Notes under the pieces: model-generated
The model's input: only the letters and a program-made list of their open reading frames with translations
Database searches by the model: none
Told to the model about the DNA's origin: nothing
Translations under genes and position numbers: made by a program
Source of the DNA: Blepharisma stoltei ATCC 30299
Taxonomy: Eukaryota; Protista; Ciliophora
DNA length: 64,000 nt
Direction of reading: 5' to 3'
Assembly: GCA_965603825.1 (NCBI GenBank)
Contig: CBFDEM010000002.1
Coordinates: 682,001 to 746,000 of the forward strand
In this document: one piece after another, positions 1-64,000 of the stretch
Layout of the letters: the number at the start of each line of letters is the position of its first letter
Numbering within the stretch: position 1 is the stretch's first letter

Positions 1-569
1 CATCCTCATGTTTACACTTTGAGTCGTTGAGGGATCTGCTCCACCAAAAATATAAATGCTCTGTGTGTAATTTAATACTCCTGCTTTACGAGGATAGCGT
101 AAAGATTGTAAAATTCGTTTTAATCTAAATGAATCTAAATCAATAATGCAAGCATGACAGCTTTCATTATGGAATTCATTCCAATCCAAAAGAGCTCATT
201 ATTAGAGATTTTAACTACAAATATCTCACTTCTTCCTATCTATCCACCAAAATCAACATTGATTTCTACTTGCTTAGAGTTTTCTATAATATATTGAATC
301 AGACAAGGCGATTCTTTTACGTGATTGACAGAATAAAGGAATTTAGAGTCATCGTAGGAGGATGGCGAAAAAGGCTTAGAAATCAAATCTGCAATCTTCG
401 TTCTAAGTTTTCCATAATACTCATTATATATACTTACATAATTTGAATAGGCAGTTTTTAATTCTTCATCTATTGTATTAAACTTATATATTTTTGATCG
501 GTTAGATAAGATGCTTTCATATTGCAGAAATCCCTTGTAAAAACTTTTCTCTATCAATTTGTGGGTCAC
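1..569 (-). pseudogene. Coiled-coil/Kelch-like family copy K1, frameshifted, runs off the left edge
   Basis: ORF 240..569 carries the family motifs FSP-S-YDDSKFLYS and LIQYIIENS. Downstream NNEL..., IIDLDSFRLKRIL and IYIFGG are recognisable across frame breaks. Confidence 0.75.
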
Positions 570-654
570 TTAAAACAATTCCATTTAAATGTGAATTCAT
601 AATATGAACTCTAAAAACCTTAATTATTCATATATCAATTTTTCTAAAATTATC

Positions 655-1846
655 TTATCTTTTGCCAGCTCTTGGAGGTGGTTGTTTTCCTCCTTTTTTT
701 AACTGTTCAGCCTTAGCTTTTTTCGCGCAAATCGGAATATGCATATTCCCAAAATATTCGCTAAACGATCTTCCACAATATGGACACTTAGTATGTTGGT
801 ACACAAAAAAATTATCCACAATAGCTAATATCATTTTATCATATGGTGATTTATAATCTCCAGACCCTGCAAGTCTAGTAGCTTTTAGCTGTTCACTCTG
901 CATTATCAATTTATTTCTAGGTGGTGAGGCTGACTTTCTAGCTTTGTTATAGGAAATGCTTTTTTCCTCTTCAAAGCTACTCCTATTGCTTCTCATGAGA
1001 CGCTCTACAATAGAAAGCGAAGGAATTTTTATCCCCAAAGTATTTACTTTTTCAATCACAAAATTTTGGCTTAAAATGTCATTTATAGAGGGTCTTTCGC
1101 TCATTTCTTTTTTCATGCACCAATCAACTATATACTTAAGCTCATTCGAGTAATAATCTCTAATAGGTGAGTGTCTTTCATTCTGAACTTTATAAGCATT
1201 TCCTTCAAATGGATGCTTAAGCTGGCAAAGGAAATATAAAACGTTCCCAAGAGCCCATATGTCGCTTTCTTTGGATGGGAGAACCCCTCTTCACATTTCT
1301 GGAGAATAGTAAAAAGGAGTCCCTCCCACAGATGATGTAGTTAGATACCTGGAAAGCCCGAAATCTCCAATCTTAACGTTGTTGTTTTTGTCTAGTAAAA
1401 TATTCTCTGGCTTTATGTCTCTATGGATATAGCCGTTTGAGTGCATGCATTCTAAGCCAAAGCAGATCTGAATAAAATATTTTCAGATTTCGCTTTCTGC
1501 AAAGGGTTGGCCAGTTTGAATCTGGTCAACTATTAGTTTAAGCAGATCAGTGGTTTTCACAGTAATCTATAATCATGTAAACTTTATTGTCTTGGTCAAT
1601 TCTCCTTTCTAAGTGGAGAAGGTATGGGTTATTCAGCTCAGAAAGAATTTTAATTTCTGTTTCCACATCTTTTCAGCTCTTAGCATCTCCATACTTCTTT
1701 ACAACAGTTTTCATTGCATAGATCTTATTGTCAGCTAAATAGCTATTACCAATCCTTCTAACTTTGTAGACAACTCCAAAGAATCCAAAGTTAATGTCAT
1801 CTACAACTTCAAATTCGTTTGTGATTTCTGCTGGAAAATGTAGCAT
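655..1846 (-). CDS. NEK/NIMA-like Ser/Thr kinase with a C-terminal C2HC zinc finger; one 15-nt intron and one apparent 1-nt insertion at ~1553
   Basis: Reading TGA as Trp from ATG 1846 gives [44 protein letters not shown] and SDIWALG, continuing into ORF 655..1116 with CPYCGRSF...HIPIC. The frame breaks at TGT GAA AAC C ACT GAT CTG. Confidence 0.85.
1735..1749 (-). other. 15-nt spliceosomal intron GTAATAGCTATTTAG
   Basis: Removing it restores the NEK-type [13 protein letters not shown]. It has GTAAT..TAG ends and A at position 10, as in heterotrich tiny introns. Confidence 0.8.
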
Positions 1847-3149
1847 AATTAATAAATCTTTATGCGAATTTTATTTTCACAAATCGAAAATATTAATTTA
1901 ATAATTATCAGCTTTCTAAAATTCTGAAACCCAAGCAGTTTATTTATGAAAAATGTGACAAAAATTTACTTTAATGCAAGCTGTTTTACTACTTTTTAAA
2001 CTTAGCCTTATCAAAAAGTAATAATTGAGGGATGAATTGGCTAGTATAATTAAAGAACTTGAAATATTTACCATGAAAGGCTTTATATTTAAGTCACAAA
2101 CTGCACTATTATCTTCAGAATAGCATTCATGCTCACCTGATTGAAACCTTGTAGGAACGCACATCCATTATAATGTCCTAATTGCGCATTTTGATTTTAT
2201 GCGTTTTAGCGGAATATTCGAAATTGGATTATTTAGCCCACTCTCATAAATCCAGCTGCGGCAGTGTATAATAAGTTCTGTATTTCCAGGAATGATAACC
2301 TTCGAAGCTTCAGAAGCAGCATTTGAAAGAATTGAAAACTATTTAAATATAAATATTATATGCAGGCATCCTTTTTGTCTGATTTTGTTTTTAAAAATAA
2401 AAGCCAAAAATGAAATTTCATGAACTATTTGCGCTATTTCCATCGGCCTATTTCTATTTACAAGTAATCAACTTTGGATAAGCTTGTAAATTATATACTG
2501 AATCCTTTAGTATAGAAGCTCGCTTCTGGTAGTGCACCAGCTAAAAGAAGTTCATGTCTTGCTGCACTCTTAATCAAAGGCTATTAATACGTGAAAATTT
2601 TGGGACTGCACTTGTTTTAAATTGGATGATTTCTATGTAATCCAAACTTGATAACTTATTAGGAAAATTATCTTATTATTTGGCAGGTTAGCAAAAAAGG
2701 CGTGCATTTTGTCTCATTTTAGATAATGTCCTCTTTTAGCTAAATATATTAATCGATCTAATTGCTGAGCGTTCTTTGCTTTTAAATGTAAATAATAATT
2801 TCTTTTTAATGGGGTTCTGGAAATTCTTTTTAATCGTAGCTAATTATAAATGAACACTTTGCTAGTATAAAGAGTATGGTTAATATTGATATTATACCTC
2901 TAGTCAAAGAAGCTAGAGAGTAAAAAATGAATGTTTGCTATCTGAACATTTCAATTAAGATTATTTACTTATACCACAAATATTGTAAAAGCTAAGCATA
3001 AAAATTCGTGATTTTTCTATTAAAATTCTTATTAAAGACAAAAGCTATGAAATGCTCAATCCCCATTGTATAGTTACAATTGCTCTCCCAATTTTTGTAA
3101 AACGCATTTAGACATCCAAAGTGCTTTAATGCCTAATAAATATTATCTA

Positions 3150-4171
3150 ATATCTAATCTAATTTCGCTTTCTCAAACATTATTCCAGCCTTCGAATAAA
3201 TAAATCCTTGAATTCCCAGCAATTAATAATTTATATAAATCTTTATCAGTCCTCATTTTAATTTCAGTAAAACTATCTAAATTGACATCATATTCAAAAA
3301 TATTTTCTTTACTTCAGTGTCATATTAACAAAACTCTTTGTTTAAAAAGTGCAACTGAACAATCCATTGATTGTTCTGGAATTGAAAGCAAAGTTTCTCA
3401 TCTATTTTTTGTTAAATCAAATCTTTGAACAATTGTTGATATAAAATAATTCCCAGTCGATGATGCTTCCTAATCCCCCAAATATATAAAGACATTGCTG
3501 GAAATACAAAATCCCTGCTTGGGAAATATTTTTTCCAGAGGGAAGAATTTTTTTAATTGTGTAAGAGTTTAAATTAATTATGAGAGTTATACCAGTGATT
3601 GGGTTCTCTTTTCCGTAGCAGAAAAGTTCGTTATTTGGAAGCTGGACTATGCAAGAAGCAGCAGCCAGTGCATTATAATCTTCAATGTTGAATTTAGAGT
3701 GCTGAAAATTTGTAATATTATAAAGTGATAGCTCAGCTTTATTTTTAAGCTCAAGATTTTTGTTGATTAAATAGAGAGTTTGGCTGTCTTCATAGACATA
3801 TGGAGAAAAATCATTGAGTATGAGGTTTTCGATTGCGGCATGAAGTCTTTTAGAGAAGCATTGATATTCATCTATATAAGCTGAATAAGATTTTTAATAG
3901 TCTCATTATTGTATAACAAAAATTCAAATTTTTTGTCATTTTGATAGTGACCAACTATATCATCAAACTCAGTTTTTAATTTTTCTTTGATTGTTTCTAA
4001 TTCTTCTATTTTAGTGCTTGGCTTTTGTGTTAAGTGGCTTAATGTATCATTATATAATGATATAGAGTTGAATTTCATATCAAAGGCCTCAATCTCAGTT
4101 AATGAGAGTTCAGCATAAGAAATATTAAATTTGGATTCAAATTCCTTACAAGAATTTTCGATATCTTGCAT
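3150..4171 (-). pseudogene. Kelch-like family copy K2, frameshifted
   Basis: ORF 3872..4171, then a shifted frame reading FSPYVYEDSQTLY...IVQLPNNELFCYG...LYIFGG. Further frameshifts follow; the 3' end is approximate. Confidence 0.8.
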
Positions 4172-5011
4172 TTTATTGTTTCTCTATTATTACTTTATAA
4201 TTTCAGCTTATAAAAATCAATATTATTATATTCAAAGAAAAATTATCGTAACAATGCAAAAATCTTATTAGAAGAGCATTTTAAAACTAATCTTAAAAGC
4301 TTGGACTCCTTGAATTCTTTTGAATTTAAATTAAATTCAAAGAATAAAAATTTACTTGAATTGTATCTATCTCCAAGAACCCCAAAATAAACTTTTCTCC
4401 TTCTTATAATTCTATTTAAAATTTAATAAATTAGCTAGATATCTCATATATCAGCTTCTAATTATTTATTATTTAAATAATATTAAAAGGACTTCTAAAC
4501 CTCATAAAATTGTAGATTAGTTAGTTCATATATTCTTTTCATTTTATTTTTTACTGTAGGATCTGATTACTAGGTAAAAGTCACTTTTTTTAAATATCAA
4601 CTCTCTAGCCTAATCTCTGTATAAGGAAAATCATATTTAGCACCTGATTCTTGTCAGTTCCTATAAGGCTACAATGTCACTTTCATTATTGAAGTTTCAC
4701 ATATTTACCATTAAAATTTAATTACTGCTATTTTTTGGTGCAAATGCAATTATAATCTCTTTGAGAGCTGATTAATTAAAGCTAGATCTAATTTCATATA
4801 TAGTTAAATCAATTATTATTAGTCATAAGAATAGGTGAAGCTTAATTCAACCATTGGGCCTTCAAATTTTTGGATTTCTTTTAATTCTTTTTTCTTCAAA
4901 TCGAATTCGTAATATAAAAGCATGCTTGGACCGGAATAAATATCATAAGCTCCTAAATATACTTTTTTCTTGCTTATAACTCTATATGACTGAGCAGTAA
5001 ATAAGCTTCCT

Positions 5012-5977
5012 TTAAATTCTCCAATTTTTGTCCAAACATATTCATTGTCATAATCGCTTTCTCACATGCATAATTCTCTGCTTAAAAGGAACTGCTGAGC
5101 TAGATGTAAAATCTTCACTTAAAAGAGGTAGCAAGGACCATTTATTTTTGATTAAATCAAATTTTCGATTGCAATTTTGTTCATCAGAAAAAGAGGGAAA
5201 TAGGTTCCAAGAAGCTGCGTTAATCGTAGGAACTGCCACCCCACCAAATATATAAACATTTTGCTGATAATAAAAGATTCCTGATCTGTGAAGATAGCTA
5301 GTAGATGGCAAAATTCGTTTTATTTTATATGAATTTAAATCAATTATGCAAACATAGCAAGCATCATCCTTATTTCCGATACAAAATAATTCGTTGTTGG
5401 GGAGTTGAACGACACTGACTTCATCATTGGTTAGTCTCTCAGATAAATCAATGTTTATTTTTTCTTGTTGAGATTTTTCTATGTCGTATACAACAAGTTC
5501 AGTTTTATCCATTTGACTGCTCATAGAATAAAGGTATTTTGGGTCTTGATAGATATATGGAGAAAAAGACTCAGAAATTAGACCTTCTATTACCTCTCTA
5601 AGTATGCTAGAAAATTGAGTATACACTTCAACATATTTCAAATAAGCATTCATAGCTTCATTATCTGTTTGCAATAAATCTATGAATATTTGATTATTTT
5701 GATAAGAAGAACTTATATTTTTGAATTCTTTTTCTACTTCTTCTTTAATTTTTTCTAATTTTTCTATTATTGGATTTTTATCCTCATAAAATTGAAGTTT
5801 GATTGAGCTTTGTGGTTTTTTATTGACTTCATTTAGAGAAAGTTCAGTCGATAAGATATAATCAGTATTACTTCTTAATCATTCTACTGTTTTTCTTTTC
5901 TGCTTCACATTCTTTGTTTTAAAATTTCAATCATGAGAATTGCTTCTCTTTGCCATAACTGCCTCAAGGTTTCCCAT
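5012..5977 (-). CDS. Kelch-like family copy K3 (~321 aa); last blade lies in the +1 frame (4819..5067)
   Basis: ATG 5977 is in frame with ORF 5048..5674 through two TGA=Trp codons. Motifs QLPNNELFCIG, VYIFGG and RKFDLIKNKW. Confidence 0.75.
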
Positions 5978-6149
5978 TTATAAAAAGAATGCAATAAAAT
6001 CTGAAATTAATTAATTGTTTAGAAAATTCAACTTGACTGCCGTTTAAATAAGTATTATCAAATGAAAGTCGGTGAAACTATAATGCACTAAAAAGCCCAA
6101 TTCTTTTAAGGCAATTAATGCTAATTTCAAAAAATATAAATTAATCATA

Positions 6150-7238
6150 TGAATATCTGAAAGCTAAACTAACTCTGGGCCTTCAAAATTTTGAATATCC
6201 TTAAGTTTCTTTCTTTTCAAATTGAACTAGTAATACAAAAATTGGGTTGGATCGGAATAATTGTCATATACTCCAAAGTGACCCTATTCTTGCTTTATTT
6301 AAAAACTCAAGCGCTGATAGCAAAATTTTCTGTTTAAAAGACACTGCTGAGCAGCCTGTAAAACTTCTTATTGGTGCTGAAGGTAGCACAGTCCATTTAT
6401 TGTTGACTAAATCAAACTTCCGATTACAAATTTCATTAGGATTATGAGAACCGAGAATGAAAGGCTTTGAAGTTAAGCCAAACTGAGGTATTATGACTCC
6501 GCCAAACATGTAAACGTTTTGCTGATAGTAAAAGATTCCAGAATTTCGAAAATATGTAGTGGTGGTAAAATTCGTTTTACCTTATACGAAGTTAAATCTA
6601 AAATGCAGGCATGGCAAGCGGTTCCTTTATTACCTACAAAATAACTCATTATTGGGAAGTTGAACGACGCTGATTTCATCATTAGTAAGCTTCTCGTATA
6701 AATCAATGTTTATTTTAGTTTGTTGGGATTTTTCTATATCGTATGCAGCAAGTTCAGCTTGATCATTTTGAGTATATATTGAATATAAAATTTTAGAGCT
6801 TTGATAGACGTATGGGGAAAAAGACTCAAAAACTAGATTTTCTATAGTTTCTCTAAGTCTATTTGAAAAATTAGTGTAAACTTCAGTATATTTCAAATAA
6901 GCATTCATAGCTTCGCTATTTGCTTGCAATAACTTTATGAATTCTTGATTATTCTGATAGGAAGAGTTTATATTTTCAAATTCAGTTTCTACTTCTTCTT
7001 TAATTTTTTCTAATTCTTTTATTATTGGAGTTTTATCCTCATAAAATTTAAGCTTGATTGGGCGTTTGGTTTCTTTGCCCATTTCATTTAAAGCAGGCTC
7101 AATGGATAAGATATGTTCAGTTTTACTTATTAACGATTCTATTGGAGTTAAATCTTGCTCAATATGTTTTACTCTTGGATCTATTTGGCTAAGTTGGTCT
7201 TTGCTTCTATTCCTCTTAACTGTTCCGAAAAAATTCAT
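6150..7238 (-). pseudogene. Kelch-like family copy K4, several frameshifts
   Basis: ORFs 6630..7238, 6491..6706 and 6264..6509 are consecutive pieces of one family member. Confidence 0.8.
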
Positions 7239-8216
7239 AATTTATCATTGACACGAACTATAAAAGTAATATTAATATTGTTTATCCTGAATATTTATAT
7301 TGATTCTCATCACAAAGCCTTAGTGCTGCCAATCTAGCTAGGGAATTCATTTGTCACTTTTTGGATAGCAAGCTTTTTTAGTTGATTTCTATTGAATATT
7401 TGTTAAACTTGACTGCTAGTTTTAGCCCAGAAAAGGCACATAAAATTCCCAAGTTGGTAGTAAGGCATTTTACGAGCAATATGAGTATTCCACCTATATT
7501 TAATAATGTTTTAAGAAGTTTTCAGGCGATAAATAACGAGATATAAAGTTAAAAATTAAATTGAATTTTCAGCTTAATGAAGCTAAATATCACTGGGTTC
7601 GTAACTATAATATTATCGATACTAAGCATACACGAATTTTTAATTTTTATATTTTATAATAATGAGTAAACTAAAAGATGATAAGCTAATAATGCATAAA
7701 TACTTTTATAGCTCACCATTAAAAATGCAGACTGAATTTGCTAGCTTTATTTCAAGATAACAATCAGTTAAGCGCTATTAATCATAATCATATTCAAAAT
7801 TTTTTCTATTTCTTGGCATATTTTTTGGTTATTTTTTTAATGCTAAAAATTTTATGATATAATTTCAGTTATAAATAATAGGACAAAAATGTTGTTGTGT
7901 TATAAGCATAATGTGAAGTTACGAGATGCATCACTATATATGCATGAATTTTAAAGCCTTAATAATAAAAATATTATTATATTAACGGCTATACAAATAA
8001 ATACTAAAAGTCTAAAATATTAATTATTTTATATAGTTAAACAATTAGGCTAGCTTGCTAATCTCATAATATATATGTTTAATTTTAGACGCAATATTAA
8101 TTAAGTCCTATTAATCATACTCATACTCAAAATGTTAGAACAAAAAAAGGGAAAACCAGCAATAGCAGACATTCCGGACAAATTAAAAGTGCAAAAGTCT
8201 CTAGATAGTTGAATTC

Positions 8217-9442
8217 TTAAAAAAAACCCATAAGGGTTTGCTGAGAGCATTTGTGTGCTCTCTGAATAATTGATGATATAACCCTATACGGTTGAGCACT
8301 AAAAAAATCTCTGCTAAATTTACTGATCCGACTCCAAGCATACTCATTACCATATTCGCTTTCCCATAAGCTCCCTCAAGCCTCTAATAAATAAACCCTT
8401 GAGTTTCCAGCGAACAATAGCTTTTCTGTGGGCTTCAGGATTAATTCAATTTTATTGAAATTTTCTAAGTTTATCTCGTACTCATAAACACAATCCTGGC
8501 ATTCTTGTCCTACAACAAGAATTTTATTCTTGAATGGCACTACTGAACAAAAAGTTATTGAATCAGGTACTGAAAGTAACGAAACCCATTTATTTGGGGT
8601 TAAATCAAATCTTTTATTCGAATTTTCTTTTTTGTATGAAGAAGATAAATGAGCTCTCAAGGAGGAAGTAGTAAGAATTATTGGTGAGAGCCCACCTATG
8701 ATGTAAACACTACCCTGATAGTATAAAATTCCCGATTTTTGGGGATAACTTGTAGACGGTAAAGTTCGCTTGATTTGATATGAATACAAGTCAATAGTTC
8801 AGGCGTTGCAACTGTCTCTGTTGAAGTTCCCAAAACAAAATAGTTCATTGTTAGGAAGTTGAACTACGCTGACTTCGTCATTAGTTAGTGGCTTAGGCAG
8901 ATTAATATTGACTTTTGTTTGCTGAGACTTTTCTATGTTATATTGAATAAATTCAATCGGATATGCGTGGCTGTTGACAAAATAAAGAATTTTAGAATCT
9001 TCATATGAATGTGGAGAAAAAGATTCGGCTATCAGGTGTTTTATTGTTTTTCTAAGATTTATAGAAATTTGCTGTAGGTTTCTGTATACTTTAAATAAAC
9101 ATTGCTAATTTCTTCGTCTGCTTTTAGTAATTGTATGAAATTTATATCATTTTGATAAGAAGCATTTATATTTTGAAACTCAGCATCTAAGACTTCTTTG
9201 AGGTTTTCTAATTCTTCGATTTTAGAATCATTATCCTCATAAAATTTAAGTTTAATTGGTCAATTTGCCTTTTTATCCTCCTTTCTTAAAGTTAAATAGC
9301 ATGATGATATATGATCGATTTTTGCTTTAAGTGATTTTAGTACATTTGATTTGAGTTCAATATTTGTTTCTTTAGATCCTCTTGGATTTATTAAAATATC
9401 CTGAGAATTGATTCTCTTATCAATTTCACTGGGATTCCTCAT
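8217..9442 (-). pseudogene. Kelch-like family copy K5; 1-nt deletion at ~9068 and truncated tail; keeps the blade missing from K3/K10/K13/K14
   Basis: ORF 9260..9442 continues through TGA. TTTCT here versus TTCTCT in the paralog at 15660. ORF 8376..8789 continues as WGSLWESEYGNEYAW. Confidence 0.8.
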
Positions 9443-9479
9443 ATTTACTATGATAGAATAATTGCATTAGCAATGAAGT

Positions 9480-9970
9480 TTAATATGAAAATTAAATCAA
9501 ATTGAATGCAATAATTTATCTGAAAATAAACTCTTCTCCTATTCTCAACTCTATAAATTGTTCGTTTGGCAATGCATTTATAATGAATCTGTTTATTTAA
9601 CAAATATTTGCTATCGGGCACGCTTTCCCATATACTAATTCATGCTTCCAATAAATAAACTCGAATTTCTAGTATTCTGGTTTTGCAAAATTTCTAAAAC
9701 TATGTCGTATACATATATAAACTTTTACAATCATTTCCTATTTCCTGTAATAATGGCTTTGAAAAAGGCACTGGAGAGCATAAAGTCAATAAAATTGGAA
9801 CGGTTGCAGAAATGCTTATGCTAAAAATAATAATTTCTTTATGTTTCAAGAAATGTAGCTTGGCTCTAAAAGTTTATAATGTTTTGGAAATGTTTAAGAA
9901 TTGATAATATAAATAATTTCCTTTTAACTTTGAATTGAAAGAAAATGTTTTTAAATTTCTATTTTTTGGT
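9480..9970 (-). repeat. Degenerate Kelch C-terminal relic plus flank, near-identical to 16050..16655
   Basis: Long shared stretches, e.g. ctatcggg..cgctttcccatatactaa...ggcactggagagcataaagtcaataaaattggaacggttgcagaaatgc. Related to the C-terminus of K16. Confidence 0.8.
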
Positions 9971-10027
9971 AAAACCAGAATATTTTCACAAATATAATTA
10001 AATTTTATTTTTAGAAATAAAGAGTTA

Positions 10028-10861
10028 TTAATCGTATTCATAATAATGACTTAATTGAACGACTGGACCTTCAAAGTTTTGGATTTCCTTTAATTCTTTT
10101 TTCTTCAAATTGAACTCGTAATATAAAAACATGCTTGGATAGGAATAGATGTCATAAACTCCCAATATACTATATCAAGTAGGTGGTAAAATTCGCTTGA
10201 TTTCATATGAATTTAAATCAATTATGAAAGCATAACCAAGATTCTTCTTTTTTCCGATACAAAATAGCTCATTGTTGGGGAGTTGAACAACGTTGACTTC
10301 ATCATTGGTTGAAAACTCAGATAAACAAATGTTTATTTTTTCTTGTTGAGACTTTTCTATATCATATACAACAAGTTCAGTTTTATTCATTTGACTGCTC
10401 ATAGAATAAAGAAATTTTGGGTCTTGATAAATATATGGAGAAGATGATTCAGAAATTAGAGCTTCTATTGAATCTTTAAGTTTACTAGAAAAATTAGCAT
10501 ACACTTCAACATATTTCAAATAAGCACTTATAGCTTCCTCATTTGCTTGCAGTAAATCTATTAATATTGGATCATTTTGATAAGAAGAACTTGTATTTTT
10601 AAATTCTTTGTCTACTTCTTCTTTAAGTTTTTCTAATTTTTCAATAATTGGATTTTTGTCCTCGTAAAATTGAATTTTGAGAGAGTTTTTGGCTTTTTGG
10701 TTTACTTCATTTAGTGCAAGCTCAATCGATAAGATATGATCAGTTTTTTTTCTTAATGCTTTTATTTGGTTTTTTGTTTGCTTGATATTCTTTCCTTTAA
10801 TATCTGAATTAGCAGCTTGATTATCGCTTCTCTTTATATCAACTGTCCCAATATTTTCCAT
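10028..10861 (-). CDS. Kelch-like family copy K7 (~277 aa) with a large in-frame internal deletion
   Basis: MENIG start at 10861. ILPPT-W(TGA)-YSILGVYDIYSYPSMFLYYEFNLKKKE joins the first blade directly to the last one. TAA at 10028. Confidence 0.65.
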
Positions 10862-10981
10862 TATTAACAGAATATAATAAAATCTGAAATTAATTAATTT
10901 CATATTTTTGTACTTTAGAAATTAAGAAATATCAATTTTGATTACGTTTAAATAAACTATAAAATACTCTAGTATAAATTT

Positions 10982-11644
10982 TTATAGTTGCTTATTTAAA
11001 TCAATTATGAAAGCATAGCCAAGATCATTTGCTTTTCCGATACAAAATAGCTCTTTGTTGGGGAGTTGCACAACATTGACTTCATCATTGGTTAGTACCT
11101 CAGGTAAATAAATGCTTGCATTTGCTTGTTGAGACTTTTCTATGTCGTATACAACAAGTTCAATTTTATACATTTGACTGCTCATAGAATAAAGGTATTT
11201 TGGGTCTTGATAGATATATGGAGAAAAAGACTCAGAAATTAGAGCTTCTATTGAATCTTTAAGTCTACTAGAAAAACTAGCATACACTTCAACATATTCC
11301 AAATAGGCATTCATAGCTTCCTCATTTGCTTGCAGTAAATCTATTAATATTGAATCATTTTGATAGAAAGAACTTGTATTTTTAAATTCTTTTTCTAATT
11401 CTTCTTTAAGTTTTTCTAATTCTTCAATAATTGGATTTTTGTCCTCGTAAAATTGAATTTTGAGAGAGTTTTTGGCTTTTTGGTTTACTTCATTTAGTGC
11501 AAGCTCAATCGATAAGATATGATCAGTTTTTTTTCTTAATGCTTTTATTTGGTTTTTTGTTTGCTTGATATTCTTTCCTTTAATATCTGAATTAGCAGCT
11601 TGATTATCGCTTCTCTTTATATCGACTGTCTCAATATTTTCCAT
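10982..11644 (-). pseudogene. Kelch-like family copy K8, C-terminally truncated tandem duplicate of K7
   Basis: Near-identical to K7 and breaks after IIDLN into the upstream flank of K7. Confidence 0.75.
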
Positions 11645-12249
11645 TATTAACAGAATATAATAAAATCTGAAATTAATTAATTTCATATTTTTATGTTTGA
11701 GGAATTAAAACATTTCAATTTTGATTACGTTTAAATAAACTATAAAAAGCCCCAGTATAATTTTAATTAGCTTAAACTTTTTGTATAGAGCTGTTTTTGG
11801 TTTCATCTAGCGATGCTAACTCATTTGAAACTTTTCTTTATTGCTGCTGCATGACTCTGAGTTGATTTAAGCTATTTTAATAATTGAGTGTGAAGTATTG
11901 TGCAGTATGGTTTCTTTTATAATTGTAAAGTGTGAGATGAATTTATGATGTGAAATTGTAGTTTAATGTATTCCTTAAGGATTGTTATGTATTATCTTGC
12001 CATACTAATGTGATAATAATCTATAGGTATTCTAATAAAATTTATATGATGGGAAAGTGTAAAAATTTTGTACCATGAAATTATTTAGTGCTATTTTTAA
12101 GGTTTATTTTGGATATACATAAAATGACTATTTTTCATTCTGACGTGGTATTTTGGTTCAAAGAACTCCTAAAGATTAACTTTGCCTCAAGGTGAGTGGC
12201 CCATGACTATTCCGCTAAATATTTCCTTTGACTTAAGTTTTGTAAGAAT

Positions 12250-13040
12250 TATTAGTCATAAGAATAATCGAAACTTATTTGAGCACTTAAGCTTTCGAAA
12301 CTTTGAATTTCATTTAATTTTTATCTCCACACTGAACTCAAAATATAAAACTTACTTGCAGAATTGATGTCAGAAACTCTGAAAGATACATTTTTCTTAC
12401 TTATACTTATATATAACAATCTAAATTTAGATACTATTTTAATAATCATAATAATAAGGCAAAATTCAAATCTTGCAAACTATAAATAGGGATATAAATT
12501 TATATGAGCAGTAAATAAGCTTCCGCTAAACTTAAAATTTGTTTTAAAATATATATTCGCTTTCTCCTTAGAAAATAAAGAGTTATTAATCTTATTCTCA
12601 AAATGACTTAATTCAATGCTCGGGCCTTTAAATTTTTGGATCCTTTTAATTCTTTTTTCTTCAAATTGAACTCGTAATATAAAAACATGCTTGGATAAGA
12701 ATAAATGTCATAAACTCCTAAATATACTTTATTTTTGCTTATAATTCTATACGGCGAGCAGAAATATTTTTTAAATCTCTTTTTTTCCAAACGATATTCT
12801 TGCTAATCCTTCTACATAATATATTTTAGAAGAATTATCTTCGTAGAATTGAATTTTAAAGGAATTGCTGGGCTTTTGTGTTAAGTTGCTTAATGTATCA
12901 TTATATAATGATATACAGTTGAATTTCATATTAAAGGCTAAATCTCAGTTAATGGCAATTCAGCATAAGAAATATTAAACTTGGATTCAAATGCCTTACA
13001 AACATTTTCGATGTCTTGCATTTTATTGGCTTTTTCCATT
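12250..13040 (-). pseudogene. Mosaic of Kelch-family relics: two C-terminal pieces and a K2-like N-terminus
   Basis: 12608..12790 reads VYLGVYDIYSYPSMFLYYEFNLKKKE. 12860..13040 matches 4010..4190. 12250..12470 matches 25110..25325. Confidence 0.7.
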
Positions 13041-13109
13041 ATTACTTTATAACGTCAGCATTTAAAATTAATATTATACTCAAAGAAAAATTATCGTAAT
13101 AAAAATATT

Positions 13110-13430
13110 ATTGAGTTTCCGACCTTGGATTTAATGGACCAAGAAGGGAAATCAGTCCTCTATGACGGAATCAATGCAGGGATTGAACAGTTCTATTCTT
13201 TCCGATCAGAAAACTCTACATTTTTAGGACAAGAAGATATTCGTCATAAATGGATAATTGCTATTTGTAATAGTGATGATATTGGTAGCCAAATTTCTTT
13301 TGCTGAGATTTCTAAAAAGATTAATGATTTTTTTTATAAATTCTGACCCATCCCCACACTTTCAGCTTGAATCCTTGAAGAACTACAGCATCAGAGCATA
13401 TTTCTTTCAGCTTATTCACAAACTGAGATA
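13110..13430 (+). pseudogene. Isolated fragment of a probable VWA-domain gene
   Basis: EGKSVLYDGINAG...WIIAICNSDDIGS resembles the VWA pattern GxTxLYDAI...WIxxLTDGxDxxS. No start codon; frameshift after ~13340. Confidence 0.45.
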
Positions 13431-13855
13431 AGACGTGCATTTCAAAGGATTGACGCTATAATCTGCCCATTCAAACTATTTTGGTTAATTAATTCTATTT
13501 CATAAGTACAATAATATTGAAATTTAGCATATTTACATAAAAATAGATTACTGTTATTATATAGAAAAAAGACAAAAATTATCTCTTTTGAGAGCTGATT
13601 GATTAAAACCAGAATGCTTTTACAAATATAATTAAATTTTAATCTAAGAAAATAAAGAGTTATTAATCGTATATATAAAAATGATTTAATTTGACGCTTG
13701 GGCCTTCAAATTTCTGGATTTCCCTTAATTCCTTTTTCTTCAAATTGAACTCGTAATATAAAAACTTGCTTGGATTTGAATAGATGTCATAAACTCCCAA
13801 ATATACTTTATTTTTGCTTATAATCCTATATGGCTGAGTAGTAAATAAGCTTCCT

Positions 13856-14829
13856 TTAAATTCTCCAATTTTTTTCCAAACATATTCATTGTCATAATCG
13901 CTTTCTCACATACATAATTCTTTGTTTAAAAGGCACTGCTGAACTAGATGTACAATGCCAGCTAGGCAAAGGAGGTAGCGAGGACCATTTATTTTTTATC
14001 AAATCAAATTTTCGATTATCATTTTCTGCTCCAAAAATAGAGGGAAATGGACCTTGAGAAGTTTTATTCACCTTAAGGCGTGCAAGTCCACCAAATATAT
14101 AAACATTTTGCTGATAATAAAAGATTCCTGATCTATTACTATAGGTAGTAGGTGGTAAAATTCGCTTGATTTCATATGAATTTAAATCAATTATAAAAGC
14201 ATAACCAAGATCCTTCTTTTTTCCGATACAAAATAGCTCTTTGTTGGGGAGTTGAACAACGTTGACTTCATCATTGGTTGAAAACTCAGATAAATTAATG
14301 TTTATTTTTGCTTGTTGAGACTTTTCTATGTTGTATACAACAATTTCAGTTTTATCCATTTGAATGCTCATAGAATAAAGGAATTTTGGGTCTTGATAGA
14401 TATATGGAGAAAAAGACTCAGAAATTAGAGCTTCTATGGCCTCTTTAAATCTACTAGAAAAATTAGCATAGACTTCAACATATTTCAAATAAGCATTCAT
14501 AACTTCCTGATTTGCTTGTAGTAAAGTGGTTAATTTTGGATCATTTGATAGGAAGAACTTGTATTTTTAAATTCTTTGTCTACTTCTTCTTTAAGTTTTT
14601 CTAATTTTTCAATAATTGGATTTTTGTCCTCGTAAAATTGAATTTTGAGAGAGTTTTGGGCTTTTTGGTTTACTTCATTTAGTGCAAGCTCAATCGATAA
14701 GATATCATCAGTTCTTTTTCTTAATAATTTTATTTGGCTTTTTGCTTGCCTGATGTTCTTTCCCTTAGTATCTGAATGAGCACCTTGATTATCGCTTCTC
14801 TTTATGCCAACTGTGCCAATATTTCCCAT
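13856..14829 (-). pseudogene. Kelch-like family copy K10, 1-nt deletion at ~14546
   Basis: ORFs 14530..14829 and 13892..14500. ggatcatttgata here versus ggatcattttgata in paralogs. Confidence 0.8.
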
Positions 14830-15289
14830 TATTAACAGAATAGGTGCATCAGGGCAGCATTGACATTTTGATGTTAAAGCATATGCTTAAAAAATATATA
14901 AGCTTAGAAATAAGAAAAATAAAAAATTCGATTATAAATTTAGTATCAAAACTAATACCATCCCATCTTTATATTTAAATAATAAATTAGCCATTCTAAT
15001 CTTTTATTTTATATCATAATCACCATAAAATGATGGCTCATTTATCTTTAAGTTGCGCTTGCTTATGAAGGTTTTGAGGTAAGATATAGTCAATTTGTTT
15101 CGTAAGCACTGAATCTCTTTCGCTTAAGTTCTGTATAAGAGCAATCATATTTAGCACGAAATTGTTAGAATTCCTTAAAGGTATATATGGATATTAGTAA
15201 ATAATTCAAGGACAATACATATAGTTTCTTGGATGATTGAAGAATGCACATAATTTGTCAAGGAAACCATAGGAACTCAAGGCAGACGC

Positions 15290-15780
15290 CCACCTATGAT
15301 GTAAACACTACTCTTATAGTAAAAAATTCCTGATTTGCTGGAATACAGTATAGACGGTACAGTTCGCTTTATTTGATATGAATTCAAATCAATAATTCAG
15401 GCATGGCAACGGTTTCTGTCGGATTTCCCAAAGCAAAACAATTCATTGTTAGGAAGTTGAACTACGCTGGCTTCGTCTCTAATTGGTAGAGTAGGCAGAT
15501 TAATATTGACTTTTGTAAGCTGAAATTTTTCTATGTCATATTGAATAAGTTCAGCCGGATTTGCATGACTGTTGACAGAATAAAGAATTTTAGAATCTTC
15601 ATAGGAATATGGAGAAAAAGATTTGTCTATAAGGCATTTTATTTTTTTTCGAATATTTATAGAGAATTCTCTATATGTTTCTGTATACTTTAAATAAATA
15701 TTGCTAATTTCTTCGTCTGCTTTTAGTAATTGCATGAAGTTTATATCATTTTGATAAGAAGCATTTATATTTGAAATTTA
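15290..15780 (-). pseudogene. Kelch-like family internal fragment K11 (K5-like)
   Basis: ORF 15397..15735 continues through TGA to VYIIGG; both ends are missing. Confidence 0.75.
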
Positions 15781-16746
15781 TTGGCAATCTAAATGATTAT
15801 TATTGAGAAGTCTCCTTTAGGTCATATGCCATTAATCTATTGCATTATCACTTCATCAGTCCATGCACAACCTACGCTATGCTACTCTTTCAAAAAGGGC
15901 CTCATGGTATCTAGAACAGAGGATTTAGTTCATCGTTCTGTCCGTCAATGCAGATTGCCTGGTTATTCGTTTTCCTATTCATATATAAAATAGAAAAAAT
16001 AGCAATGCCACAGCTTTTTGCTTCTTTAAAAATTTATAATTTAGGATATGCAAAATTAAATCAAATTGAATGCAATAATTTATCTGAAAATAAGCGAGCT
16101 TTACTCTTGATTTTATCTTTAAAACTTTGAATTTCTTTAAATTTCTTTTTTTTTCCAAATCGAGTTTAAAATATGAATTTTTATAGAATAACTATTAATG
16201 ATTCAAAAAAAACTCTTCTCATATTCTCAATTCTCTGAATTTTTTATTTGGTAATGCATTTATAATCAATCTATTTATTTTGTAAATATTTCCTATCGGG
16301 GACGCTTTCCCATATACTAAATCATGCTTCCAATAAATAAACTCTGAATTCCTAGTATTCTGGTTTTGCAAAATTTCTAAAACTATGTCGTATACATATA
16401 TACACTTTTACACTCATATTCTATTTCCTGTAATAATGGCTTTGTAAAAAGGCACTGGAGAGCATAAAGTCAATAAAATTGGAACGGTTGCAGAAATGCT
16501 TATGCTAAAAATAATAATTTCTTTATGTTTCAAGAAATGTAGCTTGGCTCTAAAAGTTTATAATGTTTTGGAAATGTTTAAGAATTGATAATATAAATAA
16601 TTTCCTTTTAGCTTTGAATTGAAAGAAAATGTTTTTAAATTTCTATTTTTTGGTAAGAAAATATTTATTATAGTTTAGAGTCCAGAAAAATTTTTAATGA
16701 CTTTAATGATTTTTAATGGCATATGGGCCCATAATAATAGTTTATT

Positions 16747-19161
16747 ATGAAATCTTGGAGAGCTGGTGAAGCAGAGCAAAAAGTCCTTTGCATCCTTTTC
16801 CCCAAAGATTTAAAAGATCGCCTTGAAAGTCTAAAACAAGAATTTATTGTGCAGTCTAGGGTTTCTAACATAGAAATTAAAGACTCTCATTTCGATAACG
16901 CTATTGAAGTCTTAATAATTGGTGATCGCAATACAATTGTTTCAGCATGCAGCGTTATTTTTAGCAGCTTTATCCCTGATCCGTTAAGCGAAACAAGGAT
17001 GGATATACTTGTTCCCGAAAAAAGTGTGGGCAAAATTATAGGCAAAAAGGGAAAGAATATAGAAATGATTCGTCAAAATACAGGAACAAATATAATTTTT
17101 GCTAAATATTCTACTGCTTTAAAAGTAGGAAAAATTGATGGTACATTTGAAGGAATCCTTAAAGCAGTGCAACAAATAATTGATATAATTTACGAAAAGC
17201 CTAAAAGATCAGGCAGCGTGAATTTCGGGAAATAAGGGAAGATGGAAACGGAGGAAGAAATAACAAAAATGATGACAGTTCCTCAAAGTGCTGTAGGATG
17301 GATTTTAGGAAAACATAAGGCCGGACTTCAAAATTTAAAAGATATGTCTGAATGTGATATTACATTAATTGATTCTGCAAGCGTAAATACAGGAGTAGAC
17401 GAAATGAGAATTTTTCAAATAAAAGGACTACCTAACAAGGTAGATATTGCTATTAAATTAATACAAGCAGAGGCTAGCACATTCAAGCTACAAGAGATCG
17501 AAAAGAAGTCAAAATCAAAGAGTAAAATGCAGGTGAAGAAAAAAGGAAATGAATCTAGTGAATCAGAAGAAAACGAAGAAGAAAACAAAGAAGAAGAAAA
17601 GCAAATTGAGGCTGAGCAGGAGATTGAGGAAGAAGAAAAATTTATTCCGTTTATAGAAGATAAAACAAAACTTAATATCCCAAGTAATCAAAAAGTCGTT
17701 TCGCTAATCATTGGGCAAACAGGATCTGGAAAATCCACATTTATCAACTATCTCACCAACTTTTTCAGAAAAGGGACTCTCGAAAATAGAAAAGTAGCAA
17801 TACCTACTAGAAATTTTCCACAAACTGAAATAGATTTTAATCACACAGAAAGACTGGTAAGTTCAGATCATTCTCAAACCAATAATTGCTGTGCATATGA
17901 TTTTATTGACGATCAAAGTTCAAGCACTTTCACCTTTATTGACTCTCCTGGTATAGGGGATACTAGAGGTGTTGAGCAAGATGACAAAAATATTAGAAAA
18001 ATAATAGATGGGGTTTTAAATTATCAACAGATCAATGCAATTATAATTGTTCAAAATGGAAGTGAATCTAGAAATAATGCAACTTTAAAGTATACCTTGA
18101 AAAAGCTTAGAAACTCTCTTCCAGCACTTATGGAAACTAATATAATGCTTGTCCTTACAAGCTGCCCAATTAGTTCAAACTTTAATGATGCCTCTTTAGA
18201 AATAATTCCCAAAACAAAAATTCTGATGGACAACAATGCTTTTACTGTTGAAAACATACAAAATCTTAAGGAGAATCAGCGAAATCAATTGCAACTAAGC
18301 TGGGATAACTCTATGTCACAAATCAAAGAGCTATTAGAATTTATCTGCTTAATGGATACCGTAGACACAAAAGTATTTCAAGAAATGATTGATGAAGTAA
18401 ATATTGCAAAAGAAAATTTCGATTACGCACAAAAGTATCTTACTAACCTTTACAGTTTAAAGAAAAAGCTAGAAGAAGTGAGAGAACAAAAAGGTGCATC
18501 ATTGCAAGAGGCTAGAGCATATCAGAATTATATAAAAACAGAAACAGTTGAACAGATTGAATGGGTTGATAACCCAGATGTTCACAGAGTTTGCCCCACT
18601 TATAGTTCGTCAGGTAGTTCAAACGGAATAAAACGCATCCAAAAAAAAAGAAAGGTAACAACAAAAATGGTCACACGTAAATATAAGAAACCTGGTACAT
18701 GCAAAATGTGCAGATTAAACAAATCTGACCATTATCATACTCGAAGAGTTCCAGTGAGGGTTGTAAGATCAGTTGCAAGTATTCTCAATAATGTTAGACG
18801 AAATATTCCAGAAAAAATTCAAAAAAAAGTTCAAAAATCAGTTCAAAAAATTGACTATGATGCTAAGGCAAAGCATGAGAGGAATTTAGAAAGAGCTAAC
18901 CAGTTACAAAATCAGGAATCTGGTTTTGAAAGAGATATAAGATTAGTAGAAATCTCTATAGAAGATACGAAAATGAAAATTAGGACTGCAGTTCAGAATT
19001 TGAGAAGAGTTGCTCCGCATTATAATATTGCCGAAGAGATTGATGGGGTTCTGCAGCAGGCAAAACAACAGCTGAAAATAGATAGTCTGCCAAAAGAAAG
19101 AGATAAAACAAGGATTGTTATAAGAGTGCTTGAAGAAATTTATAATAATCTTTTAGGATAA
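16747..19161 (+). CDS. KH-KH-KH + AIG1/GIMAP-septin-clade GTPase + coiled coil, copy G1; split by an in-frame TAA at 17233
   Basis: KH motifs ILVPEKSVGKIIGKKGKNI and VPQSAVGWILGKHK. G1 GQTGSGKS, G2 SQT, G3 DSPG, G4-like VLTS. Collinear with intact G2, where GGG GAA AAA aligns with GGG AAA TAA here. Confidence 0.85.
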
Positions 19162-19722
19162 AAATTTCTTTCCTTATAACTATTGCTATTTACTTCACTA
19201 ATGAAATTATATTGTTAAATATTTTTTTATACTTCTTTATGGCACTTTTATTGATATTCTAATCTTAATCTCTTTATTCCCTTTTTAAATTTTATGATAA
19301 AATATTTAAAAAGCATAAGATAAAAACAAATATCTGTTATAAATTTAGTATCATCACTAATGCCAATTATTAGTCTCATCTTTATATTTATATAATAAGT
19401 TAACCATTCTAATCTTTTAATTTATATTATAATCATCATAAAATTGATGGCTCATTTATCTTTTGGTTGCATTTGCTAATAAAGGTTCTGAGATAAGATA
19501 TAGCCAATTTGTTTTATGAAAACTCAATCCCTTTCGATTAAGTTCTGCATAAGAGCAATCATACTTAGCACCAAATTGCTAGAATTCCCGAAAGGCATAT
19601 ATCATCACTGGAATTTAGCATATTTACATAAAAATAAATTACTGTTATTCTATAGAAAAATGACAAAAATGATCTCTTTTGAGAGCTGATTGATTAAAAC
19701 CAGAACATTTTCATAAATATAA

Positions 19723-20457
19723 TTAAATCTTATTCTTAGCTCCACCAAATATATAAATATTTTGCTGATAATAAAATATTCCTGATCTATTATTATAAGT
19801 AGTAGGTGGTAAAATTCGCTTGATTTCATATGAATTTAAATCAGTTATAAAAGCATAGCCAAGATCCTTCTTTTTTCCGATACAAAATAGCTCATTGTTG
19901 GGGAGTTGAACAACGTTGACTTCATCATTGGTTAAAAACTCAGATAAATAAATGTTTATTTTTTCTTGCTGAGATTTTTCTATGTCGTATACAACAAGTT
20001 CAGTTTTATTCATTTGACTGCTCATAGAACAAAGGAATTTTGGGTCTTGATAGATATATGGAGAAGATGATTCAGAAATTAGAGCTTCTATGGCCGCTTT
20101 AAGTCTACTAGAAAAACTAGCATACACTTCAGCATATTCCAAATAAGCACTCATAGCTTCCTCATTTGCTTGCAGTAAATCTATTAATATTGGATCATTT
20201 TGATAGGAAGAACTTGTATTTTTAAATTCTTTTTCTAATTCTTCTTTAAGTTTTTCTAATTCTTCAATAATTGGATTTTTGTCCTCGTAAAATTGAATTT
20301 TAAGAGAGTTTTGAGCTTTTTGGTTTACTTCATTTAGTGCAAGCTCAATCGATAAGATATCATCAGTTTTTATTCTTAATGCTTTTATTTGGTTTTTTTC
20401 TTGCTTGATATCTTGATCATTGCTTCTCTTTATGTCTGCTGTCTCAATATTTTCCAT
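19723..20457 (-). pseudogene. Kelch-like family copy K12, truncated after IYIFGG
   Basis: Highly similar to K13/K14, then a deletion runs into 3' flank sequence. Confidence 0.7.
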
Positions 20458-21406
20458 TATTAATAGAATACAATAAAATCTGAAATTAATTAATTTACAT
20501 ATTTTTATTTTTTAGAAAATAAGAAATATCAATTTTGATTTGCGTTCAAATAAACTATAAAAAACTCCAGTATAATTTTAATTAGCTTTACTTTTGCATT
20601 GAGCTATTTTTGATTTTATTTAACGATGCTAACTCACTTGAACATTTATTTCTGGTGCATGACTCTGAGTTGATTTAAGCTATTTTCAATAATTGAGTGT
20701 GAAGTATTGTGCAGTATTGTTTGCTTTTATAATTGTAAAGTGTGAGATGAATTTATGATGTGAAATTGTAGTTTTATGTATTCCGTAAGGATTGTTATGT
20801 AATCTTGCCATACTAATGTGATAATAATCTATCGCTATTCTAATAAAATTAATATAATGGGAAAGATTAAAAGCTTTGTAGCATGCAATTATTTAGTGCT
20901 ATTTTTAAGGTTTATTTTGATATCATAATCATCATAAAATTGATGGCTCATTTATCTTTTAGTTGCGCTTACTTATGAAGGTTCTGAGATAAGATATAGT
21001 CAATTTGTTTTGTAAACGCTCCATTTCGCTTAAGTTCTGCATAAGAGCAATTATATTTAGCACCAAATACCTAGAATTCCCGAAAGACATATATCATCAT
21101 TAAAATTTAGCATATTTACATAAAAATAAATTACTGTTATTATATAGAAAAAAGACAAGAATGTTTCTTTTGAGAGCTGATTGATTAAAACCAAAATATT
21201 TTCACAAATATAATTAAATTTTATTCCAAGAAATAAAGAATTATTAATCGTATTCATAATGATGACTTAATTGAACGCTTGGACCTTCAAATTTTTGGAT
21301 TTCCTTTAATTCTTTTTTCTTCAAATCGAACTCGTAATATAAAAACTTGCTTGGATAGGAATAGATATCATAAACTCCCAAATATACTTTATTTTTGTTT
21401 ATAATC

Positions 21407-22417
21407 CTATATGGCTGAGCTGTAAATAAGCTTCCACCAAATTTTCCAATTTTTGTCCAAACATATTCATTGTCATAATCGCTTTCTCACATGCATAATC
21501 CTCTGCTTAAAAGGCACTGCTGAACTAGATGTAGAATGCCAACTAGGTAAAGGAGGTAGCGAGGACCATTTATTTTTTATTAAATCAAATTTTCGATTAT
21601 CATTTTGTGCTCCAAGAATAGAGGGAAATGAAAATGGACCTTGAGAAGTTTTATTCACCTTAAGCCGTGTAAGTCCACCAAATATATAAACATTTTGCTG
21701 ATAATAAAAAATTCCTGATCTATTACTATAGGTTGTAGGTGGTAAAATTCGCTTGATTTCATATGAATTTAAATCAATTATAAAAGCATAACCAATGTCC
21801 TTCTTTTTTCCGATACAAAATAATTCTTTGTTGGGGAGTTGAACAACGTTGACTTCATCATTGGTTAAAAACTCAGATAAGCCAATGTTTATATTTACTT
21901 GTTGAGACTTTTCTATGTCGTATACAACAATTTCAGTTTTATCCATTTGACTGCTCATAGAATAAAGGAATTTTGGGTCTTGATAGATATAAGGAGAAAA
22001 AGACTCAGAAATTAGAGCTTCTATGGCCGCTTTAAGTCTACTAGAAAAACTAGCATAAACTTCAACATGTTCCAAATAAGCACTCATAGCTTCCTCATTT
22101 GCTTGCAGTAAATCTATTAATATTGAATCATTTTGATAGGAAGAACTTGTATTTTTAAATTCTTTTTCTAATTCTTCTTTAAGTGTTTCTAATTCTTCAA
22201 TAATTGGATTTTTGTCCTCGTAAAATTGAATTTTGAGAGAGTTTTGGGTTTTTTGGTTTACTTCATCTAGTGCAAGCTCAATCGATAATATATGATCAGT
22301 TCTTTTTCTTAATGCTTTTATTTGGTTTTTTGCGTGCTTGATATTCTTGCCTTTAATATCTGAATGAACAGCTTGATTATCGCTTCTCTTTATGTCAGCT
22401 GTCTCAATATTTTCCAT
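21407..22417 (-). CDS. Kelch-like family copy K13; last blade in the +1 frame
   Basis: Supplied 314-aa ORF extended through TGA=Trp to TAG at 21407. Confidence 0.75.
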
Positions 22418-23353
22418 TATTAATAGATTATAATAAAATCTGAAACTAATTAATTTACATATTTTTATGCTTTAGAAACTAAGAAATATCAATTTTGATT
22501 TGCGCCAAATAAACTATAAAAAACTCCAGTATAATTCTAATTAGCTTTACTTTTTGCATTGAGCTGTTTTTGATTTCATCTAACGATGCTAGCTCATTTG
22601 AACATTTATTTCTGCTTCATGACTTGAGTTGATTTAAGCTATTTTCAATAATTGAGTGTGAAGTATTGTGCAGTATTGTTTGCTTTTATAATTGTAAAGT
22701 GTGAGATGAATTTATGATGTGAAATTGTAGTTTTATGTGCTCCGTAAGGATTGTTATAAATCTTGCCATACTAATGTGATAATAATCTATAGGCATTCTA
22801 ATAAAATTAATATTATGTGAAAGATTAAAAGCTTTGTAGCATGCAATTATTTAGTGCTATTTTTAAGGTTTATTTTTTAGTTGCATTGCTAATGAAGGTT
22901 AAGATAATATATAGTCAATTTATTTTGAAAACACTCAATCCCTTCGCTTAAGTTCTGCATAAGAGCAATCATACTTAGCATCAAATACCTAGAATTCCCG
23001 AAAGACATATATCATCATTGAAATTTAGCATATTTACATAAAAATAAATTACTGTATTTTATAGAAAAGAATAAGAATGATTTCTTTTGAGAGCTGATTG
23101 ATTAAAACCAAAATATTTTCACAAATATAATTAAATTTTATTCCAAGAAATAAAGAATTATTAATCGTATTCATAATGATGACTTAATTGAACGCTTGGA
23201 CCTTCAAATTTTTGGATTTCCTTTAATTCCTTTTTCTTCAAATTGAACTCGTAATATATAAACTTGCTTGGATAGGAATAGATGTCATAAACTCCCAAAT
23301 ATACTTTATTTTTGTTTATAATCCTATACGGCTGAGCAGTAAATAAGCTTCCT

Positions 23354-24316
23354 TTAAATTCTCCAATCTTTGTCCAAACATATTCATTGTCATAATCGCT
23401 TTCTCACATGCATAATTCTTTGCTTAAAAGGCACTGCTGAACTAGATGTGCAAAGTTCACTTGGTAAAGAAGGCAGTAAAGACCATTTATTTTTTATTAA
23501 ATCAAATTTTCGATTTTCATTTTCTGCTTCGAGAAAATCTTGAGAAGTTATATCCACCTTAAGCTCTCCAAGTCCACCAAATATATAAACATTTTGCTGA
23601 TAATAAAATATTCCTGATCTATTATCATAGGTAGTAGGTGGTAAAATTCGCTTGATTTCATATGAATTTAAATCAATTATAAAAGCATAACCAAGATCCT
23701 TCTTTTTTCCGATACAAAATAATTCTTTGTTGGGGAGTTGAACAACGTTGACTTCATCATTGGTTGAAAACTCAGATAAATCAATGTTTATTTTTGCTTG
23801 CTGAGACTTTTCTATGTCGTATACAACAATTTCAGTTTTATCCATTTGACTGCTCATAGAATAAAGGAATTTTGGGTCTTGATAGATATAAGGAGAAAAA
23901 GACTCAGAAATTAGAGCTTCTATGGCCTCTTTAAGTCTACTAGAAAAACTAGCATACACTTCAACATATTCCAAATAAGCATTCATAGCTTCCTCATTTG
24001 CTTGCAGTAAATCTATTAATATTGAATCATTTTGATAGGAAGAACTTGTATTTTTAAATTCTTTTTCTAATTCTTCTTTAAGTTTTTCTAATTCTTCAAT
24101 AATTGGATTTTTGTCCTCGTAAAATTGAATTTTGAGAGAGTTTTGGGCTTTTTGGTTTACTTCATCTAGTGCAAGCTCAATCGATAAGATATCATCAGTT
24201 TTTTTTCTTAATGCTTTTATTTGGTTTTTTGCTTGCTTGATATTCTTTCCTTTAATATCTGAATGAACAGCTTGATTATCACTTCTCTTTATATCAGCTG
24301 TCTCAATATTTTCCAT
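23354..24316 (-). CDS. Kelch-like family copy K14; last blade in the +1 frame
   Basis: Supplied 308-aa ORF extended through TGA=Trp to TAA at 23354. Confidence 0.75.
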
Positions 24317-25326
24317 TATTAATAGAATATAATAAAATCTGAAATTAATTAATTTACATATTTTTATGCTTTAGAAATTAAGAAATATCAATTTTGATTT
24401 GCGCTTAAATAAACTATAAAATACTCTAATATAAATTTTTATAGTTGCTTAGCTTAAACTTTTTGTAGCGAGCTGTTTTTATTTCTTCTAGCAGTGCTAA
24501 CTCATTTGAAACTTTTGTTTACTGCTGATGCATGACTCTGAGTAGATTTAAGCTATTTTCAATAATTGAATGCTAAGTATTGTGCAGTATGATTTGCTTT
24601 TATAATTGTAAAGTGTGAGATGAATTTATGATGTGAAATTGTAGTTTAATGTATTCCGTAAGGATTGTTATTATTAACTTGCCATACTAATGTGATACTA
24701 ATGTATCGCTATTCTAATAAAATTAATATGATGGGAAAGCGTTGAAAGCTTTGCTGCATGCGATTATTTAGTGCTACTTTTAAGGTTCATTTTGGATAAA
24801 CATAAAATAACTATTTATTCATTCGAAGGTGGTATTTTGGTGCAACGAACTCCCAACGATTAGCTTGGCCTAAAGGTGAGTTTCCATGACTATTTCCTCT
24901 CAGTATTCCCTTTGAAGTAAGTTTTGTAAGAACTATCATATTTTGAAAATAAAATTACAGCTATTCTATGGAACAAAGAGGAACCTAATCTCTTTTCAAG
25001 CTTATTTGGCTAAAACCATACCTAATTTCATATATATCTATAATTAAATCTTGGAAGTAGTATAACGCATTTCCTAATTCCTATAATTAAATCTAATTTA
25101 AAGAATAAAAATTATTAGTCACAAGAATAATCGAAACTTAATTGAGCACTTATGCTATCGAAACTTGAATTTCCTTTAATTCTTTCCCCCACATTGAACT
25201 CAAAATATAAAACTTACTTGTACTGAATAGATGTCATAAACTCTGAAAGATACATTTATCTTACTCATACCTTATATAACAATCTAAATTTGCTACTATT
25301 TAATAATCGTAATAATAAGGCAAAAT

Positions 25327-26594
25327 TTAAAATTTCGTACACTGTAAATAAGCATATAAATTTATATGATAATTTAAATCAAATTGAATGCAATTATTTA
25401 TCTGAAAATAATTAAGCTCTACCCTCAATTCCTTAAATTCCTTTTTTTCTAAATCGAATTCGAAATAGGAAAATTTTTTATTAGAATATTTATCAATGCA
25501 CCCAAAATAAATTCTTCTACTATTTTCAACTCTATAATATTGTCCATCTGGAAATCCCATATATAATCAATCTATTTTATTTCACACATATTCGCTATAG
25601 GGTTCGCTTTCCCATATACTCCATCATTTTCTAATAAATAAACTCTTGAATTTCCAGTCAGAAGTAAAATTCTGGTATTCTCTAATCTGAAATCTATTTT
25701 TGAAAAACTTTCTAAAGATATGTCGTACTCGTATATATAGTTTTTAGACTCGCTTCCTGCGATAAGGACTTTGGTTTTAAAAGGCACTGCAGAAAATGAA
25801 GTCAATAGATTTGGGATTGATGGCTGAACTATTCATCTATTCGAAATTAAATCAAATCTTTGAATGAGAGTCTTTTCTTCAGAAGATCTTGTGAAGGGGT
25901 TTTCCTCCAATAATATAGACACTTCGCTGGCGATGGTAATAAATATTCCTGATTTATAGTTATAGTAGGTTAAAGGTAAAACTCGTTTTATTTTGTATGA
26001 ATTTAAGTCAATGGTGCATGCGATACAATATATTTTATTTATTCCTAAGAAAAATAATTCATTGTTTGGAAGGAGGACTGTCATGATATCATTTATTACT
26101 ATCTTATCAAAGCCAATATTTATTTTCTTTTGCTGTGATTTTTCTATATCAAATTGAATCAATTCAACGCCACAGACCATATTATCAAATAAATAAAGAT
26201 ATTTAGTATCCTCATATATATAAGAAGAAGAACTAGCTTTTAGGCTTTGTATCATTTCATTAATTTTTCTAGAGTAATCGTTATAAGCTTCAATATATTT
26301 AGAATAAATATCCCTAATTTCTTTTTCTGTTTTAAATAAATATATCAAATTTCAATTTGTTTGATAAGAAGTTTTTATATTTCAAAATATTTTTTCTGAG
26401 CTCTCTTTAAGTGTTTCTAATTTATCTAGTTTTATATTGTTGCTGCCATAAAATTCAAGCTCATTTGATTTTTGGCTTCTTCTTTCCAAAACAAGTTTTC
26501 TTGATTTGATGTTAGCAATTTTGAGTTTAAAGAACTTAAGTTCTTTTAATTTAAGCTCAGTATAAGCATTGCTGCTTTTTGAATTGCTAATCAT
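25327..26594 (-). pseudogene. Divergent full-length Kelch-like copy K16 with several frameshifts, head-to-head with G2
   Basis: Four consecutive ORF pieces carry VLLPNNELFFLG, RFDLISNR(W), VPFKTKVLIAG, GNSRVYLLE and YFEFDLEKKE. Confidence 0.8.
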
Positions 26595-26804
26595 TTATAT
26601 ATTTTTCAATAAATGTTTTATATTTTTATTCCTCTTTAAGCTAAAATCATAAATTTTTTAAGTTTTGGAAATATAGGCTAGCTCGAAAAGCGTAAATTTC
26701 TTAAAGGATTTTTATAAAAAAACACTTTTAAATAAAATTTATAAAATATTAAAAAAATTTATTATTGAGAAAAATATTATAGAATTCCATATAATTAATT
26801 TATT

Positions 26805-29150
26805 ATGCGGTCTTGGAGAAGCAGTGAAGCAGAACCAAAAGTCCTTGGCATGCTTTTTTCTGAGATTTTCAGAGATCATCTAGAAAACCTAAAGCAAGAA
26901 GTTAAGGCACAGTCATTGATATCTGAAATAAAAATTGAAGACTCGAAGTATTTCGATAACACTTTTGAAGTCTTAATAACCGGTGATCTAAATTCACTTG
27001 TTTCAGCAAGCAGCGTTATTTTTAGCCACCTCATTGCAGATCCTTTAAGCGAAACACAGATGGAAATACTTATTCCCGAAACCAGTGTAGGAAAAATTAT
27101 AGGCATAGAAGGAACAAATATAAGCAGGATTCGTGAAAATTCAAGAACAAAAATAGCTATTAATAAATATTCCCCGACATCACAAGCAGCAAAAATTGAT
27201 GGCACGTTTGAAGGAATTCTTAAAGCAGTGCAACAAATAATTGAACTCATTTATGAAAAACCTAAAAGGTCAAGCAGTTTGGCAAAGCCTGCTTATCAAA
27301 AACGGCCTAACTCAGCAGCTCCAAGACCTAAAATTTCAAACAAGTGCAATAGTTTCGGGGAAAAAGTTCAAATGGAAACAGGACCAGAAATAACAAAAAT
27401 GATAACAGTTCCTCAAAGTGCTGTAGGATGGATTTTAGGAAAGCATAAGGCTGGACTTCAAAAACTAGAAGATAGGTCTGGATGTGGTATTAATCTACAA
27501 GATTCCGTCGTTGGAGAAATGATGATATTTGAAGTGACAGGACAGCCTAACAAGGTAAATGCTGCTATGGAGTTAATAAAAGAAAGTTATAATAAGTTGA
27601 GGATGAATGAGATAGATCAAAATCCTGAAGCAAGGATCAGAAAAAATCGAAGAAATAAAGGAGAATCAGAAGAAGATGAAGAAGAAGAAAAAAAATTTAT
27701 TCCCCGTATAAAAAATAAATCAAGACTTAATATCCGAAGAAATCAAAAAGTCGTTTCCCTAGTCATTGGGCAAACAGGATCTGGAAAATCCACATTTATC
27801 AACTATCTCACCAACTTTTTCAGAAAAGGGACTCTCAATAATAAAAAAATAGCAATACCAACAAAAACTTTTCCAAATCAAACCGAAAGAGATTTTAAAC
27901 ACACAGAAAGACTGCTAAGTTCAGATCACTCCCAAACCAATAATTGTTGTGCATATGAATTTGCCGATCCTGAAAGTTCAAGCACTTTCACCTTTATTGA
28001 CTCTCCTGGCATAGGGGATACTAGAGGTGTTGACCAAGATGAAGAAAATATCCAAAAAATTGTAAGTGAAGTAGTAAATTATCCAGATATCAATGCAATT
28101 ATTATTGTTCAAAATGGCAGTGAAGCTAGAAATACTACAACTGTTAAGTATACCTTGAGCAAGCTCAAAAACTCTCTTCCGTCACTGGTAGAAAAAAATT
28201 TAATCCTTGTCCTTACAAACTCTGCGGTTTCTGCTAATTTTAACGTGAATTCTTTACAAATAGTTCCAAGAGAAACATTTACAATGGACAACAATGCTTT
28301 TAATATTACAAACTTACAAAATCTTAGCAGATCTCAGTTACATCAATTGCAATTGAGCTGAAACAGTTCTATGGAAAAAATCAAAGAGATAGTCGAATTT
28401 ATATCTAAAATGAATACTGTAAATACAAAACTGTTTAAAGAAATGTGGAGTAATATAAATATCGCTAAACAAAATTTCCATTTAGCAAAATTGCAGCTTA
28501 TTAACCTTAGCAATTTAAAGGAAAAGCTAGAAAATGTAAGAGGACAAAGAGAATTATCATTAAATGAAGCTATAGCATATCAGAATTTCAAAAAAACTCA
28601 AACAATTGAGCAGACTGAATGAATTGATATCCCATATTATAGCACAGTATGCTCAAATGATGATTCGTTATGCCATGAACGATGAGGGTTAAATTATACT
28701 CCTGATAAAAATTCCTCAATTTTTACTGGATGTGCATGTATGGGAAGATCACCTAATTGCACTGTATGTAAATGTGGACATAATAGTCACTATCATACTA
28801 ACAGAATTCCAAGAAAAGTCCAGAAAACAGTTGAAAATATTCTTTACGATGTTAAGAGGCAGCATGATAAGCATAAAGCAAGAGCTAATGAATTACAAAT
28901 AGAAGAATCTAATTGTGAAAAAGATTTGAAGAATGTAGAAAATTCTATAGAGGACACAAAAAGAAAAATTAGAACGGCTGTTCAGAATTTAAGAGAAATT
29001 GCTCCAAATTATAATATGGCTGAAGAAATTGATGGGGTTCTTCAGCAGGCAAGAATGCAGCTGAAAATAGAAAAACTGCTAGAGCAAAGAACTAAAACAA
29101 GGCTAGTTATAAAAGTTCTTGAAGAGATTTATAATAATCTTTTAGGATAA
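26805..29150 (+). CDS. KH-KH-KH + AIG1/GIMAP-septin-clade GTPase + Cys/His module + coiled coil, copy G2 (781 aa, intact)
   Basis: ORFs 26805, 28371 and 28740 form one frame joined by TGA at 28359, 28620 and 28683. The first two align with TGG in G1/G4. Confidence 0.9.
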
Positions 29151-29470
29151 ATATTTATTTCTCATAATTACTCCACTATTTAAATAGTGAAGTTTATTAT
29201 AAGTTTTTTTGCAAAAAACTAATGTGTGGTATTTTTGTTTGTATTTAATTAAATTTTCTATTCCTTCATCAAATTTGATGCTATCAGGTCACAAATCAGA
29301 GATTTCATGCTTAGGCCTCCCGCTTAGAGACTCCTGATATTGCTGAGCCAACTCAAACTCAAAAAACCATGCTGGATATGAATGTGTAAAGGTAAGAAAT
29401 TTTTTGTAGAGTATCGAAAAATTTTATAGATTTCCATCATTTTTTAATAGCTTAAAGGCATGCAATCATT

Positions 29471-29990
29471 ATGTTTATTAGGAGATCTTGGAGAAGCAGA
29501 GCTAAATTCCTTAGCATGCTTTTTCCCGATTATTTCAGAGTTCGCCTAGAAAGCCTAAACAAGAAGTTATAGTGCAATCTGAAATTTTTGAAATAAAAAT
29601 TTCAGATTCGAAGTATTTCTCTAACGCTATTGAAGGCTTAATAACTGGTGATCTCAATACAGTTGTTTAAGCAGCGTTATTTTTAGAAGCTTTATCCTAA
29701 TCCTTTAAGCAAAATATGGATTGGTATACTAATTCCCGAAATCAGTATAGGCAAAATTATAGGCAAACTAAGAAAAAATATAATTAAGATTCGTCAATAA
29801 AAGAACAAAAATCGTTATTAATAATTATTCTTCGACCTTAAAAGTAGGAAATATTGAAGGCGCGTTTAAAGACATTCTTGTAGCGCACAACAAATAATTG
29901 AAATCAAAGCGTAAATCCAAATTATAATTTCGGGAAAAAAGTTGAGAGGCTAATAATGAAGAAATGCCAAAATGATAGCAGGTCCTTAAA
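29471..29990 (+). pseudogene. Decayed KH1-KH2 N-terminal relic of a KH-GTPase
   Basis: Aligns with the starts of G2/G3 (gcatgctttttcccga...cgcctagaaagcctaaa...ggcaaaattataggc) and has stops and frameshifts. Confidence 0.8.
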
Positions 29991-30064
29991 ATATTGTATA
30001 TGCAAATAGAAGAATGTATTCAAGCATAACTTATTAAGATCTTTCATAATTATAATAATTTAAA

Positions 30065-32505
30065 ATGAGATCTGGGAGTCTTGATGAAATGGAACTAAAA
30101 GTCCTTGGCATGCTTTTTCCCGAATTATTTAGAAATCGCCTAGAAAGCCTAAAACAAGAAGTTATAGCGCAATCTGGGATTTCTGAGATAAGAATTGATA
30201 TCTCCAAATGTTTCTCTGATGCTATTGAAGTCTTTATAACTGGTGGAAACAATGAAATTATTTCAGCATGCAACATTATTTTTGAAAGCTTTATATCAGA
30301 TCCATTCAGCAGAGCACGTATGGATATACTTATTCCCGAACAAAATGCAGGCAAAATTATTGGCTTTAAAGGGAAAAATATAACTAAGCTTTGCAGAAAT
30401 ACTAGAGCAAACATAAATATTAGCAAATATTCCTCTACATTAAGAGTAGGCAATATTGAAGGGACGCTTGAGATGATTCTTAAAGCAGTAAAACAAATAT
30501 TTTATTCAATTTATGATATCCCTGATAACTCAGAAAATTTAGATGAGTCTTTTCATTCAACTCAGTCTAACCCAGGAGCTCCAAAACCTCCATCACAAAA
30601 GAACAAAAAGAAAAACTTCGAAAAAAGAGTAGAGAGGGAAACAGTAGAAGAAATAACGAAAATGATAACAGTTCCTCAAAATATGGTAGGATGGCTTTTA
30701 GGAAGACATATGGTAGGGCTTCAGAAGCTAAAAGAGCTGTCTGAATGCGATATTACTCTACTTGATTCTGCATGTGTTGGCATTAATACAGAAGCAGAAG
30801 AAATGAGATTCTTTCAAGTAAAAGGACTTCCTAAAAAAGTAGATATTGCCATTGAACTAATAAAAGCGGAGACTAACAAATTTAAGCTAAAAGAAATTCA
30901 AAAAGAGTCAAAATCAAATAGTAAAAACCAAATGAAAAATAAAGAAAAAGATGCTAGTGGGCCAGAAGATGAAGAAAAGAAAAATGAGACTGAAAATGTT
31001 ACTGAGAAAAAGTGGAAAAAGAAAAATAAAAATAAATATACTAAAAAAGAGATCAAGGAAGAACAAAAAAATATTCCGCTTATAGAAGATTTTACAAAGC
31101 TTAATATCCCAAGAAATCAAAAAGCTGTCTCTCTCGTCATTGGACAAACAGGATCTGGAAAATCCACATTTATCAACTATCTCACCAACTTTTTCAGAAA
31201 AGGGACACTCGAAAATAAAAAAATAGCAATCCCAACAAAAACTTTTCCAAACCAAACCGAAAGAGATTTCAATCACACAGAAAGACTGCTAAGTTCAGAT
31301 CATTCCCAAACCAATAATTGCTGTGCATATAATTTTAAGGATCTTGAAAGTTCAAGCACTTTCACCTTTATTGACACTCCTGGTATAGGTGATACTCGAG
31401 GTGTCGATCAAGATGACGAAAATATCCAAAAAATAATAAAAGAAGTAGTAAATTATCCAGATATCAATGCAATTATTATTGTTCAAAATGGCAGTGAAGC
31501 TAGAAACACTGCAAGCGTTAAATACACCCTGAACAAGCTCAGAAACTCTCTTCCGTCACTTGTTGAAAAAAATGTAATTCTTGTAGTTCAAATTTTAATG
31601 AAGGGTCTTTACAGATTGTCCCAAGAAAAAAAATTATGATGGACAATAACGCGTTTAATGTCGAAAATTTCCAAAATCTTGATGAATTTCAACGAAGCCA
31701 TTTGCAATTGAGCTGAAACAGTTCTATGGGAAAAATCAAAGAGCTAGTCGAATTTATATGTACAATGAATACTGTAGGTACAAAAGTGTTTAAAGAAATG
31801 TGGAATGAAATAAATATCGCAAAACAAAATTTCCATTATGCAAAGCTACAGCTGGCTAACCTTTACAATTTAATGGAAAAGCTAGAAGATGTAAGAGGAC
31901 AAAGAGAATTATCATTAAATGAAGCTATAGCATATCAGAATTTCAAAAAAACTCAAACAGTTGAGCAGACTGAATGAATTGATACCCCATATCATAACAC
32001 AGTATGCTCAAATGATGATTCATTATGCCATGAGCGATGCAGTCTAGATTATACCCCTAATGCAAATTCCTCAATTTTTACTGGATGTGCATGTATGGGA
32101 AGTTCGCCTAATTGCACTGTATGCAAATGTGGACACAATAGTCACTATCATACTAAAAGAATTCCAAGAAAAGTCCAGAAAACAGTTGAAAATATTCTTC
32201 ATAATGTTAAAAGACAGCATGATTGGCATAAAGCAAGAGCTAATCAATTGCAAATAGAAGAATCTAATTGTGAAAAAGATTTGAAGAAGGTAGAAAATTC
32301 TATAGAGGACACAAAAAGAAAAATTAGAACGGCTGTTCAGAATTTGAGGAGGGTTGCTCCAAATTATAATATTGCTGAAGAAATTGATGGGGTTCTTCAG
32401 CAGGCAAGAATGCAGCTGAAAATTGAAAAGCTGCCAAAGCAAAGAGCTAAAACAAGAGTGGTTATAAAAGTTCTTGAAGAGATTTATAATAATCTTTTAG
32501 GATAA
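30065..32505 (+). pseudogene. KH-GTPase copy G3 with a ~19-nt frameshifting deletion through the G4 motif at ~31584
   Basis: cttgt^agttcaaat here versus cttgtccttacaagctgcccaattagttcaaac in G1. The downstream frame is otherwise open to 32505 with TGA=Trp. Confidence 0.8.
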
Positions 32506-33175
32506 ATATTTATTCATTTTATTAAAAAATTTTCATAAACAGAGTCTCAATTTTGTAAAAGATTAATAAAAATTTTCTATTTTTGATAACTTTTTTGCCG
32601 CATTAGCTTAAATTTTAATTCTTCTACAATTTCTAATTTTGAAAGAAGTTCAATTCTCTCTTCTCTCTCAATAAGAATATATCAAATATATTTACTTTAT
32701 GGCTGTATAATAAAGACAATTTACAAAATTATTAAAAACTTATTATTCAATTTTTAATTCTTCTATAATTTTTAAAAAATTTGATGCACTTCAAAGAAAA
32801 CTAGAGTTTTTTATTAGATAAAAGGCTTAAAATCCTTCACCATCAGACAGATGGGACTAAGAAAAATTCAACTTAATTTTTATCTTTATTTCAAGGATCT
32901 TTGGTAAAAGAAGGCAAATAGTCTACGCTCTAACAAAGTGCAGAAGTAAAATTCAGTTTAAATTGCTAAAAATATATTCATATGGAACTATATCTGGAAA
33001 TTAAAAAATGCAAAGAGAAGTAATCTCCTTTCTATGAGCGTCTTGCTTCTTATTTTAATAGGGTTTTACTACAATTTTAAATATGCAAACCTTAGAGTTA
33101 GACTAATATTCCTCATTTTCTAAGTCATACTTTTTATATAATCCTTAATGATTTTATTCTTTCTATAATTTTTAA

Positions 33176-34564
33176 ATGGGAAGTTGCTTTTCAAAATCAA
33201 AGAAATCTAAGTCAAAAGATATAATAAAGACAAAAATACCTACTAAGTTTGAAGAGTTTTATTACTTAGATAGACATTCAGCAATAATTCTTCACCATAA
33301 AGCTGACGGTATGATCGAAATTTTAGAATTCAAAAATCGAGTCAAATTCAATATTAACTCAGCAGTTGGCTATATGACTAAAACACGCTTGATAGTTGCT
33401 GGTGGCTCAAATGGTGGCAAATATAGTAAAAATGTTTATGATGTGGATTTTGCTACAGCAGATTTCGTAGCCCTAAAAGAATTACCAATCCCATCTAGAA
33501 GTGGCACTTTAATCAAATATGAGAATCGAATCTATTTTGTCGGTGGGATTAGTAAATCAAATAGGAGAGAAAAGCCTGCTCCATTGATGTATTTAAACTT
33601 AGCAGATTCGACATGGAAGTTTCTAATTTGCGAACAATTAAATCAGGATTATAGGAACTATGCTGACTTAAATCCTGAATTCCCTATTCAGAATTTGTGA
33701 TTTCCTGGAGCATTTTTATGAAATGATAGAATTTACATTGTTGGAGGCTATAAGATAAACAATCAACGGCGACCGGAGTCAAATTCGGATGTTTACAGTT
33801 TGAATTTAAAAAATAATTCTTTGAGAAAAGAAAAATTCATTTTTCCTATTGAAGGGGCTCATCCATTATGCAGCGTTAATGGCAATGAAGTTACCATCAT
33901 TAGCCGATATGACCCATTAGATGGAAAAAAAAGTTCTAAGTGATGCATAGTTAAAATGATAGAAGACTCACCTATGATAAAAACATCATTAAATCCAATA
34001 AACATTGAGCTTACTGAGTTTTATCCTGCAATCAAATCTCTAAATGCTACTATATTTATTTCAAATCCTCATTTTATATTAAAGAGAAACAATTCTTATA
34101 GATGGCAAACATTCGAACTTCAAAGAGTTATTTTAGTGAAAAATTTAAGAAGTATGGAAAATCAAGCCTCTAACCATGGAACAATAGGCAGAGCAGAAAA
34201 ATTTTCTGAATTAGATGAGTCTCAGAATTCCCAATGGATGTCTCCTGAGTGGCATCATATTAATAGCAAATATTTTCCATCTCTAACTTTGATTGAAATT
34301 GACTGCAAGGAAGTTGTTAAAGCAAAAATACGCCAAAAAAAAGGCGAAAAATCAATGAAAAGATTAAATGATTTAATGAAAGCTATAAAGTCAGGTCGAA
34401 GAGGACGAAATAGGGAGGACAGTGAGAGTGAGAATGGCAGTCAAAATTCAGTTGAGGAGGAAAGCGACAGTGAGGGAAAGAGTGAAGATAGCAGACAAAG
34501 CTCATATAATGAAAGTGGAAGCGAGGAAGAGATCGATCTTTCGGAGATTTCCATAAACTACTAA
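33176..34564 (+). CDS. Kelch-repeat protein with N-terminal MGSC acylation motif and acidic tail (462 aa)
   Basis: Two ORFs joined in frame by three TGA codons. LIVAGG, IYFVGG and IYIVGG blades. Homologous to 56705..58609. Confidence 0.8.
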
Positions 34565-35063
34565 TTTCCTTTCTAATTAGTCATTATTTGATAAAAAAGA
34601 TAATTAAGTGATTTAAATCAAAAATTTTATTTAAATATAGATCATTCAAAGTATTTGCAAATAGGAATATTTTTGCATAAGTTTCGCGATTGTAATAATT
34701 ATAAATTTCAGACTGGCTGTAAAGTCTTTAGTCTTAATAATTTGCATTCTTAATTAGGCAAAATATTTGTTTGTTAAAATACTTAATTATCGTCTTTTTT
34801 CTTTTTAAATTCAACTTTATATCTGCATTTAGTCTATCTATTCTTTATACTCATTATAGCTTTGCTAAATTATCCCTAAAAACAAATTTCGAAATTTTTT
34901 TTTTTTATTAATCTAGAAGTTAAAAATAACTCCTAAACGCTTATTTAAATAGCTTTCACAATGCTAGAACACTAAAATGATGCTTAATGAACACTTGCCT
35001 ACTTCTCTTGGTGCTAATCAAACATATTTATCCATTAAATATATTCCTTCTATAATTATTTAA

Positions 35064-37343
35064 ATGGAGCTTTGGTCTAAAAGAGAATTTTATAATTCAC
35101 AAGCCAATTCAAAACATCAAATATTTATTAACAATTGAGTCGAGAAAAGTGATGGATCAGAAACAGAATGCCCAGCTGATACTTTCTACTTTCCGACCCC
35201 AATGAACTTCCCAGAGCTCGGTAATCTCGATCTCAGCCAAGAGGAAAGTTATAACAAATCTTGCGTAAGATCCCCTCAAAAGGAGTACACCAATAAACAT
35301 AGTAAAAATGAAAGAAAATATAGCTCGAGTTCTTCTGATAGAAGTAGCCATCATGACCAAAAGAAATATAGAAATAACCCAAAAAGCTCATATGAAGGTC
35401 CTCAAATGTTTGAGTATCTTAAACCAGTAAAAGGGCAAACGAGAAAGAATCCTCATGAAGATTTCGGTGAGGAAAAAAAATATGTTAAAGAAGTCCATAA
35501 AAAGCATCATAAAAAGCATAGAGAAAGAAAACATTCCCAAGCCTTAATCAGTTCAAGTGATTATGAAAATAGTAGTCAAGAAGATGTACGAATGAATCAT
35601 GCTAAGAGGAACTCTAGGCATAAAAAGAGGCATGAGTCTGATTCTTCAAATTCTTCAAGGTCGGGCTCAAATGACTATAAAAAGAAAAAACATCATCACA
35701 AACAAAAAGCCAAAGGTTTAGAGTATAAGGTGGATATGCTTTTAGAATTAATGGCAAGCGGCTTTCTTGATAAAAAGCATAAAAAACCTAAAAAGCCACC
35801 ACAAGCAGAGCTCTTTCCTGGGATTATTAGTTTTCCAGCTCAAAATGAGAAAAAAAGATATGAAGATTATGAAGAAGTAAAGATAAACAATCATCAAGAA
35901 GAATTGCCTGAGGATAATAGGAAACTTAATATTGGCCAATTTCAAACTGTCGTTTGCTTAATTGTTGGAGAAACAGGGTCTGGAAAGTCTACATTCATTA
36001 ATTCTATTACCAATTTTTTCAGAGATGGAACTCTTAAAAATAAAAAAATTGCCATACCCAATCAGTTTTATCCTCAAACTGAGCATGATTTTAATCAATC
36101 AGAAAATGGTCAAAATCAAAAAGCCAGCCTAACGAATGATTGCAATAGATATGATTTTGAAGACGCTATGAGTGCTAGCCAATTTACATTTATAGATACT
36201 CCTGGACTAAGTGACACTAGAGGTGTAGAGCAAGATGACAAAAACATAAAAAAAATTATCCAAGAAATTAAAAACTACGAAGAAATCAATGCAATTATAG
36301 TAGTTCAAAATGGAGGTGCAGCCAGAATAACTGCAAGCTTAAAAAACTCAATTGTTAGAATCATAAATGCTATTCCAAAAATGGCTGAGGATAATATAGT
36401 TTTAGTTCTTACAAATTCTCCCTATACTCATAACTTCGATGCTGGCGCTCTTCAATTAAAACCGCAGAATACATTTTTGATAGATAATGCGTGCTATAAC
36501 ATTCGTTTTGAAGATATTAGAAAGTCTGAACTAGCTGGTTTTCAAATAAATTGGGACCTTTCTATGAAAAAAATAAAAGAAATAGCAGAATTTGTATGCA
36601 AAATGGGTAAATTTAATGCTAAATGTTTTCTAATGATGAACGAAAAAGTAGATAAAGCAAAGCAAGTCTTGCACGAAGCGAAAACAAGACTCTTTAATCT
36701 TTTTGAACTAAAGGCTGAACTTGATGAAATTATAATGCAGAAAGAGTCAAAATTAAAAAATGCCAAGGATTGCGAAAATTATACTCAGACTAAAGAAATA
36801 TCTCAAACAGACTGGCAAGATGTTAGTTACCACAATACTGTTTGTGGCAATGATGATTCTTTATGCCATGATCATTGCGGATTGGAATTTCAACCAACTA
36901 AGAATACACAGCATTTTACTCAGTGCGCTTGCATGGGAAGCGATCTTAAATGTACAAAATGCAAATGCGGGCCTGATAGCCACTATCATACTAAGAGAAT
37001 TCCTGTAAAAACGACCAAAAAAGTTACAGAAGTATTGCAAGATTTAAAGAATAAATACGATGGCCTTAATTCTGAGGCAAACAAGTTATCAAATAAAGAG
37101 GAAGAGCTTGAAAATAATATAAAAAATGTTGAAAAATCAATAAGGCAGGCTAAAGATAGAATAAAGGAAGCAATTAAAAAGATAAAGGAAGTTGCTCCTC
37201 GCTATAATATATCAGAGGAAATTGATTGCTATATCAAAATTGAAGAAGCCCATTTGAAAGAAGAGACAGACCCTAAGAAGAGAGCTAAAATCTATTCTAG
37301 CATTCGGGCACTTCAGGATATTTACCAAAGTCTTATTCTTTAA
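35064..37343 (+). CDS. GTPase copy G4 with His/Lys/Ser-rich disordered N-terminus and no KH domains (759 aa, intact)
   Basis: ATG 35064 in a ttatttaaATG context is in frame with 35202 through one TGA. GETGSGKS, DTPG, VLTN and a complete Cys/His module. Confidence 0.88.
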
Positions 37344-38744
37344 GCAGATTAAGCTCTTAATATTTCAGCACCAAAAGTATATTTATGAATAAAAATATTA
37401 TTAAGTTTAACTTTGCAGATTTCTTTTATCCTTTAAAGAGAGCTTTTAATAGTATTATTGAAAAATGGCTATTAATTAAATTTAGATGTTGGACTATATT
37501 TAAAATGAATTTATCTTTAACTGATAGAGCAGACATTCAAATAATCTAAATTAGTTTAAAATAATAAAATGCTTAGTATAAAGGTTTTAATCAGAGCATC
37601 GGCAACTTTGTGATAACAAAGAATATTTATGTCCAGCTTAAGGGGTCTTTAGTGTCTTTTTAAGTTTTCTTAATCACCTACTTTAATATATCTCGTTTGC
37701 TGAAGACAGTTTAGGTTAATTAAGATTGCGACTTCCTTTTTTAGCATTTCACCTAAGATAAGGAGACTTTCCTAGCCGAGGGCGAACTTCCTTTATTTAT
37801 CAGCGTTTACACAAGAGATTGATCTACTTTGATTTTGGTTTCTTAATGTTACCTAGGAATATTGAGTGCGTAGCTTAGGGACGTGATAGCTATGCTTCAA
37901 TTATGGAATTTCAGCTTATGGTAAAATTCCTAGTTAGTATCTCCACTAGCATCCCTTTGTTATAAGGATAAAAAGCCTTTTATAAACTTCCAATAAGACT
38001 GAAATGTTTGATTGCCAGACAAGAGAGGCAAAATCCAGCTGAAGAAAAATACCTAGTACACATAATTTCCCTTTTCCTGCTTCTTGGCTAGACTATAGTA
38101 GTTACCGTTATATATTTAAAGTAAAATAATGGATTTTATTATTAGTTATTATTAATTATTTATAAAATAGAAAGCATTGACTTTCTTCATCAGCATGCCT
38201 AAAAATTAAATTTAATATTAATTCGAGCACATATAAATATAAGATTTTTCTTTATATTCAAGTGGTGTACTTGATTCTTTGTAAAATTTAAAAATCCAAA
38301 GCCCTTTTTAAAGCATGCTGTAACGACTTTGTGTGAAATGGAAAATGGAAATAGACTTATTGAAAAAATGTAGATCACATGCTGAATTTATTTAGAAAGA
38401 TAGATTTTTATGGTTTTTTAAGACTCTTAAAGCGCTATTATATAAAACTTCATTTTTATTAAATTAAAAAAAAATTGTCTTTTCTTTATTTTTCACGCCT
38501 TTTCCTGCAGAACTTCAAGCTTTATGATTAAAGAAATAAAATATCTCTTTATTATAATGATATAAAGAATTTTTTACTTAGATTTTTAATATATGCAATA
38601 AATGCTGCCCTTTTTTAAATAGTAATCTGTTCTGTTAATCAGTGAAAATAAGCACTTACCACTTTTTATAGTTGGACTAATTTAAACAAAATTTTTAAAA
38701 AGATAAATTGTTTTTATATATTAAAATTGATTTTTTCTCTTCTT

Positions 38745-39191
38745 TTAACAACAGAAACTAAGCTGAGCTTTATTTTGTTCATTTTTTCTTTCTTCTGAAA
38801 TGTAGGGCAGCTCATACGTTCGGTTTTCCCCACAAGAAAAGTGATTTTTCTCTTGGCTTTCGCTAAAATCAATAGGCTCTAGCTGTATGCATCCATTTTC
38901 TATAGTAAAAGGCAGCTGATTATGAACTCGTCTATGCAGAGACAGCTGAGACAGCTGCCTGAATTTTTTGCCACATCCAGGGACTTTACAAACGTAAGGC
39001 CTTCTTCCTGAATGAATAAACCTATGCTCAATGAGATTTTGCTTGCTAACAAGCCGTATATGGCAGACATTGCAAGTAAAAGATCTTAAAAATAGATGTC
39101 TTGCATTTATATGGCATTTTAGGTTGTATTTGTTCTTGAATTGGCGACTACACCAGGAGTAATAGCAGGTATATTTGATTTCTTCTTCCAT
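38745..39191 (-). CDS. Three-finger C2H2 zinc-finger protein
   Basis: CYYSWC...HINARH, CNVC...HRFIH, SGRRPY linker, CKVPGC...HRRVH. Confidence 0.9.
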   Translation of the reverse strand: MEEEIKYTCYYSWCSRQFKNKYNLKCHINARHLFLRSFTCNVCHIRLVSKQNLIEHRFIHSGRRPYVCKVPGCGKKFRQLSQLSLHRRVHNQLPFTIENGCIQLEPIDFSESQEKNHFSCGENRTYELPYISEERKNEQNKAQLSFCC

Positions 39192-39495
39192 TTTTTAAAT
39201 TATTATAACTGCCCCCCTCTGAAGGGAGCATTTTTTTCTGTCATATTCATACATGCTGATAAAAAAGGGAAATTTAAAAAATTACTCCACATTGCAGAAA
39301 ACTCAGAGATTTCCTTTTTTATGTAAAGATGATATTATGAAGTGCTTATTTAAGAGTTATAATAACTAAATGTTATAAATTTTTTTAAATTGCTATATAA
39401 ATTATTGAGAAAATCGAAGATTTCTGTATCCATTTACACTGAATAAAATTAATAATTTTGTGTTTTATTTGGAATTTTGTATTTTAGCTGACAGG

Positions 39496-41240
39496 TTAAA
39501 AAATAATATCGGTTTTATAATAAAACATTATAAAAATTTTATTGCATAAATCTTCAGTTCTTTGATGGAAATCAGCTATTGTAGCTTGATCTTCTCTCAT
39601 ATCTGGATTTTCATATGAAAACTGATTGAAGTCCATTTGGAATTTGTTTAGCAAATCTTGCTTTTCACACCTTTCAAGCTCAAAAACAATAGATGGGCTG
39701 CTACATAAATCTCTTGCATTACTTCCCAAAATTCCCATAGGCCATCAGGTTTTTCTTGGACAACCGGGGAAGTTTTATCTTGATAAAGCTCTTCAAAAGC
39801 AGTTTCCCTTTGATCTTCTTTAAGCATTTCTGCACTTTCCCTTTTTCTATATAAGGCTTCCTGTGCTTCAAGTACCACTGCATCTTCTTGTTTCTTCGTT
39901 TCCTCTTCTTCTCTTTGTAACTTTTCATCTAATTCTCTCCTTTTTTGAATAATTTCTTCGACAAGTTCTTCCGCTTTCCATTATTGGCTTATTTGTAACA
40001 ATCTTTACTAAAATCGATTTTTGGTCTTTTCCAAATTGCCAAAGCCACACTCTGTCAACTCATGTGTATACCTATCTAATGCAATCATTCGGTCTACAAT
40101 CACACCTCTATGCTCGTTTATTTTATCATTAGGCTTTAAGTTTTCTACTAATGGAGACTCGTTTAATGTAGGGACATCATTTTCAATATGATAAAGAAGA
40201 TTGGTCTTAGGGTCAATTCTCCTGCCAAATGACCTCTTAAGCATTCTCTTTTATCAGCCCAAAGCCATATCAAATAGTCAAGTCCTGATTTATACAAATC
40301 TTTATTTTCTGGAGGCTTGCATTCCAATGGAGCAATTTTTAAAACTTTTTCTATAATTTTTTTTTTTCTTGGGATTTTTCTTTTCAATAGGATCTTTAAA
40401 GTTAGTTAAAGCTTCTTCTAATAGCTTAGTCTGGCTTGAATTTGTTGGAAAATCTACTAAAATCCATCCAGCTTCATTAGAGATCATGATTTTTTCGATA
40501 ATTAAATTCACAATGTCTTCATCAGGTCTTGTCTTCAAGCAAAATATCAATGCTGGCTTTTGCAATTATGTCTTTTACTTCTATGATATCTATATTATAT
40601 CTTGTTCTTAGCCGGCCTGCATGAGTGCTTTTCCCACTATAAGGATACCCTATCATAGCTAGTTTGATTGGAGGGCATGGCAAAAGGCTGCCTTTATTGT
40701 CAACTTCTGAGTCAAATTTCTAGTCAATCAGTTTCAATAAAGCATCTAAAATTTATAATTAAAAATTGAGGTGTTATAATCCCACTTGCCTTTTCCTAGA
40801 ATATAGTCGTCAAGCTCTCTTATATTGAGTGCTTCATTGTTTCCAACGATTATATTTGAGCCATCTTTAAATAGATGAGCCCATTCATTCCCTTATCTTT
40901 TATCAAGCTCCTCTGAGTTTTTATTTTGCTGGAACGCATAAACTTCTTCTGTCATCCCAAGCAGCAGCTCAAACATGTTTTCCATGCCTTTTCCTTTCTC
41001 ATTTCTCTGCTCAACTTGTAAATCAATTTCTAGCCTATGAGCTCTGGCTTCTTCTAGCTCTACTTCAATCCACATATTATCAATTCATCTTTCTAGCATC
41101 TTTCGCTCTTTTAGCTGGGCAATTTCTGAGTCGTATTCACGTCTTCTTTCATATTTGGTTTCTCTTAGTTTCCTATGAGCGACCATAAGCTCTGTATAAT
41201 GAGTATCTTTTCATATATCATTAGCTATATCTTCTTCTAT
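39496..41240 (-). pseudogene. Decayed internal fragment of a SPEF2/CPC1-like flagellar gene (adenylate-kinase-like region)
   Basis: GWILVDFPTNSSQTKLLEEALT and KRSFGRRIDPKTNLLYH resemble the SPEF2 ADK-like domain. Many stops and frameshifts. Confidence 0.65.
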
Positions 41241-41269
41241 ATTAGAAAGAATGTCTAGCTTTTTTAAAG

Positions 41270-41600
41270 ATTATCTGTTTGGATAATATGCGGTTGTAGT
41301 GTATAATAATCGTTATCATATCTAAAGAATTCCAAGAGAGCCCAAAAACAGTTGGAAGTATTATCTATAAGCAAAAGAAGGTATAATCGTCATAAAGCGA
41401 AATCTAATAACTTATAGATCGATTAGGATTAAATTATGAATAAAAAACAAAAAATTTAGAAAATTTCTAGAGTATAAATAAATAATCAGGATAACAGAAT
41501 TTGATGAAGGTGATCAAAATTACATAATTTCTGAAGAATTAAGCTGAAAATAGGAAGGGTTACTTAAAATAAAATTCCAGCATACGGATTGCAATAAAGT
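41270..41600 (+). pseudogene. Decayed GTPase C-terminal relic, duplicated at 43690..44100
   Basis: tatcatatctaaagaattccaagagagcccaaaaacagttgg is a degenerate YHTKRIPRKVQKTVE and is near-identical to 43790..44100. Confidence 0.75.
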
Positions 41601-41731
41601 GCTTGAATATTTTCAAATAGTTAATTTTAATAAATTTTTATAAGCATTTAAGGAATTTTTGGCTATTAAAATCGTTTTCTTACAATCCTAAAATATTTAC
41701 CATCTATTTGACATTCTATCTACAATTATAA

Positions 41732-43309
41732 ATGGAGTATCCTTATATACCAAATAGCAATCCTTTTACGTCTTATATATATAAGAGCAATGATTTAAGA
41801 TTGGGTGCTAACAGAGTGCAACCATTAGAGGAACCCAAAACTTTTGGGAAAAATGCTAATTCTCCAAAGCAAAATTTTCCAAACGTTAAGCCTAATCCTC
41901 ACGCTCACCCTTATAATCCAAGACTTTTGAATATGAACCCATATTCTCCTCAATATAAAAATAAAGATCCAGAACCTAGATTTAGTGATTTAAATAATAT
42001 AGACGGTGACCAAAAAACTGAAAAAAACGAAGGCAACTTATTAAGGTATCCATCGCTTACTTCTTTATCTGAAGGAGAGCAGGAATATCCTGGTGAAAGT
42101 TCCAATTATAAAACCCCTCCTCATGAAGACTCAGGAAGAACGCATAGAAAGTTTCATGAAGATTTAAATGAAATTCATAGAGAAAAATACCCAAGAGATA
42201 GATCAGAAAAACGAGTTCCTCATAGACATCGTGAACATGAATATGTTACCAAAAGAACTTTTATTCATATGATGGATGAGCTGAGGAAAGAAATAAAATT
42301 ATCTAGATTGAATTCTCGAGAAGTGGTAAGCCGAGCAAGAAAGGAACTTGATAGCAGGCAAAGCGATGAGGAACCAGAAGATTCGCAGCATTTTACAAAG
42401 GTACGAAAAAATGAGCAGGAAGAAACAAAAATCAAACCAAAAAACCCAAAAAAAGTCCCAAGACAAAAAAAGCTCAATATTCCTCCACACCAAAAAATAG
42501 TTTCTTTAATTATTGGGCAAACAGGGTCAGGAAAGTCCACATTTATCAATATTATCACAAATTTTTTCAGAAATGGAACCCTGGAGAATAAAAAAATTGC
42601 GATACCAACCAAAGATTTTCCCCAAACTGAACTTGATTTTGGTCATGCAGAAAACGGAAAAGGAGTAGACCAAAGCCAGACAGTTAAATGCTGTCGGTAT
42701 GATTTTAAAGATCTTGACAGTGGTAGTACTTTTACATTTATAGATACGCCAGGACTAAGTGACACTCGAGGTGTAGATCAAGATGACAAGAATATAAAAA
42801 TAATTGAAAATGAAATTTTAAAGTTCACAGACATCAATGCAATTATAATAGTTCAAAACGGAAGTGAGGCTAGAAAAACAGCAAGCGTGAATAATTCTTT
42901 GGTTAGAATTAGAAATGCTTTGCCAAGAAAAGTTGAAAATAGCATAGTTTTAGTCCTCACAAATTCTCATATTTCTACTAATTTCAATGTTAATTCGTTA
43001 CCTGTAACTCCAAAATACACGTTTTTAATGGAAAATAACGCTTTTAATATAGCTAACCCTAATGAGTGAGTTTTAATGGAAATGCAGCCATACTGGGATA
43101 AGTCGATGAGAAAAGTTAAAGAAATAGCCGAATGTTTATGCAAAATGGGCAGTTTTAGTGTCAGATGCTTTAAAGAGATGATTGAAGAAAAAGATAGAGC
43201 CAAACAAAGCTTCCACCAGGCAAAAATTAAACTTCAAAACCTCTATAGCCTGCAGGAACAGCTTGAAGAGATTAAAATAATGAAAGAATCATCATTGAAT
43301 AATGCTTAG
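41732..43309 (+). pseudogene. GTPase copy G5 with Pro/Asn-rich N-terminus, truncated before the Cys module (525 codons)
   Basis: TGA at 43067 is read through in frame. TAG at 43307 falls where G6 continues, and similarity to G6 ends there. Confidence 0.75.
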
Positions 43310-44579
43310 GAAAATAAAAATCATGTCATTTAAAGAGACATTTAAATGTTTATGCATATTATATCGAGTAAATTTCATCTCAGAAATCATAGATTATAAT
43401 TTCTCTATTGCTACTGAAAGAATTCAGAGAAATTAAATTAATTGGAATATCGATGATTAATTCCAAGTCCAAAAATTTTTGTAAAGAAAACCTCGAGAAA
43501 GATTTTATTATTAATATCGTTTAATATAATGTTACTCTTAAGGATACGTTTCCATTTTTATCAAAAATCAATTAATTCTTATCGATTATAATGGAAAATG
43601 CTCAAAAGCTATTTAGATATTATTAAAACCTACCATCTTAGTTTTATAAATATCCTGCTAGCAGAATCAGCAAAAATTAATTTCCAATAATGATTATTAT
43701 GTCATGAGCAATCTGAAATAGATACAATCAAATGATTCTCAATTTTTTCTAGTTATGTATGCATGGGAAGATCATCTGCTTGGATAATATGCGGATGCAA
43801 TTATAATAATCGTTATCATATCTAAAGAATTCCAAGAGAGCCCAAAAACAGTTGGAAGTATTATCTATAAGCAAAAGAAGGTATGACCTCATAAAGCAAA
43901 ATCTAATAACTTATAGATCGAAGAATCTAAATTATGAATAAAAAACTAAAAATTTAGAAAATTTCTAGAGTATAAATAAATAATCAGGATTGCAGAACAG
44001 AATTTGATGAGGGTGATCAAAATTACAACATTTCTGAAGAATTAAGCTGAAATAAGAAGGATTACTTAAAATAAAATGCCAGCATACGGATTGCAATAAA
44101 GTTATATATAAAACCTTAATATAAAAATTAAATGAATCAGACTGAACAGTTTATTTTTTATTAAATCTGCAAGAAAATTTATAAAGGATCTCTATTTTCA
44201 ATAAGCTATAATCTGAATTTTGTATTTTAAATTTTATCCATTTTAACTAAATATTTAATTGTTCTACACTTTTATAAGCCTCAAAATAAGTCGAAAAGCT
44301 CTAAAACTTCTGTTTTTCAATATAATAAGCACAGTCAAAAAACCATTGACTATTTTTTAAAATAACTAAAAATTTCCAACTGCTTAAAGCTTTAATTTCT
44401 TTCTAAAATTATTATGCATTTAAATTAATCTAGAGATTGACATAAAAGCCTTTCATTTATTTTCAAATAGATTTTAATAAATTTTTATAAGCATTTAAGG
44501 AATTTTTTGCTATTAAAATCGTTTTCTTACAATCCTAAAATATTTACCATCTATTTGACATTCTATCTACAATTTTAAA

Positions 44580-46819
44580 ATGAACTATCCGTATCTGCCA
44601 AATATCAATCCTTATACGTCCTCCGTATATAAGGCCGATATAAGATTGGGTTCTAGCAGAAAGCAACCATTTGAGGAACCCAAAAATAGCAATATTCCAG
44701 CCAATAACCCTCACACTGCTCATTACCCTGCTCCTCACCCTGATCCTCACCCTGCTCCTCACCCTGATCCTCACCCTGCTCCTCACCTTGCTTCTCACCC
44801 TGCTCCTCACATTGCTCCTCACATTGCTCCTCACACTGCTCCTCACACTGCTCCTTACGCTGCTCCTTACATTTATAACCTAAGACATATGAATATGAAC
44901 CCAAATTCTGTCCAACATCTGAATCATCCTAATGAATTTAATTATAAAAGTCCAGGACATATAGCTAATGATACAAATAATATGAATGGGGGACAAAACA
45001 CTAACAATATCAACTTACTAAGATGACCATCGCTTCCTCCTTTAGCTCCTGTGCATGTAGAGCCGAAACCTCCTTATGAGGGTATCGATAATAAAACCCC
45101 TTATCAAATTCCTCATATAAATAATGTAAATGAAAATAATACCTTACAAGAAGTAAGAGCTTTGCATCAGAGAATTGATGAGATGAATAGAGGAATAGAA
45201 TTACTCATTCAGAATGCTCAAAATTCATATTATGCCTTTGATGAAGTAAGAATTTTGCATGAGATGATTAGTGAGGTGAATAGACGAATAGAATCATTCA
45301 CATTGAATGCAAAAAATGTGTGCAATCCGCAGCAGCTTTTTACAAACGTAAGACCAAACAATGAAGAAACAAAAATCAAACCAAAAAAACCAAGACCAAA
45401 AAAGCTCGACATTCCTCCATACCAAAAAATAGTTTCTTTAGTTATTGGGCAAACAGGGTCAGGAAAGTCCACATTTATCAATATTATCACAAATTTTTTT
45501 AGAAATGGGACCCTGGAGAATAAAAAAATTGCGATTCCGACCAAAGATTTTCCCCAAACTGAGCGTGATTTTGTACATGCAGAAAGCGGAAAGGGAGTAG
45601 ACCAAAGCCAAACAGTTAAATGCTGTCGGTATGATTTTAAAGATCTTGACAGTTGTAGTACTTTTACATTTATAGATACGCCAGGACTAAGTGACACTCG
45701 AGGTGTAGATCAAGATGACAAGAATATAAAAATAATTGAAAATGAAATTTTAAAGTTCACAGACATCAATGCAATTATAATAGTTCAAAACGGAAGTGAG
45801 GCTAGAAAAACAGCAAGCGTGAATAATTCTTTGGTTAGAATTAGAAATGCTTTGCCAAGAAAAGTTGAAGATAACATAATTTTAGTCCTCACAAATTCTC
45901 ATATTTCTTCTAATTTCAATGTCGATGCTTTACCTGTAACTCCAAAACACACGCTTATTATGGATAATAACGCTTTTAATATAGTTGAACCTACCCAGTA
46001 TGATTTAATGGATTTGAAGCCATCCTGGGATAAGTCGATGAGAAAAGTTAAAGAAATAGCCGAATATTTATGCACAATGGGCAGTTTTAGCACCAAATGC
46101 TATAAAGAGATGATTGAAGAAAAAGATAGAGCCCTACTCAAGTTTCATCAGGCAAAAAGTAAACTCCAAAACCTTTATGGCCTACAGGAGCAGCTTGAAG
46201 AGATTAAAATAAAGAAAGAGTCATATTTGAAAGATGCTAAAGCTTATCAAAATTATAAACAAACCAAAATAATTGAGCAGATTGATTGAAAAGATGTAGA
46301 TTACCATAATACTGTTTGTAGCAATGATGAGTCTTTGTGCCATAAACAATGTGGTCTGGAATTCACCCCAGATAATGATGGAAACGTTTTTACGAATTGC
46401 GCATGCATGGGAGAGTCTGGGAAATGTAAGGCATGCAATTGTGGACCTGAAAGCCACTACCACACGAAAAAAATTCCTATAAAAATTCAAAAAAATGTTG
46501 AAGAAATCCTGCAGAATGTAAAAAAAAGTTTGATAAATTTAACGCACAAGCAAATAAATATGAAACTGAAGAGCAGAATTTTTTAAATGAAATACAAGAA
46601 GTGGAGAAATCGATAGATGATACTAAAAATGAAATAAAAAATGCAGTTCAAAGATTAAAACAAGTTGCCCCACATTATAATATATCCGATCAAATTCATA
46701 GCATCATTGAGCAATCAAAAATGCAACTGAAAATAGAGCGGAGGCCACATAAAAGAGGTGAAATTTTATCTACTATTAAGGTTCTTGAAGAAATTTATAA
46801 GAGTCTTAACTTTGATTAA
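44580..46819 (+). CDS. GTPase copy G6 with Pro-His repeat N-terminus; single frameshift in an A8 run at 46520..46527
   Basis: ORFs joined by TGA at 45024 and 46287. Adding one A restores VKKKFDKFNAQANKYETEE into ORF 46601. Confidence 0.8.
44709..44873 (+). repeat. Coding 12-nt minisatellite (CCTCAC-NNN-GCT) x ~13.5 encoding PHxA/PHPD
   Basis: Repeat units read directly in the sequence; absent from paralog G5. Confidence 0.95.
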
Positions 46820-47351
46820 AATTTTATTGATCTTTAAGAAATAATATATTTATTTTATAGTCCGAACCACTTTTTGGCTCAGATATTAAATATTATATGA
46901 AGAAGTTCATGATAATATTGAGCAAAATCCTATCTCATAGACTCATAGATCAATATCTCTATTGCTTATATCAAGAACTCGAACTAATTAAAATCATTGG
47001 AATATCGTATTAATCCCAAGCCCAAAAAATGTTTCTAAAATAAACCTCTTGAAAAGTTTTTTATTATCAATTTTGATTATAATTAGAATTAATGCATCTT
47101 TACTCTATTAATATCATATATAAAGCTTACACTAAAGTAAATTAATTTTTCTTTATGCACATATCTATAGATTTTCACTCATTTATTTTCAAAAAAAATT
47201 TGTATCATCTAAGGCTAAATAAAATATTTTTTAAAATTGATTTATCAATTAATCCTAATTCTTCAATTCCATTTTTATCCTAAATTTCTTAAAATACGTT
47301 TCCATTTTCTTGTCAAAAATGCAATCAATTCTTATGGACTTATAATGGAAA

Positions 47352-47561
47352 ATGTTCAGAAGCTATTTACATATCCTCAAACCCTACAAATTTCAGCCGT
47401 ATAAGTGAATCGATGGAAGCAGATTATCAGAAGCAGCAAAAATAAATTCTCCGCTCCACTTCCAAAACCTCTCAGAACGTCGAGTTTACAAGCAAAAATC
47501 GGAGCCGCCTGAAGTCTCTTTCCCTAAAATCAGTGTCATTAACAAGGCTGACATAATTTAA
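47352..47561 (+). CDS. Conserved 69-aa microprotein missed by the ORF track, paralog of 49146..49337
   Basis: MFRSYLHILKPYKFQPYKW(TGA)IDGSRLSEAAKINSPLHFQNLSERRVYKQKSEPPEVSF... Differences from the paralog are dominated by third-position changes. Confidence 0.75.
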
Positions 47562-47711
47562 CTGACCTTATAACTAAAATTTCTTTCTTATTCCAGATCT
47601 TTTAATTCTCTTTATTTATTCAGTAATCTAGATTCTTTAAGAAAAAACTTAATCCTTGTCAATCTCTCAGAGGCCTTTGTTCTTTTCTTTGATTATATTC
47701 GAAAGATAATC

Positions 47712-48890
47712 ATGGAAGTTCCTGCACCTAAAACTAAGAATGTAAGGATTCGTAACAGAACTGCAAGTCCTGAATTGAAATCAATAGTCAACACCTCGAC
47801 TGAGCAGCCTGAAAGCACATCAAAAAGGACCTTAAAGGTGCATAGAAAAGTAAAGGAGGCTAAAGATGACGGCATGCCACCACCCGGATCAATTGAAGAA
47901 GATTTCATACTTGAAAAAGAAGGGGATGCAACAAATTTCTTAAAAGAAAGAAATTCTGCAACAGGCGAGTATACACTCGACACCTTTTTAAGTGGCCCAC
48001 ATTATGATGATAACGGAAACCTTATCCCTTATTCAGTTGTTGGGCCATCTAAATTATTCGACCAAAATAAAGCTCCAGACTGGGAAAGTTTTGAAGCGAA
48101 ATTACCAGAAAATGACAAAAGGCGAATGAGTAAGCATGCGAATTTTAATAAAAAAGCGTATAATCTTGACCCTGAAAAAGAATTTCAAGAGAAATTGAGA
48201 AGGATTGAAGAAGGAGCTAAAAAAGAAGAAACTCTAAAAAAACAAAGGATGAAAACCATGGGGAATGGGGAAAAAATAATACAAGCAAGGCAAGAAAAAA
48301 TACTTGAAGCGTTCAGAAATACTGAATACAAGTGGAGAGAATTAGAAAAATCATTAGGAAAAATTTCTAATAAAAATGAAGGCGATTTATTAGCAAATCG
48401 GGCTCAAGAATACAGAGAAAAAGTAGAGGAATGGGACTTTTTAGACAGATCTATATCCTCTAAAGAAAAAGCTGGCGATTTTGCATGGTATATGTCATTG
48501 AGAGATAACTCAAAAGATAAACTTGATACTTATTTGCATGTAGGGAATATATTTTCTGGGCTGTTTTCTAGAATAGCTGAAAGATCTGATGAGGTTGAGC
48601 CAATTATTAGAAAGCCGGGGCTGCCAAAAACGCTTAACAAAACATTCAGAGATGACCCATATTTCCAGAAAAGAGTACAGTCAGAAGAGTCTAAAAACAA
48701 TATTAAGCCAGTTAATTGTACAGAAATAGAAGATTTGTATGTGGTTGGGTATGCAAAATTGCCTATGGAATTAGAAGCGGCTAAAAATGTAGGAATTGAA
48801 AATGTCAGACCTAATTTGACTGAAATTCAAGAGCAAGAAGAAATTATTGCGGAGAGTTATGATAGTAACTATATTCGAAATAAGTATTAA
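47712..48890 (+). CDS. Protein resembling the N-terminal region of MYCBP-associated protein (392 aa)
   Basis: Intact ORF. IPYSVVG, DLLANRAQEYREKVEE and WYMSLR recall MYCBPAP homologs; recognised from memory only. Confidence 0.5.
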   Translation: MEVPAPKTKNVRIRNRTASPELKSIVNTSTEQPESTSKRTLKVHRKVKEAKDDGMPPPGSIEEDFILEKEGDATNFLKERNSATGEYTLDTFLSGPHYDDNGNLIPYSVVGPSKLFDQNKAPDWESFEAKLPENDKRRMSKHANFNKKAYNLDPEKEFQEKLRRIEEGAKKEETLKKQRMKTMGNGEKIIQARQEKILEAFRNTEYKWRELEKSLGKISNKNEGDLLANRAQEYREKVEEWDFLDRSISSKEKAGDFAWYMSLRDNSKDKLDTYLHVGNIFSGLFSRIAERSDEVEPIIRKPGLPKTLNKTFRDDPYFQKRVQSEESKNNIKPVNCTEIEDLYVVGYAKLPMELEAAKNVGIENVRPNLTEIQEQEEIIAESYDSNYIRNKY

Positions 48891-49145
48891 TTTTATTTAA
48901 TGTTGTATTTATAAAAATCTGAATAAAAATTGTGGAGTTTTATTAAATATTAAAGTTATTGTGGGGAATAAAGTTAATTTAATTATAAAATTCTAACTTC
49001 TAAACATTTTTATCCTTTTTTTGTATATTGAATATCTTTTGCCCTATTGGATCAGTGCAATATGATACCCATTTTTACCCTGATCCCAATATTTGTCCAT
49101 TTTTCTTATTAAAATCCTCGAATTCTTATGGACTTATAATGGAAA

Positions 49146-49337
49146 ATGTTCAGAAACTATTTACACCTCCCCAAGACTTTCAAACTTCAGCCCTTTAAAT
49201 GGAACGACACGAGCCGGATGCAAGAAGCTGCAAGAATAAATTCCCCACTGGTCTTTCAGAACCTTGTTGAGAAACGGGTATATAAGCAGAAATCCGAGCC
49301 GCCTGAAGTCTCGTTGCTCAAGATGAGATCCATTTAA
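49146..49337 (+). CDS. Conserved 63-aa microprotein
   Basis: Paralog of 47352..47561. TGG here aligns with TGA there. Confidence 0.75.
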   Translation: MFRNYLHLPKTFKLQPFKWNDTSRMQEAARINSPLVFQNLVEKRVYKQKSEPPEVSLLKMRSI

Positions 49338-49775
49338 AGAGCTGACGGTATGTAACTAAGCTTTTCTCAGTAAAATTTGACTTAAAATTTAATTCTTTAA
49401 GTAAATGGTCCTTCGTCTTTACCAATGATTCTGTCACTGGCTCACTGTTAAGTCAGCTATATAAGGATTAAGCGATTTATTAGGGACAATTCAAGGAGAA
49501 TATCCTGCTTATATATGAGGATTTAGGAGAAAATTAAGGTGGATAATAAAAGAAAGAAGACAAGTAAAAATCTGTGTGTTGAGGAATTGAAAAAGATGAG
49601 GTCAGATGATGGTAAAGGAGAAAAAGGTAATAATGATAAGAAAAATTAACGTAAATAAAATTTTGAAATTTAGAATAGGAGAATTTATATTAAAAATTTA
49701 AAGATTGGCAGGGATTGAGTTTTAAAAATTTAAAAAATAAATAAAAGTGATTAAAAATTATGTCAAATTAAATTA

Positions 49776-50528
49776 TTATTTTGCCGCTGGTGGAGCTTTT
49801 AGAGGAGGCAAGCCCATTTGCTGCCTTATGCTGTTCCAATATTCAATGCTTTCAGGAACTGGTTCTTTTTGAGGATTTTGGCCTCCTTCTCCAAGCTTAC
49901 TTTTCTTCTTTAGATTTCTTTTTCTTTCTCTTTCTTCTTCCTCATGATGCTGCTGCACCACATTTTCTTCAAATTGTAATTCATTATCAAGTGCGCTTTT
50001 CCTTGGGTTTAATATTTCTAATTCTTCTAGCATATGCCTCTTCGGCAAATGAGGCAGGACCAAATCAAAAACAATTTCTTTGCTCAACAAATCCTCAATA
50101 AATTCATCCATATGTGACACTGATAAAGTGCTATCTGAATTCCTTATAAGTATTTTTCTGTAATCATTATAGACAGGCTCCAGTATTTCATAAGCTTCCT
50201 TAGGTTTTCCAATTAATCTCACATATAAACATCCTAAAGCACGCAAATATTTATAGTCTTCTTGCTCTATATATTTTTGTATAATTTCTCATTCAGGATT
50301 TATTTGGAGCAATTTTAAAGCTAAACAAAGAAAAGGGGTAGGTTTTCTTGCACCTCCAAAAGTCCCACCAATTGACTTCAACTCGACAGCCCGATCTATA
50401 ATAGTTTTTGCATTTAATGCAAAACAGCTTTCTTTGTAATAAGTAGAAGCGTATATTTTGGCTCTAATTATTTTATCTATAAGCAATACTGGATTTATCC
50501 CTGTCACTCTGCTTCCTTCATTCGACAT
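49776..50528 (-). CDS. PRP38: Pre-mRNA splicing factor PRP38A (250 aa)
   Basis: NPVLLIDKIIRAKIY, CFALNA, PTPFLCL, KYLRALGCLYVRL, LEPVYNDYRK, HMDEFIEDLL. Joined by one TGA. Confidence 0.95.
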
Positions 50529-50537
50529 TTATATAAT

Positions 50538-51758
50538 ATGTCAGGCGATCCCATACTAGAAAACAAAGCATTTCGGAAAGGTTCTTATCTCCATCATGTT
50601 TCTGACCCAGATGAAAAAAACATCGCAATTTTTTCTCATCTGGAAGCTCAAGATGAAGATTACGCTGACGAAGGCATCCATTGGGCCATCAAAGATTTAA
50701 AAGACAAAATTCAGCTGGGCCATATCGTAGGAGGGAACGCCCGATGTAAAGCTATGCTAGAAGCTCTCAAAATTTTCATCAGAGAATACGAATTCCCTAG
50801 AAACCGCGCAGCTAATAGAGATTTAGAAGACAAAATTGACCATTTCATTAACTATGTTAAGAAAAGCCGCCCATTGAGTTTTGGCATGGAAACTGCAGTC
50901 AAATATTTGAAGCTCAAAATCAACAAAATTCCTCTTGACGCTGAAAACTATTCAGATTTTGAGCAGAAAATCAAAAAATGACTGGTTGACCAAATCAAAG
51001 CCTTTATCAGAGACAAAATTGAGCTGCCTATTTCTATAATTGCAACTAAAGCTTCAGATATAATCAAAGATCGTGACGTAATTCTAATTTACGGCTGCTC
51101 TTCAGCTGTTCTTGCATCTCTTATTAAAGCAAAAGAATTAGGACGCAATTTTAGGGTTATAATTTCTGATTCTCGGCCACATTTTGAAGGGAAAAAAGCC
51201 TGTGATAGGCTAATTCAAGCAGAAATCCAATGCACTTATATATTGATATCCAGTATTTCTTATCATATGGTGGAAGTTACTAGAGTATTTCTTGGAGCTT
51301 CAGGATTGACTACAAATGGTTTTTTATTAAGTAGAGCTGGGACAGCTCTAGTCTGCTGTGTTGCTAACGCATTCAAAAAGCCAGTCCTCGTATGTACAGA
51401 AACTTATAAATTCAGCGAAAAAGTCCAGATTGATGCTATTTGTTACAATGAAATAGGAAACAGTGACGAACTTGTGAGTACTCAATTTTATCAAGGCGAC
51501 GTGAGGCTAAAACCTACTCTTGTAGACTGGAAAAACCAGCAAAACTTGAATATTTTAAATCTGAAATACGATTTAACCCCTGCTCATTACATAGATATGC
51601 TGGTCACTGAAGTCGGGTGCATTCCAGTCACATCAGTACCTGTTGTCCTAAGAGAATTTTCTTTAGACGCCCAGCAGAGTGACAACAAAGACCCAGAATT
51701 AGAACTGATGCTAAATACCCAAGCTGAAAATAAAGCTCCAGAATTAAATACAGTTTAA
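50538..51758 (+). CDS. EIF2B4: Translation initiation factor eIF2B delta subunit (406 aa)
   Basis: GGNARCKAML, RPLSFGM, DSRPHFEG, SRAGTA, ETYKFSEKVQID, NEIG, YDLTP, SVPVVLRE. One TGA. Confidence 0.95.
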
Positions 51759-51793
51759 CCTAACTATTAGCTACATAAATTTCATAAAAATAT

Positions 51794-54508
51794 ATGGCAA
51801 ACACATATGACAAGATTAAAGACTTTATTGGGATGCTCAATTTGCATGTAAGAGGCAAGAAAATGAAAGCCTTAGAAAGCCTGGACGAGTTTTTATTTTC
51901 CCAAAATCCTCCGAAACTGACTATGAGAGATGTCACACTACTATTCATGGGCTATGAAAACAAAAAAGGCCTTTTACTCGCAATTGGGATGGAAAATCAT
52001 CTACGAAAAACCTTAAAATCAAGCGCCCACTATGCATTGCAGCTTATAGCCCGGCTTTTAGAAACATCTCCAAGCAAATCTGACTGTATACAAGTTTTAG
52101 GACTTACAGATAGAATGATTCTTCAACAAATGAAATTTGATAAGCATTTTAAGCACGCAGAAAGCACAAAAAATAAAGGAATTTATGTAGTCTGCAAAAG
52201 TTTGAAAAAAATAAAACCATCAGTTCCAGTCGATGTCTATATTACAAGCAAAACTTATAGAGACAAATTTTTGAGCTGGCTTACACAAAATAAAGATGAG
52301 GAAAATAAAATTGAGGACGAGCCTTCAAGGTGAAGCCAAGTCCCTAAAGAAAAAATTGACGACAAGCCTGATCCTTTAGGAATTAAAAGTAATATTTCGA
52401 TTCCTAACCAAGGGACAATGTCCTTGGATTTAGTTGATATAAAATCGCCATTATTTAAACCTGCAGTATTTTTGTCAAAAGTCCATGGAAATACGACTAT
52501 TCCAGAACTGAGAAGGGGGCTGGAAAATTTGAAAAAAGGGTTTAATGATAGACAGGCTCAATTTTCAGCAATGATAGGTGAGCATTCTAAGGTATATGGA
52601 GAATGCAGAAGCTTGCTAGACGAAATGAGGGATAAGCTTGTAAAGGTGCAGCTTTCGTCTGGGTCTGCAATGAACGCCCATGAAGCTTTACAATTAGCTG
52701 AAAAATCAGAAAATTATGCACTAACACCGCTGTTGAAACAAAAGGCAGAGATGGAGAGGGTGAAAAAACTGATTTATTTGAGTAATAAATTTAGCTACTT
52801 ATTTAAGCTACCATCAATGCTGCAAACTCATCAAGCCCATTCAGATATTGATACTATTGTAGAATTATATCAAAAACACATATCAATAATTAAATCAAAT
52901 TCCCATTTACCAGTATTCTCTAACGTCGTAAAAAACGTTGATGCGATTATAGGAAATGTAAAAGAAACAATACTCCAAAACATTAAAAGGGAAAGAAATT
53001 TAAATTTTGATATGATATGAAAAGCTGCCCATCAGTTAAGCGTGCTTAATCCTGATTCTGATGGAATCCAAACAATTTTGGAAAATTTGTATCAGTTTAT
53101 TAAAAATTTTATTGAAGATATGTGGGGAAAAATTGATAAACAAGGCGAACTACCGTGGCTTATGAAAGATGAAAAAGAAAAAAATGATTTTGATATAGAA
53201 AGACAGGCAACTGAGCAGCTGATTGAAAGGATTTTGGAAAGATGTGGGCTTTATATTGGGATTTATACACAATTAATAGAAGAAACTAAAGCAAATTCTT
53301 CAAAATACCAAAGGGCTATGAAGAAATTGCAAAGAATAGGAGTTTTGCTAGCAAAAAGGCTGAGGGATAGCTTATTTGATGAAAATTCAGAAAAACCTTT
53401 AAAAGCAGTTGACATTGACGCGTTATCAACAAAAATGAAACAACTATGCCAATTAATAAAAACTAATGAATTCCAAGAATTTGGCATAGAATACACTTGT
53501 AAAGTCATAAAATGCCGGATGATTGATCTAAAAAATGAAGTCTCTGACTTATGAAAAGAAGAACTCTGAAGCAAAGATTTTGAAAATAAATACGGAACCT
53601 GCTTGCCCAGCATTTTTCACTGCATGGCAATCCAGCAGATAATGAAATTAAAAAATCATTTACCATCAATTCATGAAAAATTTATTTTAGAAATTTTAGA
53701 AGGATTGAGCGAAGCCACAATAGCTTTAGTTCAATCAATGCAAAAAACCTTAAATACAGACATAGCCCAACAAGTAAGAATCACCAATTCCCAGAAAACG
53801 CTACTTACACTATCTAACACATTTTTTATCCAAGAATTTGTCCTTCCAAACATCTCTCAAAATATCCTCGAAATTTTTAATATACAATTCTCTGATGAAG
53901 CCCAAATAATTATAAACAAAACCATAGAAAAAATATCAGAATTCCGAGAAGCATTAAAAAAATATTTTATTCAAAAAAAATCAGATAAATTTGAAAAAAT
54001 AATTGAAGCTGGGATAAATTATTGTGATGAAAATATTGGGCTTGATGCCTGCATTTTCTATAAACATATGTTGGCTGACCAAAAAATCGCGACAGAAATT
54101 CGTCCTTATGTTTTCAATTTAATTGGAAAATTAGTCAGGTCTATTGAAGAATTAAAAAGAAAATGCCCTGATTTAAGGAAAGAATTAGAACAAAGCTTCG
54201 CTGAAGAAATCGCTCACTTGTGGAGACGAAGCATTCAGGTCCATCATAAACAGTTCGATATTAAAGAAACCATCCAAATCTGAATTGAGCTGGAATTTTA
54301 CCAAGGAATTTTGCCGAAAATTGAAATAAAAAATCTTGAAAAATGTTTTTATTATTTAAAAAAAATTTATTCAAAGCTGAAAGGGCTAAGTAAATTAGTA
54401 AATACAGAAGAGATATTTATTGGTAAATTGAAAGACGCAAAAGATGAATTAATTATGGGCTCGAAGTACAAAATTAGGTTGATGAAAGAGTGCTTAGACA
54501 TTAATTAA
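51794..54508 (+). CDS. SEC5: Exocyst component Sec5/EXOC2-like (904 aa)
   Basis: Five ORFs in one frame joined by TGA. DPLGI, FKPAVFLSKVHGNTT..EL..GLENL and LFKLP motifs. Confidence 0.75.
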
Positions 54509-54525
54509 TAAAGTTTAATGATTTT

Positions 54526-55827
54526 TTAGTTATTCCATTCTGGGATTTTTTCTTCGAATTTCTTTTTGCATCTTTGGCATACCTTTACTGGTCTCTTTTT
54601 AGGAGGCCTTACTTCTCTAGACTTGTTGTTGTCGTTTTCCTTCTCTTTTTCAATTTGCCTTAGCTGTTCTCTTAAACTTTCTACTTCTCCTGTATATTTA
54701 TTTGAGCTGATTCTTCTTTTTTCTTCTAAATCTCTATAATTTTGCGTCAAATTCATTAATTTATTTTCTAGCTCAGTGATTTTTTCAGCGTAAACGCCTT
54801 GGAGTGTTCCGTATTGTTCTTTTATGATATTTAAGCTTTCTTCGTTTTCCATTGCTTGGTTTCTGAATTTATTAGCAAAGTCCTTAGTTTTCTGTTGTGC
54901 TAGCCTTTGGGTTTCTTTAATTTCTTGTTTAGCTTCATTATTCTGCCTTTGAAATTCTATTTTTCTTTCTTCAATTTCGCGTTCCAGCTCCTGTTGTCTT
55001 TCTATAAGCATTTTTTCTCTGGAAAGCCTTTCATGCCTAAGTTTCAAATATTCCTTAGTCAGCTGAATTTTTGCTTCTTCATCTCTTTCTACCATTGATT
55101 TTAGCTCTCTAATTTTATCATCATCCACTTCTTTCCTCATAGCCATTTCCTGCTCCCTCACCTTATCTTCATCCGCCAAAGCATCAAGCTCACTTTGATA
55201 ATTTTCTCTTTCTCTTGCTAACTGCTGCTTTAATAGATCTACTTCTATCGCTAAAAAGTTCATTTCTTCATTAGGCAAATACACTGTCCTCAGCAAATGT
55301 TTAGGAGTTTTCGTTGTTTTGCCTACTTTGCAATTATGGCCAGCTCCATTATAAGCTTTACATAGAGAGCACCATGAGCAGTCTTGGTTTTGTTTTCTGG
55401 CGGAGCGTGGTCTTTTGTCTTGGAAAAAAGTGTTTTGGTGAGGCTGAGTTTTGGAGACGGTCAAAAATTCTTTGATTTTCATCATATCTTGCTGCTCCTG
55501 GAGCCTCAGCATGTCGTTTTCTTGAGAAAGCTTCATTATTTGTTGGCGCTCATTGAATATTATATTTTGAATTTCTCCTAGTTTTGTCTGCAATTCGTAA
55601 ATTTTGTCGTTGGAATTTTTGACGTCCTTAAGCTTTTTGATAAAGTCCTTTTGGTTGTGGTGCAAGGCCTCAATGTTTTCGAGCCACTCTTCACGGCCTT
55701 TCTCAAATAATGAAGTCCTAGCTCGATAATGTGAAAGAAGCTTGATTTTGTCAGCTGGAATCGCAAATTTCTGGGAAAAATCGAGCTCGATGTCGTTGAG
55801 GAACTCGGTGCATACGCTTTCAGACAT
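54526..55827 (-). CDS. CCDC77: CCDC77-like coiled-coil protein (433 aa)
   Basis: LLSHYR...IYELQ..L...Q..IFNERQQIMKLSQENDMLRLQEQQD..KI matches the CCDC77 pattern. Confidence 0.7.
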   Translation of the reverse strand: MSESVCTEFLNDIELDFSQKFAIPADKIKLLSHYRARTSLFEKGREEWLENIEALHHNQKDFIKKLKDVKNSNDKIYELQTKLGEIQNIIFNERQQIMKLSQENDMLRLQEQQDMMKIKEFLTVSKTQPHQNTFFQDKRPRSARKQNQDCSWCSLCKAYNGAGHNCKVGKTTKTPKHLLRTVYLPNEEMNFLAIEVDLLKQQLARERENYQSELDALADEDKVREQEMAMRKEVDDDKIRELKSMVERDEEAKIQLTKEYLKLRHERLSREKMLIERQQELEREIEERKIEFQRQNNEAKQEIKETQRLAQQKTKDFANKFRNQAMENEESLNIIKEQYGTLQGVYAEKITELENKLMNLTQNYRDLEEKRRISSNKYTGEVESLREQLRQIEKEKENDNNKSREVRPPKKRPVKVCQRCKKKFEEKIPEWNN

Positions 55828-56704
55828 TTAAATTAAGAATTATTAGCAATATTTAAGCTACTTATAAAAAATGAATTAGGATTTATATTTTCCTAAGCTT
55901 AAATATCAATCATAAAGCTTAGTATTAGTTCAAAGATGAAAGCTAGAATTTAAAATTGATAAAATCAGTTTATAATTATTAAAGTAAAATAACTTAATTG
56001 GCACAGCAGTGAAGCTCAAAGAAATTTAAAGTTGCCGAAGGGTTTTTATATAATATTAATTAATTAATTTGAATTATACTATTGATTATATCTTCAATGA
56101 CAATTTGATTTTAATTACTAATAGTTATTTCTTTGAAAGTAATATAAATAGAAAGCCTTCTATTAATAAAAATTAGCCTTCTAATTATCTCTGTGCTTAA
56201 TTTTATTTATAGGCCTTTTCTCAATTGTAATTTACATAGAATCCCATAGGATTTCAAAATTAAATTGGCAGACTGCCGTCATTAATGATTATAGATTTTA
56301 AGTAGCTTTAACAAAAAAAGAAGCTGCTGAAGTCAAAAATTTGCCTAGAAAAATAATAACCAAAAGGCTAATTTGTCTAATATGAATCTCATGAAAAGTC
56401 ATCAAAGTAAACCCAATTTTTTTTATATAAAAAATATGCTTTCTTAACATAATCCTTGAAAATTTTTATTTAGATATTTAAAAGGACATTTCTAGATTAT
56501 CAAGATCTGCTTTCAATGCATCATTTTCTAATTAACTACAGTCATATTGATATTAATTCCACTTATTCTCTTCAAAAATAACAGAAATAGCACCCTCTAT
56601 CTTTCCTCTAATTTATAACTAAATAACATAGTTTAAATTTATGAGCTTTCCAAATCCAATGAATTAATTCTGCATCTCGAGTTCATAAAACGTATATTTT
56701 TTAA

Positions 56705-58609
56705 ATGGGTACTTGTCCTTCGGCGAAATTCCCTGGATCCAATCCTAAAAAGATCCCTTCATTTTATTACCTAGACAGAAAGCGGCAAAAGATTTACTTC
56801 ATTGAGCCTGGAAAAGTCACTTCCTCCCAATTCCAATCATCCATGGTTTTTCCTTATGACGCTGCAATTGCCTATATCCAAGACTCTTGCATACTTATAG
56901 CTGGCGGCACATATCTAGGCCAACTTATAAGCAGAGTAACTTTAATTGACCCCAAAAATAAAAAAGTCCGTTTTCTTTCCTCACTTCCAACCCCAGCCAA
57001 AGAAGGAAGACTTTTTGAATATCAAAATTGAATATATTATGTAGGAGCTGTTTCAAAAGCAATTTTACATCCAAGATCATCCCAAGAGGAGCCTGCTCCT
57101 CTTATGAGATATGATGTTAAAAAAAATAGATGGGAATATTTTACAAATTCAAAAACTGAAGAGTTAATAAAAAGAAATGTTCAAGGTAAATCTGAAGAAG
57201 ATATTGAAGAAATCAAAGCTCTTGAATTCAATTTAAAACACCTTACTTTAAGAGATTTATTATTACCTGGATCATTTATGATTGCTGAAAAGATTTATTT
57301 TGTGGGTGGATTTATTATGGACGACCTTGGAAGATTGGTACAAAATAATCAAGTTTTTTCTCTGAATTTAAAAGATAGGCTTCAATTCAAAGCTGAGCCA
57401 TTTCAGCTACCGTTTTATGTGTTAAGGCCGATTTGTTCATCAGGAAGTAAACATGTAATTATTACTGGTGGAGTAAATCCATCATCAGGACGTCCGAATG
57501 AATGCAGCTGCATTTTAACTATAACTGACTCGGTATTTAAATTTACCCCTTTAGATATATTAGAAGTAACTTTTTATGAAACTTGTTGTCCAATTTACCA
57601 AGACTATTGTGTCTTTTTCCCTAGATACCCAAAAGTTCCTGTACGAGGTAAAAAATGCAAAGAATGAAAATTATTTGACATAAGAAAAGAAAGAAAAAAA
57701 AAGTTCATAGAAACAAAAGGATTCATCAAAAAGGAAAACGATTTTGGAGAAGCAGAAATTCCACCAATAAAAAGAATAAGAAAAATGATAATAAATTTTG
57801 ATATTTGTGTTCATAAAGAAGAAAGAATTGAGTCTATTAAAAAAGTAGCAGAGCTTGATGAAGAAGAAATTGATATTTATTTTGAAGAGTCTGAAGAAGA
57901 TGGAGATTCTGAAATCCCTGACGATCAGCTGTCAGGGGTCAGCGAAGGAATTATTATTGAAAAAGGTGCTGAGGTGAAAAAAATAAAAAGAAAATACTAT
58001 TTTGATTCTGAAAAAAGCCTGACAAGTCCGAAGTCAAATACAGATTTTGAGTTTTTAATTACACAACGTGCAAATAAACTGTATGAGGAAGAAGAAATTG
58101 ATAATAGTTTTGAAAAGTCGAGCGATTCTCAAATCCCTGACGATAGGTTATCGCAGATAAGTGAAGGAATTATTGAGGAAAAACGTGATGAAATAAAAAA
58201 AATATATAGAAAATACTCTTTTGACTCACAACAAAGCAAGAAATCAGCTGCAGATTTTCAATTTATTGATGCACACAATAGTAAACTATGTGATGAAGAT
58301 TCTGACCCAGGAAGCATAAGTGAGCTATCTCAAGTCAGCGAAGGAGTTATGTCAAATAAAAATGAGATGATAAGAATGATAAATAAAAAAAAATCTGCTG
58401 ATAGGACTATATGGAGCTCAACGGGGTCAATAAATATAGGTGAAGTAGATAGCTTAATTCAGCCAATGAAGGGTAGAGTAAACGATATGGATGCAAGGTT
58501 AAGGAGTCAAATTGGTATTGAAGATGCATTAGAAATAGAAAACAGCTCTATTGATTTGAAAAACTATGAGACTCCAGATACAAAAAGTAAAGACAGCTCG
58601 ATCCCATAA
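56705..58609 (+). CDS. Kelch-repeat protein with MGTC acylation motif and repeated acidic tail (634 aa)
   Basis: Three ORFs in frame via TGA. FYYLDR, ILIAGG, PAPLMRY and IYFVGG. The tail repeat EEEID...DSxIPDDxLSxxSEGII occurs ~2.5 times. Confidence 0.8.
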
Positions 58610-59007
58610 AGATGAGCACAATTTTAAATGCGTTTTTATAATAAATTTTTGGATTTTGGTTAATCTTAGATTGAAAAATAAATAGCTTAGGCTAAATCAA
58701 CATTAAAAAGATATATATAATCATTATATAAAGAATCTTTGAGTAATCAGCTTTAAATAATTTATCTTAAATCATGAAAATTGAGTATTTAATACATAAA
58801 AGGTAATAAAAATTCCAAGCCATAATCAATAAAATAATTTAATTAGTATTATTATATCATAATCTATTGAAATAATTTAAAAATTTTCTTAGAAATACTG
58901 ATTTTTTTGCACAAATATTCTTTTAATTCTCGACAAACAGCATTCTCTCATTTTCTATCATAAATTTTGAATAATTGAGAGAGTGAAGAAATAAATAAAT
59001 CCATAAA

Positions 59008-59370
59008 ATGTCCTCATTTTCGAGACAAGGTTTACCTCAGAAAAAAGGCTCTTCAGACAAAAATGTAATAATTTCACAAGAAAGAAACCATTATAGACTC
59101 GGAGGGTCCTGAAGAGCTCCACATCCACAATTAGTCAAAGTTATCAAGAAATTAAATCCACCAAGCCCATGTAAATTAGTTAGAGACAAAGAGCAGCCTA
59201 TTTCAGGCAGCATATTAAGGGCTATTGCAGTTATTGATGAGCCAGAAACTAATGCTCCTCCAAAAATACCAGAAAAAGAAGTGACTACGCAAAGTAAAAA
59301 GTCGCTGTCTTTTTCTCTGGAAAATAGCTCTATTCTGAAAAGACGAGTTAATCGTGTTGGAATACAATAA
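59008..59370 (+). CDS. Hypothetical basic protein (120 aa)
   Basis: taaaATG start and an open frame with one TGA to TAA 59370. Higher GC than its flanks. No recognisable domain. Confidence 0.55.
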
Positions 59371-59848
59371 ATTATAATTTAATGTTGTTATCTTCTCATG
59401 AGATTATTCAATCGCTCTTTATGAATTATTGGTTAAAAAGAGAACATTATTCCTCAATATGAATAAAAAATTAAAGAAATGAAGCTATTAGTTAATATTC
59501 ACTTTAATTGTATTAATTTCAAATAATAGCTTAAATTTTTAAGTTTCATTTTAAAAAATGTAACTGCCTGTATCTTAATTTATTTTTGAGAATCTTATTT
59601 AAGCCTTAGAACTGATTTTCAAAACTCATAAACTAATCAAATAATGCCAATTATATTATAAGTAAAAAATTTTTCTTTTTTTACTTTTAACAGAACTTTA
59701 CCACATTCTAGAATAATTTCAATTCTTTTCTTAACAAGCCTTCTACACAACATTTTATAATTATTTAGGCTTATCGACTGAGCCAACACAAATCTTTTAG
59801 AATGAGAATATATTAGAAAGAATAAAAATGTAAAACTAGACAACCAAC

Positions 59849-62233
59849 ATGCTGATTTTTATTTCCCTGATTAATCTCGCATTTTCAACTTGAGAATATC
59901 ACCAAATTAAAGGCTCTGACACCGTAATCCCTATTTAGACTTTCAATTTCTGTCAATATTACAATTCCCCTTGTTCTACTCCTGACTCCTTTCCATTCCC
60001 CCGACATTCTTCAACCTCAGTCTTATACACATCCTGGACGATTGACGATATCAATAATTTATGTCCAGGAACTGAATGTGGGCCTTTATGCGATTATAGT
60101 AAACCTTCCTGCTACGTTGATTTTCGTAATCCAAAAGACTCTAGTGATACAACTAAAGGTGGAAGAGGAGACCTACCGACTCCGTCAGGCACCACAACAG
60201 CTATTGGGAATGTCTCAGTTTCATGGTGTCCTACCTCTTGTTGCAATACAGAAAACTGTTTAAGGACACATGATGTGGTAGGATACCCTGTAAATGCTAG
60301 CGAAGAGTATATTTTGGTATTTGGAGGAGTTTCTTTAAGAAATGTGACAGTAGATGGACAACTTTTATATGACACTTGTAGCGCGGATCTTGAAGAAGCG
60401 CTTGCTAAAGGATATACAGTAAATTTCGCAAACCCTTGTGGAGGGCAGCTTTTGAACGAAATTTGAAGATACAATATCAAGAGAAATACCTGAGAATATC
60501 TAAAGCCGACCATAAATTTACTTAAAGCCAGCACTTATCTGTCTCCATATCCTAGATTTGGCCACTCTTCTGTCTATATCGAACTTTTAAAAAATGACAC
60601 ATTAACCAATACCAAAGTAACTAGAAAATACATGTACATATATGGCGGATTTGCATTAGAATGCATGGACGCCTGCAGTGACTTATGAAGATACGAAATC
60701 CCTTGAGCTGCCCAACGGTACTACCCTGAGCCTTCTTCCAGCTCAGACTACTGAAACAGAGGCGACTCTTGAGAAAACTTAACTACCATAGTAAACCCAG
60801 GTGGCCGAACCAAGCACAATATGGTCGCTTCTCCTGACAATGACTATATATACTTATTCGGCGGCTACGGAAATGAAACTTTTTATAATGACTTATGAAG
60901 ATGAGACATTCAAGACGGTTCATGAGGGACAATGCAGACATTTGGGATCAATAAAATCACACGGAGCATTACTTTGAGAGACGGGACAAGCTACCAGCTA
61001 CTTATGAGTGAAGACGAAAGGAAAACGACTGATTATTTAGAATACTCCTCTAATTCTAATATCCCACAGGCTAGGTCTTCTGCCTGCATGATCTATTTTA
61101 GGTCACATGAAGACTATTTATTGCTTTTTGGAGGCTGAGGACTCAGAACTCAGCCATATGGGACTATGACTATTGGGGTAGCTCTTGACGATTTTTGGAA
61201 TTATAGCATAAAAAACAAAAAATGGACCCGAATTTATTCTAATGACACTGGGCCTTCCCCAAGAATAGAAGCTAGCATGATCCAGCTGGATTCTTCAAGA
61301 GTGCTTCTATATGGAGGCAGAAAGCAAGACACCACTTTTAATGATGTCTGGGTGTATAATTTAGATACAAACCATTGGTTTAATTGGACAGATCTGCTAT
61401 TAGACCAATCTGATTACTACCCAAAAGGCAGCTACCGAGGTAACCTTGTATTGACTTCTAAAGGAGTTTTCGCATATGGTGGGAATTATATAAATGCTAC
61501 TAACATGAACAAAATGGACACCGCAAATGCAGCATATAAAAATTACCTTGCAGAATGCAGTGATACCCTTAGTGAATATAATATCACAATTACAAACCTT
61601 ACTAATACTAAATTTGCAGAGAAATTGTATAATCAAACTAATAATACCTGTTTTTCTGACATATCTTTTGCCCCAAGTTATGTAAAAAATGTGGAGTTTA
61701 TACAAGGGGTATGGTTTTTAAACCTGACAACATGTATGAATGACTGTAGTGGGAATGGGACTTGTTATTATTCTACATGTATTTGTGATATTGGGTATTA
61801 TGGAGAATATTGCCAATATAAGTCATGTCCTGGGTCTTTGTGCTATTATGATAATGAATTTTTTACGATTTCGGAGTGCTTGCATTGCTCTGGGAATGGA
61901 AATTGTATAGATGGGGCTTGTGTTTGTAATAGTGGGTATTTAGGAGATGATTGCTCTATTACAGACTGCAAAACGGCATGCTCAAGCGGAGGCAGCTGTG
62001 TTGAAATGTACCCGATTTCTCAATGTGATTGCAATGGAAAAAACGGGGATGACCAATGCAGCGTAACTTTTTGTTTGAATACCTGCAATGAGCCGAATGG
62101 AGCTTGTAATTTGACACTAGGGGAATGTACCTGTAGCTCTGGATTTTATGGGCTAGACTGCTCTGTCCAGGCTATTCAAAGCTGGGGGATTGACTTGACG
62201 ATTAGCTTCATAACTTTAACAATATTTTGATAA
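59849..62233 (+). CDS. Secreted or surface Kelch + EGF-repeat protein (attractin/tenascin-like, ~789 aa) with hydrophobic C-terminus
   Basis: Signal peptide MLIFISLINLAFS, a 15-nt intron, Kelch blades (LVFGG, YIYGG, YLFGG, DLWRY with W=TGA) and CSGNGxC EGF repeats. Ends TTT TGA TAA. Confidence 0.88.
59924..59938 (+). other. 15-nt spliceosomal intron GTAATCCCTATTTAG
   Basis: Contains an in-frame TAG, so it must be removed to join the signal peptide to the Kelch region. A at position 10. Confidence 0.9.
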
Positions 62234-62371
62234 ATGTATCTGAAAATTAATTTAATTGAATTCTACAAAAAACTATTTTTTATTGTTTTGCTATCAATTA
62301 AATTCTCTAATTAAAATTTGTATTAACTTAAATCAAATCATAAATTTCAGCTTTTCCTATTGTGATGATAT

Positions 62372-62824
62372 TTAAGCTAAGTAAAAATCAACAAATTTTT
62401 CACCTGCATTTGAATGGGTCGGGAGCAAATGCGTAACAATTTCTTTTAAATGGTCAAGTGTGGGTAGATATGTGCATGATCTAAAAACTATCCTTTTAGT
62501 CTCTTCAACAAAAAAGTAAACACCATAAGGTTCATCATTATTCAATGGTATCAATTGTTTCAGTATTTTTTGGACATCAATATCGTCTGATAGTGCAAAT
62601 TCAGTTTCCATGCTCAAAAAGCTTTCTTTTTCTAGCTTGATAATGGTCTGCAGAAGAGCTCGTATGACGCCTTGTTTTCATTCGCGAACTTGGTTGATGA
62701 CAAAAATAGAAGTTTTCTCTGGGTACTCTTGAAGATTTATAGTTGCTGACAATAATCTTTCATAATTGGCTTTTATTTCAATCATATCTGTCTTATATGG
62801 TTCGTCAGCTTCAAGAGAACTCAT
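62372..62824 (-). CDS. Hypothetical protein (~150 aa)
   Basis: Two ORFs in frame through TGA at 62678. First in-frame ATG at 62824. Confidence 0.6.
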
Positions 62825-63026
62825 TTCACTTTTTAATAATTTTATTGATAAAAATCCCAAAACTCTGCAAATTTTTTAAAATTAATCAATTAATTATCAA
62901 TTGGATTAGCAAATAAATGATTTTAATGTTTTTGTTATTTATGTATAAACAATAGGTAGTTAATTTCTTTCATTTTATTAATTGCAATAATTTTAATTTA
63001 CAATCTAAAACGAATATTAAACTATA

Positions 63027-64000
63027 ATGTGGCACTTCGAATACTTTACATTTATTTTTCTTTTCTTTATAGGAAGTCACTCAATTTCTCAGCGCATCAT
63101 GGGACCAACTAATCCAGCTCTGCTCTCTTCAAAAATCCCTAATCCAGGCTGCACATCTGATAACTGTGATTTAGATAAAAATTTTGACAATGAAGCTTCA
63201 TTGGAATCTGAAAATTCAAGTTATTTCAAATTTTTCGATGTTTTTCTGCAAGACGCACAAAATCCTTTAGAAAGAGATGAAAGCGAAATTCCGTCAAGTA
63301 TTGATGAACATGGGGATGATTATAATGATGGCGATCTTTTATTTGTACTAGCAACTACTTTCATTGATGGTGAGTCTGGCACAGGCAAAATATGAGTAAT
63401 CCCTACTGATGAAGAAGATAAAGAAAACAGTTATTCGCTAATAGTAGGTTTAGAGAGACCTACTGGGCTTTGTCTAGACGTAAACCATAATTTTTTGTAT
63501 GTAGTAGATAACGGTGATGATATAGAAGGGTATATTTATCAGTATGAAGTACTATGGAGTGACGATGATTATATGATCCTAGATAGAAATGTCTATGTAG
63601 TAATTTATCAAGGCAAAACTCCTTATGACTGCAAAATAGATCAGTATGGCAATATGTATTTTCTTAACTCAGAAACTGACGAAATCAGCATGATCAGCTA
63701 CCTTGACTTGTATTCAGGCTTCACCAATATGAACTACACCATCTATCAAGCTGACGAAAACAATAACAAAATAAACTCCCCTGTAGCCCTAGAAGTAATT
63801 GACTCTGAGTATATTTACTTTGTAAATAACGCTGATGGAGATACAGCAGGCACCTTAAACAAAGCTAAAACTACAACGGAAAGCGTCAATGAGGAAACTA
63901 TAGAATCATTAGTTTATAATAAATACCCAGCTTGGGGTGTCGCTTATACAGATGATAATAGAATTTTCTTTTCTCTGGATACTGGAGAAATTTGGTCAGT
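63027..64000 (+). CDS. Secreted NHL/YWTD-like beta-propeller protein, partial
   Basis: Hydrophobic N-terminus. After TGA 63393 the frame reads GLERPTGLCLD...LYVVD, PYDCKIDQYGNMYF, SPVALEV...IYFVN and stays open to the window end. Confidence 0.75.

Follow-up and report, generated by a model that had tools for sequence, protein, structure and literature searches.

Two gene families lie side by side in a stretch of Blepharisma stoltei somatic (MAC) DNA, in which TGA encodes Trp, and the question raised by this locus is whether they are functionally coupled. A first-pass annotation of the window (the whole stretch analysed, 64,000 nt) had read it as a receptor-plus-effector defence locus. The reading that we favour, and consider probable, is of two adjacent, mostly decaying tandem arrays with no shown coupling, in which the Kelch genes K21 and K23 have complete ORFs in the germline but are cut in the soma. 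The new point is this pair of genes, which lose a coding piece, and with it their integrity, to programmed removal in the working nucleus.

Layout of the locus

The window was searched by tblastn with an intact 417-aa Kelch gene lying immediately upstream of it (L006:4513-5775) as the reference. This gave 15 Kelch-like copies or relics between positions 22 and 26594, all on the minus strand, in an array that begins ~5.5 kb upstream of the window start. The plus strand carries six GTPase genes and three relics, and the tblastn results and the copy map thus bear out the copy counts of the first-pass annotation (~15 Kelch-like; six GTPases plus three relics). Its observation that the GTPase array stops abruptly was also correct: the end falls at ~46807-46819, with MYCBPAP-like, PRP38, eIF2B and Sec5 genes 3′ of it. 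Beyond this housekeeping block are further Kelch-type genes, at 56705-58606 and 59939-62230, and the GTPases recur in a second cluster 19-29 kb past the window end. The families had been described as interleaved; the arrays are indeed adjacent, but the mixing was overstated, as only one GTPase gene lies inside the minus-strand Kelch array.

Self-blastn found 97 paralogous blocks within the window, with identities of 65-94%. The region 16046-19170 is paralogous to 25364-29283, so a Kelch-GTPase pair was duplicated as one unit. Identity between the GTPase genes GTP27 and GTP30 rises from 71% over the N-terminal part to 87% over the C-terminal part. The reported tandem duplication and mosaicism are therefore real, as is the pseudogenisation, with stops, frameshifts and truncations found across the Kelch and GTPase copies.

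The Kelch array

The first copy within the window is a Kelch-like relic at 22..470 (reference aa 101-251 in two frames, one stop; tblastn), and a protein kinase gene is embedded in the array at 658..1860 on the minus strand (Pfam Pkinase on the translation). A Kelch-like pseudogene (3161..4171; aa 1-349, 7 stops) is followed by K05 (4852..5977), whose ORF gives the 321-aa product P0026 lacking blades 4-5, and by the pseudogene K06 (6309..7241; 3 stops). K08 (8223..9466) has a frameshift near 9060, and a C-terminal relic with 2 stops lies at 9517..9804. Blades 1-2 are joined in frame to blade 6 in K10 (10031..10909; P0027, 277 aa), and K11 (10970..11692; P0028, 220 aa) ends early, after blade 2. 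An N-terminal relic at 12804..13021 has 80-89% identity to the intact copy upstream of the window. K13 (13702..14841; P0029) has an N-terminal 1-nt deletion, and a further relic spans 15229..15771 (aa 88-261), with an extra fragment at 16253-16345. K19 (19741..20508; P0025, 244 aa) is cut off after the blade-3 FGG motif, the somatic ORF of K21 (21283..22417) is truncated, and K23 (23200..24316) encodes a somatic product of 320 aa, P0024. The last copy, K25 (25426..26594), has an ORF of 340 aa and, near 25626, a frameshift that is present in the germline too; it lies head-to-head with GTP27 with 210 bp between them. A whole propeller is encoded in the soma by none of the 15 copies. A 16th Kelch gene, of another type, lies on the plus strand at 33176..34564. 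This gene, intact and free of IESs, has an MGxCxS N-terminus and is a paralogue of the gene at 56705-58606.

The assignment to six-bladed Kelch propellers holds. The archetype of the wider family, P0031, was modelled with AF2 as a six-bladed propeller (pLDDT 91.9) that matches KEAP1/KLHL12 (TM ~0.75, E ~1e-14), the target-normalised TM scores against KEAP1, KLHL12 and KLHL3 being 0.71-0.76. The archetype also matches P0026, the product of K05 (E 1.6e-11), so the window copies belong to the family. Kelch_1 was above cut-off in relatives. A canonical Kelch motif is present in one blade, and the remaining blades are degenerate in sequence. Unlike KEAP1/KLHL proteins, the family has no BTB/BACK domains, its N-terminus being a coiled coil or a Cys-rich region; the window copies, moreover, score below threshold for Kelch, and their somatic forms are all incomplete. 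At least 141 Kelch loci, on nearly all contigs, are found without GTPases there. A search among 1.84 billion representatives gave 322 matches, and nine of ten sampled were from B. stoltei. The family is lineage-restricted, very large and variable in its loops.

The window copies share with the wider family many frame-broken members and a concentration of change in the loops. They form a local subfamily distinguished by a plain coiled-coil N-terminus, by its place next to GTPases and by the elimination of coding pieces from the soma in several copies. The localised hypervariability noted earlier was confirmed: a loop of 18-22 codons that follows the blade-3 FGG motif has a dN of 0.27-0.29 for K23 against K21/K13, while the scaffold next to it has 0.02-0.03 at similar dS, about ten times lower. 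Gene-wide ω is 0.3-0.6, the excess change being confined to this one loop.

The GTPase array

GTP17 (16747..19161; all GTPase genes and relics are on the plus strand) consists of an ORF with two KH domains, an in-frame stop at 17233-17235 and then a 639-aa ORF from 17242, whose product, P0001, has KH and G domains and a degenerate Cys/His module. GTP27 (26805..29150; P0002, 781 aa) is intact and without IES. It has two or three KH domains, and its GIMAP/Toc-like G domain is followed by a helical hairpin, which bears a Cys/His module, and by a coiled coil. An N-terminal (KH) relic with many stops (29400..29905) precedes GTP30 (30065..32505; P0003, 560 aa), in which the G4-like LTN motif has been lost near 31588 to a frameshift, found in the germline too, and an accompanying small deletion, and the C-terminal part goes on in another frame. 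GTP35 (35064..37343; 759 aa) is also intact and without IES; it has no KH domain and a basic, low-complexity N-terminus, and scores 24.5-27.1 bits for AIG1. After a C-terminal relic at 41267..41600 comes GTP41 (41732..44102; P0005, 525 aa), cut off after the first stalk helix, with a decayed C-terminal remnant at 43683-44102 as the third relic. GTP44 (44580..46810; P0004, 668 aa) has a germline frameshift near 46520-46580, in the last coiled coil, and its tail goes on in another frame. Only GTP27 and GTP35 are thus full-length, and four of the six genes are broken.

KH_1 and MMR_HSR1 were above cut-off on the GTPases; for AIG1 the window proteins were borderline, and the relatives P0015, P0018 and P0020 exceeded the cut-off. 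Sequence-only PDB searches gave P-loop-level matches only. The best structural matches of the G domain were atToc33 (2j3e; Z 16.0, 199 residues aligned) and GIMAP7 (3zjc; Z 14.9), together with Toc34 and GIMAP5/2/1/4, and GIMAP and Toc34 were also the top Foldseek hits. The predicted G domain is therefore closest to Toc33/34 and GIMAP7/5/2, of the paraseptin group of TRAFAC GTPases, and the earlier assignment stands. G1 (GxxGxGKST) and G3 (DTPG) are conserved as in AIG1/GIMAP and Toc33/34, whereas the NKxD-type G4 is missing and a conserved LTN motif is found instead. The Blepharisma proteins differ further from GIMAP/Toc in their N-terminal KH RNA-binding domains, in a C-terminus formed by a long helical hairpin with the Cys/His module and a coiled coil, and in having no membrane anchor or transit-related feature.

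The Atlas clusters for these proteins are 'AIG1-type G domain' and 'DUF8206'. Proteins with a G domain and DUF8206 (PF26633; assigned via the Atlas cluster) are uncharacterised and occur in nematodes, bdelloid rotifers, arthropods and fungi, with 25-30% identity to the Blepharisma GTPases over ~70% of the length. Both groups have the G domain, a conserved Trp and a terminal coiled coil, and the Cys/His module (YHxTxC...CHxxC...CxxCxC...HYH) is common to the Blepharisma proteins and their nematode, rotifer and fungal relatives. The KH domains are found in the Blepharisma proteins only, other DUF8206-type members having HET, ART, MACPF or nothing at the N-terminus. These fusions to HET, ADP-ribosyltransferase and MACPF domains, seen in the more distant relatives, suit a conflict-type family.

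Germline and somatic forms of K21 and K23

The window was compared with a germline-inclusive record, a MAC-scaffolded assembly of predicted IESs, which we infer from its structure and PMC9942856, without an accession match, to be the published MAC+IES assembly. Over window positions 1-41548 (41574-46027 lies outside the comparison) the record contains 33 extra TDR-bounded segments. Those at 13917 in K13, 21498 in K21 (site 21497..21498, minus strand) and 23415 in K23 (site 23414..23415, minus strand, TAT-bounded) are coding segments of 143 nt, and each gene also has a non-coding IES, of 94 nt at 13823, 90 nt at 21404 and 105 nt at 23321, respectively. The 143-nt segment covers blades 4-5 and is purely coding, in frame and TA-bounded. 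A search of the MAC assembly gave no match to it, against 4 for a flank control. When it is retained, K21 and K23 are unbroken six-blade ORFs of 438 and 432 aa, and neither gene has any other lesion; their shortening in the soma is thus due to its IES-like removal.

The segment is 94-99% identical across the three paralogues, against 84-90% for the neighbouring non-coding IES. Taken together, the segment and the part downstream of it have an ω of 0.16 (binomial P=6e-4). This K21-K23 signal comprises only ~19 substitutions, and gene conversion between paralogues could distort pairwise ω. Such purifying selection on the segment and on a downstream part that is out of frame after excision would imply that the full-length form is, or until very recently was, expressed.

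The excision resembles the mtA mating-type switch of Paramecium and other deletions of gene parts that are inherited maternally. Could it, by analogy, turn K21/K23-type genes on and off in a regulated way, with the state passed on maternally? This would mean clonally variable expression of recognition proteins, and the TAT bounds of the segment, its purely coding, in-frame sequence, its absence from the MAC assembly, its conservation and the selection on it and the downstream frame are all in favour, as is the precedent that functional gene parts can be excised as IESs (PMC6182129; PMC9942856). As with mtA, the state of the gene would be set by DNA excision; unlike mtA, an internal coding segment is lost rather than a promoter, and the excision affects several members of one gene family. 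A switch is nevertheless unlikely. The retained form remains putative in every cell line, and the data also fit an epimutation that arose recently in the laboratory strain and passed in trans from one similar paralogue to another. The junction of K21 and K23 is found in K05 as well, yet the germline record shows no IES there. The coding losses of other copies are untidy: K06 loses 647 nt at 6296, comprising a MITE-like element and Kelch coding sequence, the blade-6 coding sequence of K08 sits within a 221-nt IES at 8138, and that of blade 3 of K10 is inside a 138-nt IES at 10172. It is doubtful, too, that the whole Kelch array is dead and the 143-nt excision a cryptic-IES accident, with the low ω left over from recent inactivation or gene conversion. 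Thirteen of the 15 copies do have germline lesions, MAC-destined sequence is known to undergo cryptic excision in B. stoltei (PMC9942856), and the rise in identity to 94-99% near the junction, even in the divergent K05, suggests conversion; but an ω of 0.16 between two genes that both carry the excised segment is hard to explain if the excision is as old as their split (dS 0.11-0.17), and both are otherwise free of lesions.

Relationship between the arrays

An innate-immune island of variable Kelch receptors and neighbouring GIMAP-like effectors, directed against viruses or endosymbionts, would draw on the GIMAP/Toc-like G domain, the death or toxin domains (HET, ART, MACPF) fused to GTPase relatives, a KH head that could putatively bind foreign RNA, the hypervariable propeller loop, the birth-and-death evolution of the arrays and the K25-GTP27 pair duplicated as a unit. 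We consider it very improbable, and the claim of a defence locus is unsupported. The GTPase family is present on contig C2 alone, and no Kelch-like gene accompanies its second cluster in the interval 746-786 kb; the Kelch loci elsewhere are without GTPases, and no Kelch neighbours of GTPase relatives were found in two other organisms. As far as testable, the two families are therefore unlinked elsewhere. Most copies of both families are broken, the gene-wide ω is 0.3-0.6 and a PADLOC search gave no match. Since Kelch-family members, with 10 kb on either side, take up ~5-10% of the genome, one Kelch-GTPase adjacency is weak evidence; it neither proves nor excludes functional coupling.

In the favoured reading of two decaying arrays, both arose by local segmental duplication. 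Their adjacency would likewise result from duplication, including one head-to-head Kelch-GTPase pair copied together, which does not in itself demonstrate coupling. Array 2 (C2:699-729 kb, with the second, decayed cluster at 765-775 kb) holds the only genes of the genome in which a GIMAP/Toc-like G domain is combined with KH domains and with a helical stalk of the DUF8206 type that bears the Cys/His module; these GTPases may be nucleotide-dependent switches or oligomerisers with an RNA-binding head. Array 1 (roughly C2:676.5-708.6 kb) is a local subfamily, with coiled coil and six-bladed propeller, of the large Kelch family, and its proteins may oligomerise via the coiled coil and bind ligands on the loop face. 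Members of that family are enriched near contig ends: 25 of 123 off-contig loci lie within 20 kb of a contig left end, and such zones make up ~3% of the genome.

Organisation of the region

The window has a G+C content of about 30%. In-frame TGA codons in its ORFs correspond to Trp in paralogues, the 639-aa ORF of the GTPase gene GTP17 shares 99% identity with a B. stoltei 'unnamed protein product', and the published somatic genome of ATCC 30299 is 41 Mb in size, reads UGA as Trp and has introns of 15-16 nt (PMC9942806). The DNA is therefore B. stoltei macronuclear DNA. The public GTP17 product (P0001) is four residues shorter than the window ORF in an acidic low-complexity run (17566 region), a discrepancy in length between assemblies or gene models. 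Genome searches used the somatic assembly (41.46 Mb, 64 contigs), in which the window is C2:682001-746000, and TGA-containing proteins were searched in pieces or via database protein identifiers.

Kelch copies were mapped by tblastn with an intact 417-aa local reference from just upstream of the window (L006:4513-5775). This located 15 copies or relics of Kelch type in the interval 22-26594, every one on the minus strand. The GTPases comprise six plus-strand genes (GTP17, GTP27, GTP30, GTP35, GTP41 and GTP44) and three relics within 16.7-46.8 kb. Self-comparison of the window returned 97 paralogous blocks of 65-94% identity, and GTP27 and GTP30 are mosaic with respect to each other, dS falling from 0.42-0.59 across the N-terminal part to 0.24 across the C-terminal part. 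The copy numbers, tandem duplication and mosaicism described in the first-pass annotation are thus borne out, as is pseudogenisation: all 15 Kelch copies lack a whole propeller in the soma and GTP17, GTP30, GTP41 and GTP44 are damaged. The abrupt right-hand boundary is also real, with MYCBPAP-like, PRP38, eIF2B and Sec5 genes past 46.8 kb; beyond these lie more Kelch-type genes. To call the families interleaved is generous: the Kelch array and the GTPase array are neighbours on opposite strands, with GTP17 inside the Kelch array. The Kelch array reaches 5.5 kb further left than the start of the window. The region is best explained as a pair of neighbouring tandem arrays with fast turnover, made up of lineage-specific families whose members are mostly dead.

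The Kelch gene within the GTPase array (33176-34561) is of a different type from the Kelch array family and is a paralogue of 56705-58606. It is intact, and both paralogues have an MGxCxS N-terminus, resembling a myristoylation/palmitoylation site, and acidic Ser-rich tails. The GTPase array also holds a small C2H2 zinc-finger gene (38748-39194, minus strand). At 13053-13502 (plus strand) there is a relic of the C-terminal part of a large receptor-like gene whose full copy is upstream of the window, at L006:757-3495. This relic adjoins a Kelch N-terminal relic 80-89% identical to the upstream intact copy, so the array is a patchwork that includes pieces of unrelated neighbours. Further right, the large product of 59939-62230 (plus strand) combines Kelch repeats with teneurin-type EGF repeats and numerous N-glycosylation-like sites, and has the look of a surface protein.

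The GTPases

Two of the six genes are intact, GTP27 (781 aa) and GTP35 (759 aa). In GTP17 an in-frame stop follows the first two KH domains, and the Cys/His module is degenerate. A small deletion with a frameshift has destroyed the G4-like motif of GTP30, GTP41 is truncated, and in GTP44 the frame is shifted within the last coiled coil. The germline record shows the GTP17, GTP30 and GTP44 lesions too. Pairwise ω among the GTPases is 0.30-0.57.

In Pfam searches MMR_HSR1 was over its cut-off in the window GTPases. AIG1 (PF04548, cut-off 27 bits) was borderline, scoring 24.5 bits with GTP35 and 20.4 bits with GTP27 in hmmscan; a six-frame search gave 27.1 bits for GTP35, in a genome scan that was unspecific and also matched bacterial control genomes. 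Higher AIG1 scores were obtained for the relatives P0015 (40.7 bits), P0020 (36.1 bits) and P0018 (28.7 bits). KH_1 (PF00013, cut-off 21.5 bits) was matched by GTP27 with 69.6 bits over two stretches and by GTP17 with 37.2 bits; the profile search found no KH domain in GTP35, GTP41 or GTP44.

Sequence-only searches of the PDB, with a single sequence or a profile, returned nothing beyond P-loop-level matches. Residues 290-781 of GTP27 were modelled with AF2 (pLDDT 83). The top Foldseek matches of the G domain were GIMAP7, Toc34, GIMAP5 and GIMAP2 (E 6e-7 to 2e-5), and VIA-align ranked atToc33 (Z 16.0) and GIMAP7 (Z 14.9) ahead of generic GTPases, with Toc34 and GIMAP5/2/1/4 as further best matches. 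The assignment of these proteins as GIMAP-like holds at the level of the fold, the closest structures being of the GIMAP/Toc kind. The rest of the model is a long antiparallel helical hairpin carrying a beta-rich Cys/His module at its tip, followed by more helices.

An alignment of the paralogues and relatives showed that G1 (GxTGSGKST) and G3 (DTPG/DSPG) are invariant and that the aspartate of NKxD is absent, a conserved LTN motif standing in its place. The relatives, from nematodes, bdelloid rotifers and other assemblies, are 25-30% identical over about 70% of the length and share with the Blepharisma proteins G1, G3, LTN for NKxD and the Cys/His module. Among the relatives, P0011-P0018 carry precomputed matches to PF26633 (DUF8206), and the window Cys/His module aligns with theirs. 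Atlas clusters holding the protein are annotated 'AIG1-type G domain' and 'DUF8206' and span fungi, arthropods, nematodes, rotifers and chordates. KH domains are limited to the Blepharisma members among these relatives, and a literature search found no mention of DUF8206 or of these Blepharisma families. The KH-GIMAP-like-DUF8206 proteins represent an RNA-binding architecture added to a widespread, uncharacterised eukaryotic GTPase family. More distant relatives carry HET, ADP-ribosyltransferase or MACPF domains. Since other members have such cell-death or toxin domains, it is reasonable to consider the family for functions in conflict or surveillance. The window proteins would act as nucleotide-dependent switches or oligomerisers with an RNA-binding head.

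Linkage of the two families

The first-pass annotation had proposed an innate-immune island in which Kelch receptors are coupled to GTPase effectors. In the genome search the GTPase family was confined to C2, namely the window and a second cluster 19-29 kb beyond it, and the Kelch family was dispersed over the genome without GTPases, with matches, at least 141 in all, on almost every contig of the somatic assembly. No Kelch-family neighbours of the second GTPase cluster were found within C2 746-786 kb, nor were there any on the contigs of two foreign GTPase relatives. There are about 100 Kelch clusters, which puts roughly 5-10% of the genome no more than 10 kb from one; a single Kelch-GTPase adjacency is therefore weak evidence. 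Recurrent linkage of the two families was not found in these comparisons, and coupling of receptor and effector is not supported. PADLOC gave no significant match. A conflict or surveillance role for either family is plausible by association.

One Kelch-GTPase pair, K25 and GTP27, is head-to-head with 210 bp between the genes. The paralogy of 16046-19170 and 25364-29283 shows that the two were duplicated together, which explains the position of GTP17 inside the Kelch array.

The second cluster (C2:764.8-775.2 kb; L008:8827-9962 and L009:2212-9155) is on the minus strand, holds about three paralogues and is also fragmented. In two of them an insert, of about 2.2 kb in one and about 0.25 kb in the other, interrupts the DTPG (G3) motif.

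Kelch genes in the soma and the germline

The Kelch motif of the window copies is under the Pfam cut-off (best 18.7 bits vs 21.3 for Kelch_2); relatives elsewhere in the genome pass Kelch_1 with 35.4, 32.9 and 28.1 bits (cut-off 20.1). The C-terminal 256 residues of the family archetype, P0031, were modelled as a six-bladed propeller after helices (pLDDT 91.9), for which KEAP1, KLHL12 and KLHL3 provide structural matches in their Kelch domains (E about 1e-14, TM 0.71-0.76 on target). A word-based protein search with Kelch queries matched only window products or the query itself, and an exhaustive search was therefore needed; among 1.84 billion representative proteins it found just 322 family matches, and nine of ten sampled were from B. 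stoltei. The family is lineage-restricted. Its loci are strongly enriched close to contig ends genome-wide, 25 of the 123 outside C2 being within 20 kb of a contig left end (about 3% of the genome).

P0031 and the intact copy just upstream of the window each have a closed six-bladed propeller in a single frame, which was found in 0 of the 15 somatic window copies. K05, K13, K21 and K23 share a junction at which 149 nt are absent relative to the intact reference, so that blade 4 from strand B through blade 5 is gone and the frame is shifted. In comparisons between the four, ω upstream of the junction is 0.40-0.56; downstream it is 0.20-0.40 in the old frame vs 0.6-1.3 in the other two frames. 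Rescue of the frame by an intron was considered, but no conserved GT..AG segment of 15-16 nt fits, the sole 19-nt candidate is missing in K13 and public gene models have no intron at the site. As for programmed frameshifting, the junction has no slippery site or stop-codon context, and comparison with the germline then accounted for the frame break.

The public K23 product leads to a second B. stoltei assembly, GCA_914767885.1, whose counterpart contig is 1,116,855 nt long vs 848,676 nt in the soma. A MAC-scaffolded 'MAC + IES' germline assembly of B. stoltei has been described (PMC9942856), and GCA_914767885.1 appears to be that assembly. Its positions 906203-960366 were tiled and compared base by base with window 1-41548. 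The germline has 33 extra segments there (8325 nt in total), mostly bounded by TA-containing repeats. This density of IESs, the germline segments eliminated from the soma, is ordinary at about 0.8 per kb, with 33 in the arrays (1-41548) and about 19 in the housekeeping block (46028-62066); GTP27, GTP35 and the 33176 Kelch gene have none.

Exactly at the junctions of K13 (window 13917), K21 (21498) and K23 (23415) the germline contains a TAT-bounded segment of 143 nt that codes in frame for the missing blades. It is present in the germline and absent from the soma, with a TA-containing direct repeat at its bounds, and the conserved blades 4-5 that it is predicted to encode make it a functional part of the gene. 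When the segment was kept and the adjacent AT-rich non-coding IES (90-105 nt) removed, as the cell does, the joined ORFs of K23 (432 aa) and K21 (438 aa) were uninterrupted. Only in this segment-retaining form do K21 and K23 give a single-frame ORF with six predicted blades. K13 has a further 1-nt deletion. K05 has the same junction, yet the germline record has no segment there, through either germline loss or missed detection.

Four observations argue for a functional coding role of the 143-nt segment. Its coding frame has dS 0.16-0.21 and dN 0.027, and the other frames have at most one synonymous change. For the segment and downstream part of K21 vs K23, ω is 0.16, and 10 of 19 changes are synonymous vs 3.4 expected (P=6e-4). 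The segment is 94-99% identical among K13, K21 and K23, the adjacent non-coding IES 84-90%. Finally, it has zero matches in the whole somatic assembly, in which the adjacent 147 nt, as a control, find all four copies; mis-mapped reads from a paralogue are thus an unlikely source.

The localised hypervariability reported for these genes was confirmed. A loop of 18-22 codons after the blade 3 FGG motif has dN 0.27-0.29 and dS 0.08-0.13 for K23 vs K21/K13, and also contains indels, compared with dN 0.02-0.03 in the 98 scaffold codons that precede it. Gene-wide ω is 0.3-0.6 and the excess of dN in the loop covers just 18 codons. All the selection estimates, those for the 143-nt segment included, draw on few substitutions, pairwise between paralogues among which gene conversion is possible. 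By homology with the model this is the predicted B-C loop. In KEAP1-type propellers loops of the B-C type form the ligand face. The Kelch proteins would be coiled-coil-mediated oligomers that present the variable-loop propeller.

What stands out most from the analysis is that K21 and K23 are intact in the germline but broken in the soma. It means that somatic 'pseudogenes' of ciliates can be intact germline genes disabled by developmental DNA elimination, which alters how decayed gene arrays in such somatic genomes should be read. There are two precedents. The mtA promoter of Paramecium is likewise a functional gene part removed as an IES (PMC6182129), and in B. stoltei itself the coding parts of retrotransposases undergo partial excision (PMC9942856), which resembles the loss of coding segments from K21 and K23.

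By analogy with mtA, the excision may be a regulated switch. If it is facultative, it would be the first gene switch outside Paramecium operated by the IES machinery, and it would act on a multigene recognition family. Alternatively, an epimutation particular to the strain may have spread in trans from one similar paralogue to another, or the excision may be accidental in genes that are dying. A fuller scheme is conceivable but improbable: K21/K23-type genes would be turned on and off by a small-RNA-guided, maternally inherited excision of the 143-bp coding segment, clones would express different subsets of variable-loop recognition proteins with the KH-GIMAP-like GTPases as RNA-sensing partners, and recognition diversity would be set by somatic DNA editing.

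Coding sequence is also eliminated from other copies. A 221-nt segment of K08 carries blade 6 and a 138-nt segment of K10 carries blade 3. The K06 segment (647 nt, at window 6296) comprises a palindromic MITE-like element, blade 4-6 coding sequence and a second IES. In the germline record (L016) the palindrome, with TAAGGACCCCCCCC termini, sits in blade 4, and the element is eliminated in one piece with the coding sequence that flanks it and the IES that follows.
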